From sequence record LR745206.1: 64,000 nucleotides of DNA. The stretch is one strand, 5' to 3'. How positions within the stretch are numbered: position 1 is the first letter of the stretch; each line of letters opens with the position of its first letter. The translations under genes were made by a program, and so were the position numbers. This document shows, piece by piece, positions 1-64,000 of this stretch. The notes under the pieces are model-generated. The model was given only the letters and a program-made list of their open reading frames with translations. It ran no database searches and was not told the origin of the DNA.

Positions 1-11
1 ATATAAGAGAT

Positions 12-338
12 ATGTTGTACTATGTGACTGATGAATTTCCAAACCTCACATTCTCAGTAGAAGATTCATTACAATCTGGTATTATTGAGCAAGATGATAA
101 ATCATTTATTATAGAGCTTTATGACTCTGAGATTGAATTTCCAATGGATTTACCAGTTTTACATTATGTTGAACCAAAGATACATGATCTTATAAAGGAT
201 ATAGATTCTCAATTAAAGAAGTATGGTTTAGAAGTATTCTATTCAGATTTTGGTCAAAATGACGCTTATTATGAGTTGGTCGTTACCGAAATTGGTAATA
301 AACCAAATCTTAATAGACATAGATATCGAACAGATTAG
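12..338 (+). CDS. hypothetical acidic protein
   Basis: 108-aa ORF, no motif recognised. Confidence 0.6.
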   Translation: MLYYVTDEFPNLTFSVEDSLQSGIIEQDDKSFIIELYDSEIEFPMDLPVLHYVEPKIHDLIKDIDSQLKKYGLEVFYSDFGQNDAYYELVVTEIGNKPNLNRHRYRTD

Positions 339-374
339 TGATGTATGGAGACATGAAATGTTACTATATACTTT

Positions 375-1100
375 ATGTATAATATAGTAGCAGTTGACCC
401 AAGTTTAATATCCACAGGATTGGTAGTATCTAATAAAGATTCATTTAAAATGTTTAATTATTGTAGAGAATCATCTGTGTCCGGTAAAAAAGGTATGAAA
501 AAATGGTTCAAAATGGCTGAACAATTTATTGAATATAAATTCATTGAATATAGAGAATTTGAAGATTATTCAGAAGGTGAGTTAACTAAATTAAAAGATT
601 ATGATAGAATAACTGATGGTATAGTATCTGATATATTGGATAATATAGATCCATCAAAACCTACAAAAATAGGAATTGAGGGGTATTCTTTCTCAAGCAC
701 TGCGGGTGATATTATCGATTTGGTTACGTTTTCAACACTCCTAAGAAAGAAACTATTTGATAGGGTATCAGAAGACATATTTGTACTTTCACCCTCTACA
801 TTGAAGTTAGAATCGTGTAAATTAACCTATAAACCTATTGAGAAAATAATCGGTGGTAAGAATCCAAGAACAGAATACATCTATAAAAATGATATTGGTA
901 TATCTGGTGGTAATTTTAAGAAGCCAGAGATGTTAAGATCTATTATTGATAATAAGGATTTTAATGATTATTGGGCTACTCATTGTAAATTATCAAAAGT
1001 AGATCTATTATCTATATCTACTATACCTAAACCTTATGAGGATTGTAATGATGCTTATTTAATATACAAAGTATTAGAAAAACAAAATCCAACTAAATAG
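375..1100 (+). CDS. RuvC-like Holliday junction resolvase (RNase H fold)
   Basis: N-terminal IVAVDPSLISTG, central IGIEGYSF, C-terminal EDCNDAY give the D-E-D catalytic spacing of RuvC-like nucleases. Confidence 0.7.
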   Translation: MYNIVAVDPSLISTGLVVSNKDSFKMFNYCRESSVSGKKGMKKWFKMAEQFIEYKFIEYREFEDYSEGELTKLKDYDRITDGIVSDILDNIDPSKPTKIGIEGYSFSSTAGDIIDLVTFSTLLRKKLFDRVSEDIFVLSPSTLKLESCKLTYKPIEKIIGGKNPRTEYIYKNDIGISGGNFKKPEMLRSIIDNKDFNDYWATHCKLSKVDLLSISTIPKPYEDCNDAYLIYKVLEKQNPTK

Positions 1101-1110
1101 TTGGATTTTT
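1084..1110. terminator. bidirectional intrinsic terminator
   Basis: AAAATCCAACTA-AA-TAGTTGGATTTT hairpin with A/T tracts between convergent genes. Confidence 0.75.
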
Positions 1111-1112
1111 TA

Positions 1113-3038
1113 TTATTTTGTTTCTATTTCATTTTCTAGATATCTTATAACTACAGCTTTTTTCTCATCATTTATTTTTCTTGAATGACTTATCCAAACT
1201 ATGGCTTCTTTCCAATCACTATCTTTGAAGTCTTTAGAATATCCTTCTTCTTTCAAGAAAGAAAGTATATCTAATCTAGCGTATTCTGCTGACCATTTAA
1301 TTATCATGTTTCTACCTCTTTCGTCAGTTAATTTACCACCATATTTTAGAAGTAATTTAAATGCTCCGATATAGCTTTCACCGATCTCATCTCTACTTGA
1401 CCAACTACCTTTACAAACCCTTCTAAACGGTAAGAAATTGTTGAAGTTTGGATCAAGACCAGCTTTTAAACAGTATTCTAAAGCATCCATATCATGTAAT
1501 ATGTTATTAAATACATCACCAGTTATATCAGACCCATTACTAACAAGTAACTTAATCATCTCTAAGTTTTTAGCTTTTGATATAGGCGCGTCAGCTCCTT
1601 TTTTTAGATTTGGAGATGCCCCTAATTGTAGAATTGTTTTAACTTTCTCATAATCATCTTCTTCAACAGCATTTGTTAAACAAACACCACTATTTTTATT
1701 GATGTTAGCTCCATCTTCTTTTACATATCTAATTATCTCAGCAATTGTTAACCCTTTTCTAACAATTTCTCTTTCAGCTATCTTAGCTCTTTCCCTTCTC
1801 TCAATTTCTTCTCTAGTCATTGGTTTTAATTGAGCCCAAAGATCTTCTTTTATACCATATTCTCTTTGCCAATTACTCAATGTTCTTTGTATTGAACTAG
1901 AAACACCAGCATCATTCTTAGCATGTGCTGCCTTTATCCTTTGACCAGGTTCTATTGTTATACCAATAACTGACATATTATCATATTGTGGTATATTGAA
2001 GTTATAAATGTAATATTGTTTATTATTATGATTTGATACATAGTTTTCCCATTGACTATTATAATCTTTAATACAGTGTCTTGTATGTCCATTTAACATT
2101 TGGTTAGCTGGAAATGATTTAACTTCTATAATTAATACCCCATTTTCATCAAATACTATATCAGCACCAGCATATCCAAATTTTTCATTACAGTTATTTA
2201 TCTTATCATAAAATGCTAATATATCAGAGTTCTCTGATGCTTTTAAGAAGTTTTGTGCTGCTCTAATAAATTCACCAATAGTTGTATAACGTCTTAATTG
2301 ACCAACATATCTTTTTACACCCTCGATAGTTCTAACCTCACCAAAAAAAGATTTCCATAAACCATCTCTCTTTTCCTCATCAATTGTACCATCTTCTTTT
2401 TTACCCATCTCATTAAAGGCTCTAGCAACCTCAGCAAATTGTTCTTTAATACCTTCTGCTGCTCCACTATAATCTCTTTTCAGTTCACTTGTTAATTTAT
2501 CAACAATCTTTTTAACCTTTCTATAATCTTCTAACTTATCAAGACCATCTACTAAAACCTCGGAATTATTTGTGATATTTGGATCAATGAAATGTAAGTC
2601 AAATTTCTTAGGTAAGTGATTTAATAAATCTCTATATTCTACCATATTATTATACATGGATTGTATCTCTTCAATAGTTGTCATTTCAACGTAATACATA
2701 TAAGTGAAATTATACAACCAACCAATATTATCTTTAAGTATTTCTCTTATTTTTAGAAATTCTGGATCTCTTTCGATTTGATGAATTATCTCAGGTGATA
2801 TTTTCATACCCCTGATCATACCTTTTATTTCTTTTACTTGATCTTCGTTAAAATCATTAATAGTTATTGATCTTTTTTCACCATGTTCTAATTGAGCCGC
2901 CAACTCACCTTTGATAAATCCAAGTTCTTCTGCAGCTTTTCTTAATAGGTATCTTTCCTTTAGAAACTTTTTTGATTTATCTAAGTTTTCGTTTAATGGT
3001 TTAATTCCCAAAAAGTGATTATACTTATGTAACTTCAT
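1113..3038 (-). CDS. ankyrin-repeat protein with capsid-targeting-like N-terminus
   Basis: C-terminal repeats GANIN..CLTNAVEEDDYEKVKTILQLGASPN, LEMIKLLVSNGSDI, LEYCLKAGLDPN, FKLLLKYGG; N-terminus MKLHKYNHFLGIKPLNE. Confidence 0.75.
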   Translation of the reverse strand: MKLHKYNHFLGIKPLNENLDKSKKFLKERYLLRKAAEELGFIKGELAAQLEHGEKRSITINDFNEDQVKEIKGMIRGMKISPEIIHQIERDPEFLKIREILKDNIGWLYNFTYMYYVEMTTIEEIQSMYNNMVEYRDLLNHLPKKFDLHFIDPNITNNSEVLVDGLDKLEDYRKVKKIVDKLTSELKRDYSGAAEGIKEQFAEVARAFNEMGKKEDGTIDEEKRDGLWKSFFGEVRTIEGVKRYVGQLRRYTTIGEFIRAAQNFLKASENSDILAFYDKINNCNEKFGYAGADIVFDENGVLIIEVKSFPANQMLNGHTRHCIKDYNSQWENYVSNHNNKQYYIYNFNIPQYDNMSVIGITIEPGQRIKAAHAKNDAGVSSSIQRTLSNWQREYGIKEDLWAQLKPMTREEIERRERAKIAEREIVRKGLTIAEIIRYVKEDGANINKNSGVCLTNAVEEDDYEKVKTILQLGASPNLKKGADAPISKAKNLEMIKLLVSNGSDITGDVFNNILHDMDALEYCLKAGLDPNFNNFLPFRRVCKGSWSSRDEIGESYIGAFKLLLKYGGKLTDERGRNMIIKWSAEYARLDILSFLKEEGYSKDFKDSDWKEAIVWISHSRKINDEKKAVVIRYLENEIETK

Positions 3039-3043
3039 ATAAA

Positions 3044-4558
3044 TTATTTTTCTTTTCTTCCGTGGAATCTATGATTCTCGTTTATTCTTTCTATTTCTTT
3101 AAGGTAAATCTCTTTACCCTCTCCTAAAAATTCACTTAATTCTTTAACCTTGTCGAAATCACCTGCATCAAGTGCATCATCGATTAGACTTTGAATCTCT
3201 CTCTTTGATAATTGAGAATAATCTGATTCTCTTTCCATTGACTTTTGTCTCATTTCATCCTCGAATGAAAGTTCTTTTTCTTTCCCTGGTTCAACTGTAT
3301 CTCCTGATTCATCATCATTATATTCCTCTTCTGGCTCATTATAGTCAGAATTTGGTAAAGCTTCACCCAATTCATACTCATCTAGTGACTTTATTAACCC
3401 TTCAACCATCTCATTAACTTTTGTTCTAGCCTCTGGTGTTTCTAATAATATTTTCTTAACCAATGGTAAAAATTCATCTACTGGTAAAGCATGTAGCATA
3501 CCATAGAAATGCTCTCTTAGATTTGGGTATTTATCTATATCAGGAGCTTCATTAACGAAATCTCTTATATCTGCTGCTAGTTCAGGTCCATATCTAAATT
3601 CTTCTGCCTCATCATCCATTGATGATGTGTTCATCATTACCAACTCAGCAGTTCTTTTATCTTCTGGTATACCTGCCGCTGCTATTAATTCATAAATACC
3701 TTTTACTGTTTCGTGTAATAACATTGGAAAGTCAACACCTCTAGCTTTAATTATTGGATTTCCTGATGATAATAATTCTTGTATATCTTCATCTTCATTA
3801 TCTATATCAGCATCTTCATCTTCAAGTCCTTTTAGAACTTTGTCTGATAAATCCTCTTCTTCTTTAGCATCTGGCCATTTAACTGAACATGCTCCAGCCA
3901 TTCCTTCTGGTGCTTGCTCCATCATATCACCTTTAACATCAACTGGTATTAACCAATCCATTTTATCAGCTAATTCTGTCAACCTCATCCATATTCTATG
4001 TGCTTCTTCACCTTCTCTCTCACCAAGAATAGCTTTTAATTCATTCTTAACCTCAGGCATTGCTAATATCCTTTTTGTATTCTTAGCTTCTCCTTGTGTT
4101 ATATTGTTAATTATCTTTCTCTTATCAACTTCTTTTTTAATCTCTGGATCATTTAATAATTGGAAAGAAGGTGGTTCACAATCTTCACATTCTTCATCCA
4201 TAAAGTCTTTGACTGCTCCTGGTCTAACTATTTTAATATCCAAATCTACATTATCTAATATAGATCCATATTCTTGCATTATTATTCTTTCTGCTAATTC
4301 TTCTAAAGCATCTTCATTTCCTCTTACGAATTGCATAGATTGTTGCATTATCTCCATCATTTCCCTACCAACTTGCATAGTCTGTTGTGGACGACCTCTT
4401 CTAGGATCTTCTTCTCTTGGTACATTAAGTCTTTGTCTAGCTCTACGCTCAACATCACTTAGATATTTCTTCTCATCTCTATCAGAACCTTCACCAGGTA
4501 TACCTGAGCTACCTTTAAGAGATACTTCTTCATTCATAAAATCTTTGAAATTCTTCAT
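3044..4558 (-). CDS. acidic hypothetical protein, putative head-packaged
   Basis: 504-aa ORF starting MKNFKDFMNEE; LLHETVKGIYEL segment. Confidence 0.65.
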   Translation of the reverse strand: MKNFKDFMNEEVSLKGSSGIPGEGSDRDEKKYLSDVERRARQRLNVPREEDPRRGRPQQTMQVGREMMEIMQQSMQFVRGNEDALEELAERIIMQEYGSILDNVDLDIKIVRPGAVKDFMDEECEDCEPPSFQLLNDPEIKKEVDKRKIINNITQGEAKNTKRILAMPEVKNELKAILGEREGEEAHRIWMRLTELADKMDWLIPVDVKGDMMEQAPEGMAGACSVKWPDAKEEEDLSDKVLKGLEDEDADIDNEDEDIQELLSSGNPIIKARGVDFPMLLHETVKGIYELIAAAGIPEDKRTAELVMMNTSSMDDEAEEFRYGPELAADIRDFVNEAPDIDKYPNLREHFYGMLHALPVDEFLPLVKKILLETPEARTKVNEMVEGLIKSLDEYELGEALPNSDYNEPEEEYNDDESGDTVEPGKEKELSFEDEMRQKSMERESDYSQLSKREIQSLIDDALDAGDFDKVKELSEFLGEGKEIYLKEIERINENHRFHGRKEK

Positions 4559-4812
4559 TATTTATTGACATATTTTTTTATGTCTTCACCCTTATCATTA
4601 AGGAGACTTATGAATCTATCAACAACATCCTCAACGGTTGCCTTTGGTGCTGGATTTACTGATGGTTTATCTCTTCTTATTGGTGAAGGTCTACCAGGTC
4701 TTGTTCCTGGTTTCACACCAGGTGTTGTAGTAGGAGCTGGTTTAGTTTCAACTTCTTGACCACCCATCACAAATTCCTCATTGAATTTTTCAAACTTTTT
4801 TAGAAATCTCAT
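4558..4812 (-). CDS. Pro-rich small protein, putative head-packaged
   Basis: MRFLKKFEKFNEE start; late motif TTAATATATA on minus strand at 4837-4846. Confidence 0.7.
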   Translation of the reverse strand: MRFLKKFEKFNEEFVMGGQEVETKPAPTTTPGVKPGTRPGRPSPIRRDKPSVNPAPKATVEDVVDRFISLLNDKGEDIKKYVNK

Positions 4813-4836
4813 AAGATTAGTTATTTTTATATGATT

Positions 4837-4903
4837 TATATATTAAAATTATAATTCTATTTTTGTGATTATCTTAATTTATTACAATTGAATTTAATAT
4901 ATA
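4837..4903. promoter_or_regulatory. divergent pair of putative late promoters
   Basis: TTAATATATA on minus strand (4837-4846) and on plus strand (4894-4903), each just upstream of a start codon. Confidence 0.6.
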
Positions 4904-4908
4904 TCTAA

Positions 4909-5988
4909 ATGAAGTATATTAAACCATATAGTAATTTTTCTATAAATGAAGCGGTTGGTCTAGCTGAGGCTACACTCATCTATTCTGAATTTATACTAGA
5001 TAAAACAAAATTTTACTTTGATAAGTTTCTTAAAATTGGAGATAGAAAGTTCGAACAAAATAAATCTTATGATCTTTCAAAAAGAAATGATATCATTCTT
5101 AATGATTTGTGGGATAAATATCCTGTTTTGAAAATGAATATTACTTTTAATTTTGAAAAGCAAAGTGATGTTGATTTTAATGAAAGATTCCCAAAAACTT
5201 CTAAAATAAAGGGATTCACAACAACAGGAGCTTGCTATAATATAGTTGAGAATAGATCAAGAGATAAATCTTATCTATTACCAAATATAAACAAAAGAAC
5301 AAAGCATACAATTTTTTTAAAATTAGAAGTTGGTGGGATTATACGTGATAGTTTTGATGAAAACGAGGATTTCCTATTAGAAGTTGAGGGCGCTATAATA
5401 CATGAGTTAAATCATGCTTATGAGGGTTATATGAGGTTGATTAAAGGAAGTGGTCAAGTATCAACTGATTTAACATTCGCAACAGATAATAATCGAAGTA
5501 AAGTGAAGAATGAGATATGGAAAGTATGGAGGGATAAAATAGGATACTATCTATATACTAGTGAGAGACATGAGTTAAATGCCATGGCACAAGAAGCATT
5601 TCCTTATGTTAAGAAATATGATCCATCTGAGATGAGGAAAAAATGTCCATCTTGGAGAACCGCAGAAGAAATGTCTAAATTTAATGTTGTTGATTTTAAA
5701 AAAGAAATCACAAAAATGATAAATAAATATTACTCAGGTGTCTATCCAGAATTTATAGTTAGCATACTTAATAGACTAAAGAATGGGTTGGGTAATGAAT
5801 TAGGTGTTAATAGAGAAGAATCGGTTGATATGTTAGAAGATTCCCCTTCTTTGAATGGGCAAGAAATATATAATATGGATATAGATAGGTTTTTGTTATA
5901 TGTTCAAAAAAGGGTTAATAAGGCTGGTGATAATCTTAAAAAGAAAATAAATAGACTATACTCTATAAAAGATAAGGATTTAAAATGA
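4909..5988 (+). CDS. putative zinc metallopeptidase (HExxH), putative head-packaged
   Basis: IIHELNHAYE plus downstream ERHELNA; N-terminus MKYIKPYSNFSINE. Confidence 0.55.
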   Translation: MKYIKPYSNFSINEAVGLAEATLIYSEFILDKTKFYFDKFLKIGDRKFEQNKSYDLSKRNDIILNDLWDKYPVLKMNITFNFEKQSDVDFNERFPKTSKIKGFTTTGACYNIVENRSRDKSYLLPNINKRTKHTIFLKLEVGGIIRDSFDENEDFLLEVEGAIIHELNHAYEGYMRLIKGSGQVSTDLTFATDNNRSKVKNEIWKVWRDKIGYYLYTSERHELNAMAQEAFPYVKKYDPSEMRKKCPSWRTAEEMSKFNVVDFKKEITKMINKYYSGVYPEFIVSILNRLKNGLGNELGVNREESVDMLEDSPSLNGQEIYNMDIDRFLLYVQKRVNKAGDNLKKKINRLYSIKDKDLK

Positions 5989-6383
5989 GAAAATTTACTA
6001 AAATACTTGAAGAAATAGAAAATGGTAAATTCTATAAAGTTAATGCTGAGATAGAATTAATAATACCTGCTGATAATGAAGGTGAGGCTGGTTATTTATC
6101 TGACTCGATACTATCATCACTAGAGAATGGATCAAATTATCAAATTATCAATATTGATGAAACTGATGAAAGAATAACTGAGCACATGGAACTTTATAAA
6201 GGTAAACAAGGTCCTTTTCAAGAAGATAAAAAAACTCCAGAAGAAACTATTGAATTAACTTGGGAGGCTGAGTTCGGTGATAGTTTGCCTACTATGGATC
6301 AGAGAATGGAATTCTATCATGATATGAGAAAGGCTGGATATGATAGTCAATTGGTATTCAAAACCCTAAAAGGTAAATTTTGA
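5985..6383 (+). CDS. hypothetical protein, putative head-packaged
   Basis: MRKFTKILEE start; ATGA overlap with upstream stop. Confidence 0.65.
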   Translation: MRKFTKILEEIENGKFYKVNAEIELIIPADNEGEAGYLSDSILSSLENGSNYQIINIDETDERITEHMELYKGKQGPFQEDKKTPEETIELTWEAEFGDSLPTMDQRMEFYHDMRKAGYDSQLVFKTLKGKF

Positions 6384-6420
6384 TATTAATATATAATTAA
6401 GACAAAAACAAATTAAATAA

Positions 6421-6996
6421 ATGAAGAAGTTTTCAGATTTTGGTGGTAAAAAACCAGTTAAAAGAATAAATGAGGCTGATGAAACAGTAGATTTTCAACC
6501 TGTTTCGGGTCAAGATGGTGCTCCTGTTGTAGCTAACCTACCAGGAAATATACAAATGCCTGGTGAGGAACAAGAAGAAAAGGAACAAGAAGGAGAAATT
6601 GCTGGTACTGTTGAATCTACTGAATGTTCAAATTTCTTTTCTAAATTATTCGAAAGTAGAGAGATGGCTCATGTTTATCACTTACAAGTTAGGGGTGATG
6701 AAGGTTCTTATGCAAAACATATGGCTCTTGGTGGTTATTATGAAGGGGTTCTAGATTTTATTGATGAGATAATAGAAGTTTATCAAGGACAATATGGTAT
6801 CATTGATGGTTATGATATAATCGATACGAAAGATACTAAAACAAAAGATCCAGTTGCTTATTTTGAGGAGATGGCTGAATATATTAAAAATGCTAGAAAA
6901 TGTATTAATGAAGAAGATACACATTTACATAACATAGTTGATGAGATAGTAGCTCTTATTTATAAGACACTTTATAAATTAAAATTTAACAAATAA
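6421..6996 (+). CDS. ferritin/Dps-like four-helix protein (DUF5856-like)
   Basis: AHVYHLQ..SYAKHMALGGYYEGVLDFIDEIIEVYQGQYG pattern; late motif at 6386-6395. Confidence 0.6.
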   Translation: MKKFSDFGGKKPVKRINEADETVDFQPVSGQDGAPVVANLPGNIQMPGEEQEEKEQEGEIAGTVESTECSNFFSKLFESREMAHVYHLQVRGDEGSYAKHMALGGYYEGVLDFIDEIIEVYQGQYGIIDGYDIIDTKDTKTKDPVAYFEEMAEYIKNARKCINEEDTHLHNIVDEIVALIYKTLYKLKFNK

Positions 6997-6999
6997 TAA

Positions 7000-7026
7000 A
7001 AAACCCAACTTAATCAGTTGGGTTTT
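7000..7026. terminator. bidirectional intrinsic terminator
   Basis: AAAACCCAACT-TAATC-AGTTGGGTTTT between convergent genes. Confidence 0.75.
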
Positions 7027-7237
7027 CAATTTTAAATATATTTTCGATTTTTCGTTTCCTTATTAGATTTGTAGTTCTAACAAATCCATAATAACTATTA
7101 TTAACCATTTTTGTTGCATATCTACTCTTCATTGATAATGAATTGAAGCTACTTGATAATGTTGAAATACTTTCACTAACAACATAGGGCATCCAAACTA
7201 GACCAGCTTCCAATTTATTTGATTTCTTTCCCAACAT
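7010..7237 (-). CDS. small protein: major capsid C-terminal-like fragment plus RxxKIxxIF tag
   Basis: GKKSNKLEAGLVWMPYV..MKSRYA resembles gp23-family GYKGPNEMDAGIYYAPYV..FKTRYG; ends IRKRKIENIF. Confidence 0.7.
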   Translation of the reverse strand: MLGKKSNKLEAGLVWMPYVVSESISTLSSSFNSLSMKSRYATKMVNNSYYGFVRTTNLIRKRKIENIFKIENPTD

Positions 7238-7367
7238 TGAATATTTTTTCTATTTTTTCTTTCCTTATAAGTGGTCTGAACCAAAAATTTGGCATCCATA
7301 CGTCCCTACCATAGTTATTATTGGATGGTCCGAAAACTTTAATATTTGGATCTGGAGCTACAAACAT
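7215..7367 (-). CDS. 50-aa tagged micro-protein not in ORF track
   Basis: hand translation MFVAPDPNIKVFGPSNNNYGRDVWMPNFWFRPLIRKEKIEKIFNVGKEIK; fills the gap between co-oriented genes. Confidence 0.65.
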   Translation of the reverse strand: MFVAPDPNIKVFGPSNNNYGRDVWMPNFWFRPLIRKEKIEKIFNVGKEIK

Positions 7368-7388
7368 AACATTTATATAATATTTTTA

Positions 7389-7706
7389 TTATTTGTTTTC
7401 AGTGTATAAGTATTTTCTACCTTCATCATTATAATCCATTAAGTTATTTATGATAGTATCCGCTTTATCAATAGTATCATCTAAATTTTTCTTTATAACT
7501 TGTAAAGCAGCGATAGAATCATCTATTTGATCATTACCTTTTTTTGAATTATTCTTATAGTTATTTAATTCATTTATATATGATTCAGCCATCTTACTTT
7601 TATCTTCTATTGTGGAAGAGAAATCTCTTAGATCTTCAATTATTTCACCAACTCTTTCAGTAGAAATATTATTCTCATCATTTTCATATAGTCTTTTAAT
7701 TTTCAT
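7389..7706 (-). CDS. coiled-coil small protein, putative head-packaged
   Basis: MKIKRLYE start; heptad-rich. Confidence 0.65.
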   Translation of the reverse strand: MKIKRLYENDENNISTERVGEIIEDLRDFSSTIEDKSKMAESYINELNNYKNNSKKGNDQIDDSIAALQVIKKNLDDTIDKADTIINNLMDYNDEGRKYLYTENK

Positions 7707-7727
7707 ATGGATATGTAATTTTTATAT

Positions 7728-7743
7728 TTAATATATATATTAA
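7728..7743. promoter_or_regulatory. palindromic bidirectional late promoter
   Basis: perfect 16-bp palindrome TTAATATATATATTAA holding TTAATATATA on both strands between divergent starts 7706 and 7747. Confidence 0.6.
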
Positions 7744-7746
7744 GTT

Positions 7747-8424
7747 ATGAAAAGGAAGAATAAGCTAATTTTAGAATTCACGGAATTTAATCTACAAAGG
7801 TTTAATAGTGATTCAGTTGTTCCAGCAGCACCAAATGTTAATAATCCATCTTTATCAACAGATGGTATTAATAGACATGAAGATGGTATTAGACAAGCGA
7901 TGTCTAGAATTAATGATATTCTTTATAATTTAAAGGGTACAAATTCATATTCTCAATTGAGAAGTAAGTTAGCCCTAGAGGACCAGGATATACAAAGTCT
8001 TAAAATACTAAGAATGGTTAAATCAAATGTTAGTTATGATGTTTATTTAACATTAGTGGTTGATGGTGAGACATATTGGGGTAAAATTATTAACATAACT
8101 GGTATGGATCCTAAATTCGAATCAGAAATGTTTAAGGATTTTGATCTATATCAACCAAAAGAATGGGTTATTAAAATGAAAGGTCTTGTTATTAAGACTA
8201 TTAAGGCTTGGTTAAAACCTAAACCAGGTAATTATCAGTTATTGAATGATGAAGTTATATGTTATTCTGTTGATACTGGTAAACAATTAAGAATGGAAAA
8301 AGGTATTGAAGTTGAATTAATACGTTCTCATGATGATAAAATAATTGTTAAACATGAAGGTGAATATTATAATTTAGTTGGTGATAACTTTGTCTATTTC
8401 AATTGGTGGTTTGAATTAGTTTAA
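7747..8424 (+). CDS. hypothetical protein
   Basis: 225-aa ORF; N-terminus LILEFTEF resembles the targeting motif. Confidence 0.65.
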   Translation: MKRKNKLILEFTEFNLQRFNSDSVVPAAPNVNNPSLSTDGINRHEDGIRQAMSRINDILYNLKGTNSYSQLRSKLALEDQDIQSLKILRMVKSNVSYDVYLTLVVDGETYWGKIINITGMDPKFESEMFKDFDLYQPKEWVIKMKGLVIKTIKAWLKPKPGNYQLLNDEVICYSVDTGKQLRMEKGIEVELIRSHDDKIIVKHEGEYYNLVGDNFVYFNWWFELV

Positions 8425-8699
8425 ATATCCTTTATACACTTACCTATCAATTCACTTTTTTCTTCTAAAGTTATAATAATAGGGCTTATTTTATCAATAT
8501 CTAATAATTTACTATTTAAAGATACTTTTATTTCTGAATCAGTAGATGTGTTGTTTATATTAATATCATCAATCGTATATTGATTACCTGATTCATCTTC
8601 TACTATTATAGTTGTTTTAGAAAAAATATCATCCTCAAATATAAAATTCATCATCAGTATTTTACAATTGTCTATTTGTGATTTAGTAAATTTTGCCAT
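8421..8699 (-). CDS. hypothetical protein
   Basis: likely start MAKFTKSQ at 8699; the longer ORF overlaps the upstream gene. Confidence 0.55.
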   Translation of the reverse strand: MAKFTKSQIDNCKILMMNFIFEDDIFSKTTIIVEDESGNQYTIDDININNTSTDSEIKVSLNSKLLDIDKISPIIITLEEKSELIGKCIKDI

Positions 8700-8715
8700 A
8701 GTTAATAATAATTTT

Positions 8716-10227
8716 TTACCATAAAAATACGTTTCCGATCGCAGCATTTCTACCAGAGTTGAAATTGTAAATTCTTATTTGTGTTGATGTTAGTAGTGTT
8801 ATGTTTGGGTTAATATTACCATCTTGACATTGAACAACAGCAATCGGTATATATCCTAGATTATGGTTAAATGTTGATCCAGATGAACTAGCTATATTAA
8901 ATGATGTTGTGTATCTATAATCTAATCCATTTTGTATTTCTACACCACCTCTACCAGTTATTGTATTAGCGTTGAATCCACCTATTGTTAGTCTATTACT
9001 ACTAGTTATTGGTGTTTTATCAAGAGTAATGTATGTACCACCGCTATCATAAACGCTAAAGTAGAATCTAGAGCTACCAGCAATACCTCCACCTAATAAA
9101 GAATAAAACTCGAAATCGGTAGCTGCTCCTGTTCTCATTTGGAACCTTTTCTTACCTCCTGTTACAAATGATAAATTATTACTTGATCCAGTATCTCTAA
9201 ATATACCTGTATTTGATGCTCCTATTTTCAATGATAAATCAGATATAATACCTGAGTTTTGTAAAAAAACAGTACCGGATGAGCTAACACTAATATCATA
9301 TCCTGATTGTAGAGCCATTGTGGTTGCTGTGTATAAAATCTTAACTAATCCAGAATTAGAAAAAGCCATTACGTTAGTACCAAGTCTATAAAAACCCATG
9401 TTGCTTTGACTTTGAAATGATATTGATGGTTGTGATCCAGATCCATTACCTGCTAAGAAATAAGGAGCTTTAAGTACAGCACTTGATCTTATTTCTCCAG
9501 TATCTAATACTAATTGTGGTGATGTTGGTACAGCTGGATTAGCATTTGGGCTATTTTCTAATATAAGTTGTCTTCCATCTCCACCATCATATGAATAAAT
9601 TCTTGAGGGTGCTCCAAAATTTTTGAAATTAAGAACAGTAACTATACCTGCTACACCACCAACTCCTGGAAGTGTACTACCACCTGAATTACCTGGTGGT
9701 GTATCAACAGTCATGTTGAATGTATAAGTTGGTTGTGTTACATTACTAGTTAATATACTACCAACTTGTGCTGTATTTTGTAATCTTGTTAGTGTTAATG
9801 TTCCAGAAGTTATATTTGTAGCATTTATATTAGTTATATTACTACCTATTCCATAAAAACCACCAGCTCCAGATGATCTTATATCACCATTCACGGTTAA
9901 CTTTTTATCAGGAGTTATTGTTGATATACCAACATTTGTTGCATTATCAAATATTAAACTGTTTTGTATAACATTTCCAGGCGCTACGAATTTAGGTACA
10001 TAATTTGGTGTTCCTGATCCAGAAACACTACTTGCGGATTCTGTTGAGAATGTTGTTCCAGTCCAAACATATGGTATACTAACATTTAAATCCCAAACAC
10101 GCATTCCTGGGTATTTATATGGTAAATTATCTTTATTTGTATAAAATTGACCAGGTCCAACAACAAGTCTATTATCAATAGCCTTAGCTATGTTTACCTC
10201 AAAATTATCTATTATTTGTATTGCCAT
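8716..10227 (-). CDS. tail fibre-like structural protein
   Basis: Gly/Ser/Thr-rich beta-strand composition; SGSGTPNYVPKF..NSLIFDNATNVGISTITPDKKLTVNGDI and ITSGTL repeats typical of fibres. Confidence 0.6.
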   Translation of the reverse strand: MAIQIIDNFEVNIAKAIDNRLVVGPGQFYTNKDNLPYKYPGMRVWDLNVSIPYVWTGTTFSTESASSVSGSGTPNYVPKFVAPGNVIQNSLIFDNATNVGISTITPDKKLTVNGDIRSSGAGGFYGIGSNITNINATNITSGTLTLTRLQNTAQVGSILTSNVTQPTYTFNMTVDTPPGNSGGSTLPGVGGVAGIVTVLNFKNFGAPSRIYSYDGGDGRQLILENSPNANPAVPTSPQLVLDTGEIRSSAVLKAPYFLAGNGSGSQPSISFQSQSNMGFYRLGTNVMAFSNSGLVKILYTATTMALQSGYDISVSSSGTVFLQNSGIISDLSLKIGASNTGIFRDTGSSNNLSFVTGGKKRFQMRTGAATDFEFYSLLGGGIAGSSRFYFSVYDSGGTYITLDKTPITSSNRLTIGGFNANTITGRGGVEIQNGLDYRYTTSFNIASSSGSTFNHNLGYIPIAVVQCQDGNINPNITLLTSTQIRIYNFNSGRNAAIGNVFLW

Positions 10228-10245
10228 AATCTATATATAAAATTT

Positions 10246-11748
10246 TTAATATTTGAATTGATAATTAACTGATGGTGGTCCAATTTGAGGAACACCATTC
10301 CATTGATAAACATAAAATTCTTTTGCCGCCCATAATCCTGATGGTGATGATAGAACTATTGGTGTGTATGAAAATGATCCAGAAGATGTATTTCCATATT
10401 CATCATATATATTTGATAATGTTCCATAATTAGAATCATATATAAAATATAAATTACCTGTTCCTATAACATCAATTGTTTTATCACCGAAAGATTCAAC
10501 CAATTTTGATAACCCAGCCAAACCAATACTATTCATTGTTAGGTTAGGACTAAATCCATAAAAATATGGATATATACCAGTTATTGTAGTACTTGCAGAT
10601 GCTATTTGCATTCCATCACCAAGTGTTACTTTAAATTCTGTACTTGTTGCTGTTATTGGTGATATAACAACACCACTTGAACTACCGGTTATTGTAACAT
10701 AAGATGTGTTTATTATAGGAGGATAAGCTCCTGGTATCATGTTACTTAATCCAGCAATTTGTGTATTTAATGTTTTTTTGTTTAATGTATATTGTAGGGT
10801 TGGTGTTGGATAAGTTCCAACCTCAGCATACCCAACTGAATAAACACCCGTTATTTCAATTGAACAAGTTGGTGGTAGATAATCATATATAACTCTTCTT
10901 AATGTTTCTGATAAAGGCATATTATTAAATGTATCACCATATAATATATCACCTATTTGAACAGGACATCTTCTACTATCAGCAAATTCTAATGAATATC
11001 CATTAACATTTGTTGGGGTTCCGTATATATCAAGTTCTGATCCGGTAACTCCAATATAATCTAGTGTTGGTAATTGTATAATATCCCATACCAATTCACC
11101 ATCCTCTATGAACAGTACTTTTTCATTTGATGCTGATAATCCACTTTCATCTATTGTAGGGAATATTATATTATTTACAATTACACTACCAGTATATCCA
11201 CTATTTATACTTTGAATATTAATGTTCCCTCCTAATAGAGATGGATTTACTACATCTAGTGATACTGATTGTGTACTTCCTGATATTAACTGACTTTGTA
11301 TATATGGTGATTTGGTGTGTAATGATAGATTTGTTCCAGCTATTATAGCAACTCTTGTTGATGTTTGACTTTGTGTATCTATTTTTGTATTGTATAGAAA
11401 TATATCAACATCACTAGTTAGTAAACTATCATTCATTATATTATCAAATTCGGTATAAGAATATGTTCCCGAATAAGCTCTTTTACCTAAATAAATTTTA
11501 CTTTTGATATCTCTATTTGATGGATTATTTGAATCTAATCCAACATATGATATAGATGATCCAGATGCAGTTGTTTGTTTAAATGGTACACTTGTCCATA
11601 AAGAAAAAACAGCATCTCTAACATCAACTGGGTTAACCAATTTATCTTTATTATCTTGTAGGTTATCCAAAATATTATCTAAATAATCCTGGATAGGATA
11701 ACTCGTAGCCTCTGTCGTAAGTCCTATATTAACACTAAATGTCATCAT
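10246..11748 (-). CDS. virion structural protein (paralogue of 11751-13328)
   Basis: shares DVRDA..PSNRDIK..GKR, NGYSLEF and PLSE.LR blocks with its neighbour; Thr/Ser-rich. Confidence 0.6.
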   Translation of the reverse strand: MMTFSVNIGLTTEATSYPIQDYLDNILDNLQDNKDKLVNPVDVRDAVFSLWTSVPFKQTTASGSSISYVGLDSNNPSNRDIKSKIYLGKRAYSGTYSYTEFDNIMNDSLLTSDVDIFLYNTKIDTQSQTSTRVAIIAGTNLSLHTKSPYIQSQLISGSTQSVSLDVVNPSLLGGNINIQSINSGYTGSVIVNNIIFPTIDESGLSASNEKVLFIEDGELVWDIIQLPTLDYIGVTGSELDIYGTPTNVNGYSLEFADSRRCPVQIGDILYGDTFNNMPLSETLRRVIYDYLPPTCSIEITGVYSVGYAEVGTYPTPTLQYTLNKKTLNTQIAGLSNMIPGAYPPIINTSYVTITGSSSGVVISPITATSTEFKVTLGDGMQIASASTTITGIYPYFYGFSPNLTMNSIGLAGLSKLVESFGDKTIDVIGTGNLYFIYDSNYGTLSNIYDEYGNTSSGSFSYTPIVLSSPSGLWAAKEFYVYQWNGVPQIGPPSVNYQFKY

Positions 11749-11750
11749 AA

Positions 11751-13328
11751 TTAAAATATAAATTCAAATTCTCCTGATCCTGTATAACTACTAGTCGCAG
11801 TTGTTCTCCAAACTTTAAATGGTCCTGTATAATCTGGATGTGTTATACTAGAATATGTAAATATGGAATACGTTGGTGAAATTGAACTATATAAAATAAA
11901 TCCATTAGGGTCTTTAATATATTGTATATCGGTTGTAAATGTACCTGGGTATATAAAGTATAAATATCCATTTCCGTTATAAGGAACAGAATATGAATGT
12001 GAAACTCCCATATAAGGTTCAATCAATTTCGGTGATCCGGTTGTTACTGTTTTTAATGTTGTTCCATTTATAGCTATTGTTGTGTCATAATCATAAAAAA
12101 TTGGATTTATAAATCCAATACTTTCGTCAGAACTGAATGAATATCCAGTTGGGAAAGAAAAACTAGTAGCACCTACAACTGTTGATACATATAAACTAAA
12201 ATTTAAAGTACCTAATCCACTGAATGTTGCATAATTAAATGTTGAAAATGTTGAACTTCCAGGTATTTCGCTAAATGATGCTCCATAATTAAATCTAGTA
12301 TCTGAGTTATTTTCTCTAAAAAAGAAATCGGATATATATTCGTTTTGATCTCTAGCATATGATGTTATTGACCAATCAAATCCTAATGATGGTGTTGTTC
12401 CTGCTTCAGCATATGTTGTTCCGGTTATTGGATTTGTTATACTTAACTCAAGAACTGGCTCTATATAAGGGTAAAGTATTTGTCTTAATACTTCACTTAA
12501 TGGCCAATCTTGACCAGCAAACGAACCTGTTGGAAATGATGCTCCTTGTGTTATACCACCAATTTCTTGTGGTACTAAACTAGTATCTACAAATTCCAAC
12601 GAGTATCCATTTAAATTAACTGGACTACCATATATGTTTGTTGGTGATCCAGGAGTTCCTATATCTGATATCGTTACTGTTGAATCATCCCACTTTAATG
12701 AACCATAAGGATATGTACCAAAATATCTTAATATTTTACCATTTGAGGCTGAAGCTGATGTTTCTGCTGATGTCGGGAATACTATTCCATTTATAGCAAC
12801 TCTACCGGTTGATGAGAATATATTTATATCACCACCAAATAAAGATGGATTTGTTAAATATAAATCAATTGCATCTCCCGTAGGATTCATAATAGATTCT
12901 AAATATGGTGCATATTGATGTAATGTTGAATCTGTTCCTGCTAAAATAGCAACTTTTGTTGAACTTTGTGATACACCATCTGGTTTTGTATTATAAAGGA
13001 ATATATCAGCATTTGAATTATTTAATAATGAATTATTCATTATGTCCAAATTACCAAAGCTTCTTTTACCAATTAAAATTCTTTGTTTAATATCCCTATT
13101 TGATGGGTCACCAGAATCTATACCGATATACTCATATGATGAGTATGTGGCTCCTGTTGTTACACGAAATGAGGAATTAGCCCAAGTTGTTAGAAACGCA
13201 TCTCTAACATCTCTTGGAGATATTAATTTTTGTGTGTTATTAGGTAATTCTTCTAATACACTAAAAATATCTGGTTTCCTTGTAGATTCGGTTATTTGAC
13301 CTACATTTATACTATAAGTAGAAGGCAT
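11751..13328 (-). CDS. virion structural protein (paralogue of 10246-11748)
   Basis: same shared blocks; late motif on minus strand at 13349-13358. Confidence 0.6.
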   Translation of the reverse strand: MPSTYSINVGQITESTRKPDIFSVLEELPNNTQKLISPRDVRDAFLTTWANSSFRVTTGATYSSYEYIGIDSGDPSNRDIKQRILIGKRSFGNLDIMNNSLLNNSNADIFLYNTKPDGVSQSSTKVAILAGTDSTLHQYAPYLESIMNPTGDAIDLYLTNPSLFGGDINIFSSTGRVAINGIVFPTSAETSASASNGKILRYFGTYPYGSLKWDDSTVTISDIGTPGSPTNIYGSPVNLNGYSLEFVDTSLVPQEIGGITQGASFPTGSFAGQDWPLSEVLRQILYPYIEPVLELSITNPITGTTYAEAGTTPSLGFDWSITSYARDQNEYISDFFFRENNSDTRFNYGASFSEIPGSSTFSTFNYATFSGLGTLNFSLYVSTVVGATSFSFPTGYSFSSDESIGFINPIFYDYDTTIAINGTTLKTVTTGSPKLIEPYMGVSHSYSVPYNGNGYLYFIYPGTFTTDIQYIKDPNGFILYSSISPTYSIFTYSSITHPDYTGPFKVWRTTATSSYTGSGEFEFIF

Positions 13329-13382
13329 CTAATTGATCACTTTTTTAGTATATATTAAAAAGTGGTTCCAACTATTAATAAA

Positions 13383-13408
13383 AAATCCGATAATTACTTA
13401 TCGGATTT
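13383..13408 (-). terminator. intrinsic terminator
   Basis: AAATCCGATAA-TTAC-TTATCGGATTT hairpin with a T-tract on the minus strand. Confidence 0.7.
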
Positions 13409-13501
13409 AAAAATATTTTTTATTTTATCTTTTCTTATATCGTTCTTATAGATTGGTTCATATGAAAATTTTGGTAGACTTGTGAGTAATGGTAGTGGCA
13501 T
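13394..13501 (-). CDS. 35-aa tagged micro-protein not in ORF track
   Basis: MPLPLLTSLPKFSYEPIYKNDIRKDKIKNIFKSDK; TAATG stop/start overlap with upstream gene. Confidence 0.6.
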   Translation of the reverse strand: MPLPLLTSLPKFSYEPIYKNDIRKDKIKNIFKSDK

Positions 13502-13902
13502 TAGTCAAAAAGAAAATCTAATTTTATTAAATCTTTTATCTTAGCTGTTTGAAGATTTAGATCTTCGAATTTGATTTTATCAAAAGGAATTTCACTCTCA
13601 ACTGACATCAAAGAGCTCATTTCTTTACTAAATTCCTCTACGTTAGTTATATTAACAGCATCTTCAACAATATTTCCACCTTCATCTTTAGGTCTAACAA
13701 CTTGACCATTCTCATCCTTTTCAACCCACTTATCAAGAATCTTTTTTTCTGTTGCTAATTTATCTTCAACAATAGAAGAAACTTCTTTTATTATTCTAGT
13801 TAATCTGAATGCAGCTATTGCATTAATATCTAATTCAATTAGATTATTTAGTGCTTCTATTGTTTCGTTGTTTAGTTGTGAATTTTTTACAATAAATGAC
13901 AT
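13501..13902 (-). CDS. tail-associated helical protein (DUF1617-like)
   Basis: AFRLTRIIKEV..EKKILDKWVEKDENG pattern seen in small proteins next to tail fibre genes. Confidence 0.45.
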   Translation of the reverse strand: MSFIVKNSQLNNETIEALNNLIELDINAIAAFRLTRIIKEVSSIVEDKLATEKKILDKWVEKDENGQVVRPKDEGGNIVEDAVNITNVEEFSKEMSSLMSVESEIPFDKIKFEDLNLQTAKIKDLIKLDFLFD

Positions 13903-13926
13903 AGTTATTTACTTTTATTTTTTATA

Positions 13927-14637
13927 TTAAACTATATATAATTTGTTTAATCTATCCTTTATAATATTAAAATATTCTTCTTCCTTTTCAATCATTATAA
14001 ATTTCCTATCTAGAAGAATGCAAGCATGAGCTGTTGTTCCTGTTCCAGCAAATGAATCTAAAACAATATCACCTGGATTAGAATGTTTTTTGATTAAATC
14101 TTTAATTAGTTCTAATGGCTTTTGTGTTGGGTGTTGATATCTCTCTTTACCATGACAAATTGGATATTGGTATAAAGCATTATCATAAGATGAATTGAAT
14201 GTTGGTTTACTTTTTTTAGTGAAGGTGAAAAAATATTCGGTTGAATTAGAAAGATAGTTTATTTTAGAGTTTATAGGAACAGGATTATTTTTAACCCAAA
14301 GACCAACTCTTGGTTGTTTAAATTTGTACTTCTCTGCTGATTCTTTTATCTCACTTGATTTCCATATGTCGTAAAATACTATTATGGTTCCTCCATTTTT
14401 AAGTATCCTGTAATACTCTTTGAATAGATTATCCCAATCCAATTCCTTTTTATCCCAATCACCAAAATCTATTGATAATTTACCATATTTGTTAACCAAC
14501 TCATCACTAGCACTGTCAGAGTAATTTTTAAAATTTGATTCTCTTGATATGAGGTAAGGTGGATCTATCAAAACTAAATCCACTGAATTACTTTCCAACT
14601 TTAACAATTCCTCTATACAATCACCAAAAATTAACAT
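13927..14637 (-). CDS. N6/N4 DNA methyltransferase (beta class)
   Basis: IDPPY motif IV precedes HPTQKP and DSFAGTGTT motif I. Confidence 0.9.
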   Translation of the reverse strand: MLIFGDCIEELLKLESNSVDLVLIDPPYLISRESNFKNYSDSASDELVNKYGKLSIDFGDWDKKELDWDNLFKEYYRILKNGGTIIVFYDIWKSSEIKESAEKYKFKQPRVGLWVKNNPVPINSKINYLSNSTEYFFTFTKKSKPTFNSSYDNALYQYPICHGKERYQHPTQKPLELIKDLIKKHSNPGDIVLDSFAGTGTTAHACILLDRKFIMIEKEEEYFNIIKDRLNKLYIV

Positions 14638-14700
14638 ATTTCTATATATTAACCATCATGTACTTCCTAAAAAATAATATATAAAAGAAATAACTAAATT

Positions 14701-15471
14701 ATGAATCTAATCAGTCTAGTTAAAAACCTACTAAATTTACAGAAAAAAATTAATACTAAGATATTACCATCACAAGGTCTTTTCTATAAAGATGACTTTG
14801 AGATATGGATAAAGAAAGCTGATATGGATGATATTATCGAGTATGAGTATGATTATGTTAAGGATGATATTGGTGTGATTATACACAAAGTTAAAAAAGC
14901 AGCTCAAAAGAATATTGTGCTTTCTTATGGATATACATTTGATGATATAAAAAGTATTGATATTATATTTTTATTCCTAGAGATAGTTAAATTTACAAAG
15001 GGTGAGTCTATAAAACTATCTTATGTAGATGAGAATACTGGTAAAGATAATATTATAGAATTTGGACATAATAATTTTAATTATTTTAGGATAGATGATA
15101 GTATAATGAAATATTATGATAATGAGAAAAAACTATTTTTAATAGATGGTTATAAGTATTCATTACCATCAATTGGTGTTGAGAATAGTTTAACTAATTT
15201 CCTAATATCTAAATCTGATAGTCCAGATGCTATTTTATATAATGACTATTTTTATGACTTTACTTATTTTTTAGATGATAAAAGTGAGTTATCATTTTCT
15301 GAGATAGATAATCTTATACAAATATTTAATTCTGACTTGGATAAAAATGAGATGTTTAAGATTAATAATATAATGAAAACCTTTTTACCAATCCAAAGTT
15401 ACTCTCTGAAAAGAGATGGTAAGGTTATAGAAATAAGTTCAAAAATAGATCTTGAAAAGATTTGGAAATAA
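14701..15471 (+). CDS. putative baseplate hub assembly protein (T4 gp26-like)
   Basis: ILPSQGLFY N-terminal motif. Confidence 0.4.
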   Translation: MNLISLVKNLLNLQKKINTKILPSQGLFYKDDFEIWIKKADMDDIIEYEYDYVKDDIGVIIHKVKKAAQKNIVLSYGYTFDDIKSIDIIFLFLEIVKFTKGESIKLSYVDENTGKDNIIEFGHNNFNYFRIDDSIMKYYDNEKKLFLIDGYKYSLPSIGVENSLTNFLISKSDSPDAILYNDYFYDFTYFLDDKSELSFSEIDNLIQIFNSDLDKNEMFKINNIMKTFLPIQSYSLKRDGKVIEISSKIDLEKIWK

Positions 15472-15486
15472 TTTAATATATATCTT

Positions 15487-16326
15487 ATGAATATATTGAA
15501 TTGGCAATTATTTTTAGAAGAATTTGTTGGTGATAAACCAATATCAGACTTACAATCATATATAGATGGTATGAGTTTATCTATAAAAGATAAACTTTTC
15601 TTTGTTGATATGATCAACTTTGATGTTATTGTTGATTTTGGGTGTGCTGATGGTACATTCTTAGAAAATATCTTGAGAATAAAACCAGATGTTAAGGTTG
15701 TTGGGTATGATTTGGATGAGGCGATGTTATCCAAAGCTAAGAGCAAATTAGGTAATAGAGCTTTATTAACTAGTAATTGGGATGAAGCTATAAATGCCAC
15801 AAATCAATATAAAAATCCATTACTTAATCTAAGTTCTGTTATACATGAGGTTTATTCATATTCACATGGTACAATTGTTAAAAAATTCTGGGATAATCAA
15901 GTTTTTGGTGGTGATTTTAAATGGATATCCATAAGAGATATGATACCATCAATTGAATTAGGAAGAGAGGAGATAACAAGTTTCAAGGATGATGTTAGGA
16001 AAGTTAAATCAAAAACTGATAAACATTATTTAAACTCATTTGAGGATAGATGGGGATCAATCAATGATAATTATAGAACATTTATGCACTATTTATTGAA
16101 ATATAGATATATAGATAACTGGGATAGAGAAGTTAATGAAGATTATTTACCAGTTTCATTAGAAACAGTTAAATTAAAGATACCAAACAGTTATAAGATT
16201 GTTTATGAAAGAGATTTCCTTTTACAATTTCTTAAAGATCAAGTGAAGAAAGATTTTAATGTAGATTTGATACACTCAACACACACCAAGATGATTATTA
16301 AAAATAATAATTTTAGGAAAATATAA
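15487..16326 (+). CDS. class I SAM-dependent methyltransferase, putative head-packaged
   Basis: IVDFGCADG motif I, VVGYD motif II, LSSVIHE; start MNILNWQLFLEE; late motif 15473-15482. Confidence 0.75.
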   Translation: MNILNWQLFLEEFVGDKPISDLQSYIDGMSLSIKDKLFFVDMINFDVIVDFGCADGTFLENILRIKPDVKVVGYDLDEAMLSKAKSKLGNRALLTSNWDEAINATNQYKNPLLNLSSVIHEVYSYSHGTIVKKFWDNQVFGGDFKWISIRDMIPSIELGREEITSFKDDVRKVKSKTDKHYLNSFEDRWGSINDNYRTFMHYLLKYRYIDNWDREVNEDYLPVSLETVKLKIPNSYKIVYERDFLLQFLKDQVKKDFNVDLIHSTHTKMIIKNNNFRKI

Positions 16327-16328
16327 TA

Positions 16329-17201
16329 CTAAAGACAAGATAAATATCTTTCGCCCCTATCACATAATACTGTAATAATATCGCCCTTCATGTCTGGATA
16401 CTTTTCGAGTAATCTTTCAGCCGCTAGTATATTGGCTCCTGAACTTATACCAACAAACAATCCTTGTTCTTTTGCTAGAGTTCTAGATCTTAATTTAGCA
16501 TCTTCTGTTGATATAACTATGATATCATCCACTTCTTCTAGATTAACAAGAAACTTACTACCATCACCAATACCTTGTATTCCATGTAATCCTGGTTCTC
16601 CTCCACTCATAACTGGTGATTCTGCTGGTTCAACAGCAACAACTTTCATATTCTCATAAACCCTTTTAAGTCTTCTTGAAACACCTATTAGTGTACCTCC
16701 TGTTCCGGTTCCATCTATGAAGGCTCCTATTTGGTCATAATGTTGTTCAAGTATTTCTGTTCCAGTTCCATTATAATGTGCTTCTATGTTCAATATATTA
16801 CTAAATTGTCTTGGGTTGAAATATCCAAATTCTTCAGCCATTTCATCCCTCAATCGTATAGCTTCATCAAAATTACCATCAGAAACTTCAATCAACTCAG
16901 CTCCATATAATCTTAACATCTGTTTTCGCTCTTCACTCATATTAGAAGGCATTATTATTTTAACTTTATATCCTCTTTCTGCTCCGATGAAGGCAAATGC
17001 TATCCCAGAATTACCGGATGTAGCCTCAATTATTGTATCTCCTTTTTTTATAAGACCATTTTCCTCAGCATCATTTATTATATAAGCAGCCATCCTATCT
17101 TTTATTGATCCACTTGGATTTTGCCCTTCAAATTTTGCCCATATTCTTTCGGATATTTGAATTAATGGTGTTTTCCCTATATTATCAGATAATCTTTCCA
17201 T
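16329..17201 (-). CDS. cysK: cysteine synthase (O-acetylserine sulfhydrylase)
   Basis: IGKTPL, KFEGQNPSGSIKDR (PLP lysine), EATSGNSGIA, GTGTGGT, GISSGA. Confidence 0.92.
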   Translation of the reverse strand: MERLSDNIGKTPLIQISERIWAKFEGQNPSGSIKDRMAAYIINDAEENGLIKKGDTIIEATSGNSGIAFAFIGAERGYKVKIIMPSNMSEERKQMLRLYGAELIEVSDGNFDEAIRLRDEMAEEFGYFNPRQFSNILNIEAHYNGTGTEILEQHYDQIGAFIDGTGTGGTLIGVSRRLKRVYENMKVVAVEPAESPVMSGGEPGLHGIQGIGDGSKFLVNLEEVDDIIVISTEDAKLRSRTLAKEQGLFVGISSGANILAAERLLEKYPDMKGDIITVLCDRGERYLSCL

Positions 17202-17244
17202 TGTATAATTTAGTTTAATTATATATTATATAAACATCATTTGA

Positions 17245-17275
17245 TTTGATAATTTATAAATTATTTGTATATTTG
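17245..17275 (+). promoter_or_regulatory. Bacteroidota-type -33/-7 promoter
   Basis: TTTG(17245)-N19-TATATTTG(17268-17275), just upstream of ATG 17283. Confidence 0.7.
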
Positions 17276-17282
17276 TAGTAAT

Positions 17283-17897
17283 ATGAAATACGAAAAACAA
17301 AATATTTACTTTATATCAGACTTCCACGTTGGTCACAAAAACGTATTGAAGTTTGATGGTCGTCCTTTTCAGGACACAGAGGAAATGCACACTGAGTTAA
17401 TCAAGAGATGGAACTCAGTTATTGGTGATGATGATATTGTTTATTACTTAGGTGATTTAGCATTTTGTCGAGATGAACTAGCGAAATGGTTCGCTTATTC
17501 ACTAAAAGGTAAAATACATTTCATAAAAGGAAACCATGACAAAATGAAAACTTTACGTAAGTTTGGTCGATGGGAGGAAATTTATGAATATGGTACAGAA
17601 ATTTTTATCAAGGATGATGATTTGAAAAGTGCTCGAGGAATGCACGGATATCAACAAATTATAATGTCACACTACCCAATCTTGAGTTGGAACAGAGTAC
17701 ACTATGGTAGTTGGCATTTACATGGTCATTGTCATGGTAGCTTGATGAAAAGTAACCAAGATTATTACAAAAGAAAGGTGATGGATGTTGGGTGTAACGT
17801 AATTGATTATACTCCAATTTCTTATGAGGAAGTAAAAGGTGTGATGGTTAAAAAAGGAATCATTTCTGTTGATCATCATGGTGATGCTGATATGTAA
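17283..17897 (+). CDS. calcineurin-like metallophosphoesterase
   Basis: SDFHVGH, LGD, GNHD, SHYP, HGHCH motifs. Confidence 0.9.
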   Translation: MKYEKQNIYFISDFHVGHKNVLKFDGRPFQDTEEMHTELIKRWNSVIGDDDIVYYLGDLAFCRDELAKWFAYSLKGKIHFIKGNHDKMKTLRKFGRWEEIYEYGTEIFIKDDDLKSARGMHGYQQIIMSHYPILSWNRVHYGSWHLHGHCHGSLMKSNQDYYKRKVMDVGCNVIDYTPISYEEVKGVMVKKGIISVDHHGDADM

Positions 17898-18055
17898 TGG
17901 ATAAAAGTTGGATAAAAATATCAATTAATAGCTACTACGGTACTTATAATTCTGGTAAATCAAACTTTGATATGAAACCACTTTGGGTTAAATATCGTAG
18001 TGGTAAAAGGAAGTCAAAGATAAAAAATATATGGAAGATAGATGGGATGTTATAA
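17897..18055 (+). CDS. 52-aa tagged micro-protein with PolB motif-B-like segment, not in ORF track
   Basis: MDKSWIKISINSYYGTYNSGKSNFDMKPLWVKYRSGKRKSKIKNIWKIDGML; TAATG coupling. Confidence 0.6.
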   Translation: MDKSWIKISINSYYGTYNSGKSNFDMKPLWVKYRSGKRKSKIKNIWKIDGML

Positions 18056-18363
18056 ATGTTGTTTGTATAAAGGGATATAAAACATTGAAAGTTGGTTCCT
18101 CTTATCAGATAAAGGGTCGTGGAAATCTAACATATAATGCTGATCCAGAAGTTGGTGGTAAAAAAGGTCAAGGATATTGTATAGAGGATGGTATGTATGG
18201 GTCTTATAGTGGTAGAACCGATTGGTACCGATTGCCTTATAATGAAAGGATTAAGTGGTATTATTTTACCGAAAAAGAAATGGGTGATTACTTTATAACA
18301 GATAATGAAAATCATATAATATATTTAAGAGATAGAAAAATTAATAGTATAATAAATGATTGA
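18031..18363 (+). CDS. tagged hypothetical protein
   Basis: ends YLRDRKINSIIND. Confidence 0.7.
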   Translation: MEDRWDVINVVCIKGYKTLKVGSSYQIKGRGNLTYNADPEVGGKKGQGYCIEDGMYGSYSGRTDWYRLPYNERIKWYYFTEKEMGDYFITDNENHIIYLRDRKINSIIND

Positions 18364-18976
18364 TACTTTTGGAATAAAGCCTTTGGACTTAAACAACGTT
18401 GTTTGTCATTCTGGTGGTGCAGAGGGATCTGATACCCATTGGGAGAATATTGGAGAAGAGTTTGGTGTTATAACCAAAGCCTATTCACATAAAACACCAA
18501 AACACCAATCAAAAAATAAAGTTGAAATATCTGATGAAGATTATCGAGAAGGTGTTGTTGAGGTTAATAAGGCAAATAAATTTCTTAATAGATATGGTAT
18601 ACATAAATATATGAATATGTTAGCTCGTAATTGGGCTCAAGTTAAATATTCTAATGAGATATTCGCAATAGGATATATTGTTAAAGTTGGTGAAAGAAAT
18701 ACTAAGGGGTACTATAACAGAGGTAAATATGATATGGTTGATGGTGGAACTGGATATGCTGTACAGATGGCTATAAATAATCAAAAACCAGTTTATGTTT
18801 TTGACCAAAAACAAGATAATTGGTTTAGATGGTCATATGCTTCGTTTTCATTTATTGAAATGGAGAATACACCAAAAATAAATTTTCAAAATTTTGCTGG
18901 TATTGGTACACGACAAATTGGTAAAAATGGAATAGAATCTATAAGAAAGGTATATAATAAAACATTTGTGATATGA
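18356..18976 (+). CDS. SLOG-superfamily (YspA/DprA-related) protein
   Basis: HSGGAEGSD, GGTGYAV..A, KPVYVFD, FAGIGTR. Confidence 0.6.
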   Translation: MIDTFGIKPLDLNNVVCHSGGAEGSDTHWENIGEEFGVITKAYSHKTPKHQSKNKVEISDEDYREGVVEVNKANKFLNRYGIHKYMNMLARNWAQVKYSNEIFAIGYIVKVGERNTKGYYNRGKYDMVDGGTGYAVQMAINNQKPVYVFDQKQDNWFRWSYASFSFIEMENTPKINFQNFAGIGTRQIGKNGIESIRKVYNKTFVI

Positions 18977-19371
18977 TAATAAGTTTTGATTTTGATGGTA
19001 CGTTAGATGATGAATTTGGTGGAGTGCCAATTAATTTTCAAAAAAAGGATATTCAGTTATTAGCCAAACAATATATAGAAGAAGGACATGATGTGATGAT
19101 ACTCACTAAGCGATTTGGGCCTGATCATTCTGATAAAGGTCTTGGTAATGAGCATCTAATTGTATTTGAATTGGCAAAAGAATTAGGAATAGAAAAGGTT
19201 TATTTCACTAACCGTGTGATGAAATTTTCTTATATAATCAGGTTATCAATAGATATGCACTTTGAGAATGATGATTATGAAGTTGAGTTGATAAATCAAG
19301 CTTGTGTAGAAAGGGGGCATAATTGTTTAGTAATACCAGTAGAGGAAAAAAATTGGAGAAGTTTATTATGA
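18973..19371 (+). CDS. HAD-superfamily phosphatase
   Basis: ISFDFDGTLD motif I, LTKR motif II, HFEND motif IV. Confidence 0.75.
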   Translation: MIISFDFDGTLDDEFGGVPINFQKKDIQLLAKQYIEEGHDVMILTKRFGPDHSDKGLGNEHLIVFELAKELGIEKVYFTNRVMKFSYIIRLSIDMHFENDDYEVELINQACVERGHNCLVIPVEEKNWRSLL

Positions 19372-19949
19372 ATAGATCGGATTTAATTAAGATAATTAGA
19401 AGGTCACAAACCTTTATATCAATTATGCTTTTCTTTGGTGTTTTTTTCTTTTCCTGGGATGTTACTGGTTTTGAATTAACCGAAATACAACTATCTAAGT
19501 GGGGAGAAACTGGTTCTATTGTAGAATCAATATGGAACTCGGCTGTTTGTTTATTGTCTATATCAATATTGTTCAATTCTATATATTATCTAAAAAATAA
19601 TAATAGAATTAAATATAAAACAACATCATATGTTTTATTCTCACTGATTTCGATTTGTCTATTTGTTATAGGTTTTTTTAATGTTAATCATAACTTTATA
19701 CATAATCTAGCTGCTTATTTATACTTTTTCATATATCCATTTTCAATTTTCATCTTTGCTCACTTAAACAGAAAGACTTTACATTATAAGGATTGGATAC
19801 AACATGTTGTTATATCGATATCCATGATGGTTTTACCGCTTATTTTTATATCTTTGTTTAATGGTATGGCTTTGGCTGAAATGACACACATTTTATTTGT
19901 TGTTATTTGGAATTTAAAAATAGCATTTAAGTCAATAAATGATGAATGA
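19368..19949 (+). CDS. multi-pass membrane protein (DUF998-like)
   Basis: about five hydrophobic helices; FIHNLAA segment. Confidence 0.6.
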   Translation: MNRSDLIKIIRRSQTFISIMLFFGVFFFSWDVTGFELTEIQLSKWGETGSIVESIWNSAVCLLSISILFNSIYYLKNNNRIKYKTTSYVLFSLISICLFVIGFFNVNHNFIHNLAAYLYFFIYPFSIFIFAHLNRKTLHYKDWIQHVVISISMMVLPLIFISLFNGMALAEMTHILFVVIWNLKIAFKSINDE

Positions 19950-20292
19950 GAATGAATTCATAGATTGGATAAAGGAATTGGGATTTTCTAAAACTTGGGA
20001 AACATATGATGGTGAGTATTCAATAAAACCTGGTGGTGATGGTATATTTGATCCTAAGATTTATTTTACTACTTCTTATGAAGAATCAGAAATTAAAATT
20101 GGTATACATTATGCTAAAATGAATGGTACGATGTCATATGGATCTAATATAGGATATTTCAATATTAGTCAAATAGGTGAATTTGAAAAAATAATTATAG
20201 TGCATAAACTTATTGAATATTTTGATGAAGTTCCAATTGGATTCAAAAAGTATTTAAGAGATTCTAAAATTAAAGACATTTTAGGGTATTAA
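19939..20292 (+). CDS. tagged hypothetical protein
   Basis: ends YLRDSKIKDILGY. Confidence 0.7.
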   Translation: MMNENEFIDWIKELGFSKTWETYDGEYSIKPGGDGIFDPKIYFTTSYEESEIKIGIHYAKMNGTMSYGSNIGYFNISQIGEFEKIIIVHKLIEYFDEVPIGFKKYLRDSKIKDILGY

Positions 20293-20302
20293 TATATAAA
20301 TA

Positions 20303-20785
20303 ATGATTAGTAAATTTAGTGATATGGTAAATGAAAATATATCTTCAAAATTCAAATTGGGTATTGATGTGCATGGTGTTGTAGATGCTATGCCAGAGTT
20401 TTTTGCATTCTTGACGAATGCTTTTATTAAAAATGGTGGTGAGGTTCATATAATTACTGGTGGATCTTGGACTAAACAAATGGAATCAGAGATAATTTCT
20501 TATGGTATAAAATTCACACATGTTTTCTCTGTTTATGATCATCTTGTTGAATCTGATGCTGAATCTACTGGTAAAGTACAATTTCCTGATGGTACTATAC
20601 AAAATAAATTTAAGGATGGTGATTGGGACTTGGTTAAAGCTAACTATTGTCGAGATAATGGTATAACATTCCATATTGATGATACCTTGGCTTATAATGA
20701 GTTTTTCACAACCCCTTTTGCTAGACTTTGGACTCACAGTAATAAACCAAAAGCATCTCATAAGGATGTTCGACATATGGATTAA
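20303..20785 (+). CDS. HAD-like protein, putative head-packaged
   Basis: IDVHGVVD, ITG, K, HIDD motifs; start MISKFSDMVNE; late motif 20289-20298. Confidence 0.65.
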   Translation: MISKFSDMVNENISSKFKLGIDVHGVVDAMPEFFAFLTNAFIKNGGEVHIITGGSWTKQMESEIISYGIKFTHVFSVYDHLVESDAESTGKVQFPDGTIQNKFKDGDWDLVKANYCRDNGITFHIDDTLAYNEFFTTPFARLWTHSNKPKASHKDVRHMD

Positions 20786-20829
20786 ACAATCCAAATATTT
20801 TAAGTATAATTATAAATTATACTTTTTTT

Positions 20830-21189
20830 ATGCAAGAAAAAACCGAATTAGACTTAAATAACCCTATCTTTGCCGTTTATGTAAATGTTGGTGGTTTATC
20901 TAGACAGAGAGCTGAGGAAACAATCCAACACTTATCTAAAACTATGGATTGTCATAGTAATGTAACTATGTGGTTTTTCGGATGTGGTAATCTTGGTGAA
21001 AATCAAGAGACAAAAGTGGAGTGTGTTTATGATGGGATGTTGAGAAATAGAAATTCAGAATTAGTTGACTTAATAAAAGAAATAAATACAAGAGTTGATA
21101 TTTTATCAAATTCTAAAGATTTTGAAGATTTTAAATTAAATGTGAGAAATTGGAGATTGGGAGAATTACTAAAAAATGGCGATAACTAA
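20830..21189 (+). CDS. portal clip-like fragment plus tag
   Basis: YVNVGGLSRQRAEETIQHLSKTM versus T4 gp20 [23 protein letters not shown]; ends VRNWRLGELL. Confidence 0.7.
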   Translation: MQEKTELDLNNPIFAVYVNVGGLSRQRAEETIQHLSKTMDCHSNVTMWFFGCGNLGENQETKVECVYDGMLRNRNSELVDLIKEINTRVDILSNSKDFEDFKLNVRNWRLGELLKNGDN

Positions 21190-21556
21190 GAACAAAATAC
21201 AATTATTAGATAATATTCTATCTGTTGAAAAAGAGATGGAAATTGACTATTATTCCTATTGGGATAGTTACGGGTATGATGATTATTATGAAAATGATTA
21301 TTACGAAGATGATAGAGATCCTTGTTGGGGCTATGTTGAATCAATAGAACCTAGTTATGATTTGATAACCAAAGGTCGTGGTAGATTTACATACCAAAAC
21401 CATGCTAGAGTTCTTGGTAAGATGATAGATATGGATACTATTTATTCTAGAGAAGTGTTGAGAGAGAGAAAAATAGATCAAATTCTTGGATTATTGGCAC
21501 CAACTTATATACCGAAAGCAACTATTGGTGATTTTTTTCCAAAAAATAATAATTAA
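21176..21556 (+). CDS. Tyr/Asp-rich tagged protein
   Basis: YDDYYENDYYEDD tract; LRERKIDQILG. Confidence 0.7.
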   Translation: MAITKNKIQLLDNILSVEKEMEIDYYSYWDSYGYDDYYENDYYEDDRDPCWGYVESIEPSYDLITKGRGRFTYQNHARVLGKMIDMDTIYSREVLRERKIDQILGLLAPTYIPKATIGDFFPKNNN

Positions 21557-22774
21557 ATGAAAGTAGAAATATTTAAAGGTAATTGGACACTTGATGATGT
21601 AAGAAACAACACTGATAAGATTTTTATCTTTGGTGATAATAATGCTAGAATAGGAAAAGGTGGTCAAGCTATAATAAGAGATTTACCGAATACTATTGGT
21701 ATAAGGACCAAAAAAGGACCAAGTAAAAAAGCAGCTGCTTTTTACAAAGATTCTGAATTTGAATCAAACTCCAAGAATATATTAGAGGATATATTAGATA
21801 TTAAAAAAGAAGCTGTTGATGGATCAACTATTGTTTTTTCTAATGGTGGATATGGTACAGGGTTGGCTTCTTTGAGAGAGAAGGCACCTAAGACATTTGA
21901 ATATCTTTGTTTTTTATTAAGAGAACACTTCAACTTTAATAATGAAACTGGTAAAAAATGGCATAAGATACCTGGTCATAGAGAAATAAAAGAGGGGAAG
22001 TATGTTGATTTTGATAATAACAACACAAACATATTAAAACCAATTAATAATAGTTATTTTAAATCAGATTTCTTAGAGAAAGGATTAAATACAACATATG
22101 AATTAATTAAGAGTGAGTGTAAAGTCGCATTTACCTCTGATAAAAAGTATAAAAATAATGATATATTGATATTTACTTTTATTGGTAAGAACTATTTGGT
22201 TTGTAGAGTAATTGATTCATATGATATAGATTTGATGTTAAATGATTATAAGTGGTATTCATTTGAGGGTTATGATAAGAGTTTTAATATAGCTGGTCCT
22301 GATAATTTGCTAACTAATGAGAAAGAATATAAACAACAAACACATTTTCAATACATTTGTACACTAGATGATAGGGGTAATATGGTATATAAGAATGATA
22401 TATTTGCTGGTGAGGATAAACCAAAGGTAGATATTGATAAAATTAAAAAAAAAGTAGTTGGTGAAACTATACAAAATAAAAATCAAGATGATATGAGTGA
22501 AGTTACTAATAGTGAAATACTTGAGATTCTAAAAAGAATAGAATCTAAAATGGATAAGAAAAGATTCAAAAATCCATTCCGTAGAAAAACAATCGAAGAA
22601 TTATTATCAGAAAAAGGGTTGGTTGGTAGTTTTAATAAAATAGATTCCCCACTATCTAATAATAAATATGTATTAATTAGTGATAATGGATCATTTTATT
22701 ATTTCAATTTTAATAAAGGTTTATTATTTAATAATATTGAAATAATTTTGATATCCGATAAAAGTCTGATATAA
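21557..22774 (+). CDS. protein with N-terminal macro-like domain
   Basis: FIFGDN..GKGGQA.IR..PN.IGIRTK and GYGTGLA resemble macro-fold phage domains. Confidence 0.4.
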   Translation: MKVEIFKGNWTLDDVRNNTDKIFIFGDNNARIGKGGQAIIRDLPNTIGIRTKKGPSKKAAAFYKDSEFESNSKNILEDILDIKKEAVDGSTIVFSNGGYGTGLASLREKAPKTFEYLCFLLREHFNFNNETGKKWHKIPGHREIKEGKYVDFDNNNTNILKPINNSYFKSDFLEKGLNTTYELIKSECKVAFTSDKKYKNNDILIFTFIGKNYLVCRVIDSYDIDLMLNDYKWYSFEGYDKSFNIAGPDNLLTNEKEYKQQTHFQYICTLDDRGNMVYKNDIFAGEDKPKVDIDKIKKKVVGETIQNKNQDDMSEVTNSEILEILKRIESKMDKKRFKNPFRRKTIEELLSEKGLVGSFNKIDSPLSNNKYVLISDNGSFYYFNFNKGLLFNNIEIILISDKSLI

Positions 22775-22780
22775 TTTCAT

Positions 22781-22788
22781 TATATTTG
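22781..22788 (+). promoter_or_regulatory. Bacteroidota-type -7 element
   Basis: TATATTTG just upstream of ATG 22804; -33 box not evident. Confidence 0.5.
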
Positions 22789-22803
22789 TTAAAAATAATA
22801 ATT

Positions 22804-22983
22804 ATGTATATAGAGTCAATTATAAATGATTATTTCGAAAGAAATGATTTTGAAGTTTCCAGTTTTGGATATCTAATGAGTATATCAGAGGATTATAAGA
22901 ATAAGCTTGAAATGGAATCAATGAGTGATGAAATTGGAGTCATTATTAACACAAAAGAAGAAATAAACGATTTACCGTTTTAA
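22804..22983 (+). CDS. small acidic protein ending in an SSB-like tail
   Basis: C-terminus EEINDLPF-stop. Confidence 0.65.
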   Translation: MYIESIINDYFERNDFEVSSFGYLMSISEDYKNKLEMESMSDEIGVIINTKEEINDLPF

Positions 22984-22988
22984 CATAA

Positions 22989-23058
22989 GGTTGGGTGACC
23001 GAGAGATAGGTGGAGACTCGCAAAGTCTTTTACGGTGGTTCAAATCCATCCCCAACCT
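22989..23058 (+). tRNA. tRNA-Cys(GCA), non-canonical
   Basis: acceptor GGTTGGG/CCCAACC, D stem ACC/GGT, anticodon stem GAGAC/GTCTT with loop TCGCAAA, T arm GGTGG-TTCAAAT-CCATC, U73 discriminator, no encoded CCA. Confidence 0.85.
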
Positions 23059-23071
23059 CTAATTTATATTT

Positions 23072-23620
23072 ATGCAGATACCAAGAGAAATTTATGAACA
23101 AGAATTAAAAACCAGTTTTAGAGATCTAAAATTGAGTGTTATTGGTGGTTATGATTTTTCTTTTTCTGTTGAGAGAATTAACATATCTCGTAGAGAATTG
23201 GAATTTATATCTGAAAGATTTCCAAATGATATTATATCAGGATCATTAGCATTAAAAATTTATGGATTATTGGATAGAGATATTAATGATATTGATATTT
23301 TGATTGATGATAAGTATAGATTTGATAGTTATATAAATGATTATTATGGTAGCTACAAAACACATAAAAATCAAAATAAGATAGAACGTAGATTAGGATA
23401 TAAAAGATTCGACTATAAACCTGGATTTTTTACTAAAAAAAGAACATATAAAGTAGATTTTTTTGAAAATGATGGGTCTAAATATAATGATTTAGAATTT
23501 AATGGTAAAAAATTAAAAATTCATAACCCAATGGAACTAATAGATTTCAAAATGTCTTTATCTGATGATAATAAACATCTTCGTGATTTGTTCATGATTT
23601 TTCAAAGAACAAGTTTGTGA
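23072..23620 (+). CDS. Pol-beta-superfamily nucleotidyltransferase
   Basis: ISGSLAL..RDINDIDILI (GS..DxD). Confidence 0.65.
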   Translation: MQIPREIYEQELKTSFRDLKLSVIGGYDFSFSVERINISRRELEFISERFPNDIISGSLALKIYGLLDRDINDIDILIDDKYRFDSYINDYYGSYKTHKNQNKIERRLGYKRFDYKPGFFTKKRTYKVDFFENDGSKYNDLEFNGKKLKIHNPMELIDFKMSLSDDNKHLRDLFMIFQRTSL

Positions 23621-23644
23621 TTTGATTATTTTTCCTTATATTTG
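23614..23644 (+). promoter_or_regulatory. Bacteroidota-type -33/-7 promoter
   Basis: TTTG(23614)-N19-TATATTTG(23637-23644). Confidence 0.7.
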
Positions 23645-23647
23645 TGT

Positions 23648-24286
23648 ATGGCAAAATACGACACATACAGATATATTTATCCTCCACGCCCAAAAAATGC
23701 GATACCAACTACTGACCTAGATTTCTGGGATGGTGGTTCTTTGATTGCTCAGCCAAAACTAAATGGTTCCAATTGTGTTATTTTCACTAATGGTGATAAA
23801 CATGTTGTTATGAATCGCCACAACCAGAGATTAACCAATTTTAGATTAACCGATCTAGAAATTAAAGATATGTACCGTGGTACAGGTGAGTGGATGGTTA
23901 TTAATGGTGAGTATATGAATAAAAATAAATCAGACGAGACTAATCAACCATTTAATCACAAGTTTGTGATTTTTGATATACTTACTTATGATGGTGAATA
24001 TTTAGTTGGTAAAACCTTCCAAGAAAGAGTAGAAGTGCTCGATGTGTTATATGGTCAAGTTAAGTGTGAGAAGGACTATTTATATAAAATTTCCGAAAAT
24101 ATCTATCGTGTTAAATCTTATGATGTAGGATTTACTGATCTATTTAATGAGTTAACACCTATTGATATGATAGAAGGTCTTGTCATGAAACGTAAGAATG
24201 CTCGACTTGAACTTGGAACATCTGAGTTAAATAATGTGAAGAGCCAGATTAAGTGTAGAAAGGCTACTAAAAACTATAAATTCTAA
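23648..24286 (+). CDS. minimal ATP-dependent DNA/RNA ligase (adenylation domain only)
   Basis: QPKLNG motif I, GEYM III, FVIFDIL IIIa, EGLVMK IV, KCRK V; no OB domain. Confidence 0.75.
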   Translation: MAKYDTYRYIYPPRPKNAIPTTDLDFWDGGSLIAQPKLNGSNCVIFTNGDKHVVMNRHNQRLTNFRLTDLEIKDMYRGTGEWMVINGEYMNKNKSDETNQPFNHKFVIFDILTYDGEYLVGKTFQERVEVLDVLYGQVKCEKDYLYKISENIYRVKSYDVGFTDLFNELTPIDMIEGLVMKRKNARLELGTSELNNVKSQIKCRKATKNYKF

Positions 24287-24325
24287 AATTATATTTTAAT
24301 ATATAAGAAAAACTCATATTTCAAT

Positions 24326-24895
24326 ATGGAAAAGTTCTCCAAACTAAAACCAAAAGATGAATTTGCTGATTCTAAAGATAAAGTTCTTTATGATGGTGAA
24401 CATTATAGTATAGTTGAGTATGAAGATTGGAGTATAATATTAGAAAAGGATGCTGTTGTTTGTATTCCTTATCTGATTGAAACCAATCAATTTATCATAA
24501 GACATGAATACATACCCCCATTTAAATATGCTGATGGTCAAGAATATCACATAACTGTCTTGAGTGGTGGTATAGAAAGAGGAGAAACAGTAGAAAAGGC
24601 TTTGGTTAGAGAACTTGAAGAAGAAGCTGGTATTGTTTTGAGAGAAGATTATCAAATAGATGATGATTTAAAACCATTATTTATCAGTAAGAGTAACACA
24701 AATAAATACCATCCATTTATTTTACCATTGAATGAGAAGGACTATCATGAGGTAGTTGCTAAAGGTGATGGTTCTAAAGCTGAATCTTTGAGTAAGTCAG
24801 TTAAAGTAGATGCTAAATATATAGATTCTTTGAATGTTTCTGATTTGATTACTGATTACATGCTACTTAAATTAAAAGAATACCTTAATGTATGA
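24326..24895 (+). CDS. NUDIX hydrolase
   Basis: Nudix box GGIERGETVEKALVRELEEEAGI; late motif 24296-24305. Confidence 0.9.
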   Translation: MEKFSKLKPKDEFADSKDKVLYDGEHYSIVEYEDWSIILEKDAVVCIPYLIETNQFIIRHEYIPPFKYADGQEYHITVLSGGIERGETVEKALVRELEEEAGIVLREDYQIDDDLKPLFISKSNTNKYHPFILPLNEKDYHEVVAKGDGSKAESLSKSVKVDAKYIDSLNVSDLITDYMLLKLKEYLNV

Positions 24896-25437
24896 TAAAA
24901 ACATTTGAATCTTTTAATAAAGGAGACAACTTTCTTGAGATATTGGATGGTATAAGGTTACTTTATAATGATTCATATCCTGGTATTGGTAACCAACTAG
25001 AGGGTATTGATGATGTTTTATATTACACCATCATGGATGATGATAATCTTTTTAGAGAATCATCGGATATTAATATTGATAGTATTGAAAAGAGTGATAA
25101 ATATATGTTAACTACTCTTTATAATGAATTATATAATCAATATGAATTAGATAGGTTTCCTGATTTTAATAAAATCAATGAGATATTACTACACATAACT
25201 GACATCACAGAAGTTGATTTTTGTATTTTATTAGAAAGTAAATCAATTACATATGATATTGATACAATACCTGGTGTTAAAACATTTCCTGATAGAGATA
25301 AGATTGAATTTGATATTGATGAATGGGATAGTATAGTAAATGAAATAAAACCTAGTGTTAAAAGAATTGAGGATTTAGGTTATAAAGTAATAACTACAAT
25401 GGGTTCAAGTGGTAAAATAAAATTAACTATTACCTAA
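24892..25437 (+). CDS. acidic hypothetical protein, putative head-packaged
   Basis: MIKTFESFN start. Confidence 0.6.
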   Translation: MIKTFESFNKGDNFLEILDGIRLLYNDSYPGIGNQLEGIDDVLYYTIMDDDNLFRESSDINIDSIEKSDKYMLTTLYNELYNQYELDRFPDFNKINEILLHITDITEVDFCILLESKSITYDIDTIPGVKTFPDRDKIEFDIDEWDSIVNEIKPSVKRIEDLGYKVITTMGSSGKIKLTIT

Positions 25438-26772
25438 ATATCTATTTAGTGTAATTTTAATATCCGTATTTATACCCTTATCATCAGCATTTCCATAATC
25501 TGGTATTCTTGGATTCAAAGTTTCAGTAAACCATTGTTGTCCACACCACTCATCCCATATATTTCTTATTGATGATTCTCTGAATAAATCATCTGAATCA
25601 AAATCCTCCATCCACTTTGAATCAAACTCAACTTCATAGTATGTTATACTTTGTGTATATCCATTTGTAACCTTATTACCATCACTATCTGATGTATGAT
25701 AAGTTTTCCAACTATCAATATCAACCTTTTGGTAGTTAAATACATCACTTACCTTCTTATCAAAGTCACTAATAATACTATCATAAATATCATCAACATG
25801 AGCTCCCATTTCCCAATCAGCTACTATCTGTCTGCATTCTTGTGTTATTTCTGAATCATGACATAGTTGTTTTAATGTATCATAGAATCTCTCTTTTAAT
25901 AAGTATTCAATTACTTCTGATTCTGATTTACCTTTAACACTTTCGTATGATTCATCGGAACATTCATCACCTATATGATTGATAGTTTCTTCCAAACCAC
26001 CCATTTCTTTAATAATTGACCTAACCATCAAGACTTCGTTTTCATTATCCAATGAATATTGAAAAAATGATTGTATATCTGGTTCATAATAATGAGATTC
26101 ATAATGATCCCACATATGTTCAGTACCACCAATCAAAGTTTTCTTATAATCATCATTCTTGTCTAATAAGCAATCAGCCATATCTTCCAAATCAATATGT
26201 ATATAAATATCACCTGATTTACTTTCAGAGTCATATTCTAGACCATAGTATTCAGCTACTTGTTTTTGTGTAAACTCAACAGTATTTTTCTGTTTAACAA
26301 AGAGTGCTATATATTCCTCAGCTTCCAATTGTTCTGATTCATCATTTCCTATCCATAATCCACCTTTCAGTTTTATATTTCTTATATCTAGTTTCCCATC
26401 TTTATCATGTATAGATATTTCACCATCAACCTTCTCCTTTATTATATCATTTGTGAAAATAACGGAATCTGTTACATCAACATTTGATGTATTTCTATTT
26501 GATTCTATTTTTATCCAATAAGCCGGTACAACATCTTCACCTGGTAATACCTTTTCTGTGAAAACCTCCTTTATAGTGGAACTACCATTAGAATAATTGA
26601 TACCCTCTTCCTTATCAACAAATCCAAAAATTACTTCCAGAATATATCCCTCATCTGTTAAATCTATTAAAAATTCACGTATATCATCCTCATCTAACTT
26701 CCAGAATTTACCATCGTCTATATCTTCCTTTATAGACTCTTTTATGAACTCTAAATACTTTTTTAACCTCAT
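25423..26772 (-). CDS. acidic hypothetical protein, putative head-packaged
   Basis: likely start MRLKKYLEFIKES at 26772; TTTATATATA variant upstream. Confidence 0.65.
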   Translation of the reverse strand: MRLKKYLEFIKESIKEDIDDGKFWKLDEDDIREFLIDLTDEGYILEVIFGFVDKEEGINYSNGSSTIKEVFTEKVLPGEDVVPAYWIKIESNRNTSNVDVTDSVIFTNDIIKEKVDGEISIHDKDGKLDIRNIKLKGGLWIGNDESEQLEAEEYIALFVKQKNTVEFTQKQVAEYYGLEYDSESKSGDIYIHIDLEDMADCLLDKNDDYKKTLIGGTEHMWDHYESHYYEPDIQSFFQYSLDNENEVLMVRSIIKEMGGLEETINHIGDECSDESYESVKGKSESEVIEYLLKERFYDTLKQLCHDSEITQECRQIVADWEMGAHVDDIYDSIISDFDKKVSDVFNYQKVDIDSWKTYHTSDSDGNKVTNGYTQSITYYEVEFDSKWMEDFDSDDLFRESSIRNIWDEWCGQQWFTETLNPRIPDYGNADDKGINTDIKITLNRYLGNS

Positions 26773-26785
26773 ATTGTATATATAA

Positions 26786-26814
26786 AAAAAGAGAGTCAAA
26801 TTGACTCTCTTTTT
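26786..26814 (-). terminator. intrinsic terminator
   Basis: AAAAAGAGAGTCAA-A-TTGACTCTCTTTTT hairpin. Confidence 0.75.
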
Positions 26815-26834
26815 AGGCTGTTCGTTATTTTAAA

Positions 26835-27857
26835 TTATATTTTAGATAATAATTCTGATTTTTTATCTGAGAACTCTTCATCTGTTAATATACCAGCTGA
26901 GTGTAATTCAGATAGTTTTTTTATCAAATCAATAATTTCATCAGACTCATTTTTTAAGATATCTTTAGCTCTTACTGATGTTAGTGTTCCTTTGATGTTA
27001 TCAAATAGTATATCCTTTGTCTCAATTGGTTTAACACTCTCTGGGAAGATTTGTATAATAGTTGAGCTAATATAGTTATCTTCAAACTCCATATCAATTT
27101 CGGTGAATTTTTGAGAAGAAGCTGAACCTTTTTCTACTCTTCCTGTTTCCATACTTGAATTGATTGGTGTCATATCACCACTAGTAAGACTAGTTGGATT
27201 TAATAATGTACCAGTCAAATTACTTACATTAAAATTACCAGCAATAGTATTTGTAGTTGTTCCATAAACTGCTCCGGTTGTTGATGATCCACTATTAAAT
27301 GTTGCGGTTCCGGATGAAACAACAGCATTTAATGATCCATATCCTCCAGTTCCGATAGTTGTTGTACCACCATATACTATTGTATTTGGGTAGTAAGGTT
27401 GATACCAATTTGGATACCAATTTGGATAATAAGTAGGATACCATCTTTCGACTATAACTCTATCAAATCGTTTTTTCCAGTTATCGAGTGTGATAACATC
27501 TTCTTTATAAAAGAAGACTTCTAATAAACCATTTTTCTGAGTTGCTTCTATTGATTCAAGATTAGCTTCAATTTCATATGTACTGAATATGAATTTCTTT
27601 TTGTCATCAACAAAGCAGTCAAGATAGAACCTTTGTCCTGGTTTTAATACTAATCCTGTTTTTGAGATTGATTGACCATTTAATTTGATGTCAGCTAAGA
27701 CACATTCTGTTAGTGGATTAAATAGTTCGATTTCGAATTCGTCTCCATTATTTAAGAAGACTTTTCCTTTTTTAATTGATTTTCTTCCCTTATCTTTGGG
27801 GGAAACAATCCATGCGCTTGGTTTTTTGGCACGGGTACTTGTAGTTTTTGCTACCAT
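26835..27857 (-). CDS. protein with beta-sandwich-like N-terminus and C-terminal SHOCT domain
   Basis: FEIELFNP..IKLNG..LVLKPGQRFYL; ends IKKLSELHSAGILTDEEFSDKKSELLSKI. Confidence 0.7.
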   Translation of the reverse strand: MVAKTTSTRAKKPSAWIVSPKDKGRKSIKKGKVFLNNGDEFEIELFNPLTECVLADIKLNGQSISKTGLVLKPGQRFYLDCFVDDKKKFIFSTYEIEANLESIEATQKNGLLEVFFYKEDVITLDNWKKRFDRVIVERWYPTYYPNWYPNWYQPYYPNTIVYGGTTTIGTGGYGSLNAVVSSGTATFNSGSSTTGAVYGTTTNTIAGNFNVSNLTGTLLNPTSLTSGDMTPINSSMETGRVEKGSASSQKFTEIDMEFEDNYISSTIIQIFPESVKPIETKDILFDNIKGTLTSVRAKDILKNESDEIIDLIKKLSELHSAGILTDEEFSDKKSELLSKI

Positions 27858-27994
27858 AGTTATTCATTTTATTTTTAGACCTATATCTTTGATTCTTTTC
27901 AAAATCTCAACGATATCCAAATGATACCCGACATAAGTTAGCGAACAGCTTATTATTATATATTAAAATATTAGGCTTTCTCCTAAAAAATTCG

Positions 27995-28002
27995 TATATT
28001 TG
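27995..28002 (+). promoter_or_regulatory. Bacteroidota-type -7 element
   Basis: TATATTTG just upstream of ATG 28022. Confidence 0.55.
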
Positions 28003-28021
28003 TATAAATTAAACTAAAATA

Positions 28022-29188
28022 ATGACAGAAGTAAAAGATTTTGTATTCGAAACGTTTTTAAGATTAACCTCCAAGACTGTTCCTTATGGTCATGAGGATA
28101 ATTTTATGAGACAAGTTAGAAAACTATTCCCGAAAAGAATGGATCAAGATAAGCATGGTAATTATTTTTATAAGGTTGGTGAATCCAAAACAGTTTTTGC
28201 TTCACACCTCGATACCGTTTCCAAAGAATATATTTCAGTTACGCACGTTTTTGATGGTGATACAATAAAAACTGATGGGAAAACAACATTAGGTGCTGAT
28301 GATAAAGCTGGTGTTACAGTTATGTTATGGATGATACAAAATAATGTTCCTGGTTTATACTACTTTTTTATTGGTGAGGAAGTTGGTTGTATTGGATCTG
28401 GATTTGCATCAAAAGATAGTGATTTTGAAAACTATGATAGAATGATTTCATTTGATAGAAGAGGAACTGGTTCTATTATAACTTACCAATCTTCTGGTAG
28501 ATGTTGTTCTGATGATTTTGCTGACGCATTATGTGCTGAGTTGAATATGTTAGGACTAGATTATTCAAAAGATATGGGTGGTGTTTATACTGACTCTGCT
28601 GAGTTTGTTGATGTTATTCCTGAATGTACAAATGTTTCTGTTGGATATTATAAAGAACACACCACAACAGAGAACCAAGATATCAAACACTTAACTGAAT
28701 TAGCCGATGCTTGTGTTCGTGTTAATTGGGAGAATTTACCAACAAAGAGAAATCCAAAGATATATGAGGCAAAACCTTATTCTTCATATAGAAACTATGC
28801 AAGTTCATATAACCCTCCAACTAAGACTTATGGTCTTACTGATGATTGGTATGAGGAAGATGATGATGATTTTGGTGGATTAGAACTTGGTGATGATGGT
28901 GAGTGGGGATATCCGAGACGTGATAAAAGAAAAAGAACAAGACGAGGTAATAATAGAAAATCTAAAACCTTTTATGATACTGGTAATGGGTTGATGGAAA
29001 TTACTTCTTTTAATGAAAAAGAATATAACTCTGATACTGGTGGTGATAAATACAGCTGGATTACAGATAAATTTTTAGATCACGTATTAACAATTGCTGA
29101 TTTGGAAATTATTAAGGAACAATATTTGGATATGGATGTCCAATATGATAAATACTTTTACAACTATTTACTAGAACAAGTTGTTTAA
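28022..29188 (+). CDS. M28/M20-family metallopeptidase
   Basis: SHLDTV, GADDKAG, GEEVG, SFDR, GYYKEH zinc ligands. Confidence 0.8.
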   Translation: MTEVKDFVFETFLRLTSKTVPYGHEDNFMRQVRKLFPKRMDQDKHGNYFYKVGESKTVFASHLDTVSKEYISVTHVFDGDTIKTDGKTTLGADDKAGVTVMLWMIQNNVPGLYYFFIGEEVGCIGSGFASKDSDFENYDRMISFDRRGTGSIITYQSSGRCCSDDFADALCAELNMLGLDYSKDMGGVYTDSAEFVDVIPECTNVSVGYYKEHTTTENQDIKHLTELADACVRVNWENLPTKRNPKIYEAKPYSSYRNYASSYNPPTKTYGLTDDWYEEDDDDFGGLELGDDGEWGYPRRDKRKRTRRGNNRKSKTFYDTGNGLMEITSFNEKEYNSDTGGDKYSWITDKFLDHVLTIADLEIIKEQYLDMDVQYDKYFYNYLLEQVV

Positions 29189-29404
29189 TTAAATACGAGC
29201 GTTATCAATAATATCGCTCGTTTTGATTATTTCATCTGGTGCATTAAAAATTTTAGATTGAGATATGTTATGTGTTATTTTAAAAGATCTATTTGATACT
29301 TTCTCAAGTATCTTAACTGGTGTAATCATGTCATTATACCAATATTCGATTAATACAATATCTCCTTCTTTATAAAACGATTTATACTCATTTAAAAATT
29401 TCAT
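29189..29404 (-). CDS. small SH3-like protein
   Basis: YKEGDIVLIEY..VKILEK; start MKFLNEYKSF. Confidence 0.55.
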   Translation of the reverse strand: MKFLNEYKSFYKEGDIVLIEYWYNDMITPVKILEKVSNRSFKITHNISQSKIFNAPDEIIKTSDIIDNARI

Positions 29405-29416
29405 ATACTATATATT

Positions 29417-30409
29417 ATGTTTGGTAGACTCTTTTTTGATAACGATTTAATGAACTTCTTACAAGTAAGCTCAAATTCTAAAATATCCATGATATTACTG
29501 AATGGTGGTATGAATGCTATTTGTGAGGAAGGTAATTTTATTAAAAGAGATAGAGAAGAAATTGATATACTTAATTTTATACCAAAGGGTAAAATAATTG
29601 TTGGTGATGATTCATCAATTGATACATTTTTTTCACAGAATAGTAATAGAACTAGAATTAAAGTTGGTAGATTTGTTAGGAAGTTTGTTTCAAAACAATC
29701 ATTCGTTGATTTTAGTATAACTGATAAGGATATTGAGGATTTTGTTAATCTATTTAAATCCTATTTTACACCTAATAAAGAAAATTTAAAAATCGTAGAG
29801 GGTGAGGAAATACTGAAATGGTACTTGGAAGAAAACTACGCAACAACTTGTGATTTGAGAACTGGTAGCCTCTGGAAGTCTTGTATGAGACAACCAGAAA
29901 GAAACAAATTCATGGATATTTATGCTAAAAATATATCATTGTGTAAAATGTTAATTTTTCTAAATGATGATGGTAAATTAAGAGCTAGAGCTCTTTTATG
30001 GGAAGGTGTTTCTGATAAAAATGGTAATGTTTATAGGGTTATGGATAGAATCTATACTATATATGATCATGATACATTTTTATTCAAATCTTGGGCTAAA
30101 GAGAATGGTTATATTATGAAACTTGAACAAAGCTCTAAATCAGAATCATTGTTTGATGTTGGTGGACAACCTATGAATATTGAATTAAAAATTAAATTAG
30201 GTAAGTGGGATCTTAATCATTATCCTTATTTAGACACATTTAAGTATTTTGATCTTTATGGTGGTTATTTATCCAATACCCCTAACTTCGTACATCAATA
30301 TAAACTTGTTCAAAGTGATGGATCTGTTGAGAGAGAAGAGAGATTATTATCAGAAGATGATTATGATGAAGGTGAATATGATGAAGGTGAACATGATGAT
30401 GGATGGTAA
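29417..30409 (+). CDS. conserved phage hypothetical protein
   Basis: SCM..YAKN..RALLW..MDRIY..YPYLDTF motif series; acidic tail. Confidence 0.65.
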   Translation: MFGRLFFDNDLMNFLQVSSNSKISMILLNGGMNAICEEGNFIKRDREEIDILNFIPKGKIIVGDDSSIDTFFSQNSNRTRIKVGRFVRKFVSKQSFVDFSITDKDIEDFVNLFKSYFTPNKENLKIVEGEEILKWYLEENYATTCDLRTGSLWKSCMRQPERNKFMDIYAKNISLCKMLIFLNDDGKLRARALLWEGVSDKNGNVYRVMDRIYTIYDHDTFLFKSWAKENGYIMKLEQSSKSESLFDVGGQPMNIELKIKLGKWDLNHYPYLDTFKYFDLYGGYLSNTPNFVHQYKLVQSDGSVEREERLLSEDDYDEGEYDEGEHDDGW

Positions 30410-30410
30410 T

Positions 30411-30439
30411 AAAAAAACCCACTATTAAGTGGGTTTTTT
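30411..30439. terminator. bidirectional intrinsic terminator
   Basis: AAAAAACCCACT-ATTA-AGTGGGTTTTTT between convergent genes. Confidence 0.8.
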
Positions 30440-30442
30440 ATT

Positions 30443-31198
30443 TTAAGCATTTGGGTTATCTGCTCTGTATTTATCATATCTATTAGCTATCTCGATAAGG
30501 AATTTATTTCTTACGATATCAGTATTATCGAATTCAAACAATTCTAAAGTTGACATACCATCAACCATTGATATAAAGTCATTATATCCAGAATCTTTTT
30601 TTCTAACATCATATTGTGATGTATCACCCATCATAACAGCTTTTGACTCCTTACCTAATCTAGTTACCCATAACATCAATTGTTTGATTGAGGCATTTTG
30701 ACATTCATCTAATAACATAACACAATCATCATAAGTAGAACCTCTCATATAAGCTAATGGTTCAAATATTATTTCTTCTGTTGCGAATAAAATATCAGTA
30801 GATTGTTTACCTATAATTTTACAAAAGGTGTTATAGTATGATCTCTTATATGGATCTAACTTCTCTTGAATATCACCTGGTAAAAATCCAAGATTCTCTC
30901 CACTTTCTTGAACTGGTTTAGTTATTATTATCCTTTCAACTTTCTTATCTGCTAATAAAGCTAATGCTGTATAGCAAGTTGTGAATGTTTTTGATGTACC
31001 AGCCGGGCCGTGAACAACAGTTAATGTGTTGTTTCTTATTCCTTTGTATAATTTGTGTTGTTTTGGTGTTAACTGAACATTGTTTTTCTCAAATTCAGCT
31101 TTGGATAAAGAGTTTTTCTTTCTTATGTTTTTCTGAAATTCAAAATCTTTTATACCTTGTTGTATCTCTTCATTCTGTTCTTGCTTTTGCTTACTCAT
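30443..31198 (-). CDS. phoH: PhoH-like ATPase
   Basis: GPAGTSKT, LGFLPG, EPLAYMRG, LDECQN, GDTSQYD, DIVRN. Confidence 0.92.
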   Translation of the reverse strand: MSKQKQEQNEEIQQGIKDFEFQKNIRKKNSLSKAEFEKNNVQLTPKQHKLYKGIRNNTLTVVHGPAGTSKTFTTCYTALALLADKKVERIIITKPVQESGENLGFLPGDIQEKLDPYKRSYYNTFCKIIGKQSTDILFATEEIIFEPLAYMRGSTYDDCVMLLDECQNASIKQLMLWVTRLGKESKAVMMGDTSQYDVRKKDSGYNDFISMVDGMSTLELFEFDNTDIVRNKFLIEIANRYDKYRADNPNA

Positions 31199-31288
31199 TC
31201 AGTAGATTATTTTTTAGTATATATTATATATCTCTTATTATCTTATATCTCTTTAAGAACTCAAAAGTTTTAATATATATACCGAAAA

Positions 31289-31519
31289 ATGTTTTTTTTT
31301 ATTGTGAGGGATAAGAATGATTTAATATATGAGTTGATTTTTAATGAAGAAACTGAATTTGAAATAGATGTATCAGAGTATATACCTGATATATACCAAT
31401 ATGAAGATTTTGTTTCAGAATTGAAAGATGTTTTGAAGAAATCAAAAGTTAAGATAATTGATAGTCAAGTTAATCTTGATAGTAAGACTGTTATTTGGGA
31501 ATTAAAAGTAAAGAAATAA
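31289..31519 (+). CDS. hypothetical protein
   Basis: 76-aa ORF after late motif 31270-31279. Confidence 0.55.
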   Translation: MFFFIVRDKNDLIYELIFNEETEFEIDVSEYIPDIYQYEDFVSELKDVLKKSKVKIIDSQVNLDSKTVIWELKVKK

Positions 31520-31523
31520 AAAT

Positions 31524-34500
31524 ATGTGGGTATTTAATAATGATTATAATAAATGGTCTTCTTCTGATGATAGTCTTTTGAAAGATAATTATGACTTTTT
31601 AAAACAAGAATTATCATCTGTTAGATTCTATTCAAAATGTTTGAGTGGTGCTACCTATTTACCGATGAATAGCTTAGATAATATCTATGATATATTGGGA
31701 GAGTATGAGCCAAGAAATTGGTATATTGGATTGATTGGATCTCCTTATAGTAATTCACTTATACCACCACAGAATGCAACAGAGATTACAGAATCCTCAT
31801 CATATGATTACTATAACAAATATCTAACAGAGTATGGATTAACTCTAAAGAATCTATTTACACCTGATAGATTGATAAAAGATTCTATTAAAAATTATAT
31901 CTATGTTGATGTAGCAACAACAGAACAGTTATTTGATTTATATCAACCAGTTATTAATAGAGTTATAGATGGTTTTAGATTGAAGGATGGTCACAGGATT
32001 TTGATAAAAGATCAAAAATCAACTGAGGTATTACCAAATACTACTAATCCAGATACTTATTTTCAGGGTAATTATACTGTTATCCAAAATTTAGGAACAA
32101 CAATAGAATATGAATACTTCAATAATGAAAATGGTATATATGTCTATAATAATAAATTACTTACTAAAGAAACCGATCTAAATGAATATGTTGATTGTGT
32201 TAGGTTTAGTGTTGTTGTTAAGATAGGAACTAGTAATAGAGAGAAACAATTTCACTTATCTAGGTTGTTGAATGGATATTATCCAACATCTTCCTTAAAT
32301 CAGCCTATGGAGTTTGTCGAGAAGCATAATTGGTTATTAAGAAACAGAGTAGATTATAATAATCTATTTGAAATAAATTATTATGATGTTATAAAACATG
32401 GTACTCAATCGTATAATCTTAATGGTATCACATATAGTGTTCCAGAGAGAACTATATCCGTTGGTGAGTTTGGTGTGATATTAAATAACCAAGAAGATGT
32501 TTCTAATATTATTAGTAATAAATACAAAGTTAATTTGAGAGGTATATCACAAACTTCTAAATATTATTGGGTTTGTGGAGATAGTGGTGTTTTATTGAAG
32601 GTAAGAAAACATGATTTCAATATAGAAAGAATAGAGATTGATTGTAATTGCCCAAGAAATTTAACAATAACAAACCTTAACTCAATATCATTCTTTAATG
32701 ATCAAAGAGGTGTCGCTGTTGGAGATTTAAATACCATTTTAATAACAATAGATGGTGGTAATACATGGGATAAAATTGGTATACCTGATTTTGATGCTTA
32801 TTATTATAATAAGGTTACTTATTATAATCCTAATAGCTTTTTTATCGGTGGTAATTCTGGTGTATTCATAGAATTTAAAAATGATATTTCTGGATGGACA
32901 GCTTATAAAAGAAGGATATCTAGATTTATTGATGATGAGGATGAATATTTATTAGTTGATAATATTAATGATATTTTTTATACAAATATTAATACTTGGG
33001 GATTAAGTTTCTCTTATGGTACACAATCTATAGCTACAGAGAAAGAGTTATTGTTTATTGTAACTGATGATAGTAAAATAATAGCACATGATATTAATGA
33101 TTCAATACCGGGCTTTGATTTCGTCTATTTGGAACTACCAAATAATTATGGTGATATAAGAAATATAGTTAGAAGAGAATCTACAAATGATTTCTATTTC
33201 ACTGGTATAGATGAGAGTAATGGGGATGTTGGTTTATTTTCTACAACACTTAATAATTTTAATAATTTGGGTGTTGATAATGAATATTCAAACACTATAA
33301 TATCAATTTTTCCGGCCACACATGAATCTGATAATTATCCAAATGAGACATTTGATTATTTGGGACAGGATATTATTATATGCGGTAATGAATCTTTATT
33401 AAAAAGTTCAACATATAGCACAACATTTAATTTTGAGTCTCTTGATGATAATTTTGAGTCAAGATTGAAGTCTAAGATGTTATTTTTGGATTATGATATG
33501 GGATCAAAATTGAATTTCTTTACTGATTCTGGTCAATATAGATTACCAAATTCATTAGAGTTTAATGGTGGTAGTTTCTCAGTTGGATCATATTTGGAAT
33601 TTGAACCATTAATATATGGAGCAACTTCACCAAGTTTCATGACACAATCAGAAGTTAGTTGGTTTGATTATTGGTCAGATAGATACAAAACATTTGAGTT
33701 TTATACAAACACATCACCATTAGATGAATCAACAAAAGTTTTATTATCTTCTAATTTTTCCTATTCTGCTACACAATCAGAATTAATAATATCATCAATC
33801 ACATCCAATCTGTATGATATACAGAATTTGGCTCCTAATATTTATGACTCAAGTTTGAGTAGATTTAATGGGGTTGGTATGACAGCTATATCAGCGCCAT
33901 CATCATCATATGATTTATATTTGTATGATTATTTAATGATAGCTAAAGTACCAATAGGATATGTTACCGAAGTTGGTGATGTTATGAATTTGGAAAGCTC
34001 TGTTGTTAATGGTGAATTTGTGATTAATAAAATAGCTACAATAAGTGGTAGTAAATACCTATATATGTTTAGTGAGTTTAATCAAAATATTATAACCGAA
34101 TTATCAACAACAACATATTCTGTTACTTTAACAAATTTGAATAATTATTTAGATATATATGAATTGGTTGATAGATTTAATATACATCCAATTTCTAATG
34201 GATATGAATTATCTGCTGTTGATAATTTTAATTATTTCTTATATCTAGATTTTTTAAATGGAGCAGTTAACACTTATAATAATTGGGATGTTGATACATC
34301 ATTTATAAATAGCTCTCCTGTTATACATTTTGATATTACATCCTCATCATCTCCCTATTCTGCTAGAACAAGTCTTGGTGACAATTTAATAGAAAGTCCA
34401 ATTGTTTATGGTGTTGATGTTATTAAATTTAGTTATCAAGCTAGAAAATCAGGACCATCTTTTCCAATAATAACCGATCCGGGAAATTCAATTGAGGGAG

Positions 34501-37274
34501 GTTATTCAAATGGTACATACTCTACTATAAAGGTACAGGGTTACTCTTTGAATACATTATCTTGGGTGGATATACAGAATTATACAATGCCTTTGAGTGG
34601 ATTTTTAACAGCTAATACCGGAGTTCAAGCTACAATTCCGATTAGTGGTAATTATAACCAATTTAGATTCAATTTATTTGAGGGTACTGGTACATATTCA
34701 TACAATACTACTAGTGGTCCCCCATTCTTTGTACCAATTGTTGCTACAGCATCAAATTCGGTCTATATTAAAATAGATGATATAAAATTGATTAGTAGTA
34801 GTCCATTAACTATTGAACCAAACTCTTATGGTTTATCTTATAGTAATACTATTACTTATGAATTAAATCCATTGTTTAATAATCTAACATCATATTATAA
34901 CTTAGCAACCAATGTTATTGTTAATGGTGATTATAAAACTATGTCATATACTGACGGATTCCTAAAATTTGGATATACCCCAACTTATAATATTCTTGAT
35001 TACCTAGAATCTATAAATGTTATTGGTGATCCTAACCCAGTTTTTTATGGTGATAAAGAATATTATGCAATGCCTGATTATAGAGGAATACCTTTACAGG
35101 GTGTTGGTAGTATAAATGATAGCATTGCTTATATCGATTATAATGGTGTTACTTATTCTAACACAACTGGTAATAAACTACTATTTGGTAAAGATTTGAA
35201 ATTGGAATGGGAAAGTATATTTATCAATACATTTGTTGATATTAACCTATATGATTCGGTGACATATTCTATACCTTCTTCATCAACAGAGAGGTTATTA
35301 GTTATGAAAAAATATTATAATGAAAAAGATGATGTTTATGTTATAGAGTTTCATAAAAAATTAAATTTCACACTTGGTAATCCATTGTATTTTATTGATA
35401 TAATATCTAGAAGAAAGTTACATCAAATAAGTAGTGATTTACAAGAGTTGAATAATATACAAAGAGATAAATTAAAAGTAACTGATGGTATCATTATAGG
35501 GTCATCTTTTAATAGTTATGAACCAGAGTTAAACTTTAAAATACCTACTGATTCATACTCCAAGGTATTACTTTCTGATGTTGATACTTTACAGGAGTTA
35601 AGTGCAATATTCTATATTGATTATAAGAATGAATTAGCTATGAATATTACTAGATTGGAAAGAGAGTATAACATACCTATTTTAAATACTTCTAATTTTG
35701 GTGGTAAGTTATTTATTTCTTGTACTGAGAAGCACGATCTTAGAACTGGTGATGGTGTTGTGTTAGATTTTAATGGTGCTACTGGATCATCACAAGAATT
35801 AAATCAACAATATTTTGGTTATCATCCGGTTATTGTTGTTAACCAATATAATTTTTATTTGGATATTCCTTATGGAACAACACCATTTGTTGGTAATGAT
35901 ACTGGATTTGTTAGATATACCAAAAAGGATCCATTCTTAAATTACCAACCAATTGATATAATTGATGTTGGTGTTGATAAGAAGGGTAAAAAATCAATTG
36001 AGTTATCCATTGATAATTTAAAATTAACAGATGATGTTTATAGTTTAACTGATGTTGATTTTAATAAATTTAGATTTAGGTTAGTTGATGGGTTAAATGT
36101 TGAACAATTAGCTATTCAATTCCCTTGGATACTTGAAGCTGAAATATCTGGAGCTGTATTAGGATTGAATAATGATGGATTGGTCTGGTATAAAGGTATT
36201 TGGGAATGTGGTAGATGGTTTGGTGGTAGTTGGATATCAGGTAGTTGGATATCAGGGGATTGGTATGATGGTAAGTGGTTCTCAAAAACCATTAAGGATA
36301 ATTACATCTCAGTAGAAATTGATGATAAATCATCAAATAGTTTACAATCAACTTGGTTTGGTGGTAGGTGGTATAAAGGTACCTGGGATAATGGATTGTG
36401 GGTTAATGGTAGATGGTATGATGGTGATTGGAACAATGGTACGTGGTTCAAGGGTATTTGGAATGATGGTACATGGAATGATGGTGTATTTGGTGGTGGT
36501 GTTTGGGTACTTGGTACTTGGAATAATGGTATATTTAATACTGATAATGAGCCAGCTTATTGGTTAGATGGTACTTGGTATGGTGGTGATTTTGAAAATG
36601 GTATGTGGTATGATGGTTCTTTTGAGTCTAAGAATACAGAGTCTAGATTTGGTGTTAAGTCATATAACAGCAGAACTTCTACTTGGCATGGTGGTAAGTG
36701 GATAAGTGGTAGTTTCCACTCTAAACTTAATATAAATGATGATGGTGAGTATGATGTATCTGATGTACATAAATACTCAATTTGGAAAACAGGTTCTTGG
36801 TTTAGTGGTGATTTTTATGGTGGTATAGCTTATAATATGGACTTTAAATCAGGTATTTGGCATGGTGGTATATTAGAGGATATTCAAGTAATTGGGTTTG
36901 GATCTGATGGTGTTGGTGAGAACTTCTTCGCTTTGAATGGTATATTTAAATTTAATCTTGGTGATGAAATTAATATAATTGATAATCAAATAGGTAATAC
37001 ATACTCTAATGACTTTGGTAGTAATTCAGAACCAGGTAGATATACTATTCTATATACAGTTGAGGATAATATCAATAATTGGACAAAAGTTTATGTAAAT
37101 AGAACAATAACTTATGATGTTAATGCTCCAGTTGATTTAGGTTTGAGATTGGTTAGTAGATTTAGATTCTGTAATTGGAAATCAGGTATTTGGACAAATG
37201 GTCTTTTTGATAGTGGATTATGGGAAGGTGGTATCTGGTACAATGGTGTATTTGGTGATGCTACTTGGATGTAA
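31524..37274 (+). CDS. 1916-aa virion/tail protein with BNR-like propeller and W/G pentapeptide repeats
   Basis: GVAVGDLNTILITIDGGNTW BNR-like motif; long GxWxx repeat tract from about 36180. Confidence 0.7.
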   Translation: MWVFNNDYNKWSSSDDSLLKDNYDFLKQELSSVRFYSKCLSGATYLPMNSLDNIYDILGEYEPRNWYIGLIGSPYSNSLIPPQNATEITESSSYDYYNKYLTEYGLTLKNLFTPDRLIKDSIKNYIYVDVATTEQLFDLYQPVINRVIDGFRLKDGHRILIKDQKSTEVLPNTTNPDTYFQGNYTVIQNLGTTIEYEYFNNENGIYVYNNKLLTKETDLNEYVDCVRFSVVVKIGTSNREKQFHLSRLLNGYYPTSSLNQPMEFVEKHNWLLRNRVDYNNLFEINYYDVIKHGTQSYNLNGITYSVPERTISVGEFGVILNNQEDVSNIISNKYKVNLRGISQTSKYYWVCGDSGVLLKVRKHDFNIERIEIDCNCPRNLTITNLNSISFFNDQRGVAVGDLNTILITIDGGNTWDKIGIPDFDAYYYNKVTYYNPNSFFIGGNSGVFIEFKNDISGWTAYKRRISRFIDDEDEYLLVDNINDIFYTNINTWGLSFSYGTQSIATEKELLFIVTDDSKIIAHDINDSIPGFDFVYLELPNNYGDIRNIVRRESTNDFYFTGIDESNGDVGLFSTTLNNFNNLGVDNEYSNTIISIFPATHESDNYPNETFDYLGQDIIICGNESLLKSSTYSTTFNFESLDDNFESRLKSKMLFLDYDMGSKLNFFTDSGQYRLPNSLEFNGGSFSVGSYLEFEPLIYGATSPSFMTQSEVSWFDYWSDRYKTFEFYTNTSPLDESTKVLLSSNFSYSATQSELIISSITSNLYDIQNLAPNIYDSSLSRFNGVGMTAISAPSSSYDLYLYDYLMIAKVPIGYVTEVGDVMNLESSVVNGEFVINKIATISGSKYLYMFSEFNQNIITELSTTTYSVTLTNLNNYLDIYELVDRFNIHPISNGYELSAVDNFNYFLYLDFLNGAVNTYNNWDVDTSFINSSPVIHFDITSSSSPYSARTSLGDNLIESPIVYGVDVIKFSYQARKSGPSFPIITDPGNSIEGGYSNGTYSTIKVQGYSLNTLSWVDIQNYTMPLSGFLTANTGVQATIPISGNYNQFRFNLFEGTGTYSYNTTSGPPFFVPIVATASNSVYIKIDDIKLISSSPLTIEPNSYGLSYSNTITYELNPLFNNLTSYYNLATNVIVNGDYKTMSYTDGFLKFGYTPTYNILDYLESINVIGDPNPVFYGDKEYYAMPDYRGIPLQGVGSINDSIAYIDYNGVTYSNTTGNKLLFGKDLKLEWESIFINTFVDINLYDSVTYSIPSSSTERLLVMKKYYNEKDDVYVIEFHKKLNFTLGNPLYFIDIISRRKLHQISSDLQELNNIQRDKLKVTDGIIIGSSFNSYEPELNFKIPTDSYSKVLLSDVDTLQELSAIFYIDYKNELAMNITRLEREYNIPILNTSNFGGKLFISCTEKHDLRTGDGVVLDFNGATGSSQELNQQYFGYHPVIVVNQYNFYLDIPYGTTPFVGNDTGFVRYTKKDPFLNYQPIDIIDVGVDKKGKKSIELSIDNLKLTDDVYSLTDVDFNKFRFRLVDGLNVEQLAIQFPWILEAEISGAVLGLNNDGLVWYKGIWECGRWFGGSWISGSWISGDWYDGKWFSKTIKDNYISVEIDDKSSNSLQSTWFGGRWYKGTWDNGLWVNGRWYDGDWNNGTWFKGIWNDGTWNDGVFGGGVWVLGTWNNGIFNTDNEPAYWLDGTWYGGDFENGMWYDGSFESKNTESRFGVKSYNSRTSTWHGGKWISGSFHSKLNINDDGEYDVSDVHKYSIWKTGSWFSGDFYGGIAYNMDFKSGIWHGGILEDIQVIGFGSDGVGENFFALNGIFKFNLGDEINIIDNQIGNTYSNDFGSNSEPGRYTILYTVEDNINNWTKVYVNRTITYDVNAPVDLGLRLVSRFRFCNWKSGIWTNGLFDSGLWEGGIWYNGVFGDATWM

Positions 37275-37302
37275 TTTGATTTTATAAATTAATATATAGA
37301 CT

Positions 37303-37713
37303 ATGATTAAAAAGTATTTACAATTCATAAAAGAAGCTGATGAGGTTGAGGAAATAACTGATACTGAAACTAAAGATGATAACTCTGATATATCTCATGA
37401 TTCTAAATTTACCGAAATTAAAGATGAGGTTAAATTAATGATAGAGAATACAATAGAGAAAAGTGGTGGTGAATTTGAATCATTTGTTGATTCCTTTATT
37501 AAAAATCCAGAAGATGTTAAGGTCGAGGGATTCATAAACGACTCGGATATATATGATTTCTATTTAAAATGGAGAAATGATATTGATGAGGTTTTAAATG
37601 ATGTTAAGTTTTTTGATGAAGTGCCAACTGAGATGAATGCTTTTGGTTTATACGAATATGTTATAAAAGGAACTGAAAAAGCTTTTAGTGAAATAGTTAA
37701 AACAATCGGTTAA
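37303..37713 (+). CDS. acidic protein, putative head-packaged
   Basis: MIKKYLQFIKE start; late motif 37289-37298. Confidence 0.7.
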   Translation: MIKKYLQFIKEADEVEEITDTETKDDNSDISHDSKFTEIKDEVKLMIENTIEKSGGEFESFVDSFIKNPEDVKVEGFINDSDIYDFYLKWRNDIDEVLNDVKFFDEVPTEMNAFGLYEYVIKGTEKAFSEIVKTIG

Positions 37714-38131
37714 TATACTCCACTAAATCAATGTGTAAATAAAAGTGATTTGTTATCATTAATAGGTATAGTAAAGTCCTTACTATTAGAAATTTAAATG
37801 AAATTATTTTTCCAACTAGTGAGAATTTTATTTTACTAAAAATAACATTTAACATAACACCAGATGTCAATATCAATAAGAATATAGTCCAGTTACTACT
37901 AGCTAGACCTAATATAACCCAAATCAATTCTATTGATGTTAATATATTTCTATTTGTGTGTAGTGTTAAATCCTTTTTACTTCTAAAGTCAGAAGCTTTT
38001 GGAACTTTACCAGTTACTTCTTTATACTTAATAAACCATTCCTTAACAAAGGAAAACCTTTTAAAGTTTATTATTCCCATAAAACATGACAATAAAATAA
38101 GTATTCCGAAGCCATAAAAAATATTACCCAT
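37697..38131 (-). CDS. membrane protein
   Basis: likely start MGNIFYGFG at 38131; about four hydrophobic helices. Confidence 0.6.
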   Translation of the reverse strand: MGNIFYGFGILILLSCFMGIINFKRFSFVKEWFIKYKEVTGKVPKASDFRSKKDLTLHTNRNILTSIELIWVILGLASSNWTIFLLILTSGVMLNVIFSKIKFSLVGKIISFKFLIVRTLLYLLMITNHFYLHIDLVEYINRLF

Positions 38132-38229
38132 AGTTTTTATTTTTCTCTTTATAGTTAATATATAGTTTTTTGTTTTTACAGAAGATAGGAATAAATATAT
38201 ATAGTATAACTTAAAATAAAATAAAGTAA

Positions 38230-40923
38230 ATGGCATCTACCCCACTTTTTAAATCACTTAAACCGAATGGTACATCATTTTATGCTTTTCCTGGTGCGGC
38301 AGAGGATATTTCAGCGGCATATCAGAATTCAAATTATAAAATGTATTTTTCTAAATATGTTTTGATGAATTTACCAAAGCAAAATACAACATTAGGAACA
38401 CAATCAAATCCGATATATTTTGATTTTGAGAATTCGTTTGAAAACTCAGTAAATGCTACACCTGCTTTTAACTATTCTGATGCTATTATAGAATCATTAA
38501 GGAGTTATGTGGCTAACCAAGAAGTTGTTATTAGAGAGAGTAGATTGAATAATACTAAATATTATTACGATACAAATGCTTTAGAAACAACATCTGAAAA
38601 GATATTTTTTAAATGGTGTAAGAAATTAAATATTCTTGATTTCGAACCAGCTATTCCAGAGGATGAATATTTTAGTAATTTACAAGATTTTCAATCAAAT
38701 AATATAAATGATGATGAGTATTTCCCTGAATTTTTATGGAAGGAAAGAGAAGTATCTCCTTGGAACACAAGAATATTTTATGAGACTGCATCTGGTGATC
38801 CATCTCTAATTGGTAAATTAGAGGTTGAATTTGGAGGAACTACAAACTTTAGAGTTGGTGATATTGTTAATATTTATAATGTTAGTAATTCTACAATATA
38901 TACTGACCCATTTCTTGTTGGTTCAGAAACCGAAGATGGGATAAACACAACTATACTTTCTATTATACCATCAGGAGCTACTCAAGGTCAAAGAATTATA
39001 TTTGATATTGATACAAATCTTGGTGCTACAAATGAATTAGATGGGAAAGCTAAATTAGTTTATCATAAATTGATACAATATATTGGTGAGGTAAATGGTA
39101 TTAGTAATGTACAAGAGGCTAATAGATCTTATACCGAAGTTTTTGCTAATATACCAGACCATACAGGACAAACACCTGACATTCTTTTTAGAACATTGGT
39201 TGATGTTAATTATAAACCAAATTTAACATTCCCTATTTTACCTAGTCAATATCAACCAGAGATATTAGGAGCTGAATTGTTTAATTCTCCGATAGTTAGT
39301 ACTCCACAAAATTATCCAGGTTCTTATTTTGGACAATTTGATACACTTGACTTTACATATGTAACCGAAACTGGAGATGATATAAGAAGGAGTGGTGATT
39401 ATTATGGTGTTAATGGTGATATAAATAATCCAGTTGTTGATGGATCTACTATTGATGGTATTACATTAGACTTTAATACAAGTCACTATGTTAAGATGAA
39501 TATACCAAATAGAGTTGTTACTAATTTTGATCAATTTAATGCACTTGAAGTTAATAATGAACCACCTAAAGATTTTGAATACAATGCTATATTATGGTAT
39601 TATACAGTTGAGGATTCTGCTGGTGATTCAAGAACAAATTTATATGGTATTTCATTTCTAGATCACCCTGATAATAATCTAAAAGATGAAGAGGTTAGTT
39701 TGAGGTTCCCTACAATTAAAAAATTGGTTGCTAATGGTGAGCAGGATGGTACATCTTATTCATATAATTTGAATCTTAATTTTAATATAATAAATGAAAA
39801 TACAATTGATGCTTATAATCCGGAAGCTATAAATTCATTATTTAGTATGAACTTATTTAATGATGCTATGAAAAGATTATCATCCACAAATGATAGCTTT
39901 ATCAATATATTAGCTGAGCATTCAGAAATAACTGATGAGATTAATAATATTAGAGGGTTGGTATATACCCAAACAGATATAAGTGTATTGACTGCTAAGA
40001 TTAAAAGTCTTGAAGATTTATTGAGATTATACTCAACTAATCAAATGCAATCAAGTGATACTATTACTGTTAATCAAATACCTGGTAATCCACCAATACT
40101 CACACTAAATAGTATTGATACTCAATATTCTAGAGTTGATAATTACAAATCTACTGATTTATATAATGCTCAAGGTATAATTCCAATAAATGTATCTATT
40201 CCACAGAATAAAAACTTCTTTATCAATTTTATTAATAATGATGAAGTTGAACTTGATTTAGGTAATGATAGATTAACACTTATTTTAGATAGAGATTTAT
40301 ATTATAAGCAGTCTGTTGATGTTTTAATTACTGCTAGTGAATTTTCATCTGAGAATAAGAAATTAGATATTTATATGTCAAGTGATATTGGATCGGTTGA
40401 TGGTTCTACAACAGAAGTTTTAGTAATCGGTGATATTGATTTACCTGTTTACTACAACACATCTTCTCAATTACCAAACTCAGCAGCTGTTTGGAAAGAC
40501 TTTAAATTTGATATTGATTTTGATCAATCACTTAGTTTGATAACTGGTGATAGGATAGAAGTTCCATTTGTTGGAAATACATCAATTATAAGTAATTCGA
40601 TTAAGGTTGGTGATACATTACATATGAATAACTTTTTTGTTGGTACTAGCTCTATATATGATTTCTCTGGTCAATATAAAGTTGATTCTGTTGCTGGTGG
40701 TACTAGTTCTTATGTAACTTTTGATATTAGTACGAATGATGATTTGGTAGCCTATGGAGCATCGACTTCATTACCATTAGAAATACATGGTACATCATCA
40801 ACACTTTTATCAAACATACCATATTTTTCATTAAATAAAGGTAAAAAAATTAGAATTACTAGAGGTAGTAATTCGGATATACTAAACGAGAGATATATTG
40901 TAGAGGTTGACGATATTATATAA
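38230..40923 (+). CDS. 897-aa putative virion structural (baseplate/tail) protein
   Basis: large beta-rich ORF in a structural block. Confidence 0.55.
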   Translation: MASTPLFKSLKPNGTSFYAFPGAAEDISAAYQNSNYKMYFSKYVLMNLPKQNTTLGTQSNPIYFDFENSFENSVNATPAFNYSDAIIESLRSYVANQEVVIRESRLNNTKYYYDTNALETTSEKIFFKWCKKLNILDFEPAIPEDEYFSNLQDFQSNNINDDEYFPEFLWKEREVSPWNTRIFYETASGDPSLIGKLEVEFGGTTNFRVGDIVNIYNVSNSTIYTDPFLVGSETEDGINTTILSIIPSGATQGQRIIFDIDTNLGATNELDGKAKLVYHKLIQYIGEVNGISNVQEANRSYTEVFANIPDHTGQTPDILFRTLVDVNYKPNLTFPILPSQYQPEILGAELFNSPIVSTPQNYPGSYFGQFDTLDFTYVTETGDDIRRSGDYYGVNGDINNPVVDGSTIDGITLDFNTSHYVKMNIPNRVVTNFDQFNALEVNNEPPKDFEYNAILWYYTVEDSAGDSRTNLYGISFLDHPDNNLKDEEVSLRFPTIKKLVANGEQDGTSYSYNLNLNFNIINENTIDAYNPEAINSLFSMNLFNDAMKRLSSTNDSFINILAEHSEITDEINNIRGLVYTQTDISVLTAKIKSLEDLLRLYSTNQMQSSDTITVNQIPGNPPILTLNSIDTQYSRVDNYKSTDLYNAQGIIPINVSIPQNKNFFINFINNDEVELDLGNDRLTLILDRDLYYKQSVDVLITASEFSSENKKLDIYMSSDIGSVDGSTTEVLVIGDIDLPVYYNTSSQLPNSAAVWKDFKFDIDFDQSLSLITGDRIEVPFVGNTSIISNSIKVGDTLHMNNFFVGTSSIYDFSGQYKVDSVAGGTSSYVTFDISTNDDLVAYGASTSLPLEIHGTSSTLLSNIPYFSLNKGKKIRITRGSNSDILNERYIVEVDDII

Positions 40924-40965
40924 CTTTGGAATTTTAATATATAATTAAAATAAAAAATTTGTTAT

Positions 40966-42123
40966 ATGTCAGTTTGTGGACAATCATTATTCGGAAGTGG
41001 TAGTAATTACATAAAAGTAGCGAATGGATCTTTTTTAGCTATAGAAGGATCTACGATAGCTGAATCATTATTATTATCTGATTTGAGAATGCCTTATAAG
41101 CAATTATTAAAGGGTAGAATAATATTAAAAGCTGGTCAAGAAGATTTTCTATTAAATCATCTAGGTTTAGGTGATAATGCAACATTTTTAGCTATTAAAG
41201 TAACTTATAATCCAAAATCTGTAATTGAAGAGGATAATTATATACAGTGGTCTTTTTATGATGATGTTGAGAGAGTTAATACAATAGCTCAATTATTGGT
41301 ATTAACTGGTAATTCATCTAATAGAATACCTCAACTTTGGCTAACAAATCCAAATAGTAAATATCCAGTAACACTAGATGTTATGGTTGCTGTAATTGAT
41401 GATAATACATTCTTTGAATATAGACCAGTTGTTTATTTTACTGCTCCGGTTACATTAGAAAATGCTGTTTATTCAGGTCCTTATAATACTTCACTTGGTA
41501 CTAATTTTGGTATAACCATACCAAGTATTAATAACTTTGTTGGATATGATATTAATGATTTGAGAACAGAGATTGTCGATCATGTTGTTGAGTCAAATGG
41601 TTTATTATTGAGTACAACTGCTAGTAATTATTTACTTTATGATATTGATAGTAATCCAATTAATTCATTTACACTATCTGGCACATATTCTATGTTATTT
41701 GATATAACAGATTCATTGAATAATTCAATTGATCCAGCTGATAATGTTGAAATAATATACAATGCAACATACACACCGGTTGTTTTCTTTACTCCTGATG
41801 TTTATTTGATAGGTTCTACTGCATCACCAGTTAATACATTATTAGGTGATACATTTGGTGCAACAATATCATTAACTATGTCAGTTTATGGTGGTACTGT
41901 TAGTGTGTTGGATTTAGCTGGTGTTTTAGTTGACCATGTTGAAGAAGCTAATGGTGTTACTTTCTCAGCTACAGCTAGTAATTATATATTATACGATTAT
42001 TCAAATCTAGTTATTAATGGTATAACAATATCGGGTACTTATTCATTAGGATTTAATATAACAGATTCATTTGGTACACTTGATCCGAATAAAATAGTAG
42101 GCGTGTCATTCACAGGAGTATGA
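40966..42123 (+). CDS. putative structural protein with duplicated C-terminal domain
   Basis: two copies of PVV.FT..VDHV.E.NG..TASNY.LYD..SGTYS..F.ITDS; late motif 40934-40943. Confidence 0.6.
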   Translation: MSVCGQSLFGSGSNYIKVANGSFLAIEGSTIAESLLLSDLRMPYKQLLKGRIILKAGQEDFLLNHLGLGDNATFLAIKVTYNPKSVIEEDNYIQWSFYDDVERVNTIAQLLVLTGNSSNRIPQLWLTNPNSKYPVTLDVMVAVIDDNTFFEYRPVVYFTAPVTLENAVYSGPYNTSLGTNFGITIPSINNFVGYDINDLRTEIVDHVVESNGLLLSTTASNYLLYDIDSNPINSFTLSGTYSMLFDITDSLNNSIDPADNVEIIYNATYTPVVFFTPDVYLIGSTASPVNTLLGDTFGATISLTMSVYGGTVSVLDLAGVLVDHVEEANGVTFSATASNYILYDYSNLVINGITISGTYSLGFNITDSFGTLDPNKIVGVSFTGV

Positions 42124-43082
42124 TAATTAAAAAGTATATAAAATTTATTAAAGAAAATTTAATGCAATTTAATTCATTAGGTGAATGGGTTGACTCATTA
42201 TCTGATGATGATTATGTTATGAATATTGTTAATAGATATTTGAAAGATATTGATCCGGATATTGAATTGGAAAATGCGGTAAATCTTTTGGATGATAATG
42301 AACAAGCTGATATTAGATCACAGATATCTGAATATTTAGAAAAAGGTATTCAGGAAAAAGATCCAAATGTATTAGCATCCACTGAAACTGATATATTAGA
42401 AAATGTTCAAGAAATAACTGTTGCTGGTAAAGGAGTATTTAACTCTTTTCTTAAATCACTAACTGCCCTTGGTCAAAAAGAATCTAAGCCAAATTATGAT
42501 AGATGTCCAGAAGATTTTTTAGTATTTTATCACTATCAAAATCTAAATTCTAATGATGTTAAGGTTGTTTTTAGTAGATTTAAATCACTTTTGAGATATT
42601 CTGATATGATTGATTATGGTAAGAATGAAGTTAGTCTTTATTTTGGTATTAAATGTGATGGTCAGTTTGAATATGGTATATCTTATGATAGTTTATCACC
42701 AATGGGTCAATTTAAATTATCACAATCATCTATTAAGTGGTTAGTTCAATTGGAATCTAAATCATCTAGATCACTTAAAAAGGAATTGGTTAACTTAACA
42801 TACAATGATATATTATTATTTGGTAAGATTAAAATGGATATGAAGGATTTTAATCCTGGTTATCATGAGAAGAGATCTTATCCTACTATAACTGATAGAG
42901 TTATCTCATTTGGGTATTATGGTGTTGGTAGATGGGATAATGGTAAATTGGATGAGGGTGAATATATGAATATTAAAAATAATTTTACTACTTGGATTCT
43001 TACTAAGAAATGGGGAAGTAAAGTTTTGATAAGTGTTAAGCCTCAATCATTTTGGTTATACATACATATAAAATTGAAATAA
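42120..43082 (+). CDS. hypothetical protein, putative head-packaged
   Basis: MIIKKYIKFIKEN start. Confidence 0.65.
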   Translation: MIIKKYIKFIKENLMQFNSLGEWVDSLSDDDYVMNIVNRYLKDIDPDIELENAVNLLDDNEQADIRSQISEYLEKGIQEKDPNVLASTETDILENVQEITVAGKGVFNSFLKSLTALGQKESKPNYDRCPEDFLVFYHYQNLNSNDVKVVFSRFKSLLRYSDMIDYGKNEVSLYFGIKCDGQFEYGISYDSLSPMGQFKLSQSSIKWLVQLESKSSRSLKKELVNLTYNDILLFGKIKMDMKDFNPGYHEKRSYPTITDRVISFGYYGVGRWDNGKLDEGEYMNIKNNFTTWILTKKWGSKVLISVKPQSFWLYIHIKLK

Positions 43083-43083
43083 T

Positions 43084-43374
43084 ATGAAATATTTAAGAAA
43101 ATATAATGAATCAAATGGAGAGCAAGATTTAGATTTTGTTTTAGCTAAGATTAAGGAAGAATTTCCTATTGATAAGGTTAAAGAAACTTATGATAAAGAA
43201 GTTGATGAGTGGTCAGAAGATTACACTAATAGTGGTAATGGTGAGGCACAAGACGTTATCTTAAATCAAATGATTGGATGGTTCGAGTTGAAACATTCTA
43301 GCCTTAGTGATGAGTTATTTGAAGAAGTTTATAATAAACTACAAGAGGAATATGAATTCCTAAACATTGATTAA
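43084..43374 (+). CDS. acidic small protein, putative head-packaged
   Basis: MKYLRKYNES start. Confidence 0.65.
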   Translation: MKYLRKYNESNGEQDLDFVLAKIKEEFPIDKVKETYDKEVDEWSEDYTNSGNGEAQDVILNQMIGWFELKHSSLSDELFEEVYNKLQEEYEFLNID

Positions 43375-43406
43375 TTTTTTTCTATAATAAGAAAAAAATT
43401 AACTTA

Positions 43407-43880
43407 ATGACTCAAAGTTCTAAAGAAGATATTTTTAAAAAATGGGCACCTATTATAGAATCTATGGGTGTTACTGGATCAAAAGCAGATTGGATGTCTC
43501 ATTATGCTGAAATGCACTCTATCAATGAGAATAATATACAAATATCATCAACACAATCTACTTCTAATTTTCCAAATTTGTTACCAATCGCTAAAAAGAT
43601 TGCAGCTCAAACAGTTGGACTAAATTTAGTAGCTGTTAAACCAATTGGTGGTAATTCAACTGATGAGTTAGAAAGAATAAAAAGTGAGATTAAATCTGAA
43701 AACCGCGATAGAAAAATCGATTCTATTACAGATGATAAAGAATTTGAGGAAATGAAGGTTGAGGATCATCCAGACTATGAAACTGGTTTACCTAGTGGTA
43801 AATTATTTTACATGGATTATCAATATGGATCTACACCAACACATAAGAAGACAAGAAGAAGTAAAAAGAAGAAGAAATGA
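43407..43880 (+). CDS. major capsid N-terminal-like fragment with internal tag
   Basis: MTQSSKEDIFKKWAPIIE versus T4 gp23 MTIKTKAELLNKWKPLLE; LVAVKPIGG..PSGKLFYMDYQYG; NRDRKIDSI inserted. Confidence 0.75.
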   Translation: MTQSSKEDIFKKWAPIIESMGVTGSKADWMSHYAEMHSINENNIQISSTQSTSNFPNLLPIAKKIAAQTVGLNLVAVKPIGGNSTDELERIKSEIKSENRDRKIDSITDDKEFEEMKVEDHPDYETGLPSGKLFYMDYQYGSTPTHKKTRRSKKKKK

Positions 43881-44131
43881 AGAAACTTAAAATGCAAAAA
43901 GATTATTGGTTTCCTAGTCCAGATTATGTTAATAGATTTGGTCGTAAAAGAAGTATTGCTAAAATATTTGACCTTGAGTATGACGAATCTGATTTAGTAA
44001 ATTCCTCACAAATTCATTGGAGTAGTACCACTGCTCAACCAAGAATGAAATTTGTAATACCTATTGGTGATATGAAAGATAAACCAAGTATTGCTAAAAG
44101 AATCAAGGATTTGATAAAAAAATTCAAATAA
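43877..44131 (+). CDS. portal-like fragments flanking a tag
   Basis: QKDYWFPS, GRKRSIAKIF, RMKFVIPIGDM..KDLIKKFK. Confidence 0.6.
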   Translation: MKKLKMQKDYWFPSPDYVNRFGRKRSIAKIFDLEYDESDLVNSSQIHWSSTTAQPRMKFVIPIGDMKDKPSIAKRIKDLIKKFK

Positions 44132-44160
44132 GGTAGTCATGTGGGTATAATATATACCCT

Positions 44161-44490
44161 ATGATTAAGATTTATTTAATTTGTGCTGAAATAGGTGGTG
44201 AGAAGATGTATAAAATAGGTTATACAAAAAGAACAATTGAACAAAGAATAAAGGAATTTAAGACTGGTAATGCGTCCGAGTTCACTATAATAGATTCTTT
44301 TCAATCAGATTGGGGTACTAAAATAGAGGCACAATTACATAAGAGATTTAATCATAAAAAGGTTAATGGTGAGTGGTTTAAGTTAGATGAATCTGATATA
44401 AATAAGTTTCAAGATATGTGTAGTTTAATACATAATAATTTAGAAATTGTCTCTAAAACGACATATTATTTAGATAGAGGAGACTTTTAA
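44161..44490 (+). CDS. GIY-YIG-like T5orf172/MUG113 nuclease
   Basis: YKIGYTK..RIKE..IEAQLHKRF..GEWF. Confidence 0.8.
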   Translation: MIKIYLICAEIGGEKMYKIGYTKRTIEQRIKEFKTGNASEFTIIDSFQSDWGTKIEAQLHKRFNHKKVNGEWFKLDESDINKFQDMCSLIHNNLEIVSKTTYYLDRGDF

Positions 44491-44529
44491 ACTTATTTAG
44501 ATAAATAAATATAAAAAATAAAAGATATA

Positions 44530-44802
44530 ATGGGATCAATGAAAGAAATTAGTATTAGAGAATATATTTCTAATATAGACTTCAAACGAGATGATTGGAA
44601 ACTTTCAGTTATGAAAGAAGATATGAGAAAATTCTTAGGTGAAGAACCAGGTATCGATATCATTTACAAAAAAGATGTAATGATAAACGAAACAACACAA
44701 GAAGCTCAAGAATATGTTGATATCAATAAAGTTCAAATAGTTTTTTTTGATACTGATGAAAAATTTAAGAAACTAGAGTTTCTGATAGATGATAATGTTT
44801 AA
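44530..44802 (+). CDS. hypothetical protein
   Basis: 90-aa ORF in operon. Confidence 0.6.
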   Translation: MGSMKEISIREYISNIDFKRDDWKLSVMKEDMRKFLGEEPGIDIIYKKDVMINETTQEAQEYVDINKVQIVFFDTDEKFKKLEFLIDDNV

Positions 44803-45016
44803 AATGGACTTAAAAAATTACTACCTAGATCTTAAAAAAGTTTCTGAATTGGAATTAGAAGAAGATAGAAAAATTATACATGACTATTATAGGGATATGT
44901 TGAGTTATAATTATGAAAAAAGAGAAGAAATCGCAATTTCTATGTTTAATACACTATATAGTGGTGACTATTTAAAAGAAGTTCGTGATGAAAAAATTGA
45001 TCAAATACTTTCTTAA
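44789..45016 (+). CDS. tagged hypothetical protein
   Basis: ends VRDEKIDQILS; start may be a few codons later. Confidence 0.65.
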   Translation: MIMFKMDLKNYYLDLKKVSELELEEDRKIIHDYYRDMLSYNYEKREEIAISMFNTLYSGDYLKEVRDEKIDQILS

Positions 45017-45333
45017 TGGAAATAAAAGCTGATATATTAGATTACTTGGGTAAAATAGATGATGGTATTATTGTTTTACTTTCATTATCATATGATGGTG
45101 TGTATTATGAGGGAACACTATATTATAAGGATAAGTTAGTTGCTTTAACACCAGATGAAGTTCTTGAAGAGAAATTGGGATCTGTTATAGAAGATTGGGA
45201 AGGTTATAATGATTTAATGTTAGAAATACTTAAAAAAGTTGTTCCTTATGATGAGATGATTACTAGGGTTGATGATATTGATATGAATCAATATGGTATT
45301 GAACTAGGTAATAGTGACGAATCAATCGATTAA
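45016..45333 (+). CDS. acidic hypothetical protein
   Basis: 105-aa ORF, TAATG coupling. Confidence 0.6.
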   Translation: MEIKADILDYLGKIDDGIIVLLSLSYDGVYYEGTLYYKDKLVALTPDEVLEEKLGSVIEDWEGYNDLMLEILKKVVPYDEMITRVDDIDMNQYGIELGNSDESID

Positions 45334-45663
45334 TTCATTAAGTTTAATATTTCGATTAACCATTTTAAATTCATCAATCAAATCTCCCCAATATTTAAAC
45401 TTAATTCTATACTTACAACTCTTACCTAATTTAATATTAGACCAAGATTTTCCATCAGTTTTAAAATCCTTACTTATTGGAAATTGATATAAGTACATAA
45501 ACCAATAATTTCTATCTCTACTTTTTAAGAAATCTTTATTGTCTTTCAGATGATATGTATAATAAGCTTTTATAGCTTCATCATAATAATCACATATATA
45601 GTGTATTTCTGGCAATCCTTGTCCTCTTTGACAGGACATAATATAAATAAATTTCTCTTCCAT
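45322..45663 (-). CDS. tagged hypothetical protein
   Basis: ends VNRNIKLNELID. Confidence 0.65.
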   Translation of the reverse strand: MEEKFIYIMSCQRGQGLPEIHYICDYYDEAIKAYYTYHLKDNKDFLKSRDRNYWFMYLYQFPISKDFKTDGKSWSNIKLGKSCKYRIKFKYWGDLIDEFKMVNRNIKLNELID

Positions 45664-45697
45664 ATAGATTTTTATTAAAAAAGAGTATAAAGTTGTA

Positions 45698-46336
45698 TTA
45701 GATATTGATAAATCTCAATGTCATACCAAAAGCCTCTTCTTCATCAAAAGAAATAGACTCATTTTTTAGATTTAACTGGTCTTTTATCCTTGCACATAGT
45801 GGAGTTAATTCATCACTTAGAACACCTAATGATTCTACATTTAGTTGATTATCCGAACCTAATCTAACAAATATATAATTTGAATTTTCATAAACTTCAT
45901 AGAATTCAATATTATCTAAAGTTGAGACAGCTATTAACTCAACATCTTTAGATATCTGTGATATCTTTGGATACCCAATCATTTCACCATCTGTTTCAAA
46001 CTCATCTCTTATTTGGTTGTAAAAATCAATAGATTTAGATATAATTACTGATTTATCACCATAACTCTTTCTTCGTAATTTACTTTCCCAATTACTACCA
46101 ACCCAACTAGGATCATCATTAAATTCTTTTTTATACCAAGTGTATATTTCTTTTGATATTTTATCATATCTCCATTCAGTATATTTTAATATACCTCCCA
46201 TAATATCTTTAAAAATATCTGATGATATCAAATCATTTATTTCTTTTTCTCCCATGAAATCACCAACTTTATCTTTTATTTCGGATAATTGTTCATCAGT
46301 ATAAGATTCTAGAAATTTAACCCACTTTTTAATCAT
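45698..46336 (-). CDS. hypothetical protein, putative head-packaged
   Basis: likely start MIKKWVKFLES at 46336, directly after late motif 46341-46350. Confidence 0.7.
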   Translation of the reverse strand: MIKKWVKFLESYTDEQLSEIKDKVGDFMGEKEINDLISSDIFKDIMGGILKYTEWRYDKISKEIYTWYKKEFNDDPSWVGSNWESKLRRKSYGDKSVIISKSIDFYNQIRDEFETDGEMIGYPKISQISKDVELIAVSTLDNIEFYEVYENSNYIFVRLGSDNQLNVESLGVLSDELTPLCARIKDQLNLKNESISFDEEEAFGMTLRFINI

Positions 46337-46394
46337 ATAATATATATTAAACTTACATTGTAAAAATGATATAAATAAAAAATAATAATATTGA

Positions 46395-48092
46395 ATGCTT
46401 ATAAGTGAAATAGGAATTAGAGGATATAAATCATTTGGAAATAACGAACAAATATTAAAACTAAATACCGAAAGAGGTGAACTATTACTTCTTGTTGGTA
46501 ACAATGGTAATGGTAAATCTTCATTACTAGAATCTTTTGAATACGTATTATACGGTAAAGTTAAATCAGGTAAAACAAAAAAATGGCATAAATTATCCAC
46601 GTTACCTAATAGGATAAATGGTGAGATGTTAAATCGAATAAAATTTGTTGCTAGTGGAACTGATGTTGAGATTAAAAGAGGTATATCACCTGGTATATTG
46701 GAGTTAACTGAAAATGGTCTTGTTAATGAAAGAGCTGGTAAATCCAACTTAGATGATCATATTGAAAAATATATTGGATTGGATATCGAAACATTCAAAT
46801 CTTTTATATCAATGTCTATAAATGATTTCAAAAACTTTATATCATTAACAAATGAGGAGAAAAAATTATTACTTGATAAGCTATTTAACCTAGAAGTCAT
46901 TAATATTCTAAACGGTATATTAAAAGACATCAATAAAAATAATAAAATTAGATTAGCCTCTTTGGATTCTGAGATAAGAACACTCGAAGAATCAATTGAT
47001 TCTATAAAAAGATCTATTGCTAATGCTATCGAAAGAGAAAAGGAAAATCTTCAACAAGAAATAGATGTTCTTGTAGAAGATATGAATTCTAAAAAAGAAG
47101 ATTATGCAGCATTAAAAGACAAGGTTGAGAAGATAAAGGAAAAAGAGAAAATATTATCCGATGAAATGGATAATGAAAAGAAACAATATATCAATACACA
47201 GAATGATATCAGAAATGTACAAAAGGAGATAGATCTTTATGATTCTGGTAAATGTCCAACTTGTTCAACTGATTTTAAATCAACACATTTTGCTGATTTA
47301 AGAACATCATTAATTGAAAAGAAACAAGGATATGAAAATATTAAAATTGAAATTGAAGAAAATATTAAATCTGTTAAATCTAAACAAGTTAAATTAAAGG
47401 AAATTGGTGATGGTACCACTTCCTCTTTTACGGATTTGAGTTATCTATTGAGAAACTATAAAACTAAGATAGATGAGTTATCAAGAAAGAAGAGTAAAGA
47501 AAATGGTAAAGAATCAGTTAATGTTCAAGAGTTTCAAAAAACAATTGAAGAATTAGAGGGTAAGAAATCATTTAGTCATGATAATATTTCTATCAGTAAA
47601 GAGAAAGAACTTTATTATAAAGAGTTAAATAGAATTTTTGGTGAAGATGGTGTTAAGAAAGCAATCATTGCTGGTATTATAAAACCAATAAACCACTTCA
47701 TAAGAGAAAATATTAAAACGATGGGTTTACCTTTTGGTGTTCAATTAGATGAGACTTTCACTGCTGAGATTAAAATGTTGGGAACACCTATTGAACACGA
47801 TTCATTATCAACTGGTGAGACAAAGAAGATTAATATAGCTATATTAATAGCTTACTTGAAATTAATTAGAACTAAAAAACACATCAATATACTCTTCTTA
47901 GATGAGGTCTTTGCCTCAATTGATATCGAGGGTATAGATTCTATATTGGGTCTCTTAAAATCATTTGCAAATGACTACAATATCAATATATTTGTTGTTC
48001 ACCACGCAATTCTTAGTCAGGAGATGTTTGATAGAATTATAAAAATAAACAAAGATGTTTTTTCATCAATAGAGGAAGTAGAATATGAATGA
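46395..48092 (+). CDS. SbcC/Rad50/T4 gp46-like recombination ATPase
   Basis: GNNGNGKS Walker A, coiled coil with CPTC hook, LSTGE signature, LFLDE Walker B. Confidence 0.9.
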   Translation: MLISEIGIRGYKSFGNNEQILKLNTERGELLLLVGNNGNGKSSLLESFEYVLYGKVKSGKTKKWHKLSTLPNRINGEMLNRIKFVASGTDVEIKRGISPGILELTENGLVNERAGKSNLDDHIEKYIGLDIETFKSFISMSINDFKNFISLTNEEKKLLLDKLFNLEVINILNGILKDINKNNKIRLASLDSEIRTLEESIDSIKRSIANAIEREKENLQQEIDVLVEDMNSKKEDYAALKDKVEKIKEKEKILSDEMDNEKKQYINTQNDIRNVQKEIDLYDSGKCPTCSTDFKSTHFADLRTSLIEKKQGYENIKIEIEENIKSVKSKQVKLKEIGDGTTSSFTDLSYLLRNYKTKIDELSRKKSKENGKESVNVQEFQKTIEELEGKKSFSHDNISISKEKELYYKELNRIFGEDGVKKAIIAGIIKPINHFIRENIKTMGLPFGVQLDETFTAEIKMLGTPIEHDSLSTGETKKINIAILIAYLKLIRTKKHINILFLDEVFASIDIEGIDSILGLLKSFANDYNINIFVVHHAILSQEMFDRIIKINKDVFSSIEEVEYE

Positions 48093-48384
48093 GATAGACA
48101 ATTTATTATGTGATTTGTTTGAGATTAGGAATAGTAAACATTCTGTTATCAAAAAACAAAAGTATGAGAAAGCTGCTGAATTGAGAGATTCTGAGAGACA
48201 ATTAGAAGTTAAAATCTATAAGATTCTCTATTCGGAAGAATTATATGATTGGGAAAAATTATCAGAAGGTATAAGTAAGTATTGCTTTGACACATATGGT
48301 TTTATATATGATAATAAAGATTATGATTCTAATTTTAGAGAAACAATTCGAGAAATAAAATTAAAACAACTGGGTATAAAATAA
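48085..48384 (+). CDS. UVR-domain (ClpC middle domain-like) protein plus tag
   Basis: KHSVIKKQKYEKAAELRDSERQL; ends IREIKLKQLGIK. Confidence 0.7.
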   Translation: MNEIDNLLCDLFEIRNSKHSVIKKQKYEKAAELRDSERQLEVKIYKILYSEELYDWEKLSEGISKYCFDTYGFIYDNKDYDSNFRETIREIKLKQLGIK

Positions 48385-48394
48385 TACATATATT

Positions 48395-48664
48395 ATGGCA
48401 AATCAGAAATTATCAACAAAACAACTTTCATCTACTGGTATTCCATCAGGTAGTGTTTTAATATCGGATGGGACTGGTAATGTTACTTGGAATGATACCA
48501 TATCAATGAATTCTGATATGATAGACTTTTTTGAGTTGGTATTAGTAGCACTTGGATATGATATAACTTATGATGAGTTTAGTAAGATGAGTGGTGAAGA
48601 GAAAAAAGCAATCATTCGTGATATAAAAATTAAAAGGGTATTAGATGTTAATAATAAAGATTAA
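48395..48664 (+). CDS. tail-fibre-repeat-like fragment plus tag
   Basis: GSVLISDGTGNVTW; ends IRDIKIKRVL. Confidence 0.6.
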   Translation: MANQKLSTKQLSSTGIPSGSVLISDGTGNVTWNDTISMNSDMIDFFELVLVALGYDITYDEFSKMSGEEKKAIIRDIKIKRVLDVNNKD

Positions 48665-48839
48665 AGAAGGAGAGAAAATAGATAGAGCTCTAAAGAGATA
48701 CAAGGCTAAATACAATAAAACTAAAATTGGTAAAGAATTGAGAGATAGAAAAAATTTCAAGAAGAAAAGTGTTAAACGTAGAGAGGAATTAAGTAAAGCT
48801 ATCTATATTCAAAATATTAAAGATTCAGAACAAGATTAA
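48645..48839 (+). CDS. rpsU: 30S ribosomal protein bS21
   Basis: MLIIKIKEGEKIDRALKRYK..ELRDRKNFKKKSVKRR..KAIY. Confidence 0.88.
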   Translation: MLIIKIKEGEKIDRALKRYKAKYNKTKIGKELRDRKNFKKKSVKRREELSKAIYIQNIKDSEQD

Positions 48840-48840
48840 T

Positions 48841-49275
48841 ATGGGTTTCAATAAGAGATATATTAAAAAGGAAATGATATTGGATAATGTTAATAACATT
48901 TCTTATATAAAAGGATTAGTTAAGGCTGATGCTTTGATAATGGATAATTGGTCTGTGAAATTCTTTGATAACTTCAATTTTAAATATGAAACATATAATA
49001 AAATAAGAGAAGGTATAAAAGAAGATACAATATTTGATTCACATCATAATAATGTCCTTAATCATGAAAATTATAAAGAATTATTTAATTTATCAAATGT
49101 CCTTTTGAACCTTAAAACAGATCCAGCTTGGATTGATATTTTATTAACAAGTGATATTTTAAAAGAACTCGATATGGATTTTGTAGAAAAACAAAACCCA
49201 CCAGAAGATATAAGAGGTAGATTTAACGAATTGGTACCTTATTTTATTAAAGTAATAGAAGATTATTATGGATAA
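48841..49275 (+). CDS. hypothetical protein
   Basis: 144-aa ORF starting MGFNKRYI. Confidence 0.6.
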   Translation: MGFNKRYIKKEMILDNVNNISYIKGLVKADALIMDNWSVKFFDNFNFKYETYNKIREGIKEDTIFDSHHNNVLNHENYKELFNLSNVLLNLKTDPAWIDILLTSDILKELDMDFVEKQNPPEDIRGRFNELVPYFIKVIEDYYG

Positions 49276-49987
49276 GAATAAAAATTATTATGATATACTT
49301 GGTGTTATACATAAATCAGAACCAAATCAAATAAAAAAAGCTTATTATAAATTATCATTTATACACCATCCTGATAAAGGAGGAGATCCTGTTGTATTTG
49401 GTGAAATGACCGAAGCTTATGATGTTCTTTGTGATGAAAAATCAAGAGAAGAATATGACTCAAAAAGTAAATATGGTAAAAACTATGATGAATATTTTGA
49501 GTTGTTTGATATAAAGGTTGATTTCACATATGAAGATAGTAAAGATCATTTAGAAAAATTCAAAAAAAATGAAATAAATAATATTCAATTAGAAATTGAC
49601 GAAACATTTAATGGTAAAATCGAGTATGAAAGATGGGTAAAGTGTAAATCTTGTGATGGTAGTGGAAAAGATATGTCTGGAAAGATAGTTATCAGGGATA
49701 ATGATGGAAATGTTGTTAAGACATTTGATGCTGAGGATGGTTGTGATTTCTGTGAAGGAAGTGGTAAGAGTTATGATGGTTCTGATTGTTCATTTTGTGT
49801 TGGTCAGGGAAAAGTTGGACTAAAACCATGTGATAATTGTATTGGTAATGGTAGAATTATGGGTAAACAAAAATTATCTGGTATTAAATTAGTTGGTGAT
49901 GAAACTAAACTAGACACAATGGGTCATTTTTCTAAGAATGGTGTTGGATATTTACTTTTATTAAAAAAATCTGAAAAAAATTCATAA
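49268..49987 (+). CDS. dnaJ: DnaJ-family co-chaperone, C-terminally short
   Basis: NYYDILGV..HHPDKGG J-domain; four CxxCxGxG repeats. Confidence 0.85.
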   Translation: MDKNKNYYDILGVIHKSEPNQIKKAYYKLSFIHHPDKGGDPVVFGEMTEAYDVLCDEKSREEYDSKSKYGKNYDEYFELFDIKVDFTYEDSKDHLEKFKKNEINNIQLEIDETFNGKIEYERWVKCKSCDGSGKDMSGKIVIRDNDGNVVKTFDAEDGCDFCEGSGKSYDGSDCSFCVGQGKVGLKPCDNCIGNGRIMGKQKLSGIKLVGDETKLDTMGHFSKNGVGYLLLLKKSEKNS

Positions 49988-49991
49988 TAAT

Positions 49992-50022
49992 TTTGGATAT
50001 CAAATATATTTTTGTATATTTG
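49992..50022 (+). promoter_or_regulatory. Bacteroidota-type -33/-7 promoter
   Basis: TTTG(49992)-N19-TATATTTG(50015-50022). Confidence 0.7.
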
Positions 50023-50053
50023 TATTATTAATCACTAAAAACAAAAATATATT

Positions 50054-50653
50054 ATGAAAACATTAAAAAACTTACTAGTCGCTATTGTGACTCTTTTCAC
50101 GTTGAGTTCTTACTCACAAACAACATATACTTATTATGTTGATAATACTCCATTTGGTTTTACTGGAACACAAAATGTCCAAGTCGGTGACGTTGTTGAG
50201 TTCGTAAATAGTTATGCTAGTGGAACACAATTTATTGCAAAAAGAGATGGTGTTGGTCTTGTTGGATATAACCCAACAAATACTACTAATATGGGAGCTG
50301 TTATTTACTCCTACACGATATTATCATCTGATGTTAATTTTGATATTCAAGTTGGTGTCGCTTCAGCATTTACTGCCTACTTTCAAAGAATTTATTTCAC
50401 TGTTTCTGCAACTACTGGTGTTGATGAAGTATCTAATACGAATTTCACTGTATATCCTAACCCAACAACTGATTTCTTAAATCTAAAGGGTGATAATATC
50501 GAATCTGTGAAGGTATTTGATATGAGTGGTAAACTTGTGTTATCAGATACATATAACACATCAAATGTTAAATTAGATGTAACATCATTAGTCAATGGTT
50601 ACTACACAGTATTAGTAAATGATGTTAAACCAATCAAGTTTATTAAGAACTAA
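50054..50653 (+). CDS. secreted protein with T9SS type A C-terminal sorting domain
   Basis: signal peptide MKTLKNLLVAIVTLFTLSSYS then Q; C-terminal VYPNPTT..VKVFDMSGKLV..LDVTSLVNGYY..KFIKN. Confidence 0.88.
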   Translation: MKTLKNLLVAIVTLFTLSSYSQTTYTYYVDNTPFGFTGTQNVQVGDVVEFVNSYASGTQFIAKRDGVGLVGYNPTNTTNMGAVIYSYTILSSDVNFDIQVGVASAFTAYFQRIYFTVSATTGVDEVSNTNFTVYPNPTTDFLNLKGDNIESVKVFDMSGKLVLSDTYNTSNVKLDVTSLVNGYYTVLVNDVKPIKFIKN

Positions 50654-50669
50654 AAATAAAGATTAATAG

Positions 50670-50696
50670 AAAACCCACTTTAGAGTGGGTTTTTTT
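50670..50696. terminator. bidirectional intrinsic terminator
   Basis: AAAACCCACT-TTAG-AGTGGGTTTTTTT. Confidence 0.8.
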
Positions 50697-50699
50697 ATG

Positions 50700-53663
50700 C
50701 TATAGAATGAAAAGTCCCTCTCCACTATTACCACCACCGCCACTTGGAGGTTCGGTTGATTGTTCGGTAGATAGACTATCCAATCCTATTGTTATATTGT
50801 CTATAAATGAAAAATCACTATCTGTATAATCTATGAATGGTGCTATTCCTTGGTAAGGTATTTGTATAGATTTATTTACATACTCTTCTGTTGTGTACTG
50901 GAAGAATGGTATCATATCTAATTCATATAATTTTATATTATCAAATGATGCTGTTAATCCACCAAGATTTAATAATAAAATATCTAATCCTCTTCTGTTA
51001 TAAAAATATTCATATTTTTTTATATTATTGGTTAAGGCATGATATACATAATCAGATATTGGAAATGCTGGATCTGCTAATCCTGGTATGTTTGTATTAT
51101 TCAGTAGGTATATGCTCGGTAGTGAGTTAATTGGAAATGTATCATTTATAGTGGAATACTCGGTTAAATCAAACTCAACAACTGAATATCTTTTTTTAGA
51201 AATATTAATATTTGTATTATCTAATGTTAATATTGAAAATGGATCAGTTAATTTTATTTGAATAGATTCATCACTTTTCCTATTTATTTCACTATTGGTA
51301 CCACCAAATAATCCTATACTGAATGTCCATCCGTTATCATAGAAATTATCCATGGTTCCGTTAGCTGGTATGGTGCTAAATGGTTCATTAAATTCAGATA
51401 CTTCACCAAGAAAATCTTCATATATTTTATGTTTTGTTCCCAATGAATATATAGACTTACCAAGAGAGTGGCTATTTCTAAATGATGATATACTAGATAA
51501 TACATCATTTGTTATATATCCATATAGATTGTTTTCGGAAAATTCTCCATATTGTGGACTATAAGAAACTAAACTTCTTCCTAAATTTGATGCTGATTGT
51601 GTTAAGTATTTAACATCAATCCATGAATTATATTTATATATAAGTGATAGATTAGTAGATTCTACTGATGTTACATTAGTACCAACATTATTATCATAAA
51701 ATTCGAAATTTTGAATAACTCCTGTTCCTGTTCTTCTTGATATTTGTCCACCTTCTGCTGTTGTTGATGATCCAAATTGTTTATCAAGTAGTATTAAATA
51801 ATCATTAATAACATCAACTACCGTAGCATCTCCATCATATTGTGGATTTAAAAGCTTATTTGTCTTATCAACATAAACTAAATCACCAACTTTAAATCCA
51901 TGTTGTGTTGAGAATGTAAGACCTAATGTATATTGATTTCCTGAAATATAATATGTATCATAGAATGTATATTCTGGGTATTCACCATAGAAGTGACCAC
52001 CATCATATTTACCATCAATCCAATGACTATCATACATTTCTGTTATATAAGGGAATCCTTTAAATAGACCAGCATTCCATATACCCTCAAAATATCCATT
52101 AAGGAATCCACCGTTTAGCCAAACATTTTTGGTCATTTTTATTTTATGATTATCTGAATCTTTTTCTATTCTCCTAAGTGGGAATGTATTTACAAAATCA
52201 ACAATTATGCTATTTGTGGTAACTGATAATACAGTAAAATAGTTTTTCATTAATTTCCTATTCTCATTTATATCAATACCTACAATATTACCAATTGATA
52301 CTTTATCACCTATATTAAAATTAGATGTTGATGATTGTGGACCAGTTATTTTAATCCTCCATCTTGTATTTTTAGTTTCCATTAATAATGATATTTCGAT
52401 ATCATCAAACTCATATACCTCTGTATCAACTCTCCAACCACTATTCCATACTCCATTTTCCCAAACACCAGCTTTGAATGTTCCATTACCAACTTTTGCT
52501 CTAAGAAAATTTAAGTTTACAACATCACCATACAGATTAGAAAAGAATCCTGGGAAACCAGTAGCTCCTAAAAAGGTTGAAGATGTTGGATTATGTAGTG
52601 TATCATCACCTATTACAACAACACTATAAGTTGCATCTGGTGATCCACCAATAACACCTAATGGTGTCGGTTCGTAATAATTACCAGAGTTTGTAAATAA
52701 AAATTGTTCATTATTATCAATTTCTTGATATGATCCTTCTATTATTATATTTGATATTGTTAGTGTTGCGTTTGATTCAAAATAATTAGCTACAAATAGA
52801 ACATATTGATCACCTATTAGATTATAAAAATTATAACTACCACTTTCTTCTATCTTACCTAGAAATTGTCCATTTTGTAATACCGAATTGAATGTTGCTG
52901 TATTTGTTGTTTTCAATGAAGATAGATAGATATCATCTATTAAATACATATTAACATATGATTGTGTTGTTGATCCACTTACTGCTATATCAAAAGATAT
53001 ATTGAATATTGGATATTCAATAAGCTTTGTTATATAGTTACTAGCGGTATATCCTAATTGTGTTATACCACTATTATTTGTACCAGCTGGATATCTCCTC
53101 GTTGATGATATTGTTGTGTTTGATTTCCACTTAAAAGATTCTGATGCTGTAGCATACTCCCACCCTAGATTTAAGGAGCTTGATGTTATAGACCAACCTT
53201 GTATAAACCAATCAAACTCAACAACTTCAAATCCATTTATTGTAGGTATTCCAAATGTATCAGATGCTGGATTACCGAATCCATTATAAGTTGATTTATA
53301 TTCCACCATATCACTTGATACTTTAGGGGCTGCTGGTTTTGAATACATATATACTTTTTCTGCAATAGGTAGTGATGGTCTGCTATCATATAATGGATTT
53401 GCATTCTGTATATATGAGAATGTTGCATCCCAAGGAGTTTCTATTTCTAAAAATTTTGAAAAAGTCGGTGATCCATCGAAATTAGAAAAATCATCAACTG
53501 TTGTTATAAATTGATAGTTCTTGTTTGGGCTAAAGGTTTTGGTTGTTGAAACATACCATAAACTATATGTGGTCGAAGCTCCAGAGCTTGATCTGGTCAT
53601 ACCACCTTCCGATGCGTTATATACCCATTTACTACCACCTGTTGTACTTGTCTGCCAACCCAT
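50700..53663 (-). CDS. 987-aa virion/tail protein with W/G repeats
   Basis: GTFKAGVWENGVWNSGW, GYFEGIWNAGLF; beta-rich. Confidence 0.65.
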   Translation of the reverse strand: MGWQTSTTGGSKWVYNASEGGMTRSSSGASTTYSLWYVSTTKTFSPNKNYQFITTVDDFSNFDGSPTFSKFLEIETPWDATFSYIQNANPLYDSRPSLPIAEKVYMYSKPAAPKVSSDMVEYKSTYNGFGNPASDTFGIPTINGFEVVEFDWFIQGWSITSSSLNLGWEYATASESFKWKSNTTISSTRRYPAGTNNSGITQLGYTASNYITKLIEYPIFNISFDIAVSGSTTQSYVNMYLIDDIYLSSLKTTNTATFNSVLQNGQFLGKIEESGSYNFYNLIGDQYVLFVANYFESNATLTISNIIIEGSYQEIDNNEQFLFTNSGNYYEPTPLGVIGGSPDATYSVVVIGDDTLHNPTSSTFLGATGFPGFFSNLYGDVVNLNFLRAKVGNGTFKAGVWENGVWNSGWRVDTEVYEFDDIEISLLMETKNTRWRIKITGPQSSTSNFNIGDKVSIGNIVGIDINENRKLMKNYFTVLSVTTNSIIVDFVNTFPLRRIEKDSDNHKIKMTKNVWLNGGFLNGYFEGIWNAGLFKGFPYITEMYDSHWIDGKYDGGHFYGEYPEYTFYDTYYISGNQYTLGLTFSTQHGFKVGDLVYVDKTNKLLNPQYDGDATVVDVINDYLILLDKQFGSSTTAEGGQISRRTGTGVIQNFEFYDNNVGTNVTSVESTNLSLIYKYNSWIDVKYLTQSASNLGRSLVSYSPQYGEFSENNLYGYITNDVLSSISSFRNSHSLGKSIYSLGTKHKIYEDFLGEVSEFNEPFSTIPANGTMDNFYDNGWTFSIGLFGGTNSEINRKSDESIQIKLTDPFSILTLDNTNINISKKRYSVVEFDLTEYSTINDTFPINSLPSIYLLNNTNIPGLADPAFPISDYVYHALTNNIKKYEYFYNRRGLDILLLNLGGLTASFDNIKLYELDMIPFFQYTTEEYVNKSIQIPYQGIAPFIDYTDSDFSFIDNITIGLDSLSTEQSTEPPSGGGGNSGEGLFIL

Positions 53664-53696
53664 TATTTATATATTATTTAATATTATATTCATATC

Positions 53697-56600
53697 TTAA
53701 AATGATGGTAGTGCTGGTGCTGATGGTAATATTCTACTTGTTGGTGTAGATCCAGTTGCGAAAATTATTCTATCACTATCAACAGTATTCTCATATTTGA
53801 AAATATTCCATATATGACAAGATGAAGTTCCAGACCAAGACATACCCCTAAACAACATTTGTTTATTAAAGTCATTTAACACACTACCATCAAATTGGTA
53901 ATAGGAACCTTGCCAGTTACCATTTCTCCAAGTACCATTCTCCCAGAATACATTATAAGCATTCATATAGTTTGATATACCATTTTTCCATACCATACCA
54001 AATGCTGTTCCTGTTAACCATTTACCTTGATTCCATCGTGATATATAAAAATCACTATCACTTAGTATACCATTATACCAAACACAAGAACCACTCCCTG
54101 TTGATAAATTATCATTTACATTAAATGATGCTGATAGTCCACCATTTCTTATTACGTATGGATTAAATGAACTTGAATTAAATTTACCCGTTTCGAATCC
54201 ACCATTTAACCAAACACTATTATTAAATTCACCTGATGGATGGCTAAATGTTCCAGCTATCCAAAGTGCATTTTTAACAGTAGTTATCTTTTCCTTTATT
54301 CTTGTTACAGATCTTTCAATATCTGTGTATAATTTTTTATCCTTTATGAATTTATCTTTAACATTTGTTACATATCCATCATTCCACATACCATAATATG
54401 ATTGTGTATATGATTGTACAAAATTATAAGCATTTGACACGGTCATAGCATCAACTTTATATCCACCTACCGCTGAATAGGTTGAGCTTCCCTCAAATTG
54501 CCCAGATGTAAATACTCCACTATTCCAATATCTTCCTGTGAATTTACCTCCATTGAATTCTCCGGTATACCAAACAGAGTTTGTTCCTAAATTAGCATTA
54601 CCAAACTCACCTCCATTAAATACACCATCTTCCCAACCATAATCTGTTTGTGTCGTGGATCCGGATACTGTCCATCCGTATCCTGATATAAATTTACCAC
54701 CGTTAAATGTTCCATTTTTCCATCTAGCGTTTGTTATAAATTGACCACCATTGAACATACCAGTATACCAAATAGCAGTATTCGATGCGGTTGTTTGTAT
54801 TATATCTGATCCAAATACACCTCCATTAAATACACCATCATTCCAATATATTGTTGAATTGGATAATCCAGAATAACTTGTATCTAATGCGTATAGTGTT
54901 GCATTCTCTACCGTGGCATAATTAATAACACCATTATAGAATAAAGTATCAGATACAGATACTACAATATCACCAATTGTTCCATTATTAAATATACCAT
55001 CATACCATTTAGAATAGTATATCTTTCCGTTGTTAAACACCCCATCTTCCCAATCACTTTTATAAAACTCACCATTATTGAACTCACCATTTTGCCAAGT
55101 GTATCTATCATTGTATGTAGTAAGTGTTGTTAACCCATCTTTATAATAAGATCTAATGTTTTCGGTGTAATAGTTAGGTGTATTTACTGTTGAATTAGCA
55201 TCAAAGCTTCTTGAATCATAGAATGTTCCAGTTCTAAATACACCATCAATCCATCTACTTTTTTTAATTGTTCCTTTATTAAAGGTACCACCATTCCATA
55301 TTAAAAATTGACCTAATCCATCATTCCAAATGTCACTACCATTAACTATACTACCATTCATATATAATGCTTTTGATAAAATATTGTTATTGTTAGTGAA
55401 TAATGGATCTGATATAACTAAGCTTCTAATTTTCTCTATGTTATTAAAATCTTTATCTTCAACATCAAATGAATCATTCTCTATAAATGATTCTGTCATA
55501 TATGATCTTCTGAATAAACCAGCTTTTATCTTAGATTTATTAAATTTTGTTTTATAGATATATCCATATCTATTATAAGCATCTGTTGTATAAAATAACC
55601 CATCATCTAATAATGTTGATAAAATACTATAAGTTCCAGTTACTACTTCTTCCAATTCTATAACACCGCTTATGTTAGATAATACTTTATATGTATCTGG
55701 TAATCTTATAACCGAACCAGTTGTTGAGATAACTTGTACCTTAGCATTTATATTACCATCATTTATTGTTATTAAATCACCGACAGTATATCCAATTCCT
55801 GATGTGCTTATTGTTGCACTTAAAACCTCACCGTTTGTTATTGATGTTACCGTGACTGATGCTGATGGTGATCCACCTGGTATATCCAATACATCACCTA
55901 TTAGATATCCAGTACCCTGGTTTGATATAGTTGCTGATATAACTACACTACCAGAAACGGTATAATCTAATGTGAATCCTATTCCAGCACCACCAACTGT
56001 ACTAACACCAAAGTAATTATTATCAGCGTACCCACTACCAGGTACTAATGAGCCAATTGATAATACAGATCCGATTGTGTCAGCCGTATAATCTAATGTG
56101 AATCCTGTACCAGATCCGTTTATTGTTGATACTCCTGTTGCTGATTGTGTATATCCAGAACCAGAAGCTGATATTGTTATCGATAATATTTTACCAGAAG
56201 TGTCATAATCAACACCATTTAAGAAAACTACATCACCCTCTTTCAAATAATCTTCTGATGATTCTGGGTATTCAAAATTATAGTTGGTAATTGCTGTTAA
56301 AACAGAACTCATAGTAGCTATTGATAAATCATAATAACCACCCTCAATTGATGGTATTGTGATATTTGAATCATTATTATAATTTATATGTCTACCACTA
56401 TTCCAATTTGATGTTTCAAATAATCCACTATCAAAATCAGAGTCTATTATATAAGCTTTTGTAAAATCAATATTATTACCTAGTGATGGTGGCATTATTA
56501 CTGATGCTGTTGGACTAGGATGTGATCTATTGAAATCTATACCATATACTTCCGTTGATGGGCTATGTATATCAGAAATCGATGTAACTATATCAATAGA

Positions 56601-58472
56601 ATATCCTTTTTTTGGATTTGGATCTACTAATCCAGTATATCCACCAACAATTGAGGTGTGTCTCCATTCATTATCACCAGGTGTTGATAAAAATGCAGAG
56701 TATTCAATACCTCTTTTGTAAAAAGAATATGTAGCTACAATATTTGGTTGCACTATTGGAACCATTTTTGGTATTAAAGATGCTGGTATTGTATCATCAA
56801 CAAAATCATCGATATATTCTGACCAAGATCCAACTCTAAACTTTCTATCAAAAAATTTAATTACATCTTTTGTGTTATTATTAATTTTAATTCCTTTTAT
56901 ATAAAAAGAATCTTTTAATTTTAATCTATCAAAGCTACTTTTACTTACATAAAATTTATAAACCTTATGTGATACAGGTCTTGAGCTACTAGTAGTTGCT
57001 CCTATAAATTCAGAAATATTAAACTCATCATAATCTAGTATTTTAATAATTTCATCACTTAGATAATTAGAATCTTTTATTATAGAATTCTTATAATGTG
57101 AATTAATAGATTTTATATTATTGAATTTTGTATTTTCTGATTTAGAATTTTTAATTTCTGAATTTCTAACATAAGCATTTTTAAATTCACACTTTTCGAA
57201 AAATGCTTTATTAATAATATTATTAAATATTTGTGTTGTTGATAATATGAAGTTCTCAACAATAGAATAAGTACTAGCATCTAATCCAAGTTCTGTGTTT
57301 ATAATAGTCCCGTTATTTATTACCGATTTTTCTATTTCTGAATCAATTATATAATTGAAACCTTTTCCATTATTGTCAGGTCCATTTACCTTTTGATAAG
57401 GAATTCCATTTTCATCAAATTCTGACAAATAGCTTTCTGGTAATGTATATTTTGAATCGATAGTTCCATCCTCCCATAATACATTTAACATTGTACCATT
57501 ATTCCAATCACCTTCTCCTTCCCATTTTATCTTCTTATCTTGCCTACCATAAACACCAGTATTCCAATCACCTTTGAAATTACCATCTCTAAAGTTACCT
57601 TTAGTTAATATAGGATTGTTATATCTAACATCAACAATCCATTGTGATTGTGTTCCTGGTTGAGCATCTGGTTCTGGTCCAATACCCCATTCATAGATAA
57701 AATCTTCTTTGAATTCAAATCCACTAAAAGTGAATGTATCATTTATTATCTTAACTCTATTGTTATTAGTGTATGTTGTTGATAAAGCATATGAGAATGT
57801 TCCTGACATGAATGCTGATGTTATATTAGTCCATCCATTTATACCATCTCTAACAAAGAATCCTGGTCCACCACTTAACCCAGCGTTTTTACCCCAATCA
57901 CTTATAGGATCAAAATTTTCTTCGGTATAAATTATATTATTTTGGTAATAATTGAATTTATAATCAAAATTTCCACCTCTTGTAGTTATTTGTCTATTTG
58001 CATGTAAAAAGTCTTCTACTGTTTTAATATTATATACTTTTATGAAATTATCTAAATCTTCATCTATCCAAGGTAAATCACCGGTATAATTAATATCTAA
58101 GACAACTTGACAATTATCAATATAGAGTATCTTATAACCATCTCTACCTTTCTTATATTTGTTTGCTTTTATTAATAAATCATTATCATAATTACCATTT
58201 ATGATAAATACTCTATCTCCAACTTTTAATCCAGAATTTACCTCTGTGTAAAATAAGGTTTTTGTAAATCCCTTTATTAAATAAGGTTCTACCCAATTTA
58301 ATAATCTTGGACTGAATGGTTTTTCCTCAGTAGAAACCAATCCTTTTAATGCGTCAACTCCAACTAATTTTATTTGATTACCAACTAATGCTAACTCATC
58401 AGATGTTATTAAAAATGGTTTAGTGGAAATTAATTTCCCAATCGTATTAGATAATGATGAAAATGATGCCAT
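53697..58472 (-). CDS. 1591-aa virion/tail protein with W/F-G pentapeptide repeats and GSGY repeats
   Basis: NGEFNNGEF..WEDGVFNNG tracts; ISxxGxGYxxGD repeats. Confidence 0.7.
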   Translation of the reverse strand: MASFSSLSNTIGKLISTKPFLITSDELALVGNQIKLVGVDALKGLVSTEEKPFSPRLLNWVEPYLIKGFTKTLFYTEVNSGLKVGDRVFIINGNYDNDLLIKANKYKKGRDGYKILYIDNCQVVLDINYTGDLPWIDEDLDNFIKVYNIKTVEDFLHANRQITTRGGNFDYKFNYYQNNIIYTEENFDPISDWGKNAGLSGGPGFFVRDGINGWTNITSAFMSGTFSYALSTTYTNNNRVKIINDTFTFSGFEFKEDFIYEWGIGPEPDAQPGTQSQWIVDVRYNNPILTKGNFRDGNFKGDWNTGVYGRQDKKIKWEGEGDWNNGTMLNVLWEDGTIDSKYTLPESYLSEFDENGIPYQKVNGPDNNGKGFNYIIDSEIEKSVINNGTIINTELGLDASTYSIVENFILSTTQIFNNIINKAFFEKCEFKNAYVRNSEIKNSKSENTKFNNIKSINSHYKNSIIKDSNYLSDEIIKILDYDEFNISEFIGATTSSSRPVSHKVYKFYVSKSSFDRLKLKDSFYIKGIKINNNTKDVIKFFDRKFRVGSWSEYIDDFVDDTIPASLIPKMVPIVQPNIVATYSFYKRGIEYSAFLSTPGDNEWRHTSIVGGYTGLVDPNPKKGYSIDIVTSISDIHSPSTEVYGIDFNRSHPSPTASVIMPPSLGNNIDFTKAYIIDSDFDSGLFETSNWNSGRHINYNNDSNITIPSIEGGYYDLSIATMSSVLTAITNYNFEYPESSEDYLKEGDVVFLNGVDYDTSGKILSITISASGSGYTQSATGVSTINGSGTGFTLDYTADTIGSVLSIGSLVPGSGYADNNYFGVSTVGGAGIGFTLDYTVSGSVVISATISNQGTGYLIGDVLDIPGGSPSASVTVTSITNGEVLSATISTSGIGYTVGDLITINDGNINAKVQVISTTGSVIRLPDTYKVLSNISGVIELEEVVTGTYSILSTLLDDGLFYTTDAYNRYGYIYKTKFNKSKIKAGLFRRSYMTESFIENDSFDVEDKDFNNIEKIRSLVISDPLFTNNNNILSKALYMNGSIVNGSDIWNDGLGQFLIWNGGTFNKGTIKKSRWIDGVFRTGTFYDSRSFDANSTVNTPNYYTENIRSYYKDGLTTLTTYNDRYTWQNGEFNNGEFYKSDWEDGVFNNGKIYYSKWYDGIFNNGTIGDIVVSVSDTLFYNGVINYATVENATLYALDTSYSGLSNSTIYWNDGVFNGGVFGSDIIQTTASNTAIWYTGMFNGGQFITNARWKNGTFNGGKFISGYGWTVSGSTTQTDYGWEDGVFNGGEFGNANLGTNSVWYTGEFNGGKFTGRYWNSGVFTSGQFEGSSTYSAVGGYKVDAMTVSNAYNFVQSYTQSYYGMWNDGYVTNVKDKFIKDKKLYTDIERSVTRIKEKITTVKNALWIAGTFSHPSGEFNNSVWLNGGFETGKFNSSSFNPYVIRNGGLSASFNVNDNLSTGSGSCVWYNGILSDSDFYISRWNQGKWLTGTAFGMVWKNGISNYMNAYNVFWENGTWRNGNWQGSYYQFDGSVLNDFNKQMLFRGMSWSGTSSCHIWNIFKYENTVDSDRIIFATGSTPTSRILPSAPALPSF

Positions 58473-58544
58473 TAATAGTTTTATTAACTTTTCAGTATAT
58501 ATAAATATGTTAATAGTTTCTATATGTTATTAAACATTTTTTCA

Positions 58545-58552
58545 TATATTTG
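58545..58552 (+). promoter_or_regulatory. Bacteroidota-type -7 element
   Basis: TATATTTG just upstream of ATG 58563. Confidence 0.55.
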
Positions 58553-58562
58553 TATAATTAAT

Positions 58563-59297
58563 ATGAGGAAAAAGATTTTAGTATTTACGGGAGCTGGTGT
58601 ATCCGCTGAAAGTGGTGTAGAAACTTTCAGAGATACTGGTGGTTTATGGTGTAATCATAAAATAGAAGATGTTGCTACTCCTAGTGGATGGAAAAAAAAT
58701 AGACAAATAGTATTAGACTTCTATAATCAAAGAAGAAGTCAGTTAGAGACTGTTGAGCCGAATAAAGCACATAAACTAATCGCTGAGTTAGAAGAGTATT
58801 TTGATGTAACCATTGTTACTCAGAATGTAGATAATTTACACGAAAGAGCTGGATCTACAAATGTTATACATTTACATGGTGAATTAACTAAGGTTAGGGG
58901 ATGTATGTATGATCATAAAACATCACCATTTGATGTCATTTATGATATTGGGTATAAACCTACTAAAATAGGTGATATGTGTGAAAAAACAGGATCACAA
59001 TTAAGACCACATATTGTTTGGTTTGGTGAATCTCTCTCAACTTTAGATATAGATAATGCGGTTATAGCAGCGGAACAAGCTAATGTTTGTATTGTTGTTG
59101 GTACTTCTATGCAAGTTTCTCCAGCAAATACTATTCCATTTCTAACTAAAGAAAGTTCATTGATTTATTATGTTGATCCGGGTGAGGAATTTGATGTTCC
59201 TAGAATTAGAAAAGAATTTTTCACACACTTTCAAGAAGGTGCTGTTAGTGGCATGGAAAAAGTTAAAAATGAATTAATTGATTTATTATTGATATGA
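58563..59297 (+). CDS. cobB: Sir2/CobB NAD-dependent deacylase
   Basis: TGAGVSAESG..TFRD, TQNVD.LHERAG, HLHG, RPHIVWFGE, VGTS. Confidence 0.9.
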   Translation: MRKKILVFTGAGVSAESGVETFRDTGGLWCNHKIEDVATPSGWKKNRQIVLDFYNQRRSQLETVEPNKAHKLIAELEEYFDVTIVTQNVDNLHERAGSTNVIHLHGELTKVRGCMYDHKTSPFDVIYDIGYKPTKIGDMCEKTGSQLRPHIVWFGESLSTLDIDNAVIAAEQANVCIVVGTSMQVSPANTIPFLTKESSLIYYVDPGEEFDVPRIRKEFFTHFQEGAVSGMEKVKNELIDLLLI

Positions 59298-59524
59298 AAG
59301 AATATAAAGTAATTAACTGTGGTGATTATTATGTTGTTAGATATGATAATTTCAACCATGGATATGGTAATGATAGAAAATATAGAACATATGAACAGGC
59401 TATGTCTGATATTTATAGATATTATAAAGATATAAAAACTGTGGATTATGAGTCAAAGTCGGAGCGAGAAGCTCGTATTCTATCCGAAAAGAGAAATAGT
59501 GTAATTGATAAAATTTTAGGATAA
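59294..59524 (+). CDS. tagged hypothetical protein
   Basis: ends KRNSVIDKILG. Confidence 0.65.
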   Translation: MKEYKVINCGDYYVVRYDNFNHGYGNDRKYRTYEQAMSDIYRYYKDIKTVDYESKSEREARILSEKRNSVIDKILG

Positions 59525-60078
59525 TGCTTTGGTATCATTGGGTCATTGGTTTTTCTATAGCGTTATCCCTTTTATCGGTTATATTATCTATACCATCAAT
59601 TATAACTATTTATAGAATTGGTTTAAAAGACTATGTTAGAAACATAAAACTACTTTATAATCTTAGAAAAAGGCTAAGTCTATGTTATCAACTAAATACC
59701 AATAGAACTTATAATTATCAAGTTAATGGAAGTTCTGTAAAAACCACAAATCAGATAGACATTGATTATTATTTTCCAATATATCTTAATGATAAAAATG
59801 TTGTTATTGTTAATAAGAGAGGTAAAGGTTTGTGGTATAACCTAATAATAAATGATGCGAGTTATGATGGTAAGGATTGGGTAACTAATATTATTGAAAT
59901 AAAAACATCTACTTGTATGCTAACACAAATTCTTAATGATAGATTTCAATCAAAATTAGATAAATTTACAAAGAACAAAATTTTATTAGAGGATATTAAA
60001 GATTTAAATGAATTAATTAATAGTGAGATAGTGAGTATTAGAAGAGATAGTAAATTAAATTTATTAATAAATGAATAG
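59524..60078 (+). CDS. membrane-anchored tagged protein
   Basis: N-terminal hydrophobic helix; ends RRDSKLNLLINE. Confidence 0.65.
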   Translation: MLWYHWVIGFSIALSLLSVILSIPSIITIYRIGLKDYVRNIKLLYNLRKRLSLCYQLNTNRTYNYQVNGSSVKTTNQIDIDYYFPIYLNDKNVVIVNKRGKGLWYNLIINDASYDGKDWVTNIIEIKTSTCMLTQILNDRFQSKLDKFTKNKILLEDIKDLNELINSEIVSIRRDSKLNLLINE

Positions 60079-60196
60079 TTATAATTGGTTAATGGGTAAC
60101 TTACAAGCTGCTTTAAGAGCAGCCAGACCTAATATGAAATCAAAGGTGAGGAAGAATAAAATAAAAAAACTATTATATGAACTTATCGGAAATTAG
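60071..60196 (+). CDS. 41-aa tagged micro-protein not in ORF track
   Basis: MNSYNWLMGNLQAALRAARPNMKSKVRKNKIKKLLYELIGN; fills operon gap. Confidence 0.6.
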   Translation: MNSYNWLMGNLQAALRAARPNMKSKVRKNKIKKLLYELIGN

Positions 60197-60380
60197 AACT
60201 TATGATTATGATAGAAAATCACCGAATGTGTTTTATATTTTAGATTATCCAAATTTGATAAAAATTAATGAGTTAACTAAAGAAAAGCGTGATATTATAA
60301 ATAAAATGAGTAATAACATTAGGTTTTTAAGAATACGTATGAATCGTAGAAATAAAATAAATAGAATTTTTGAAAAATAA
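60177..60380 (+). CDS. tagged hypothetical protein
   Basis: ends NRRNKINRIFEK. Confidence 0.65.
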   Translation: MNLSEIRTYDYDRKSPNVFYILDYPNLIKINELTKEKRDIINKMSNNIRFLRIRMNRRNKINRIFEK

Positions 60381-60522
60381 ACAAATCATATTACTTAAAG
60401 CTAGACAAACTGGTAAATCTTATTCTACATTGCATGAAATGATTAGGAGATACAAGGAAGTTGATACCGAAATGAGAAGAGCATTTAGAATACAAAGTGT
60501 AAAAAAGATATTTAATATATAA
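60370..60522 (+). CDS. 50-aa terminase Walker-A-like fragment plus degenerate tag, not in ORF track
   Basis: TTG start; MKNKQIILLKARQTGKSYSTLHEMIRRYKEVDTEMRRAFRIQSVKKIFNI. Confidence 0.6.
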   Translation: MKNKQIILLKARQTGKSYSTLHEMIRRYKEVDTEMRRAFRIQSVKKIFNI

Positions 60523-60545
60523 TACAACTAAAAATTAGAAATTTT

Positions 60546-61106
60546 ATGGATTTACAACAATTATTAAATAAATGGAATATCAAATGTGATATTAACACAG
60601 TCTTAGCTATGTGGAATGAATCACATAGAGCTTACCATACATTGAATCATTTGAATGATCTTATTGATCAAATAAATGAAAATAAATCAAAATTCTCTAA
60701 TAAAGAGTATGAGAAGTTAATGATAACTTCCATTTTCCATGATTGTGTTTATGATCCTATGTCTTCTGATAATGAAGAGAAATCAGCAGATTTCTTCATG
60801 GAGTGTGCTATTGATAAATCAAATCCTGATATTATCGAAATAAAACAAATGATTCTTGATACAAAAACACATCAAGCTAATACAATGTTATCTGAATCTT
60901 TCAACAATTATGATATGAATATAGTTGAAAGAGATTTCGATCAACTTTTGGAGTGGGAACAAGGTATCCACGAAGAGTTTAAGGGGTATGGTGATGAAAT
61001 GTATAAGATGGGTAGATTGAAGTTCTTAGAATCGATATTAGATAAGTATCCACAAAATACAGAGAATCTACTTAAACTTGTAGATTGGGTCAAAGAAAAT
61101 TACTAA
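60546..61106 (+). CDS. HD-superfamily metal-dependent phosphohydrolase
   Basis: RAYHTLNHL, FHDCVYD, NEEKSA; late motif 60512-60521. Confidence 0.75.
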   Translation: MDLQQLLNKWNIKCDINTVLAMWNESHRAYHTLNHLNDLIDQINENKSKFSNKEYEKLMITSIFHDCVYDPMSSDNEEKSADFFMECAIDKSNPDIIEIKQMILDTKTHQANTMLSESFNNYDMNIVERDFDQLLEWEQGIHEEFKGYGDEMYKMGRLKFLESILDKYPQNTENLLKLVDWVKENY

Positions 61107-61108
61107 TA

Positions 61109-61525
61109 ATGGATTACGGTGTTATTTATATTAAAATTTGTCCTTCTGGTGTCGGAGAGTGGATAAAGTATTGTCATATACTATCATCAACTCCTACATC
61201 ATTCCAACAAAATGTCAGAGATATTGCTAATAATATTAATTCAAAATATTCAGATGATATTATAATACCTATGGATATAACTGTTCACCCAGGATGTACA
61301 ACTACATCAGAGAAAGTTGAAGAAATAGCAACTGATATTTATAATCAATATTTGGAGTTAGCTGATAAACAAGGAATACCTAATTCAATTAGGTGTGTTT
61401 ATTCAATAGGTGAGTTATCTAATATAGATTTTCCTTCCACTCACCGTTTAGGAAATGATGAGGTTATGGTTAAACTTGGTAGATATTTAGACTCATCTTA
61501 TGATGCTGGGTTATTCTTTATCTAA
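61109..61525 (+). CDS. hypothetical protein
   Basis: likely start MDYGV at 61109. Confidence 0.55.
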   Translation: MDYGVIYIKICPSGVGEWIKYCHILSSTPTSFQQNVRDIANNINSKYSDDIIIPMDITVHPGCTTTSEKVEEIATDIYNQYLELADKQGIPNSIRCVYSIGELSNIDFPSTHRLGNDEVMVKLGRYLDSSYDAGLFFI

Positions 61526-62029
61526 TTCTGGATAGGAATATCCATTTCTTCTAATTTTACTCATTAATTTTTTGGTATTTTTATCCCACTTATTTAAAAC
61601 TTTATATGCTTTATTGGAATTTTTGAACATTATACCTCTTTTACTATGTTTTAGTCCAAACCAATGCCCCAGTTCATGATACAATGTTAATTGAAAAATA
61701 GAATAATCAAATAACAAATCACTGTTTATTAGAATAATACCTCTGATTCCTGTTATTGATAAAGAATCACTAACATAAATTGTGACTCCAAATTTACTAG
61801 AGTCAAATTTCTCAACATATATAGCATCTAAGCTTTTTATATGGTCTATAACTTTTGTAGAATCTAGACCATATTTAATAGCATCTGCAACAAAATTATC
61901 TAAAATAAGTTCGGTTAGTGTATTATCAATATTAACACTTGATGTATCAAGTTCTATATATGTTGTTTTATTTTGTGATTTTGATACAAATGGTAATAAA
62001 ACCATAAGTAAAAGATATATGTATTTCAT
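61511..62029 (-). CDS. secreted metzincin (matrixin-like) metalloprotease
   Basis: signal peptide MKYIYLLLMVLLPFVSKS then Q; HELGHWFGLKH and GIM Met-turn; late motif 62034-62043. Confidence 0.8.
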   Translation of the reverse strand: MKYIYLLLMVLLPFVSKSQNKTTYIELDTSSVNIDNTLTELILDNFVADAIKYGLDSTKVIDHIKSLDAIYVEKFDSSKFGVTIYVSDSLSITGIRGIILINSDLLFDYSIFQLTLYHELGHWFGLKHSKRGIMFKNSNKAYKVLNKWDKNTKKLMSKIRRNGYSYPELDKE

Positions 62030-62039
62030 TAAGTATATA

Positions 62040-62765
62040 TTAATAATTGGATATTATATACTCTGTGCCTGTAAAAGTATTCTTGGATTCAAATTTACAC
62101 TTTGGGTATAATTCTTCAATACCATCAAAATAAAAATAGCTTAATATAAATCTACCTTTTATATTATTTAATACCTCTGATAATTCTTTATGAGATTCCC
62201 TGTTAAAGTTATGATTAATATGATAACATTCTCTACCCATGTATGGTGGATCTAAATAAAAGAAAGTGGATTCAGAATCGTGTATATTTATCACTTCTCT
62301 GTAATCTAAATTAGATATCTCAGATATTTTATCTACTAGGTAATGATAAGCTTTCCACTTCATTTTAAATATCTCAAATTCTTTATCACCTCTCCAAGAG
62401 TCTTTACCTATTTCATTTGGTGCTGAACAGTTTAATATTACTAACCAATCTAGTGCTAGTAGTTCATCATCCTTCTCTTTGAAAATTTCTTTTAATGATT
62501 GTTGATAAAATTCTTTATCAACTGTTGTTGATTTTACCAAATCTATGAAATAATCATTATTCCTTAATTGATTGAATAAGTTATAGTTAAGATAATTGAT
62601 ATCATTATAAATAAACTTAGTTTCTTTATATTTTGAGAAGTTTAGTGAAAAATAAACACCAAACATACCTCCGAATGGCTCTACGTATGTAGATATATCT
62701 CGTGGGATGTTTGGTGTTATGAAGGTTGAAACCTTCGACTTTTCTCCAAAATAGGGGATCAGCAT
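62040..62765 (-). CDS. Dam-like (D12 class) N6-adenine DNA methyltransferase
   Basis: YFGEKS, YVEPFGG, YNDIN, FYLDPPY. Confidence 0.88.
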   Translation of the reverse strand: MLIPYFGEKSKVSTFITPNIPRDISTYVEPFGGMFGVYFSLNFSKYKETKFIYNDINYLNYNLFNQLRNNDYFIDLVKSTTVDKEFYQQSLKEIFKEKDDELLALDWLVILNCSAPNEIGKDSWRGDKEFEIFKMKWKAYHYLVDKISEISNLDYREVINIHDSESTFFYLDPPYMGRECYHINHNFNRESHKELSEVLNNIKGRFILSYFYFDGIEELYPKCKFESKNTFTGTEYIISNY

Positions 62766-63875
62766 TTATTTTTTAAATTCTTTTTTATCATTTGATATGT
62801 AGAAATTATCAAAATTAAAATATTTCTTATATACTTCTTTTATTTTTTTAAGATTCACTTCATCTAAAATCTCATATACTGACCAACCTTCTGGTTGAAT
62901 CCATTGATTGACATTTTTATATCTAAGTATTTCATCTTTTTGCATTCTAACTTTATAAAAATCTTTAACTAGATTAAGTCTTTCTTTTGTTAAGTATTTA
63001 TCTGGTTTAGATAAAACCTCTTTAACAGAATCAATAACAGCTTTGAAATTCTTATTTGATGTTAGTGTAGATATTGTAGATATTCCTTGGTTATTTATTC
63101 TACTTTGATAACAATGTATATAATAAACCAATCCTTTCTTTTCTCTTATTTCTTGATAAAGTGGTGACATCAAACCTAATGAAAGCATCGCATTTATAAA
63201 ATTAACATAAGCAAAATCCTCATCAATTACTGGTGATAATAAAACAATTGATGTCTTATCCTTGAACTCATTATTCAACTCTAGTGTAGTTTCATAATTC
63301 CCAAAAGTTACTGGTTTAATAATCTCTCTTTTAGCAAAATCAATAGTATTGTTTTTATAGTCTTTAGCTTTGGATACATTGATTATCTTTGTTGGTTTTG
63401 AATATTGTAATTCAAAATAATTAAGACAGTCCATGAATTTCAATTTCTCTAAATCTTCTTTTAAACCAATAGGATCAAAGTCATTGAATAATTTACGAGA
63501 AAGATTTAAGCTATGTGATTCTGTTTGGTTATTGAAGCAATCCATATATTCTTCAAGAACAATATTTCTCTCATTCTCAAACTGTTCTTTTGTTACATTA
63601 AATTGACCAAGTAATTTTATAAATTCATGTTTCCATTTATCTACTTTTTCTTCAAGACCTTGTATGTAGAAAACTATCTCATTTGATGATGTGTAAGCAT
63701 TCCAATCAATACCATCTCTATCAAAATCCTCTTGTAGGTGGTCGAAATTTTTACACATTAGGTGTTCCATCAAATGTGATATTCCGTACCATCCTGGCTT
63801 CTCTAAGTTAGTTGATCCTTCATATACTACATAGAAACTAGATAGTTCGGTTTGAGATTTTAAATTTATTATCAT
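62766..63875 (-). CDS. M16 (insulinase) zinc peptidase
   Basis: HLMEH inverted zinc motif, NAYTS, ERNIVLEE. Confidence 0.88.
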   Translation of the reverse strand: MIINLKSQTELSSFYVVYEGSTNLEKPGWYGISHLMEHLMCKNFDHLQEDFDRDGIDWNAYTSSNEIVFYIQGLEEKVDKWKHEFIKLLGQFNVTKEQFENERNIVLEEYMDCFNNQTESHSLNLSRKLFNDFDPIGLKEDLEKLKFMDCLNYFELQYSKPTKIINVSKAKDYKNNTIDFAKREIIKPVTFGNYETTLELNNEFKDKTSIVLLSPVIDEDFAYVNFINAMLSLGLMSPLYQEIREKKGLVYYIHCYQSRINNQGISTISTLTSNKNFKAVIDSVKEVLSKPDKYLTKERLNLVKDFYKVRMQKDEILRYKNVNQWIQPEGWSVYEILDEVNLKKIKEVYKKYFNFDNFYISNDKKEFKK

Positions 63876-63926
63876 AATTAAAAATTAGTTTATTTATTAA
63901 GTATATCAAAAAACGATATGTTTGTT

Positions 63927-64000
63927 TTAATTTAAATCCCATGGATCAAATGTGTCAAATTCAACATCCGGATAAGCTTCTTCAATTCTATTATAGATAT
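63927..64000 (-). CDS. 3-prime end of an ORF running off the window
   Basis: ..YNRIEEAYPDVEFDTFDPWDLN-stop. Confidence 0.4.
   Translation of the reverse strand, partial: IYNRIEEAYPDVEFDTFDPWDLN

Follow-up and report, generated by a model that had tools for sequence, protein, structure and literature searches.

A short N-terminal leader resembling the capsid-targeting tag of phage T4 on about one gene in six of an uncultured megaphage

Why should many apparently unrelated proteins of one megaphage begin with nearly the same short peptide, and could this peptide direct them into the capsid? The question arose from a window of 64,000 nucleotides corresponding to positions 248001-312000 of LR745206.1 (634,780 bp, uncultured megaphage). 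An earlier note on this window had described about 17 ORFs sharing a start similar to the peptide that phage T4 uses to load internal proteins, mostly associated with an upstream motif and never with a C-terminal R-x-x-K-I tag. It proposed that the phage packs and injects many proteins, including enzymes, and uses two separate peptide address systems.

To determine whether the shared start exceeds what the genome composition would produce, we first performed a motif search without a template on all 918 genes. A leader of the form MK[YH]LKx[FY](N/E)E, ...YK[IL]FE or M..KKYx[QE]FIxE was found at residue 2 in about 140-180 genes (about 146 in the set used below), against 0.2-0.4% of control peptides. 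Strict patterns for three leader types gave 44 genes against 0 controls (type A), 18 against 1 (type B) and 21 against 4 (type C), the controls being 2847 peptides starting at internal Met residues. The pattern described in the earlier note, written as a regular expression, hit 30 of 918 N-termini genome-wide against 1 of 2847 controls. We next trained a PSSM only on genes outside the window; 8 of 75 window genes scored at least 8 bits and 10 of 75 at least 6 bits, whereas internal-Met control peptides reached those scores at 0.2% and 0.9%, respectively. The observation made in the earlier note is thus confirmed, and the set of carriers is larger than it described. Within the window, nine members are robust, two are borderline, and seven of the examples given in the note score low, although for five of these seven (1113, 3044, 5985, 6421 and 20303) the LR756502.1 orthologue keeps the same aromatic...[MILV]-x-E pattern. 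The features are as follows, with bit scores from this PSSM unless stated otherwise and a slash marking the end of the leader where the boundary is given.

4558-4812 (-): robust leader gene, 84 aa, starting MRFLKKFEKFNEE; 10.2 bits; exact TTAATATATA at 4837-4846(-); the LR756502.1 orthologue starts MKFIKKFEKFLES.
4909-5988 (+): robust leader gene, 359 aa, MKYIKPYSNFSINE/A; 12.1 bits; TTAATATATA at 4894-4903; the orthologue starts MGIINFKNFQLNE/K; no Pfam family.
7389-7706 (-): robust leader gene, 105 aa, starting MKIKRLYENDE; 9.9 bits; TTAATATATA at 7734-7743(-), overlapping the divergent site at 7728-7737(+).
7747-8424 (+): borderline leader gene, 225 aa, starting MKRKNKLILEFTEF; 8.3 bits, but only at offset 1; TTAATATATA at 7728-7737; no orthologue found in the LR756502.1 piece.
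15487-16326 (+): robust leader gene (type C pattern), 279 aa, MNILNWQLFLEE/F; 7.6 bits and a match to the type C regular expression; TTAATATATA at 15473-15482; methyltransferase-like, with a Methyltransf_12/25 match from residue 48 near the Pfam threshold.
25423-26772 (-): robust leader gene (type C, T4-like), 449 aa, MRLKKYLEFIKE/S; 12.4 bits and a match to the type C regular expression; the start is the first ATG of the ORF, and the upstream in-frame codons read ...FFYIYN, the translation of a TATATATA-type motif; no Pfam family.
29189-29404 (-): borderline leader gene, 71 aa, MKFLNEYKSFYKE; 7.1 bits; the orthologue starts MKFLLEYKSFYNV, so the Glu is not conserved.
37303-37713 (+): robust leader gene (type C), 136 aa, MIKKYLQFIKE/ADE; 12.5 bits; TTAATATATA at 37289-37298; orthologues start MIKKYLQYIKE/ADE and MIKRYSQFIKE/ADE.
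42120-43082 (+): robust leader gene (type C), 320 aa, MIIKKYIKFIKE/N; 14.1 bits; in the unit headed by TTAATATATA at 40934; five orthologues keep KKY[IL]xFI[KS]E/S, with different lengths before the KK.
43084-43374 (+): robust leader gene (type A), 96 aa, MKYLRKYNE/S; 15.8 bits, the best in the window; orthologues start MKYLRRYNE/D, MRYLRKYNE/N and MKYLRKFNE/N.
45698-46336 (-): robust leader gene, 212 aa, MIKKWVKFLE/S; 7.7 bits; TTAATATATA at 46341-46350(-) ends 4 nt before the ATG; the longer TTG-started ORF overlaps the next gene by about 350 nt.
1113-6996: four weak variants named in the note, scoring -2.8 to 1.9 bits, namely 1113-3038(-) MKLHKYNHFLG..LNE, 3044-4558(-) MKNFKDFMNEE, 5985-6383(+) MRKFTKILEE and 6421-6996(+) MKKFSDF..INE; their LR756502.1 orthologues read MGIFKYNQFIG..LTE, MKNFSKFLEE, MKKFTKLLEE and ..FKKFSDI..INE, keeping the aromatic...[MIL]-x-E pattern; Pfam gives Ank_2 below threshold for 1113 and DUF5856 for 6421.
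20303-25437 (+): three more weak or doubtful members, namely 20303-20785 MISKFSDMVNE, 24326-24895 MEKFSKLKPKDE (NUDIX, 32.6 bits) and 24892-25437 MIKTFESFNK, scoring -3.9, 3.0 and 2.6 bits, respectively; the 20303 orthologue starts MIKFSNMINE; 24892 reaches 9.0 bits on the iterated HMM; TTAATATATA lies at 20289 and 24296.
43407-43880 (+): neighbour without the leader, a 157-aa protein whose first ~88 residues copy the N-terminal propeptide region of the capsid protein, followed by a basic tail (..KKTRRSKKKKK); BLASTP against the phage's Gp23-family capsid protein gives 41% identity, E = 7e-22; conserved in five relatives.

The enzyme assignments proposed in the note were only partly recovered. 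The methyltransferase (15487) lies near the Pfam threshold, NUDIX (24326) was confirmed but on a protein with a weak leader, ankyrin (1113) fell below threshold, 6421 matched DUF5856 without evidence of a ferritin-like fold, and neither HAD nor the HExxH peptidase was recovered by Pfam.

To establish whether selection acts on the peptide or on the underlying DNA, we compared synonymous codons inside the leader with those of the whole genome. Usage was equal (e.g., Lys AAA/AAG 62/21 against 60.9/22.1 expected), and Leu was spread over four codons, so selection acts on the peptide. The leader is also modular, as most carriers are unrelated to each other beyond residue 12: with the N-terminus removed, 142 carriers fall into 138 BLAST clusters, and even at E < 0.01 only 31 of 146 have another carrier as a partner. 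In orthologues, leader sequence and length vary, but the leader always ends at Glu just before the conserved domain. For example, the NFACT-R gene next to the capsid gene starts MKYLKYFE/SKK.., MRNLSTFKRFLNE/GKK.. or MIKKFNSFNE/SKK.., and window genes behave in the same way. Furthermore, the leader is found on 7.7% of 1810 ORFs in 81 related loci against 0.25% of controls, and an exact degenerate DNA pattern finds at least 120 IMG/VR stretches, with 86 of 90 matches starting ORFs; the leader persists across a widespread IMG/VR clade.

We then examined the genomic context of the leader genes. The window contains 18 exact TTAATATATA sites, all just upstream of gene starts, and genome-wide 112 of 133 sites lie within 80 nt upstream of a start, 50 of those preceding leader genes. 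This motif lies upstream of 32% of leader genes against 7% of non-leader genes (OR 6.4, p = 2e-14). The exact motif also precedes the portal gene, and close variants precede the protease, capsid and sheath genes, suggesting a late promoter, an inference that rests on which genes it precedes rather than on transcript data. Conversely, the host-type TATATTTG lies upstream of 1 of 146 leader genes against 65 of 774 others. The exclusivity of the leader and the C-terminal R-x-x-K-I tag described in the earlier note holds almost without exception: the window has 9 leader genes, 13 tagged genes and 0 with both, and genome-wide there are 146 and 181, with 2 carrying both against 28.8 expected (p = 6e-13). 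The tag is a real peptide-level motif, but it marks small, tightly packed genes that almost never follow the late-like motif (2% against 44% for leader genes). The mutual exclusivity therefore follows expression class, and since nothing links the tag to the capsid, the proposal of two address systems is unsupported for the C-terminal tag.

If the leader works as in T4, the phage should possess the corresponding head machinery, and we thus searched the genome for it. A T4-type portal (Portal_T4, E = 2.7e-57) and a Gp23-family major capsid protein (E = 1.8e-26) were found. Directly upstream of the capsid gene lies a 707-aa protein in which a gp21-like protease domain appears fused to a coiled-coil, acidic scaffold. 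It matches Peptidase_S77 only weakly, below the Pfam cut-off, and aligns to T4 gp21 at 28% identity over 107 aa, with GEFDHP/GELNHP and VSSRAAG/VSSRGLG aligned. hhalign gave a probability of 76% (E = 2.4e-5), and the top three Foldseek hits were T4 gp21 (5jbl, E = 1.6e-5), followed by herpesvirus proteases. Each of these lines is individually weak, as the AF2 model has a pLDDT of 50 and PDB sequence searches missed gp21. The scaffold part is rich in [LI]-x-E sites (4.7 per 100 aa against 1.4 proteome-wide) and carries eleven aromatic-x-x-aromatic-[ILV]-x-E units (YSEY[LI]AE) at a strict 14-residue period, against 89 such units in the whole 193,932-aa proteome. Their number is 10-13 in 76 orthologues, and they score 3-9 bits on the leader-core model, resembling both the leader and T4's MKTYQEFIAE.

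The comparison with T4 itself holds. IpII and IpIII in the T4 record both start MKTYQEFIAE/A, and this peptide scores 10.4 bits on a model built only from the type C leaders of this phage, a score reached by only 3.7e-5 of internal windows. However, the type C pattern was written with T4's peptide in view, so that this match is partly post hoc, and the dominant types A and B resemble the T4 tag only in general pattern, the T4 peptide scoring -2.3 bits on that model. Leaders end [LIV]-F-E, I-x-E or [FY]-N-E (the latter for type A, rather than [LI]-x-E), with Ser the commonest next residue. T4-type proteases cut C-terminal to Glu (PMC5694885), and in an alignment with T4 gp23, residues 63-65 of the T4 protein read L-T-E, at the end of its 65-residue propeptide (PMC5694885).

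The identity of the carriers was also considered. Identifiable non-cargo proteins have no leader: the portal, capsid, sheath and tube proteins and the large structural ORFs lack it, and length-matched untagged controls are rich in housekeeping enzymes, with 99 Pfam families against 34 for leader proteins. Annotated carriers are of the RNA-repair or counter-defence type (Rnl1-like RNA ligase, a 2',5'-ligase/Acb1-like domain plus exonuclease, DHH, NUDIX and methyltransferase), a cargo-like content; T-even internal proteins are described as diverse defence proteins sharing only a CTS (PMC3012670).

Taken together, the best reading is that the leader is a T4-type capsid-targeting propeptide cut after Glu, to which we assign a probability of about 0.55. 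In this view, the phage would make, late in infection, about 150 mostly unrelated, mostly acidic proteins, each beginning with a 9-12-residue amphipathic peptide of the form basic - aromatic - x - x(x) - aromatic - (hydrophobic) - x - Glu. This peptide would dock the protein into the scaffolding core of the prohead, built from the gp21-like protease fused to the scaffold, whose eleven 14-residue repeats have the same aromatic-x-x-aromatic-[LI]-x-Glu pattern, so that the leader would probably co-assemble as one extra repeat. Once the shell closes, the protease would cut scaffold and leaders after the Glu, usually before Ser, and the mature cargo would stay in the head with the DNA and could enter the host with it. 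The analysis itself demonstrates the motif, its conservation at the peptide level, its modularity, its tie to the late-like motif, the T4-type head genes and the leader-like scaffold repeats, whereas docking, cleavage, packaging and ejection are inferred from sequence alone, without proteomic or experimental evidence that any of these proteins is in a virion or is cleaved. The interpretation offered in the earlier note is thus partly supported. Two further points weigh against this reading: about 150 cargo species would be several-fold more than in any studied phage, and these proteins are mostly acidic (81% net negative), whereas T4's internal proteins are basic.

The rival that survives best, although doubtful, is that the leader is a handle for a different late process, such as docking to another assembly (tail, baseplate or an intracellular compartment), chaperone recognition, or timed activation or destruction by the phage protease. 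Indeed, the sequence data show only a conserved, modular, late-associated N-terminal peptide and not its destination, and the number and acidity of the carriers differ from known T4 cargo. However, the only partner found in the genome with a matching pattern is the head scaffold, the leader ends in the kind of site that T4-type head proteases cut, recognisable tail proteins lack it, and type C closely matches T4's capsid tag.

It is unlikely that the pattern is a by-product of translation start requirements on near-leaderless, AU-rich late mRNAs. The consensus residues K, Y, L, F, N and I are those with AU-only codons, and in 41 of the 67 leader genes that have the late-like motif it starts at -14/-15, so that the transcript probably begins at or near the AUG. 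Nevertheless, synonymous codons occur at genome-wide frequencies, with TAC over-used at position 3, and the pattern is position-specific and includes His (CAT) and Glu (GAA/GAG). Substitutions are chemically conservative (Y/H/F, L/I, K/R), 44% of leader genes lie within 10 nt of an upstream same-strand gene, orthologues tolerate insertions and deletions but keep the Glu boundary, and off-frame ATG-started peptides match at only 0.4%.

Equally unlikely is that the carriers form one large, fast-evolving paralogous family in which only the N-terminus stayed recognisable, the shared start then reflecting descent rather than a portable address. Leader genes do cluster in tandem (56 adjacent pairs against 23 expected), and small families exist, for example leader plus linker plus ..DIxDxFLELKDDGF, with at least 13 members in three BLAST groups. 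However, at E < 0.01, 105 of 146 carriers have no partner at all, carriers hold unrelated Pfam domains (RNA ligase, DHH, NFACT-R, NUDIX, methyltransferase and M15 peptidase), sizes range from about 46 to 1284 aa, and some families mix members with and without the leader. Finally, chance in a 29% G+C genome whose proteome is rich in I, K, L, N, Y and F is refuted by internal-Met and off-frame controls from the same genome, which match at 0.2-0.4% against 11-16% of true N-termini, with strict patterns 16- to 136-fold enriched.

Among known systems, the closest is the capsid targeting sequence (CTS) of T4 IpII/IpIII (Mullaney & Black 1996, as cited in PMC9958956, PMC5694885 and PMC3012670). Both consist of a short N-terminal peptide shared by otherwise unrelated proteins, with an aromatic-x-x-aromatic-Ile-x-Glu core (YQEFIAE in T4, Yx[QE]FIxE in type C) ending at a Glu of the kind the head protease cuts, in phages with gp20-, gp21- and gp23-type head genes, and the putative cargo here looks like counter-defence enzymes. 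The differences are about 146 carriers (16% of genes) instead of a handful, commonest forms (MK[YH]LKx[FY]NE and ..YK[IL]FE) that are not T4's sequence, and the acidity of the carriers. The T4 prohead core, with gp21 protease and gp22 scaffold, is comparable in the predicted gp21 fold and motifs of the protease domain, the scaffold that follows it and the position of the gene directly upstream of a gp23-type capsid gene, but here protease and scaffold are fused and the scaffold carries the regular repeat array. The giant phages phiKZ, 201phi2-1 and SPN3US (PMC5694885, PMC10052503) load many proteins, including propeptide-bearing ejection and inner-body proteins, into the head and process them with a gp21-related protease that cuts after Glu. 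However, their propeptides are mostly longer than 100 residues and cut at (S/A/G)-x-E, only about 8-19 proteins are processed, and they have no shared 10-residue leader and no confirmed gp22-type scaffold (PMC5694885). The Dar proteins of phage P1 (PMC9024508) are packaged anti-restriction proteins, enzymes loaded into the head and delivered with the DNA to counter host defences, but their loading depends on an ordered protein-protein hierarchy and not on a common cleavable N-terminal tag. With about one gene in six starting with a peptide resembling the T4 tag, and with T4-type head machinery encoded in the same genome, this megaphage may pack and inject an unusually large protein cargo.

To analyze the motif across a whole genome rather than on the 17 or so examples of the earlier note, we retrieved the complete LR745206.1 record (634,780 bp, unannotated, deposited as "uncultured phage"), in which the window occupies positions 248001-312000. 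This phage is one of the >630-kb megaphages of Al-Shayeb et al., none of which has been cultured (PMC9723777). Calling ATG-started ORFs with a simple greedy rule under the standard code yielded 918 ORFs covering 94% of the genome. The features discussed below, other than the leader genes themselves, are the following, with positions counted in the window unless LR745206.1 is named:

7728-7743: two overlapping TTAATATATA sites on opposite strands, between the divergent leader genes 7389-7706(-) and 7747-8424(+)
15473-15489, 20289-20305, 37289-37305, 46336-46350(-) and 62029-62043(-): examples of TTAATATATA close to a start codon
8716-13328 (-), 31524-37274 (+), 38230-40923 (+) and 50700-58472 (-): three adjacent ORFs of 500-525 aa and several very large ORFs (897, 987, 1591 and 1916 aa)
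18031-18363, 19939-20292, 44789-45016, 48085-48384 and 59294-59524: examples of the 13 genes in the window with the C-terminal tag
43407-43880 (+): a 157-aa protein resembling the N-terminal propeptide region of the capsid protein
46395-48092 (+): an SbcC-like nuclease subunit (phrog_77, E = 1.3e-71), next to the leader gene at 45698-46336
LR745206.1 130568-131992 (-), outside the window: a 474-aa ORF with a partial DNA_pol_B match
LR745206.1 198546-200669 (+), outside the window: the gp21-like prohead protease fused to a scaffold
LR745206.1 37041-37391(-), 596245-596655(-), 616321-616683(+) and 457944-458342(-): examples of a small multigene family carrying the leader

Position-specific residue frequencies at all N-termini already revealed Y/H at residue 3, L at 4, K at 5, F/Y at 7, F at 10 and E at 11. 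An EM motif search with no template, performed without the initial Met since a first run locked onto it, returned K-[YH]-[LI]-K-x-[FY]-[ENK]-E-[FS]-E anchored at residue 2, the motif spanning residues 2-12. A PSSM trained only on genes outside the window scored 8 of 75 window genes and 134 of 843 others at >=8 bits, a level reached by only 0.2% of in-frame internal-Met peptides and 0.4% of off-frame ATG peptides. A second round of EM on the remaining genes degenerated into a composition model, and an iterated HMM narrowed to two subtypes (A and B) and missed the third (C), so strict patterns were used to define the subtypes. Against 2847 control peptides, type A (MK[YH]LKx[FY]xE) was found in 44 genes versus 0 controls, type B (..[FY]x[ILV][FY]E) in 18 versus 1, and type C (M..KKYx[QE]FIxE) in 21 versus 4, while the pattern of the earlier note, once formalized, gave 30 versus 1. 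The union set holds 146 genes (16%), which is probably an undercount because several true starts lie downstream of the first ATG. In the window, 9-11 of the roughly 17 members listed by the earlier note are robust and the others are looser variants, five of which keep their pattern in the LR756502.1 orthologue. The observation made in the earlier note is therefore real.

To determine whether selection acts on the peptide or on the nucleotide sequence, we next examined codon usage inside the leader. Synonymous codons occur at genome-wide frequencies, Leu is spread over four codons, and substitutions are conservative at the protein level (Y/H/F, L/I, K/R). Selection therefore acts on the peptide.

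We then asked whether the carriers share more than their N-terminus. Once the N-terminus was removed, 142 carriers fell into 138 BLAST clusters, and in an all-against-all BLASTP at E < 0.01 only 31 of 146 had another carrier as a partner, while 105 of 146 had no partner at all. A few small families exist, notably one consisting of a leader, an 8-12-residue linker and ..DIxDxFLELKDDGF, with at least 13 members in three BLAST groups, often in tandem arrays. Carriers hold unrelated domains, including a T4 Rnl1-like RNA ligase, a 2',5'-ligase/Acb1-like domain plus exonuclease, DHH, NFACT-R, NUDIX, methyltransferase and M15 peptidase. In this respect the leader fits the description of a T4-type capsid targeting sequence or head-protease propeptide, a short (about 10-20 aa) N-terminal peptide shared by otherwise unrelated proteins. 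In contrast, allowing start offsets 2-3 in the PSSM produced hits to a DNA_pol_B fragment, a RecA-like protein, RlaP and a PKD/CHU_C protein with a signal peptide, which upon inspection were model false positives, and the reading that replication enzymes carry the leader was rejected. The 474-aa ORF at LR745206.1 130568-131992 (-) matches only the middle of the DNA_pol_B profile (positions 138-237 of 453, from its residue 15), suggesting a split or interrupted family B polymerase gene. A Sec or lipoprotein signal peptide was also considered, but the leaders lack a hydrophobic core of about 10 or more residues after a basic N-terminus. Read directly from the sequences, they alternate Lys, aromatic and acidic residues and run into acidic stretches, and true signal-peptide-like starts such as MKLSKKILSFLFITFLSF appeared only among the PSSM false positives. 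Leader proteins are poorly annotated, with 34 Pfam families in 141 proteins compared to 99 in 141 length-matched untagged proteins, a set full of housekeeping enzymes, and they are also more acidic (81% net negative versus 64%). A PHROGs search gave no match for the three adjacent 500- to 525-aa ORFs and the very large ORFs of the window, most of which sit behind the late-like motif described below and are probably virion proteins.

The leader is also conserved in relatives. In 81 related loci, comprising 80 IMG/VR contigs with 69-80% identical capsid proteins and a piece of LR756502.1, it was found on 7.7% of 1810 ORFs versus 0.25% of controls. Fifty-eight homologues of the NFACT-R gene located beside the capsid gene were found in related loci, and those that share its domain have leaders that differ in sequence and length but end at Glu immediately before the conserved KKxKFPNI. 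Orthologues of window genes 37303, 42120 and 43084 behave the same way. A single-protein locus search for 42120 returned only 4 loci. Furthermore, a degenerate DNA pattern for type A found at least 120 stretches in IMG/VR, many on contigs over 100 kb, and 86 of 90 matches examined start ORFs.

To investigate the expression class of the leader genes, we analyzed their upstream regions. Of 133 exact TTAATATATA sites, 112 lie within 80 nt upstream of a start on the same strand, and 50 of those precede leader genes. The motif lies upstream of 32% of leader genes versus 7% of non-leader genes (OR 6.4, p = 2e-14), and looser variants give 44%, compared to 22% for untagged genes and 2% for genes with the C-terminal tag. 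The exact motif precedes the portal gene, with close variants before the protease-scaffold, capsid and sheath genes, and we thus read it as a late-promoter-like element, an inference that rests on motif association only. It most often starts 14-15 nt before the ATG and ends 4-5 nt before it, whereas a second class sits 27-39 nt upstream. If the motif is a -10-type late promoter, many late mRNAs would be leaderless or nearly so. The two sites at 7728-7743 overlap as a palindrome (TTAATATATATTAA-like). Conversely, the host-type element TATATTTG, a Bacteroidota-type promoter element in our reading of TAnnTTTG, lies upstream of about 8-10% of C-tagged and untagged genes but of only 1 of 146 leader genes, versus 65 of 774 others (p = 1.7e-4).

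We next searched the genome for T4-type head machinery. Pfam identified a Portal_T4 portal (194.9 bits, cut-off 22.9, E = 2.7e-57) and a Gp23-family capsid protein (93.9 bits, cut-off 24.4, E = 1.8e-26), in agreement with phmmer searches using T4 gp20 (4.9e-23) and gp23 (6.2e-6). The 707-aa protein directly upstream of the capsid gene begins with a gp21-like domain, taken as residues 1 to about 190. It matches Peptidase_S77 at E = 0.005, below the Pfam cut-off, and aligns to T4 gp21 by BLASTP (E = 2e-4) with 28% identity over 107 residues, the His and Ser motifs being aligned (GEFDHP/GELNHP and VSSRAAG/VSSRGLG). hhalign gave a probability of 76%. PDB sequence searches with the protease domain did not find gp21, but a fold search did: the top three PDB matches of a low-confidence model (pLDDT 50) are T4 gp21 (5jbl), followed by herpesvirus proteases. 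The rest of the protein is coiled-coil and acidic and carries eleven units of [NSTA]YSEY[LI]AE at a strict 14-residue period. The pattern aromatic-x-x-aromatic-[ILV]-x-E occurs 11 times in this protein and 89 times in the whole 193,932-residue proteome, and the count is 10-13 in 76 orthologues, the architecture being conserved in 76 related contigs. In the window, the first ~88 residues of the protein at 43407-43880 (+) are a paralogue of the N-terminal propeptide region of the capsid protein (41% identity, E = 7e-22), followed by a very basic tail. This protein is conserved in relatives and could represent a second route into the head, by mimicking the scaffold-binding end of the capsid protein.

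The leaders were then compared with the capsid targeting sequence (CTS) of T4, whose IpII and IpIII both start MKTYQEFIAE|A in the T4 record. On a model built from the 21 type C cores of this phage, TYQEFIAE scored 10.4 bits, a level reached by 3.7e-5 of internal windows, although the type C pattern was defined with the T4 peptide in view. The scaffold repeats scored 3-9 bits on the same model. Types A and B (62 or more genes) do not resemble the T4 peptide, which scores -2.3 bits on their model. At the sequence level only, leaders end in a putative head-protease site of the hydrophobic-x-Glu kind, with P3-P1 residues [LIV]-F-E, I-x-E (I[KNT]E) or [FY]-N-E, usually before Ser, and this boundary is conserved in orthologues. 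T4-type proteases cut after Glu (PMC5694885), and T4 gp23 reads L-T-E at residues 63-65, the end of its 65-residue propeptide. Reviews describe the T-even internal proteins as diverse defence proteins sharing only a CTS (PMC3012670) and call the docking mechanism mysterious (PMC9958956).

The most likely mechanism, to which we assign a probability of about 0.55, is that the leader docks late-made cargo into the scaffold core, plausibly as an extra copy of the scaffold's own repeat, after which the fused protease would trim scaffold and leaders after Glu and the cargo would stay in the head. Only the sequence-level parts of this model are established by our analysis, whereas docking, cleavage, packaging and injection, as well as the late timing of expression, are inferred, and the sheer number of carriers is a reason for caution. 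The interpretation given in the earlier note is thus partly supported. Among the alternatives, another late destination for the same handle is less likely but survives best. A by-product of AU-rich, near-leaderless mRNAs is improbable: in 41 of the 67 leader genes that have the late-like motif, it starts 14-15 nt before the ATG, but codon data, operon-internal carriers and orthologues that tolerate insertions and deletions argue against this reading. A single diverged paralogous family is equally improbable, and chance is excluded.

A de novo search also recovered the C-terminal tag, [IL]-R-[DEN]-x-K-[IL]-x-x-[IL]-[LG], within two residues of the C-terminus in most carriers. It is present on 181 of 918 genes (20%) versus 0.3% of controls, again with normal codon usage, indicating conservation at the peptide level, and it is also found in relatives. 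Only 2 genes carry both motifs, compared to 28.8 expected (p = 6e-13), with none in the window and none among 1810 ORFs in related loci. Tagged genes are small (median 107 aa) and tightly packed (median gap -1 nt), and they follow the late-like motif in only 2% of cases. An 8-mer search upstream of these genes found no specific motif. The mutual exclusivity pointed out in the earlier note is therefore real, but it follows expression class, and nothing shows the tag to be an address as the note had proposed.

The CTS mechanism itself is known. However, literature searches on this accession, on capsid targeting in huge phages and on the T4 tag sequence turned up no prior description, and a genome-wide cohort of this size, its own consensus and the leader-like repeat array on a protease-scaffold fusion were not found in the literature that could be searched. 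In a bolder reading, which remains tentative and rather unlikely on present evidence, a widespread clade of megaphages over 600 kb would load more than 100 different proteins into the head through a leader that mimics one repeat of the scaffold's own coiled coil. Cargo capacity would then be set by a repeat array on a protease-scaffold fusion, giving these phages a payload comparable in complexity to that of giant eukaryotic viruses, and this would also suggest how the T4 CTS finds the core.

The resemblance between leader and scaffold repeat offers a concrete, testable model for how T4-type targeting sequences dock into the core. Together with the separate C-terminal tag, two short peptide motifs split 36% of the genome into two classes, sharing only 2 genes, that follow inferred expression timing. 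If the leader is a capsid address, it would provide a simple sequence rule to predict cargo across a widespread uncultured clade, and about one gene in six of the largest known phages would encode virion cargo, which would change how their "dark" ORFans are read: as injected first-strike proteins rather than unknown metabolism.

What the first reader, a model, noticed from the sequence alone, without database searches (positions are those of the whole stretch)
7010..60522. Candidate novel system: library of small bait-plus-handle proteins made of hallmark protein fragments fused to a shared RxxKIxxIL tag
Seen: about 19 small ORFs share a basic amphipathic motif, usually near the C-terminus. 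7010 IRKRKIENIF; 7215 IRKEKIEKIF; 13394 IRKDKIKNIF; 17897 KRKSKIKNIW; 18031 LRDRKINSII; 19939 LRDSKIKDIL; 20830 VRNWRLGELL; 21176 LRERKIDQIL; 43407 NRDRKIDSIT; 43877 GRKRSIAKIF; 44789 VRDEKIDQIL; 45322 NRNIKLNELI; 48085 IREIKLKQLG; 48395 IRDIKIKRVL; 59294 KRNSVIDKIL; 59524 RRDSKLNLLI; 60071 VRKNKIKKLL; 60177 NRRNKINRIF; 60370 FRIQSVKKIF. Codons differ, so conservation is at protein level. At least eight carry a short piece resembling a conserved surface of a core protein: MCP N, MCP C, portal twice, TerL Walker A, PolB motif B, tail-fibre repeat, ClpC UVR helix. Established: capsid, portal and terminase are triggers of bacterial pattern-recognition defences (Avs receptors sense terminase and portal; CapRel and Lit sense major capsid protein). 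Inference: the variable part is a decoy or dominant-negative bait, against host sensors or competing phages, and the tag is a common handle docking on one partner such as a protease, membrane site or scaffold. I know of no described system with this architecture.
Basis: partly seen in the sequence, partly recalled or inferred. Interest (0 to 1): 0.95.

Follow-up and report, generated by a model that had tools for sequence, protein, structure and literature searches.

The report
Shared C-terminal tag on small phage proteins
About one in seven predicted proteins of this 635-kb bacteriophage, all of them small and mostly unrelated to each other, end in the same 9-13-residue Arg/Lys/Ile/Leu helix, which looks like a common docking or addressing tag whose receptor is still unknown and which I could not find described.

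Summary
The window is positions 248001-312000 of LR745206.1, a 634,780-bp uncultured "Mahaphage" predicted to infect Bacteroidetes.

**The tag is real.** A scoring matrix trained outside the window finds it at the C-terminus of 13 of 80 window genes, against 0.08 expected. Genome-wide it marks 114 (pattern) to 143 (matrix) of about 1002 predicted proteins. No protein over 260 aa carries it.
- Conservation is at protein level: synonymous codon use at tag positions matches the genome, and Arg is never replaced by Lys.
- It lies in a predicted terminal helix.
- It comes in three flavours.
- It recurs in relatives (LR756502.1, LR756504.1, many IMG/VR contigs). It was absent from sampled parts of more distant Mahaphages and from bacterial genomes.

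**"Hallmark fragments" is only partly right.** Capsid-protein pieces (43407, 7010, probably 7215) and a ClpC/UVR-like motif (48085) are genuine. Portal, terminase, polymerase and tail-fibre likenesses found no support. Over 100 tagged proteins resemble nothing.

**Best reading:** a shared docking or addressing helix on a fast-turning-over set of small accessory proteins. The receptor is unidentified. Loading into the capsid, as with T4 internal proteins, is my leading guess. The decoy idea is untested.

The parts
7010..7237 (-). 75-aa ORF. It copies the MCP C-terminal segment (own MCP residues 494-539) and carries a flavour-B tag (RKRKIENIF, DNA 7034-7060). The last codons overlap a terminator stem.
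   Evidence: Pfam Gp23 E 2.2e-4, 21.2 bits, below the 24.4 cut-off; BLASTP E 1e-7; MCP HMM E 3.6e-4; five metagenomic homologues, 52-65% identical, same length and same tail. AF2 pLDDT 59, only residues 47-67 helical.
6999..7027 (-). Terminator-like hairpin (12 pairs plus a T run) directly after, and overlapping, the end of ORF 7010.
7215..7367 (-). 50-aa ORF with a flavour-B tag (RKEKIEKIF, DNA 7239-7265). The body shares a short stretch with ORF 7010, so it may be a second MCP C-terminal piece (weak).
   Evidence: 21.2 bits; E 0.063 to ORF 7010.
13394..13501 (-). 35-aa ORF with a flavour-B tag (RKDKIKNIF, DNA 13409-13435), followed by a terminator-like hairpin at 13383-13408.
   Evidence: (20.0 bits).
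17897..18055 (+). 52-aa ORF with a flavour-B-like tag (RKSKIKNIW, DNA 18008-18034). The PolB motif-B likeness is not supported.
   Evidence: (8.0 bits).
18031..18363 (+). 110-aa ORFan with a flavour-A tag (RDRKINSII, DNA 18328-18354). No orthologue in LR756502.1.
   Evidence: (24.8 bits).
19939..20292 (+). 117-aa ORFan with a flavour-A tag (RDSKIKDIL, DNA 20257-20283).
   Evidence: 23.3 bits.
20830..21189 (+). 119-aa protein with a flavour-A variant tag (RNWRLGELL, DNA 21145-21171). It belongs to a 49-member family in which both tag arginines are invariant.
   Evidence: R106 and R109 invariant, W108 at least 90%; AF2 pLDDT 80, tag inside the last helix, residues 98-116; pN/pS 0.37.
21176..21556 (+). 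126-aa ORFan with the motif (RERKIDQIL, DNA 21461-21487) 22 residues before the end.
43407..43880 (+). 157-aa protein. The N-terminal part copies the phage MCP's residues 8-118. An internal tag-like motif follows (RDRKIDSIT, DNA 43704-43730), then a basic tail. It is probably a head-internal protein.
   Evidence: 41% identity, E 7e-22; orthologue r43773 keeps the motif; E 8e-22.
43877..44131 (+). 84-aa ORF with RKRSIAKIF at residues 23-31 (DNA 43943-43969). Doubtful member: the motif is internal and Ser stands at the Lys position.
44789..45016 (+). 75-aa ORFan with a flavour-A tag (RDEKIDQIL, DNA 44984-45010), one residue before the stop.
   Evidence: 24.3 bits.
45322..45663 (-). 113-aa ORFan with a flavour-A tag (RNIKLNELI, DNA 45328-45354).
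   Evidence: 18.9 bits.
48085..48384 (+). 99-aa protein. Residues 19-41 match the UVR motif and the M-domain region of the phage's ClpC-like protein. It ends in a flavour-C tag (REIKLKQLG + IK, DNA 48349-48375).
   Evidence: PF02151, 22.6 bits against 21.5; E 5.3e-6 to L008:12324-14429 residues 299-333; orthologue keeps a tag.
48395..48664 (+). 89-aa ORFan with a flavour-A tag (RDIKIKRVL, DNA 48617-48643). The tail-fibre likeness is not supported.
   Evidence: (25.3 bits).
59294..59524 (+). 76-aa ORF with a tag variant (RNSVIDKIL, DNA 59492-59518), Val at the Lys position.
   Evidence: 14.6 bits.
59524..60078 (+). 184-aa protein with a hydrophobic N-terminal segment and a flavour-A tag (RDSKLNLLI, DNA 60043-60069).
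   Evidence: 18.3 bits.
60071..60196 (+). 41-aa ORF with tag RKNKIKKLL (DNA 60149-60175).
   Evidence: 20.0 bits.
60177..60380 (+). 67-aa ORF with a flavour-B tag (RRNKINRIF, DNA 60345-60371).
   Evidence: 12.9 bits.
60370..60522 (+). 50-aa TTG-start ORF with RIQSVKKIF (DNA 60487-60513). Doubtful member. The TerL Walker-A likeness is not supported.

Best explanation
The feature is a genuine, clade-specific peptide module. Its core is nine residues: Arg, then D/E/K/N, any, Lys, I/L, any, any, I/L, then L/I/F. Weaker preferences sit four residues before and one after. It lies in the last alpha-helix, 0-9 residues from the C-terminus, of roughly 130-140 small proteins (33-256 aa) of this 635-kb Bacteroidetes-type huge phage.

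What carries it. The bodies in front of the tag are mostly unrelated ORFans. They turn over quickly between related phages and sit as tightly packed, often overlapping, small genes between conserved genes.

Shown: it exists, it is conserved at protein level, it is helical, it is restricted to small proteins, it has three flavours, and it is confined to one clade.

Inferred mechanism. The tag is a portable docking or addressing helix. Any small protein that acquires it is recognised by one conserved receptor, which reads a strictly required Arg, a Lys and a three-residue hydrophobic patch. So a large, changing repertoire of accessory proteins is sent to the same place or the same fate.

Leading guess for the destination: loading into the assembling head, so that the proteins travel with the DNA. 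This would be a C-terminal, much enlarged counterpart of the capsid-targeting sequence on the hypervariable internal proteins of T4. I give the docking-handle core about 0.55 and the capsid destination about 0.3.

The subset with pieces of MCP, of the scaffold-like protein or of the ClpC M-domain fits proteins that associate with their parent assemblies. That association is not shown.
For: Real and not chance:
- 143 of 1002 genes score at least 10 bits, against 1.2 expected.
- Control in bacterial genomes: 4 of 120 DNA-pattern matches sit at an ORF end, against 69 of 124 in viral contigs.

Protein level, not RNA:
- Codon shares equal the genome's.
- In a six-frame count the motif is in frame at a C-terminus 87 times. 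It lies out of frame or non-coding within 60 nt upstream of a start only 4 times.
- Forty-six of 132 tagged genes have no same-strand gene starting within 30 nt downstream, and two in the window end at terminators.

Specific recognition: with position 0 left free it is Arg in 87 of 93 cases and never Lys. Position 3 is Lys 87, Arg 8.

Selection: the tag arginines are invariant in a 49-member family of 45-86% identity. The tag is kept in 4 orthologue pairs. pN/pS is 0.37-0.54.

Helix: (residues 98-116, model pLDDT 80).

Modular:
- No conservation upstream of position -4.
- Bodies are unrelated.
- Most tagged window genes lack an orthologue in the 76%-MCP-identity relative, which has its own tagged genes at matching places.

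Small proteins only: none of the proteins over 260 aa (about 200) carries it.

Clade distribution.

Head link:
- The head module is T4-like: a gp23-family MCP with a repeat-rich, acidic scaffold-like gene just upstream.
- Four of the 7 MCP-like pieces in the genome carry a C-terminal tag and a fifth an internal one, against an 11-14% base rate.
- A scaffold-repeat mini-protein carries a tag.
- Two conserved tagged proteins lie within about 25 kb downstream of the MCP gene.
- Giant-phage heads are reported to hold more than 50 gene products, many of them ejected (abstract of PMC10052503).
Against: - No receptor was identified. No tool here can co-fold a peptide with a partner.
- Against the capsid destination: tagged genes are not concentrated near the head genes (5 of 64 genes in the 200-250 kb bin, against 19 of 113 in the first 50 kb).
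- In the window they are co-operonic with nucleotide and DNA-metabolism genes.
- Flavour-A tags make up a larger share of small genes in units preceded by the host-type upstream motif (23 of 121) than in units with the motif found upstream of the MCP gene (13 of 200). That classification is crude.
- The scaffold-like protein itself has no tag.
- Other probable head-internal proteins share the MCP's N-terminal region and have no tag.
- About 140 cargo species would be unprecedented.
- No flexible linker precedes the tag, unlike typical cargo-loading peptides.
- Tagged genes overlap the next gene twice as often as other small genes. A translational role is therefore not fully excluded.
Confidence: 0.5

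Rival explanations
1. Each tagged protein is a bait made from a surface of a hallmark protein. It acts as a decoy for host sensors or as a dominant-negative against competing phages. The tag is the common handle.
For: A real subset fits the architecture.
- MCP C-terminal piece plus tag: 7010 family.
- Two other flavour-B mini-proteins hit Pfam Gp23. One has an orthologue in LR756502.1, and the listed weak tblastn hits that carry an annotation fall mostly on capsid-protein genes.
- Scaffold repeats plus tag.
- ClpC M-domain/UVR motif plus tag: 48085.
- The 7010 body is predicted to be disordered on its own, as expected for a piece that folds only on a partner.
Against: - Over 100 of 114 tagged proteins resemble no hallmark or any other protein.
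- The portal, TerL, PolB and tail-fibre likenesses are not recovered. The one portal hit outside the window has E 0.048.
- 43407 shares its MCP-like N-terminus with untagged proteins and looks like a head-internal protein.
- No defence sensor or competitor target is in evidence.
Confidence: 0.15
2. The tag is a degradation signal or an adaptor-docking peptide for an AAA+ machine, for example the phage's own ClpC-like unfoldase. This would give timed removal of small early proteins or delivery of their bound targets.
For: - The phage encodes a 701-aa ClpC homologue that lacks the N-terminal domain (PDB ClpC E 8e-239, aligned to residues 145-803).
- 48085 joins a ClpC M-domain-like motif to a tag.
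- The tag sits at or near the C-terminus. A larger share of small genes carries it in units with the host-type upstream motif.
Against: - ClpC-like genes occur in the 735-kb relative (44% identity) and in many jumbo phages. In that relative I found no tag in 100 kb.
- The distance to the C-terminus varies from 0 to 9 residues, and several true-looking copies are internal.
- No ClpP was identified, though it was not searched for.
- The motif is more strictly defined than known degrons (my own knowledge).
Confidence: 0.15
3. The motif is imposed by the nucleotide sequence or by translation: a ribosome-loading element for the overlapping downstream gene, or a nascent peptide that favours termination-reinitiation.
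For: - Tagged genes overlap the next same-strand gene in 70 of 132 cases, against 169 of 673 for other small genes (odds ratio 3.4).
- The next ATG begins 0-9 nt after the tag in 38 of 58 cases.
- Flavour C ends GGN ATA TGA, which holds the next start codon, in 12 of 18 cases.
- Modest excess of ATA at position 7 and TTA at position 8.
Against: - Arg, Leu, Lys and Asp codon shares match the genome.
- The motif is almost never found upstream of start codons unless it is in frame in an upstream gene (4 against 58).
- Forty-six of 132 tagged genes have no same-strand gene starting within 30 nt downstream, and two in the window end at terminators.
- True-looking internal copies exist.
- The distance to the stop is not fixed.
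Confidence: 0.05
4. There is no common receptor. The helix is a self-association or stabilising element, or a membrane-binding amphipathic helix, reused because it is easy to evolve in an AT-rich genome.
For: - The tag is contiguous with the preceding helix and has no linker.
- Its composition (K, I, N, L, D) is cheap in a 29% G+C genome.
Against: - Shuffled C-termini of the same composition almost never score.
- Arg is never replaced by Lys. This argues against simple charge or membrane binding.
- There are two sharply correlated flavours (odds ratio 138).
- It is absent from AT-rich bacterial genomes and from sampled parts of related AT-rich huge phages.
Confidence: 0.1

Closest known systems
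Capsid-targeting sequence (CTS) of the T4 internal proteins (IPI, IPII, IPIII, Alt). From my own knowledge.
   Same: A short terminal peptide is the only thing shared by small, hypervariable, dispensable proteins of a phage with a gp23-type head. It addresses them to one destination.
   Different: The T4 signal is N-terminal, about 10 residues, and is cut off by the prohead protease. It marks a handful of proteins. Here the signal is C-terminal and helical, marks about 130-140 proteins, and no cleavage site or virion location is shown.
C-terminal coat-binding helices of scaffolding proteins (P22; 80-alpha and the SaPI CpmB mimic) and encapsulin cargo-loading peptides. From my own knowledge.
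   Same: A short C-terminal, basic and hydrophobic peptide docks a protein on the inside of an HK97-fold shell. A satellite protein can copy the peptide to use the same site.
   Different: The phage's scaffold-like protein has no tag. No flexible linker precedes the tag. Tagged genes are scattered, not next to the shell gene.
Families of viral substrate adaptors with a variable binding part and a shared docking module (for example poxvirus ankyrin/PRANC proteins), and adaptor tails that dock on Clp unfoldases. From my own knowledge.
   Same: Many proteins share the plan 'variable body plus common handle', and the phage encodes a Clp-type unfoldase.
   Different: Those handles are folded domains or defined tails with a known receptor. 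Here the handle is a 9-13-residue helix with no known receptor, and the unfoldase gene is not specific to tag-bearing phages.
UVR motif (Pfam PF02151)
   Same: A helical motif with Leu/Ile, Arg and Asp followed by spaced hydrophobic residues. One tagged protein (48085) holds a true UVR motif upstream of its tag.
   Different: The tags themselves do not match PF02151 in any of the proteins scanned. The hydrophobic spacing after Arg-Asp is one residue longer because of the conserved Lys.

Membership tests
T4-type capsid-targeting sequence | Located at the N-terminus and removed by the prohead protease at a defined cleavage motif | tested here: not met
   The tag is C-terminal, 0-9 residues from the end. 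No cleavage motif was looked for or seen.
T4-type capsid-targeting sequence | Carried by small, hypervariable, otherwise unrelated proteins of a phage with a gp23-type head | tested here: met
T4-type capsid-targeting sequence | Bearers are found inside the virion | not testable with these tools
   No proteome of particles is available for this uncultured phage.
Encapsulin-type cargo-loading peptide | C-terminal peptide preceded by a flexible Gly/Pro/Ala-rich linker | tested here: not met
   The C-terminal position is met. No compositional signal appears at positions -30 to -5, and the AF2 model shows a continuous helix.
Encapsulin-type cargo-loading peptide | Cargo genes lie next to the shell gene | tested here: not met
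   Tagged genes are spread over the whole genome.
Scaffolding-protein coat-binding helix | The phage's own scaffolding protein ends in the motif | tested here: not met
   The scaffold-like protein (L005:226-1869, just upstream of the MCP gene) has no tag.
UVR motif PF02151 (as identity of the tag) | Match to the Pfam profile above its cut-off | tested here: not met
   Only residues 19-41 of ORF 48085, which are not its tag, pass (22.6 against 21.5 bits). No tag region matched.
Sliding-clamp-binding C-terminal motif | Carried by replication and repair enzymes (polymerase, ligase, flap nuclease) | tested here: not met
   No protein over 260 aa carries it. The 5'-3' exonuclease-like protein (L009:26015-26989, 324 aa) has none; the ligase-like ORF in the window did not come up in the window scans.
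MinD/FtsA-type membrane-targeting amphipathic helix | Generic basic and hydrophobic helix in which Lys and Arg are interchangeable | tested here: not met
   Arg at position 0 in 87 of 93 cases, Lys in none.
Gp23 major capsid protein family PF07068 (for the bodies of 43407 and 7010, as fragments) | Significant similarity to MCPs over the matching segment | tested here: met
   43407: E 7e-22 to own MCP residues 8-118. 7010: E 1e-7 to residues 494-539; its Pfam score of 21.2 bits is below the 24.4 cut-off, but 4 of 5 homologues carry a precomputed PF07068 hit. Neither is a full MCP.
   Pfam and PHROG scans, phmmer against all genome proteins, PDB sequence searches.

The most novel reading that the evidence does not exclude
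A phage-encoded 'bait-and-handle' platform. More than 130 small proteins each join a variable binding part to one shared C-terminal helix. In some, the binding part is a fragment cut from a self-assembling protein: capsid, scaffold, or a Clp unfoldase M-domain. The helix plugs into a single receptor, which could be the procapsid or an unfoldase/protease. The phage could then address, load or dispose of many different targets through one port. This would be a bacterial-virus counterpart of the adaptor families of large eukaryotic viruses.
Probability: 0.2. Interest if true: 0.9.

Novelty: new variant of a known kind. Interest (0 to 1): 0.8.

Why it matters
Most genes of huge phages are small ORFans with no handle for study. 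One short peptide that marks about one in seven predicted proteins of a 635-kb phage, and hundreds more in related metagenomic contigs, sorts that dark matter into a single functional class. It also points to one receptor that would explain all of them at once.

- If the tag addresses proteins to the capsid, these phages would carry an unusually large protein payload into the cell.
- If it docks on an unfoldase or a host hub, it is a new way of building many effectors from one module.

Either way it gives a simple sequence rule for finding such proteins. It also offers a natural example of a portable peptide tag. The capsid-, scaffold- and ClpC-derived mini-proteins are rare cases of conserved genes made from a piece of a larger protein.

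Tried and rejected
**Rejected explanations**
- Composition artefact of Lys/Ile-rich ends: rejected by shuffles and by the bacterial-genome control.
- Promoter or ribosome-loading element read through by chance: rejected by codon shares and the six-frame count.
- Exons, introns or homing-endonuclease footprints. Rfam found nothing in the window. Neighbours of the mini-genes are ordinary genes such as NusG, dCMP deaminase and Dam methylase.
- One paralogous family: rejected, the bodies are unrelated.
- Clamp-binding motif, membrane helix, or UVR as the identity of the tag: see the membership tests.

**Searches that led nowhere**
- The tag profile against PDB sequences gave nothing significant. 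The best chance matches were a kinesin helix and others at E 0.7-4.
- Fold search with the ORF 20830 model gave no match (TM at most 0.3).
- The largest tagged proteins gave almost nothing: one NUMOD4 and one weak Gp23 in Pfam, nothing in PHROGs.
- PHROG scan of the ten largest window proteins gave nothing.
- Literature searches found no description of such a tag.
- Phylogenetic profiling of the ClpC-like gene was not discriminating.
- The upstream-motif classification of transcription units was too crude to time the tagged genes.

**Limits**
- Genes were called by a greedy ATG-ORF rule, so counts are approximate.
- Distant relatives were only sampled: 100 kb each of LR756501.1 and LR756500.1, and 50 kb of PTm1.

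- These were clamp-binding and FtsZ-tail peptides, a ClpX recognition tail, PolB motifs, a T4 late-promoter box and a giant-virus promoter box.
- I generalised the k-mers found to the Bacteroidetes -7 box pattern from memory and used that pattern.
- Consensus lines printed by the alignment tool were not used.

Full report
**Source and setting**

The window is identical to LR745206.1 positions 248001-312000. LR745206.1 is an unannotated 634,780-bp uncultured phage. It is one of the four largest genomes of Al-Shayeb et al. 2020, placed in the Mahaphage clade with a predicted Bacteroidetes host (PMC7162821).

- G+C content is about 29%.
- The window holds one tRNA-Cys and no Rfam match.
- Recognisable genes are a PLP-dependent enzyme, a phosphoesterase, a DprA-like protein, ligase-like and NUDIX proteins, and an SbcC-like ATPase.
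- The large proteins (up to 1916 aa) match nothing in Pfam or PHROGs.

**Checking the observation**

All 19 quoted strings are present.

- In 80 greedy ATG-ORF genes of the window, the pattern R..[KRS][ILV]..[ILV][ILFVW] occurs 16 times. Thirteen of these end within 10 residues of the stop.
- I read the rest of the genome in 12 separate pieces and never joined them.
- Of about 1002 genes, the pattern occurs 141 times, 114 of them at the C-terminus.
- A matrix trained outside the window finds 13 of 80 window genes at 10 bits or more. Shuffling the same C-termini gives 0.08 expected.
- Genome-wide, 143 genes pass, against 1.2 expected.
- No protein over 260 aa carries the tag. About 30% of the 75-100-aa proteins do.
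- No column upstream of position -4 is conserved, so the tag is a short terminal module.

**Protein or nucleic acid?**

- Synonymous codon shares at the Arg, Asp, Lys, Ile, Leu and Phe positions equal genome-wide shares. The only departure is a modest excess of ATA and TTA at positions 7 and 8.
- Counted in all six frames regardless of gene calls, a stricter form of the peptide motif is in frame at a C-terminus 87 times and in frame internally 13 times.
- It occurs elsewhere 22 times. Only 4 of those lie within 60 nt upstream of a start codon.
- Forty-six of 132 tagged genes have no same-strand gene starting within 30 nt downstream. Two in the window end at strong terminator-like hairpins.
- With position 0 left free it is Arg in 87 of 93 cases and never Lys. 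Position 3 is Lys 87, Arg 8.
- In the 49-member family of ORF 20830 (45-86% identity), both tag arginines are invariant.
- pN/pS for tagged orthologue pairs is 0.37-0.54, with synonymous sites near saturation.
- AlphaFold2 places the tag inside the last helix, residues 98-116, of a model with pLDDT 80.

**Three flavours**

| Flavour | Pattern | Count | Notes |
|---|---|---|---|
| A | Arg-(D/E/N)-x-Lys-(I/L)-x-x-(I/L)-(L/I/V) | 97 | median 105 aa |
| B | Arg-(K/R)-x-Lys-Ile-x-x-Ile-(F/W) | 17 | median 52 aa |
| C | ends ...(I/L)-Gly-(I/V) at the very C-terminus | 18 | 12 end GGN ATA TGA, which holds the next gene's ATG |

Positions +1 and +8 are tightly linked between flavours A and B (odds ratio 138, p = 9e-13).

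**Distribution**

- The close relative LR756502.1 (MCP 76% identical) carries the tag: 8 C-terminal hits in 72 genes of the syntenic 50 kb.
- Most tagged window genes have no orthologue there. That relative has its own tagged genes at matching positions. Four orthologous pairs keep the tag.
- LR756504.1 (MCP 53% identical) has a variant with Tyr at -1 and Lys at +1.
- I found none in 100 kb each of LR756501.1 (735 kb) and LR756500.1 (462 kb), nor in 50 kb of Tenacibaculum phage PTm1.
Sixty-nine of 124 matches lie at the end of an ORF with at least 30 residues upstream.
- Those loci hold 168 tagged genes among 1713. The two contigs I checked are relatives of this phage.
- The same pattern in 120 loci of bacterial and archaeal genomes lies at such an ORF end only 4 times.

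**The bodies**

- With the tag removed, almost none of the 114 proteins matches any other protein of the genome at E < 1e-3.
- The largest tagged proteins give nearly nothing: one NUMOD4 and one weak Gp23 hit in Pfam and no PHROG hit.
- The exceptions are pieces of the phage's own assembly proteins.
- The real MCP is L005:1952-3634 (560 aa, Pfam Gp23 E 2e-26, untagged).

MCP-like pieces found in six-frame ORFs by a clade MCP profile:

| Piece | E-value | Tag |
|---|---|---|
| window 43407 (internal motif, kept in its orthologue) | 8e-22 | internal |
| 243-aa paralogue of the MCP C-terminal third | 4e-13 | flavour A |
| 166-aa protein | 6e-10 | none |
| window 7010 | 4e-4 | flavour B |
| 84-aa protein | 0.015 | none |
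| 137-aa protein | 0.04 | flavour A |
| 62-aa protein | 0.3 | flavour B |

- The 62-aa protein is also hit by Pfam Gp23 at E 5e-4. It has a 64%-identical orthologue in LR756502.1, and the listed weak tblastn hits that carry an annotation fall mostly on capsid-protein genes.
- ORF 7010 has five metagenomic homologues of the same length. All begin at the equivalent of MCP residue about 494 and end with the same flavour-B tail.
- On its own the 7010 body is predicted to be disordered.
- One flavour-B mini-protein is three repeats of the repeat-rich, acidic scaffold-like protein encoded just upstream of the MCP gene.
- ORF 48085 holds a UVR motif (Pfam, 22.6 bits against 21.5). This motif matches residues 299-333 of a 701-aa ClpC homologue of the phage (E 5e-6).
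- That homologue aligns to ClpC residues 145-803, so it lacks the N-terminal domain.
A flavour-B mini-protein outside the window gives only Portal_T4 at E 0.048.

**Gene organisation**

- Tagged genes overlap the next same-strand gene in 70 of 132 cases, against 169 of 673 for other small genes.
- The next start codon usually begins 0-9 nt after the tag.
- Two upstream motifs are enriched 10-40 nt before start codons. One is an ATATATA-type box (39% of upstream regions against 2.6% of random windows), also present before the MCP gene.
- The other is a TA..TTTG box (21% against 6%) that fits a Bacteroidetes host.
- Flavour-A tags are about three times as frequent among small genes in units with the second box. 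This classification is crude.

**Interpretation**

The data show a portable, specifically recognised C-terminal helix carried by a large and fast-changing set of small accessory proteins.

Unrelated proteins would not all keep such a motif unless it gave each of them the same generic service. I therefore infer a common receptor that sends them to one place or one fate. Nothing here identifies the receptor.

My leading guess, at about 0.3, is loading into the procapsid.
- For: the T4-like head, the precedent of the T4 capsid-targeting sequence, the size limit, and the excess of capsid- and scaffold-derived tagged proteins.
- Against: the scattered, enzyme-operon context, the untagged scaffold, and the sheer number of tagged proteins.

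A dock on the ClpC-like unfoldase or on a host hub is a serious rival. A translational role is unlikely but not excluded.

I found no description of this tag in the literature searched.

One pattern, the Bacteroidetes -7 box generalised from the k-mers, was used in scripts.

Noticed in passing
L008:12324-14429 (LR745206.1 423224-425329), outside the window: The phage encodes a 701-aa ClpC-type AAA+ unfoldase. It aligns to ClpC residues 145-803, so it lacks the N-terminal adaptor-binding domain. Homologues occur in LR756502.1, LR756508.1, LR756501.1/03.1 and many jumbo phages.
   Followed up: partly
L002 around 43566-43820 (genome 93266-93520), L010 around 44484-44984 (genome 554784-555284), and window 43407-43880: Three small proteins share the Gly/Ala/Ser-rich N-terminal region of the MCP (MCP residues about 30-118). 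This looks like a common pro-region or targeting region of head-internal proteins. Two of the three have no C-terminal tag.
   Followed up: partly
Whole genome; in the window for example upstream of gene starts: Two motifs are enriched 10-40 nt upstream of start codons. An ATATATA-type box occurs in 39% of upstream regions against 2.6% of random windows and is present before the MCP gene. A TA..TTTG box occurs in 21% against 6% and fits Bacteroidetes promoters, so it supports the predicted host.
   Followed up: partly
Flavour-C genes, for example window 48085-48384 and L007:14471-15209: Twelve of 18 flavour-C genes end GGN ATA TGA. The last two residues and the stop therefore also encode a GG-rich stretch and the ATG of the next gene. 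This is dual coding at the gene junction.
   Followed up: yes
Window 6999-7027 and 13383-13408 (minus strand): Strong terminator-like hairpins overlap the last codons of ORFs 7010 and 13394. In the 7010 family the residues encoded by the stem are conserved too.
   Followed up: partly
Window 8716-13328 (minus strand): Three consecutive ORFs of about 500 aa (8716-10227, 10246-11748, 11751-13328) have no Pfam or PHROG match. They have no counterpart in the syntenic 50 kb of LR756502.1, so they may be a lineage-specific insertion or an expansion.
   Followed up: no
Window 31524-37274 (+) and 53697-58472 (-): The 1916-aa protein has an orthologue in LR756502.1 (57-61% identity). The 1591-aa protein matches that same orthologue at several places at 24-30% identity, so the two giants share a repeated module. 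Neither matches any family.
   Followed up: no
Window 1113-3038 (minus strand): A 641-aa protein has a sub-threshold ankyrin-repeat match (Pfam Ank_2, E 3e-5, 25 bits against a 27.3 cut-off).
   Followed up: no
Genome-wide internal motif copies, for example L006:46216-46623, L002:21755-22183, L007:15206-15640: About a dozen proteins carry a true-looking tag 16-56 residues from their N-terminus, followed by a further domain of about 110 aa. These may be fusions of a tiny tagged ORF with the next gene.
   Followed up: no
L048:8793-9557 (IMG/VR contig): A 254-aa tagged protein of a related contig has a NUMOD4 motif, the DNA-binding module of homing endonucleases (Pfam E 3e-7). It is one of the very few tagged proteins with a recognisable domain.
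   Followed up: no
Window 22989-23059: A tRNA-Cys (GCA) gene sits inside the array of small tagged genes and nucleotide-metabolism genes.
   Followed up: no

What the first reader, a model, noticed from the sequence alone, without database searches (positions are those of the whole stretch)
7010..7237. Major capsid C-terminal fragment fused to the tag
GKKSNKLEAGLVWMPYV..MKSRYATKMVNNSYYGFVRTTNL aligns by eye with the end of gp23-family capsid proteins (T4 GYKGPNEMDAGIYYAPYV..FKTRYG, recalled from memory), compressed into about 55 aa and followed by IRKRKIENIF. It is too short to assemble capsid, so a decoy or poison subunit is more plausible than a structural role.
Basis: partly seen in the sequence, partly recalled or inferred. 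Interest (0 to 1): 0.8.

Follow-up and report, generated by a model that had tools for sequence, protein, structure and literature searches.

The report
Tagged capsid-fragment mini-protein of huge phage
A 634-kb phage carries a small, conserved gene that encodes only the last ~57 residues of a T4-type capsid protein, joined to a short helix that about a tenth of the phage's proteins also end with. It is a real gene and one of several such capsid "pieces"; it probably works by mimicking the capsid protein, but its purpose is still unknown.

Summary
Window 7010..7237 (-) is a 75-aa ORF. Residues 2-58 align colinearly with the extreme C-terminus of gp23-family major capsid proteins (MCPs). The matches are Pfam Gp23 (E 2e-4), T4 gp23 residues 439-479 as best PDB hit, and full-length metagenomic MCPs at E 1e-7 in 1.8 billion proteins. 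The MCP-like part is followed by LIRKRKIENIF.

It is not a remnant of a neighbouring MCP gene. The window is part of LR745206.1 (634,780 bp), whose intact MCP lies 53 kb away and keeps its own C-terminus (37% identity).

The ORF is a selected gene:
- It has more than 77 small homologues (63-112 aa) in the same syntenic slot of 350-640 kb phage contigs.
- dN/dS is 0.26-0.49, and MCP signature residues are invariant.
- A terminator follows it.

It is also one of a set. Other tagged mini-ORFs carry the MCP spine helix, another MCP strand, scaffold repeats and PolB motif A. A looser form of the tag ends 96 of 911 proteins of this phage.

Function is inferred, not shown. I favour molecular mimicry of the MCP in a conflict role: poisoning rival capsids or acting as a decoy. 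The reasons are that the cassette evolves far faster than its flanks and that its last strand resembles other phages' MCPs more than its own.

The parts
7010..7237 (-). ORF B: 75-aa mini-gene made of an MCP C-terminal module plus a helix tag (the finding)
   Evidence: ORF listing. Homologues of 63-112 aa sit in the same slot of other huge-phage contigs. dN/dS is 0.26-0.49.
7064..7234 (-). Residues 2-58, homologous to the last ~57 residues of gp23-family major capsid proteins
   Evidence: Pfam Gp23 profile positions 308-356 of 376, E 2.2e-4. MCP HMM positions 521-578, E 2e-12. BLASTP against own MCP and P0151. T4 gp23 residues 439-479 are the best PDB hit of the family profile.
7034..7066 (-). 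Tag LIRKRKIENIF (residues 58-68), predicted amphipathic basic helix
   Evidence: Invariant R60, K61, K63, I64, I67 and F68 in homologues, with mostly third-position changes in the DNA. It is the only confidently predicted element in the AlphaFold2 model: helix 55-68, pLDDT about 86.
6999..7027 (.). Hairpin terminator (12-bp stem, then a T run) shared with the convergent DUF5856 gene; the ORF B stop codon lies in its loop
   Evidence: Terminator scan. The DNA is conserved in L002, L003, L005 and L021 even where the reading frame differs.
7215..7367 (-). ORF A: 50-aa tagged mini-ORF (..VWMP..LIRKEKIEKIF) overlapping the start of ORF B by 23 nt in the +1 frame
   Evidence: Conserved with the same overlap in L002 and L003 and with a 14-nt overlap in L019; absent in L005 and L021. 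dN/dS is 0.09-0.19. Its MCP relatedness is by eye only and not significant by HMM.
7389..7706 (-). Conserved 105-aa coiled-coil gene immediately upstream on the same strand; always precedes ORF A/B in relatives and is probably in the same transcription unit
   Evidence: Synteny in L001-L005 and L019-L021. dN/dS is about 0.05. No family assignment.
17897..18055 (+). 52-aa tagged mini-ORF (..KISINSYYGTY..GKRKSKIKNIW), possibly a copy of the last MCP strand plus tag
   Evidence: It hits the ORF B family profile at E 4.8e-4 in a whole-genome search. It is not significant against the MCP HMM.
13394..13501 (-). 35-aa tagged mini-ORF (..DIRKDKIKNIFKSDK) followed by a hairpin
60071..60522 (+). Tandem array of three overlapping tagged mini-ORFs (60071..60196, 60177..60380, 60370..60522); the third contains ARQTGKS, resembling the terminase Walker A motif
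   Evidence: RQxGK[ST] otherwise occurs only in the 710-aa terminase-like ORF of the genome. This is a motif-level match only.
43407..43880 (+). 157-aa gene homologous to the N-terminal part of the MCP (HMM positions 7-131), with a tag-like insert (NRDRKIDSI) between two MCP segments
   Evidence: Local MCP HMM E 2e-13. Sequence.

Best explanation
**Shown.**
- ORF B is a genuine, selected protein-coding mini-gene of a clade of huge phages. The phage in the window is LR745206.1 (634,780 bp). I take it to be the 634-kb genome of the Mahaphage study, whose largest genomes are predicted to infect Bacteroidetes.
- It encodes a domesticated copy of the last ~57 residues of a gp23-type (HK97-fold) major capsid protein.
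- This copy is fused in frame to an 11-residue basic amphipathic helix. The helix is a variant of a C-terminal motif shared by about a tenth of the phage's proteins.

**Inferred.**
- On its own the MCP-like part is not predicted to fold.
- It keeps exactly the residues that are invariant in real MCPs (G-x-V-x-x-P-Y and K-S-R-Y-A).
- I therefore propose that it works as an interaction mimic: it occupies surfaces that normally receive the two C-terminal strands of a capsid subunit.
- The appended helix would then either block completion of the subunit contact or hook the complex to a common, still unknown receptor of the tag.
- The most likely purpose is conflict: a dominant-negative cap on gp23-type capsid lattices of co-infecting phages.
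For: **Real gene.**
- 77 small homologues at E<=1e-3 in 5.8 billion proteins, and 329 hits in the representative library.
- The same syntenic slot (coiled-coil gene, then ORF A/B, facing the convergent DUF5856 gene) in contigs of 25 to 640 kb.
- dN/dS of 0.26-0.49.
- A terminator directly after it.
- Nearly or fully invariant G12, P17, Y18 and K37-S38-R39-Y40 across 31 sequences. These are the MCP signature residues.

**MCP origin.**

**Not foldable alone.** AlphaFold2 predicts only the tag helix, at pLDDT about 86; the rest is about 55-63 with no secondary structure.

**Conflict signature.**
- Between the window and L002 the flanking genes have dN 0.004-0.013 and dS 0.16-0.23.
- ORF B in the same comparison has dN 0.35 and dS 0.80, and ORF A has dS 1.4.
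- The cassette is absent from the same locus in the related phage LR756502.1.
- The architecture varies. The tag is at the end, in the loop between the two strands, or in both places. ORF A is optional, and some forms are truncated.

**Aimed at others.** The last strand RYATKMVNNSYYGFVRTTNL is 17 of 20 identical to the MCP P0151. P0151 belongs to a clade that includes the MCPs of Flavobacterium phage immuto and of other huge phages. The phage's own MCP has RYAVAEVGWFPQKQFMTINV at this position.

**Part of a set.** Other tagged mini-ORFs carry the MCP spine helix (its own family of 98 homologues), an MCP strand, scaffold repeats (E 2e-36) and the PolB motif A region.
Against: - No binding, toxicity or expression data exist.
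- Clade affinity over the whole fragment is ambiguous: 32.7 bits to the own-type C-terminal HMM against 41.1 bits to the other type, and other family members go either way.
- A peptide able to cap rival lattices might also cap the phage's own.
- Fragments such as PolB motif A or a Walker A loop are not assembly interfaces, so one mechanism may not fit the whole set.
- Subfamily 2 (tag in the loop) is highly conserved, with 84% mean column identity. That fits a housekeeping role better than an arms race.
- The receptor of the tag is unknown. The tag also sits on about 100 unrelated proteins, so it may say nothing specific about capsids.
- dN/dS rests on only about 45 synonymous sites.
Confidence: 0.33

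Rival explanations
1. Decoy or antagonist of host immune sensors. The tagged mini-proteins display fragments of conserved phage hallmark proteins (MCP pieces, scaffold, perhaps portal, terminase, PolB). They occupy bacterial sensors that recognise those proteins without activating them, and so blunt abortive infection.
For: The identified fragments come from the classes of protein that known sensors recognise. From my own knowledge: MCP for Lit and CapRel, terminase and portal for Avs. The spine-helix family sits among replication and nucleotide-metabolism genes in 180-kb T4-like contigs, not in the structural module, so it could be made before the real MCP. The cassette evolves fast and is present or absent among relatives.
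Against: A decoy that protects this phage should mimic its own MCP, but the last strand of ORF B is unlike its own. Known sensors bind folded domains, and the fragment is predicted to be unstructured alone. PADLOC gave no linked defence-like partner. Free MCP peptides are known to trigger, not block, at least one system: the Gol peptide with Lit (my own knowledge).
Confidence: 0.2
2. Role in the phage's own head. ORF B would be an assembly factor or minor capsid or cargo protein. Its MCP-like strands would add onto the capsid lattice, and its helix would act as a capsid- or scaffold-targeting peptide, as in encapsulin cargo-loading peptides or the C-terminal helix of the P22 scaffolding protein.
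For: The identified fragments are mostly from head-morphogenesis proteins: MCP several times, scaffold, and weakly portal. MCP contact residues are conserved. ORF B lies next to tail-fibre-like genes. A short C-terminal peptide shared by about 100 proteins is what a packaging signal would look like. Subfamily 2 is strongly conserved.
Against: Proteins carrying the motif are depleted in the structural region: 0 of 52 in 150-200 kb, where the MCP, scaffold and terminase genes lie. They are enriched at the genome ends. ORF B diverges far faster than its neighbours and is missing in a related 642-kb phage. Its last strand does not track the phage's own MCP.
Confidence: 0.2
3. Non-functional debris. 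A leftover piece of a capsid gene was captured by recombination in a fast-turnover gene family and kept open by chance or by constraints on neighbouring signals.
For: Huge-phage genomes hold many ORFans and gene fragments. The mini-ORFs lie in intergenic-like positions, often in overlapping tandem arrays. The C-terminal ENPTD is dictated by the terminator DNA.
Against: The ORF is open, with a conserved start, in more than 77 homologues down to about 30% identity. dN/dS is below 0.5. The MCP signature residues are nearly or fully invariant. Tags placed in the middle of the protein stay in frame, with MCP-like sequence resuming after them.
Confidence: 0.07
4. A DNA- or RNA-level element (promoter, translation-initiation region of the next gene, terminator module or structured RNA) that only looks like a peptide tag.
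For: The tag DNA of ORF A ends 1 nt before the ATG of ORF B. About 22 nt of it survive upstream of ORF B in L005, where ORF A is gone. The tag at 18008-18034 overlaps the start of the next gene.
Against: ORF B's own tag is followed by a terminator and a convergent gene. 21% of genes carrying the motif are followed by a convergent gene, and 58% have an adjacent downstream gene against a 48% background. Substitutions are synonymous or conservative (I/L, K/R) with a variable whole codon. Five of six MCP-like fragments found independently of the tag carry it in frame. There is no Rfam hit. The T4 late-promoter motif is not enriched.
Confidence: 0.03

Closest known systems
T4 gp23 / Pfam PF07068 major capsid protein family (HK97 fold)
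   Same: Residues 2-58 are homologous to, and colinear with, the extreme C-terminus of the family: T4 gp23 residues 439-479 onward, Pfam profile positions 308-356. The family's most conserved residues are kept.
   Different: Only about 10% of the protein is present. There is no N-arm, E-loop, spine helix or A-domain, and a foreign helix is added. It cannot be a capsid subunit. The phage has a separate complete MCP.
Gol peptide of T4 gp23 (trigger of the Lit protease); my own knowledge
   Same: A short stretch of a gp23-type capsid protein that has biological activity as an isolated peptide.
   Different: Gol comes from the N-terminal third of gp23. It is not separately encoded by the phage, and it harms the phage by activating a host suicide protease. 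ORF B is a dedicated, conserved phage gene from the opposite end of the protein.
Capsid-derived or capsid-directed interference proteins (satellite capsid-remodelling proteins such as SaPI CpmB, PICI Ccm and P4 Sid; Gag-derived restriction factors such as Fv1); my own knowledge
   Same: The logic of using a derivative or mimic of a structural protein to disturb another virus's capsid assembly.
   Different: Those are folded proteins with demonstrated activity. ORF B is a 57-residue fragment plus a tag. It is encoded by the phage itself, and no activity has been shown.
Short terminal targeting peptides for HK97-fold shells (encapsulin cargo-loading peptides, T4 capsid-targeting sequence, P22 scaffolding C-terminal helix); my own knowledge
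   Same: A short terminal peptide shared by many otherwise unrelated proteins. It is helical, basic and hydrophobic, and occurs in a virus with an HK97-fold shell.
   Different: There is no sequence similarity and no evidence of packaging. The motif-bearing genes avoid the structural gene region.

Membership tests
Pfam PF07068 Gp23 (functional major capsid protein) | Match to the family profile above the curated gathering score | tested here: not met
   21.2 bits against a cut-off of 24.4, E 2.2e-4. Most close homologues do carry a precomputed PF07068 hit. Homology is secure from other tests.
Pfam PF07068 Gp23 (functional major capsid protein) | Complete HK97-type fold of about 450-650 aa covering the whole profile | tested here: not met
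   Only profile positions 308-356 of 376 are covered, and the protein is 75 aa. The phage's own MCP covers positions 6-350 with E 1.8e-26.
Pfam PF07068 Gp23 (functional major capsid protein) | Assembles into capsomers and shells | not testable with these tools
   The AlphaFold2 monomer shows no folded MCP-like part. No multimer prediction was available.
Pseudogene or remnant of an MCP gene | Lies next to, or in series with, the rest of a disrupted MCP reading frame | tested here: not met
   Only about 380 nt lie between the flanking genes. The full MCP is at genome position 200,752-202,434, 53 kb away, and is intact.
Pseudogene or remnant of an MCP gene | Neutral evolution and sporadic loss of the open frame | tested here: not met
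   dN/dS is 0.26-0.49. The ORF is open in more than 77 homologues, with nearly or fully invariant signature residues.
Diversity-generating retroelement template/variable repeat pair | Near-identical copy of the 3' end of a target gene, differing mainly at adenines | tested here: not met
   Only 37% amino-acid identity to the phage's own MCP C-terminus, and no other hit to ORF B in the genome by tblastn. The neighbourhood was not searched for a reverse transcriptase.
Exon duplication next to an intron or homing endonuclease | Adjacent group I/II intron RNA or endonuclease gene | tested here: not met
   No Rfam match in 6000-8500. Neighbouring ORFs have no endonuclease domains.
Anti-defence decoy or sensor antagonist | Binds and blocks a host immune sensor of the mimicked protein | not testable with these tools
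   No host is known beyond a phylum-level prediction. PADLOC finds nothing relevant.
Capsid-targeting or cargo-loading peptide | The tag directs proteins into the procapsid | not testable with these tools
   Only distribution data are available: 96 of 911 proteins carry the motif, and it is depleted in the structural region.

The most novel reading that the evidence does not exclude
ORF B is one element of a genome-wide, protein-level 'bait library'. Dozens of mini-proteins each display a short conserved piece of a hallmark phage protein on one common docking helix. The pieces seen so far are:
- the MCP N-terminal part;
- the strand before the MCP spine helix;
- the MCP spine helix;
- the MCP C-terminal hairpin;
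- scaffold repeats;
- PolB motif A;
- perhaps the portal C-terminus and the terminase Walker A loop.

A single receptor would read the helix, for example an unfoldase/protease, a membrane site or the capsid interior. The phage could then capture, mislocalise or destroy the matching proteins of rival phages, or the host sensors of those proteins.

Three of the MCP pieces (HMM positions 317-349, 349-380 and 521-578) would together make up what I recall as the P-domain of the HK97 fold. They could reassemble through their helices into a split P-domain mimic.
Probability: 0.15. Interest if true: 0.9.

Novelty: new variant of a known kind. Interest (0 to 1): 0.7.

Why it matters
If the mimicry reading is right, huge phages have turned slices of their most conserved structural protein into small weapons or shields. 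This would be a peptide-scale form of capsid-derived interference that has not, to my knowledge, been described for phages.

Whatever the mechanism, three results stand on their own:
- There are at least two widespread, unannotated families of 52-112 aa proteins built from MCP pieces. One of them reaches into 180-230 kb T4-like phages.
- One short C-terminal helix motif ends roughly 10% of the proteins of one of the largest known phages. This points to a shared docking, sorting or turnover system that nobody has characterised.
- Partial Gp23 hits on tiny ORFs in metagenomes should not be dismissed as truncated gene calls.

Each of these can be tested with ordinary expression, pull-down and virion-proteomics experiments.

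Tried and rejected
- **Remnant of an adjacent MCP gene.** Rejected. The whole genome was fetched, and the intact MCP is 53 kb away.
- **Recent copy of the phage's own MCP end.** Rejected. Identity is 37%, and the last strand differs.
- **Clear assignment to one MCP clade.** Inconclusive. Clade-specific HMM scores are similar and vary among family members.
- **ORF A as an MCP piece.** Seen by eye only; not significant against the MCP HMM.
- **Tag derived from the C-terminal end of the MCP spine helix.** No signal.
- **Tag as the translation-initiation region or promoter of the next gene.** Not supported by the gene-order statistics. TATAAATA is not enriched, and the sigma-70-like scan is at background.
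- **Structured RNA.** No Rfam hit.
- **Known families for neighbours or motif-bearing proteins.** Pfam, PHROGs and PADLOC gave nothing useful beyond DUF5856.
- **Structure.** Both AlphaFold2 jobs gave low-confidence models (mean pLDDT 63 and 62). No fold search was run because it would be meaningless.
- **PDB search with the single sequence.** Found nothing; only the family profile reached T4 gp23.
- **Literature.** Searches for capsid fragments or decoys in huge phages found no description of this.
- **PolB motif B in the 17.9-kb mini-ORF.** Dropped. KxxxNSxYG also matches ORF B itself, so that mini-ORF is more simply a copy of the ORF B tail.

Full report
**What is there.** Between the convergent DUF5856 gene (6421..6996, +) and a 105-aa coiled-coil gene (7389..7706, -) lie two overlapping minus-strand mini-ORFs.
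- ORF A is 7215..7367 (50 aa).
- ORF B is 7010..7237 (75 aa) and is the finding.
- Both end in (L)IRK-x-KIE-x-IF.
- ORF B starts 23 nt inside ORF A, in the +1 frame.
- The ORF B stop codon sits in the loop of a 12-bp hairpin terminator at 6999-7027.
- The window has no N and is 28.8% G+C.

**Is the capsid resemblance real?** Yes.
- Pfam Gp23 matches residues 4-52 to profile positions 308-356 of 376 at E 2.2e-4, slightly under the gathering score.
- Five small homologues were found at once, four of them with precomputed PF07068 hits.
- A profile of these six proteins was searched against 1.84 billion representatives and gave 329 hits at E<=1e-3. The hits include dozens of 56-90 aa proteins with the same layout. 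They also include the last 55-60 residues of full-length 487-646 aa gp23-type MCPs at E 1e-7 to 1e-5.
- Against family members other than T4 the fragment is colinear and reaches the natural C-terminus. This was checked on P0151 and on the MCP of the cultured Flavobacterium phage immuto. It is therefore not compressed.

**Where it comes from.**
- The window is positions 248,001-312,000 of LR745206.1, an unannotated 634,780-bp 'uncultured phage'.
- I take this to be the 634-kb genome of the huge-phage study. That study placed its largest genomes in the Mahaphage clade with predicted Bacteroidetes hosts (PMC7162821). The identification with this accession is my inference.
- I fetched the whole record and searched all six-frame ORFs with an HMM of 12 full-length MCPs.
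- The phage's own MCP is at 200,752-202,434 (E 9e-164; Pfam Gp23 E 1.8e-26). It lies 53 kb from ORF B and has a complete C-terminus.
- ORF B is only 37% identical to that C-terminus, and the alignment ends before the last strand.
- ORF B is therefore neither a remnant of a neighbouring MCP gene nor a recent copy of the resident one.

**Is it a gene?**
- The same slot holds an ORF B homologue in contigs of 25, 42, 355 and 640 kb. The slot is: three tail-fibre-like genes, a 227-aa gene, the 105-aa coiled-coil gene, an optional ORF A, ORF B, then the convergent DUF5856 gene.
- A profile search of 5.8 billion proteins gives 77 small homologues, several of them on contigs of 150-640 kb.
- dN/dS is 0.26-0.49 for ORF B and 0.09-0.19 for ORF A.
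- Across 31 sequences of about 45-65% identity, the invariant or nearly invariant positions are G12, P17, Y18, K37-S38-R39-Y40 and the tag residues R60, K61, K63, I64, I67, F68. The first group is the signature of real MCPs.
- Within the tag, differences between orthologues are mostly third-position changes or hit the one variable codon.
- The terminal ENPTD is an exception. It is terminator DNA, read in another frame in L003.

**It evolves unusually fast.** Between the window and L002 the flanking genes are almost identical (dN 0.004-0.013, dS 0.16-0.23). ORF B in the same comparison has dN 0.35 and dS 0.80, and ORF A has dS 1.4. The cassette has therefore been exchanged or has diverged far faster than its surroundings. 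The related 642-kb phage LR756502.1 lacks the whole block at this locus.

The architecture also varies.
- In one subfamily the tag (FRKSKIRRLLG) replaces the loop between the two MCP strands, and the protein ends like a natural MCP.
- In another subfamily there are tags both in the loop and at the end.
- The subfamilies are clearly homologous (hhalign probability 98.6%).

**Whom does it resemble?** Clade-specific HMMs give no consistent answer over the whole fragment. The last strand of ORF B, RYATKMVNNSYYGFVRTTNL, is 17 of 20 identical to P0151 (RYATKMVNNRFYGYVRVDNV). The closest database relatives of P0151 are the MCPs of Flavobacterium phage immuto, a Microcystis phage and other huge phages. 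The phage's own MCP has RYAVAEVGWFPQKQFMTINV at this position.

**Structure.** With a 31-sequence alignment, AlphaFold2 predicts one confident element, a helix over residues 55-68 (the tag, pLDDT about 86). The MCP-like part has no secondary structure (mean pLDDT 63). The second model, for the loop-tag subfamily, is also of low confidence. This fits a peptide that becomes ordered only on a partner; that reading is an inference.

**ORF B is one of a set.** The MCP HMM also finds the following:
- Window 43407..43880 covers MCP positions 7-131 at E 2e-13, with a tag-like insert.
- g440158 is the spine helix (positions 349-380) plus RRKNSINKIF. Pfam matches Gp23 positions 164-194.
- g222206 covers positions 317-349 plus IRKESINKIF. 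Pfam matches Gp23 positions 132-163.
- g104947 and g207176 cover positions 460-522.

The spine-helix mini-protein has its own family of 98 homologues of 52-79 aa. Some lie on 180-230 kb T4-like contigs, among replication, nucleotide-metabolism or glycosyltransferase genes. Its dN/dS is 0.2-0.5.

Other tagged mini-ORFs contain:
- repeats of the scaffold-like protein encoded just upstream of the MCP (E 2e-36);
- the motif A region of the phage's PolB (DFASLYPSTQR against DFASLYPTTQR; E 0.0085);
- weakly, a portal C-terminus (Pfam E 0.048);
- a terminase Walker A-like loop.

These are; the last two are leads only.

**The tag is a genome-wide motif.**
- The strict pattern occurs 32 times in all six-frame ORFs of the genome. 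Of these, 22 lie within 12 residues of the stop of ORFs of 30-87 aa.
- A looser form, [RK]-x-x-[KR]-[IL]-x-x-[ILV]-[hydrophobic], with consensus about (I/L)RDxKIxxIL, lies within 12 residues of the C-terminus in 96 of 911 likely genes.
- About 7 are expected from its overall frequency, and 3.3 from shuffled tails.
- The motif is not explained by the needs of a downstream gene. 21% of these genes are followed by a convergent gene.
- Motif-bearing genes are short (median 114 aa). They are absent from the 150-200 kb bin, which holds the terminase gene and the start of the scaffold gene; the adjacent 200-250 kb bin, which holds the MCP gene, has 4 of 57. They are commonest at the genome ends.
- Ten of them have no Pfam assignment.

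**Interpretation.**
- Shown: ORF B is a selected, MCP-derived mini-gene with an in-frame helix motif. It belongs to a family of such genes.
- Inferred: it acts by mimicry of the C-terminal strands of a gp23-type subunit.
- I rank a dominant-negative effect on rival phages' capsids first (0.33). The reasons are the divergence pattern and the foreign-looking last strand.
- A decoy for host sensors (0.20) and a role in the phage's own head assembly or packaging (0.20) come next.
- Debris (0.07) and a nucleic-acid-level element (0.03) are unlikely.
- What reads the tag is unexplained, and it is the key open question.

Noticed in passing
whole genome LR745206.1 (window plus L006-L018); in the window e.g. 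18031..18363 (..YLRDRKINSIIND) and 59524..60078 (..IRRDSKLNLLINE): About 10% of likely genes (96 of 911) end in a short helix motif, consensus about (I/L)RDxKIxxIL, within 12 residues of the stop. Shuffled tails give 3.3. The genes are small ORFans. None lies in the 150-200 kb bin (terminase gene and start of the scaffold gene), and they are commonest at the genome ends. No known family or receptor.
   Followed up: partly
window 43407-43880 (+) and 43877-44131 (+): A 157-aa gene is homologous to the N-terminal part of the MCP (HMM positions 7-131, E 2e-13). It has a 45-aa insert containing a tag-like NRDRKIDSI between two MCP segments. The next 84-aa ORF has an internal GRKRSIAKIF.
   Followed up: partly
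L014 31173-31361 (genome 440,173-440,361); loci L023-L026: A 62-aa protein consists of the MCP spine helix plus RRKNSINKIF. It founds a conserved family of 98 homologues of 52-79 aa. The family is also present in 180-230 kb T4-like phage contigs, among non-structural genes and often at the end of a gene cluster.
   Followed up: partly
window 60071-60522 (+): Three overlapping tagged mini-ORFs lie in tandem. The third contains ARQTGKS. The only other RQxGK[ST] in the genome is the Walker A motif of the terminase-like 710-aa ORF at 178,254-180,383.
   Followed up: partly
genome 460,438-460,834 (-), L015: Two overlapping tagged mini-ORFs. One is made of repeats of the 707-aa scaffold/prohead-protease-like protein encoded just upstream of the MCP (E 2e-36). 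The other has a motif that looked to me like a tail-fibre N-terminus (EGDIYYNT..W; recalled from memory, not tested).
   Followed up: no
genome 83,136-83,390 (+) (L007); 232,797-234,341 (+) and 130,571-131,998 (-): A tagged mini-ORF carries the PolB motif A region. The phage's PolB itself appears split. Motif A is in a 515-aa ORF, and motif C (YGDTDS) is in a 476-aa ORF about 100 kb away on the other strand.
   Followed up: no
window 3044-7367 versus L001 (LR756502.1): The related 642-kb phage goes straight from the 641-aa gene to the 105-aa coiled-coil gene. The block in the window that holds the 504-aa acidic protein, several small genes, the DUF5856 gene and ORF A/B is missing there.
   Followed up: partly
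window 6421-6996 (+): The convergent neighbour is a DUF5856 protein (Pfam E 2e-19; PHROG 858 'starvation-inducible transcriptional regulator'). Its N-terminal region varies in length between relatives.
   Followed up: no
window 8716-13328 (-): Three consecutive 500-525 aa genes. Their counterparts in related contigs include one with a Peptidase_S74 (tail-fibre intramolecular chaperone) domain, so this is likely a fibre module next to ORF A/B.
   Followed up: no
genome 207,176-207,904 (+) and 104,947-105,336 (+): Two further divergent MCP-like ORFs (243 and 130 aa) cover MCP HMM positions about 351-557 and 460-521. Both end in loose forms of the C-terminal motif (RDIKIDTLL, RDLKIESIL).
   Followed up: no
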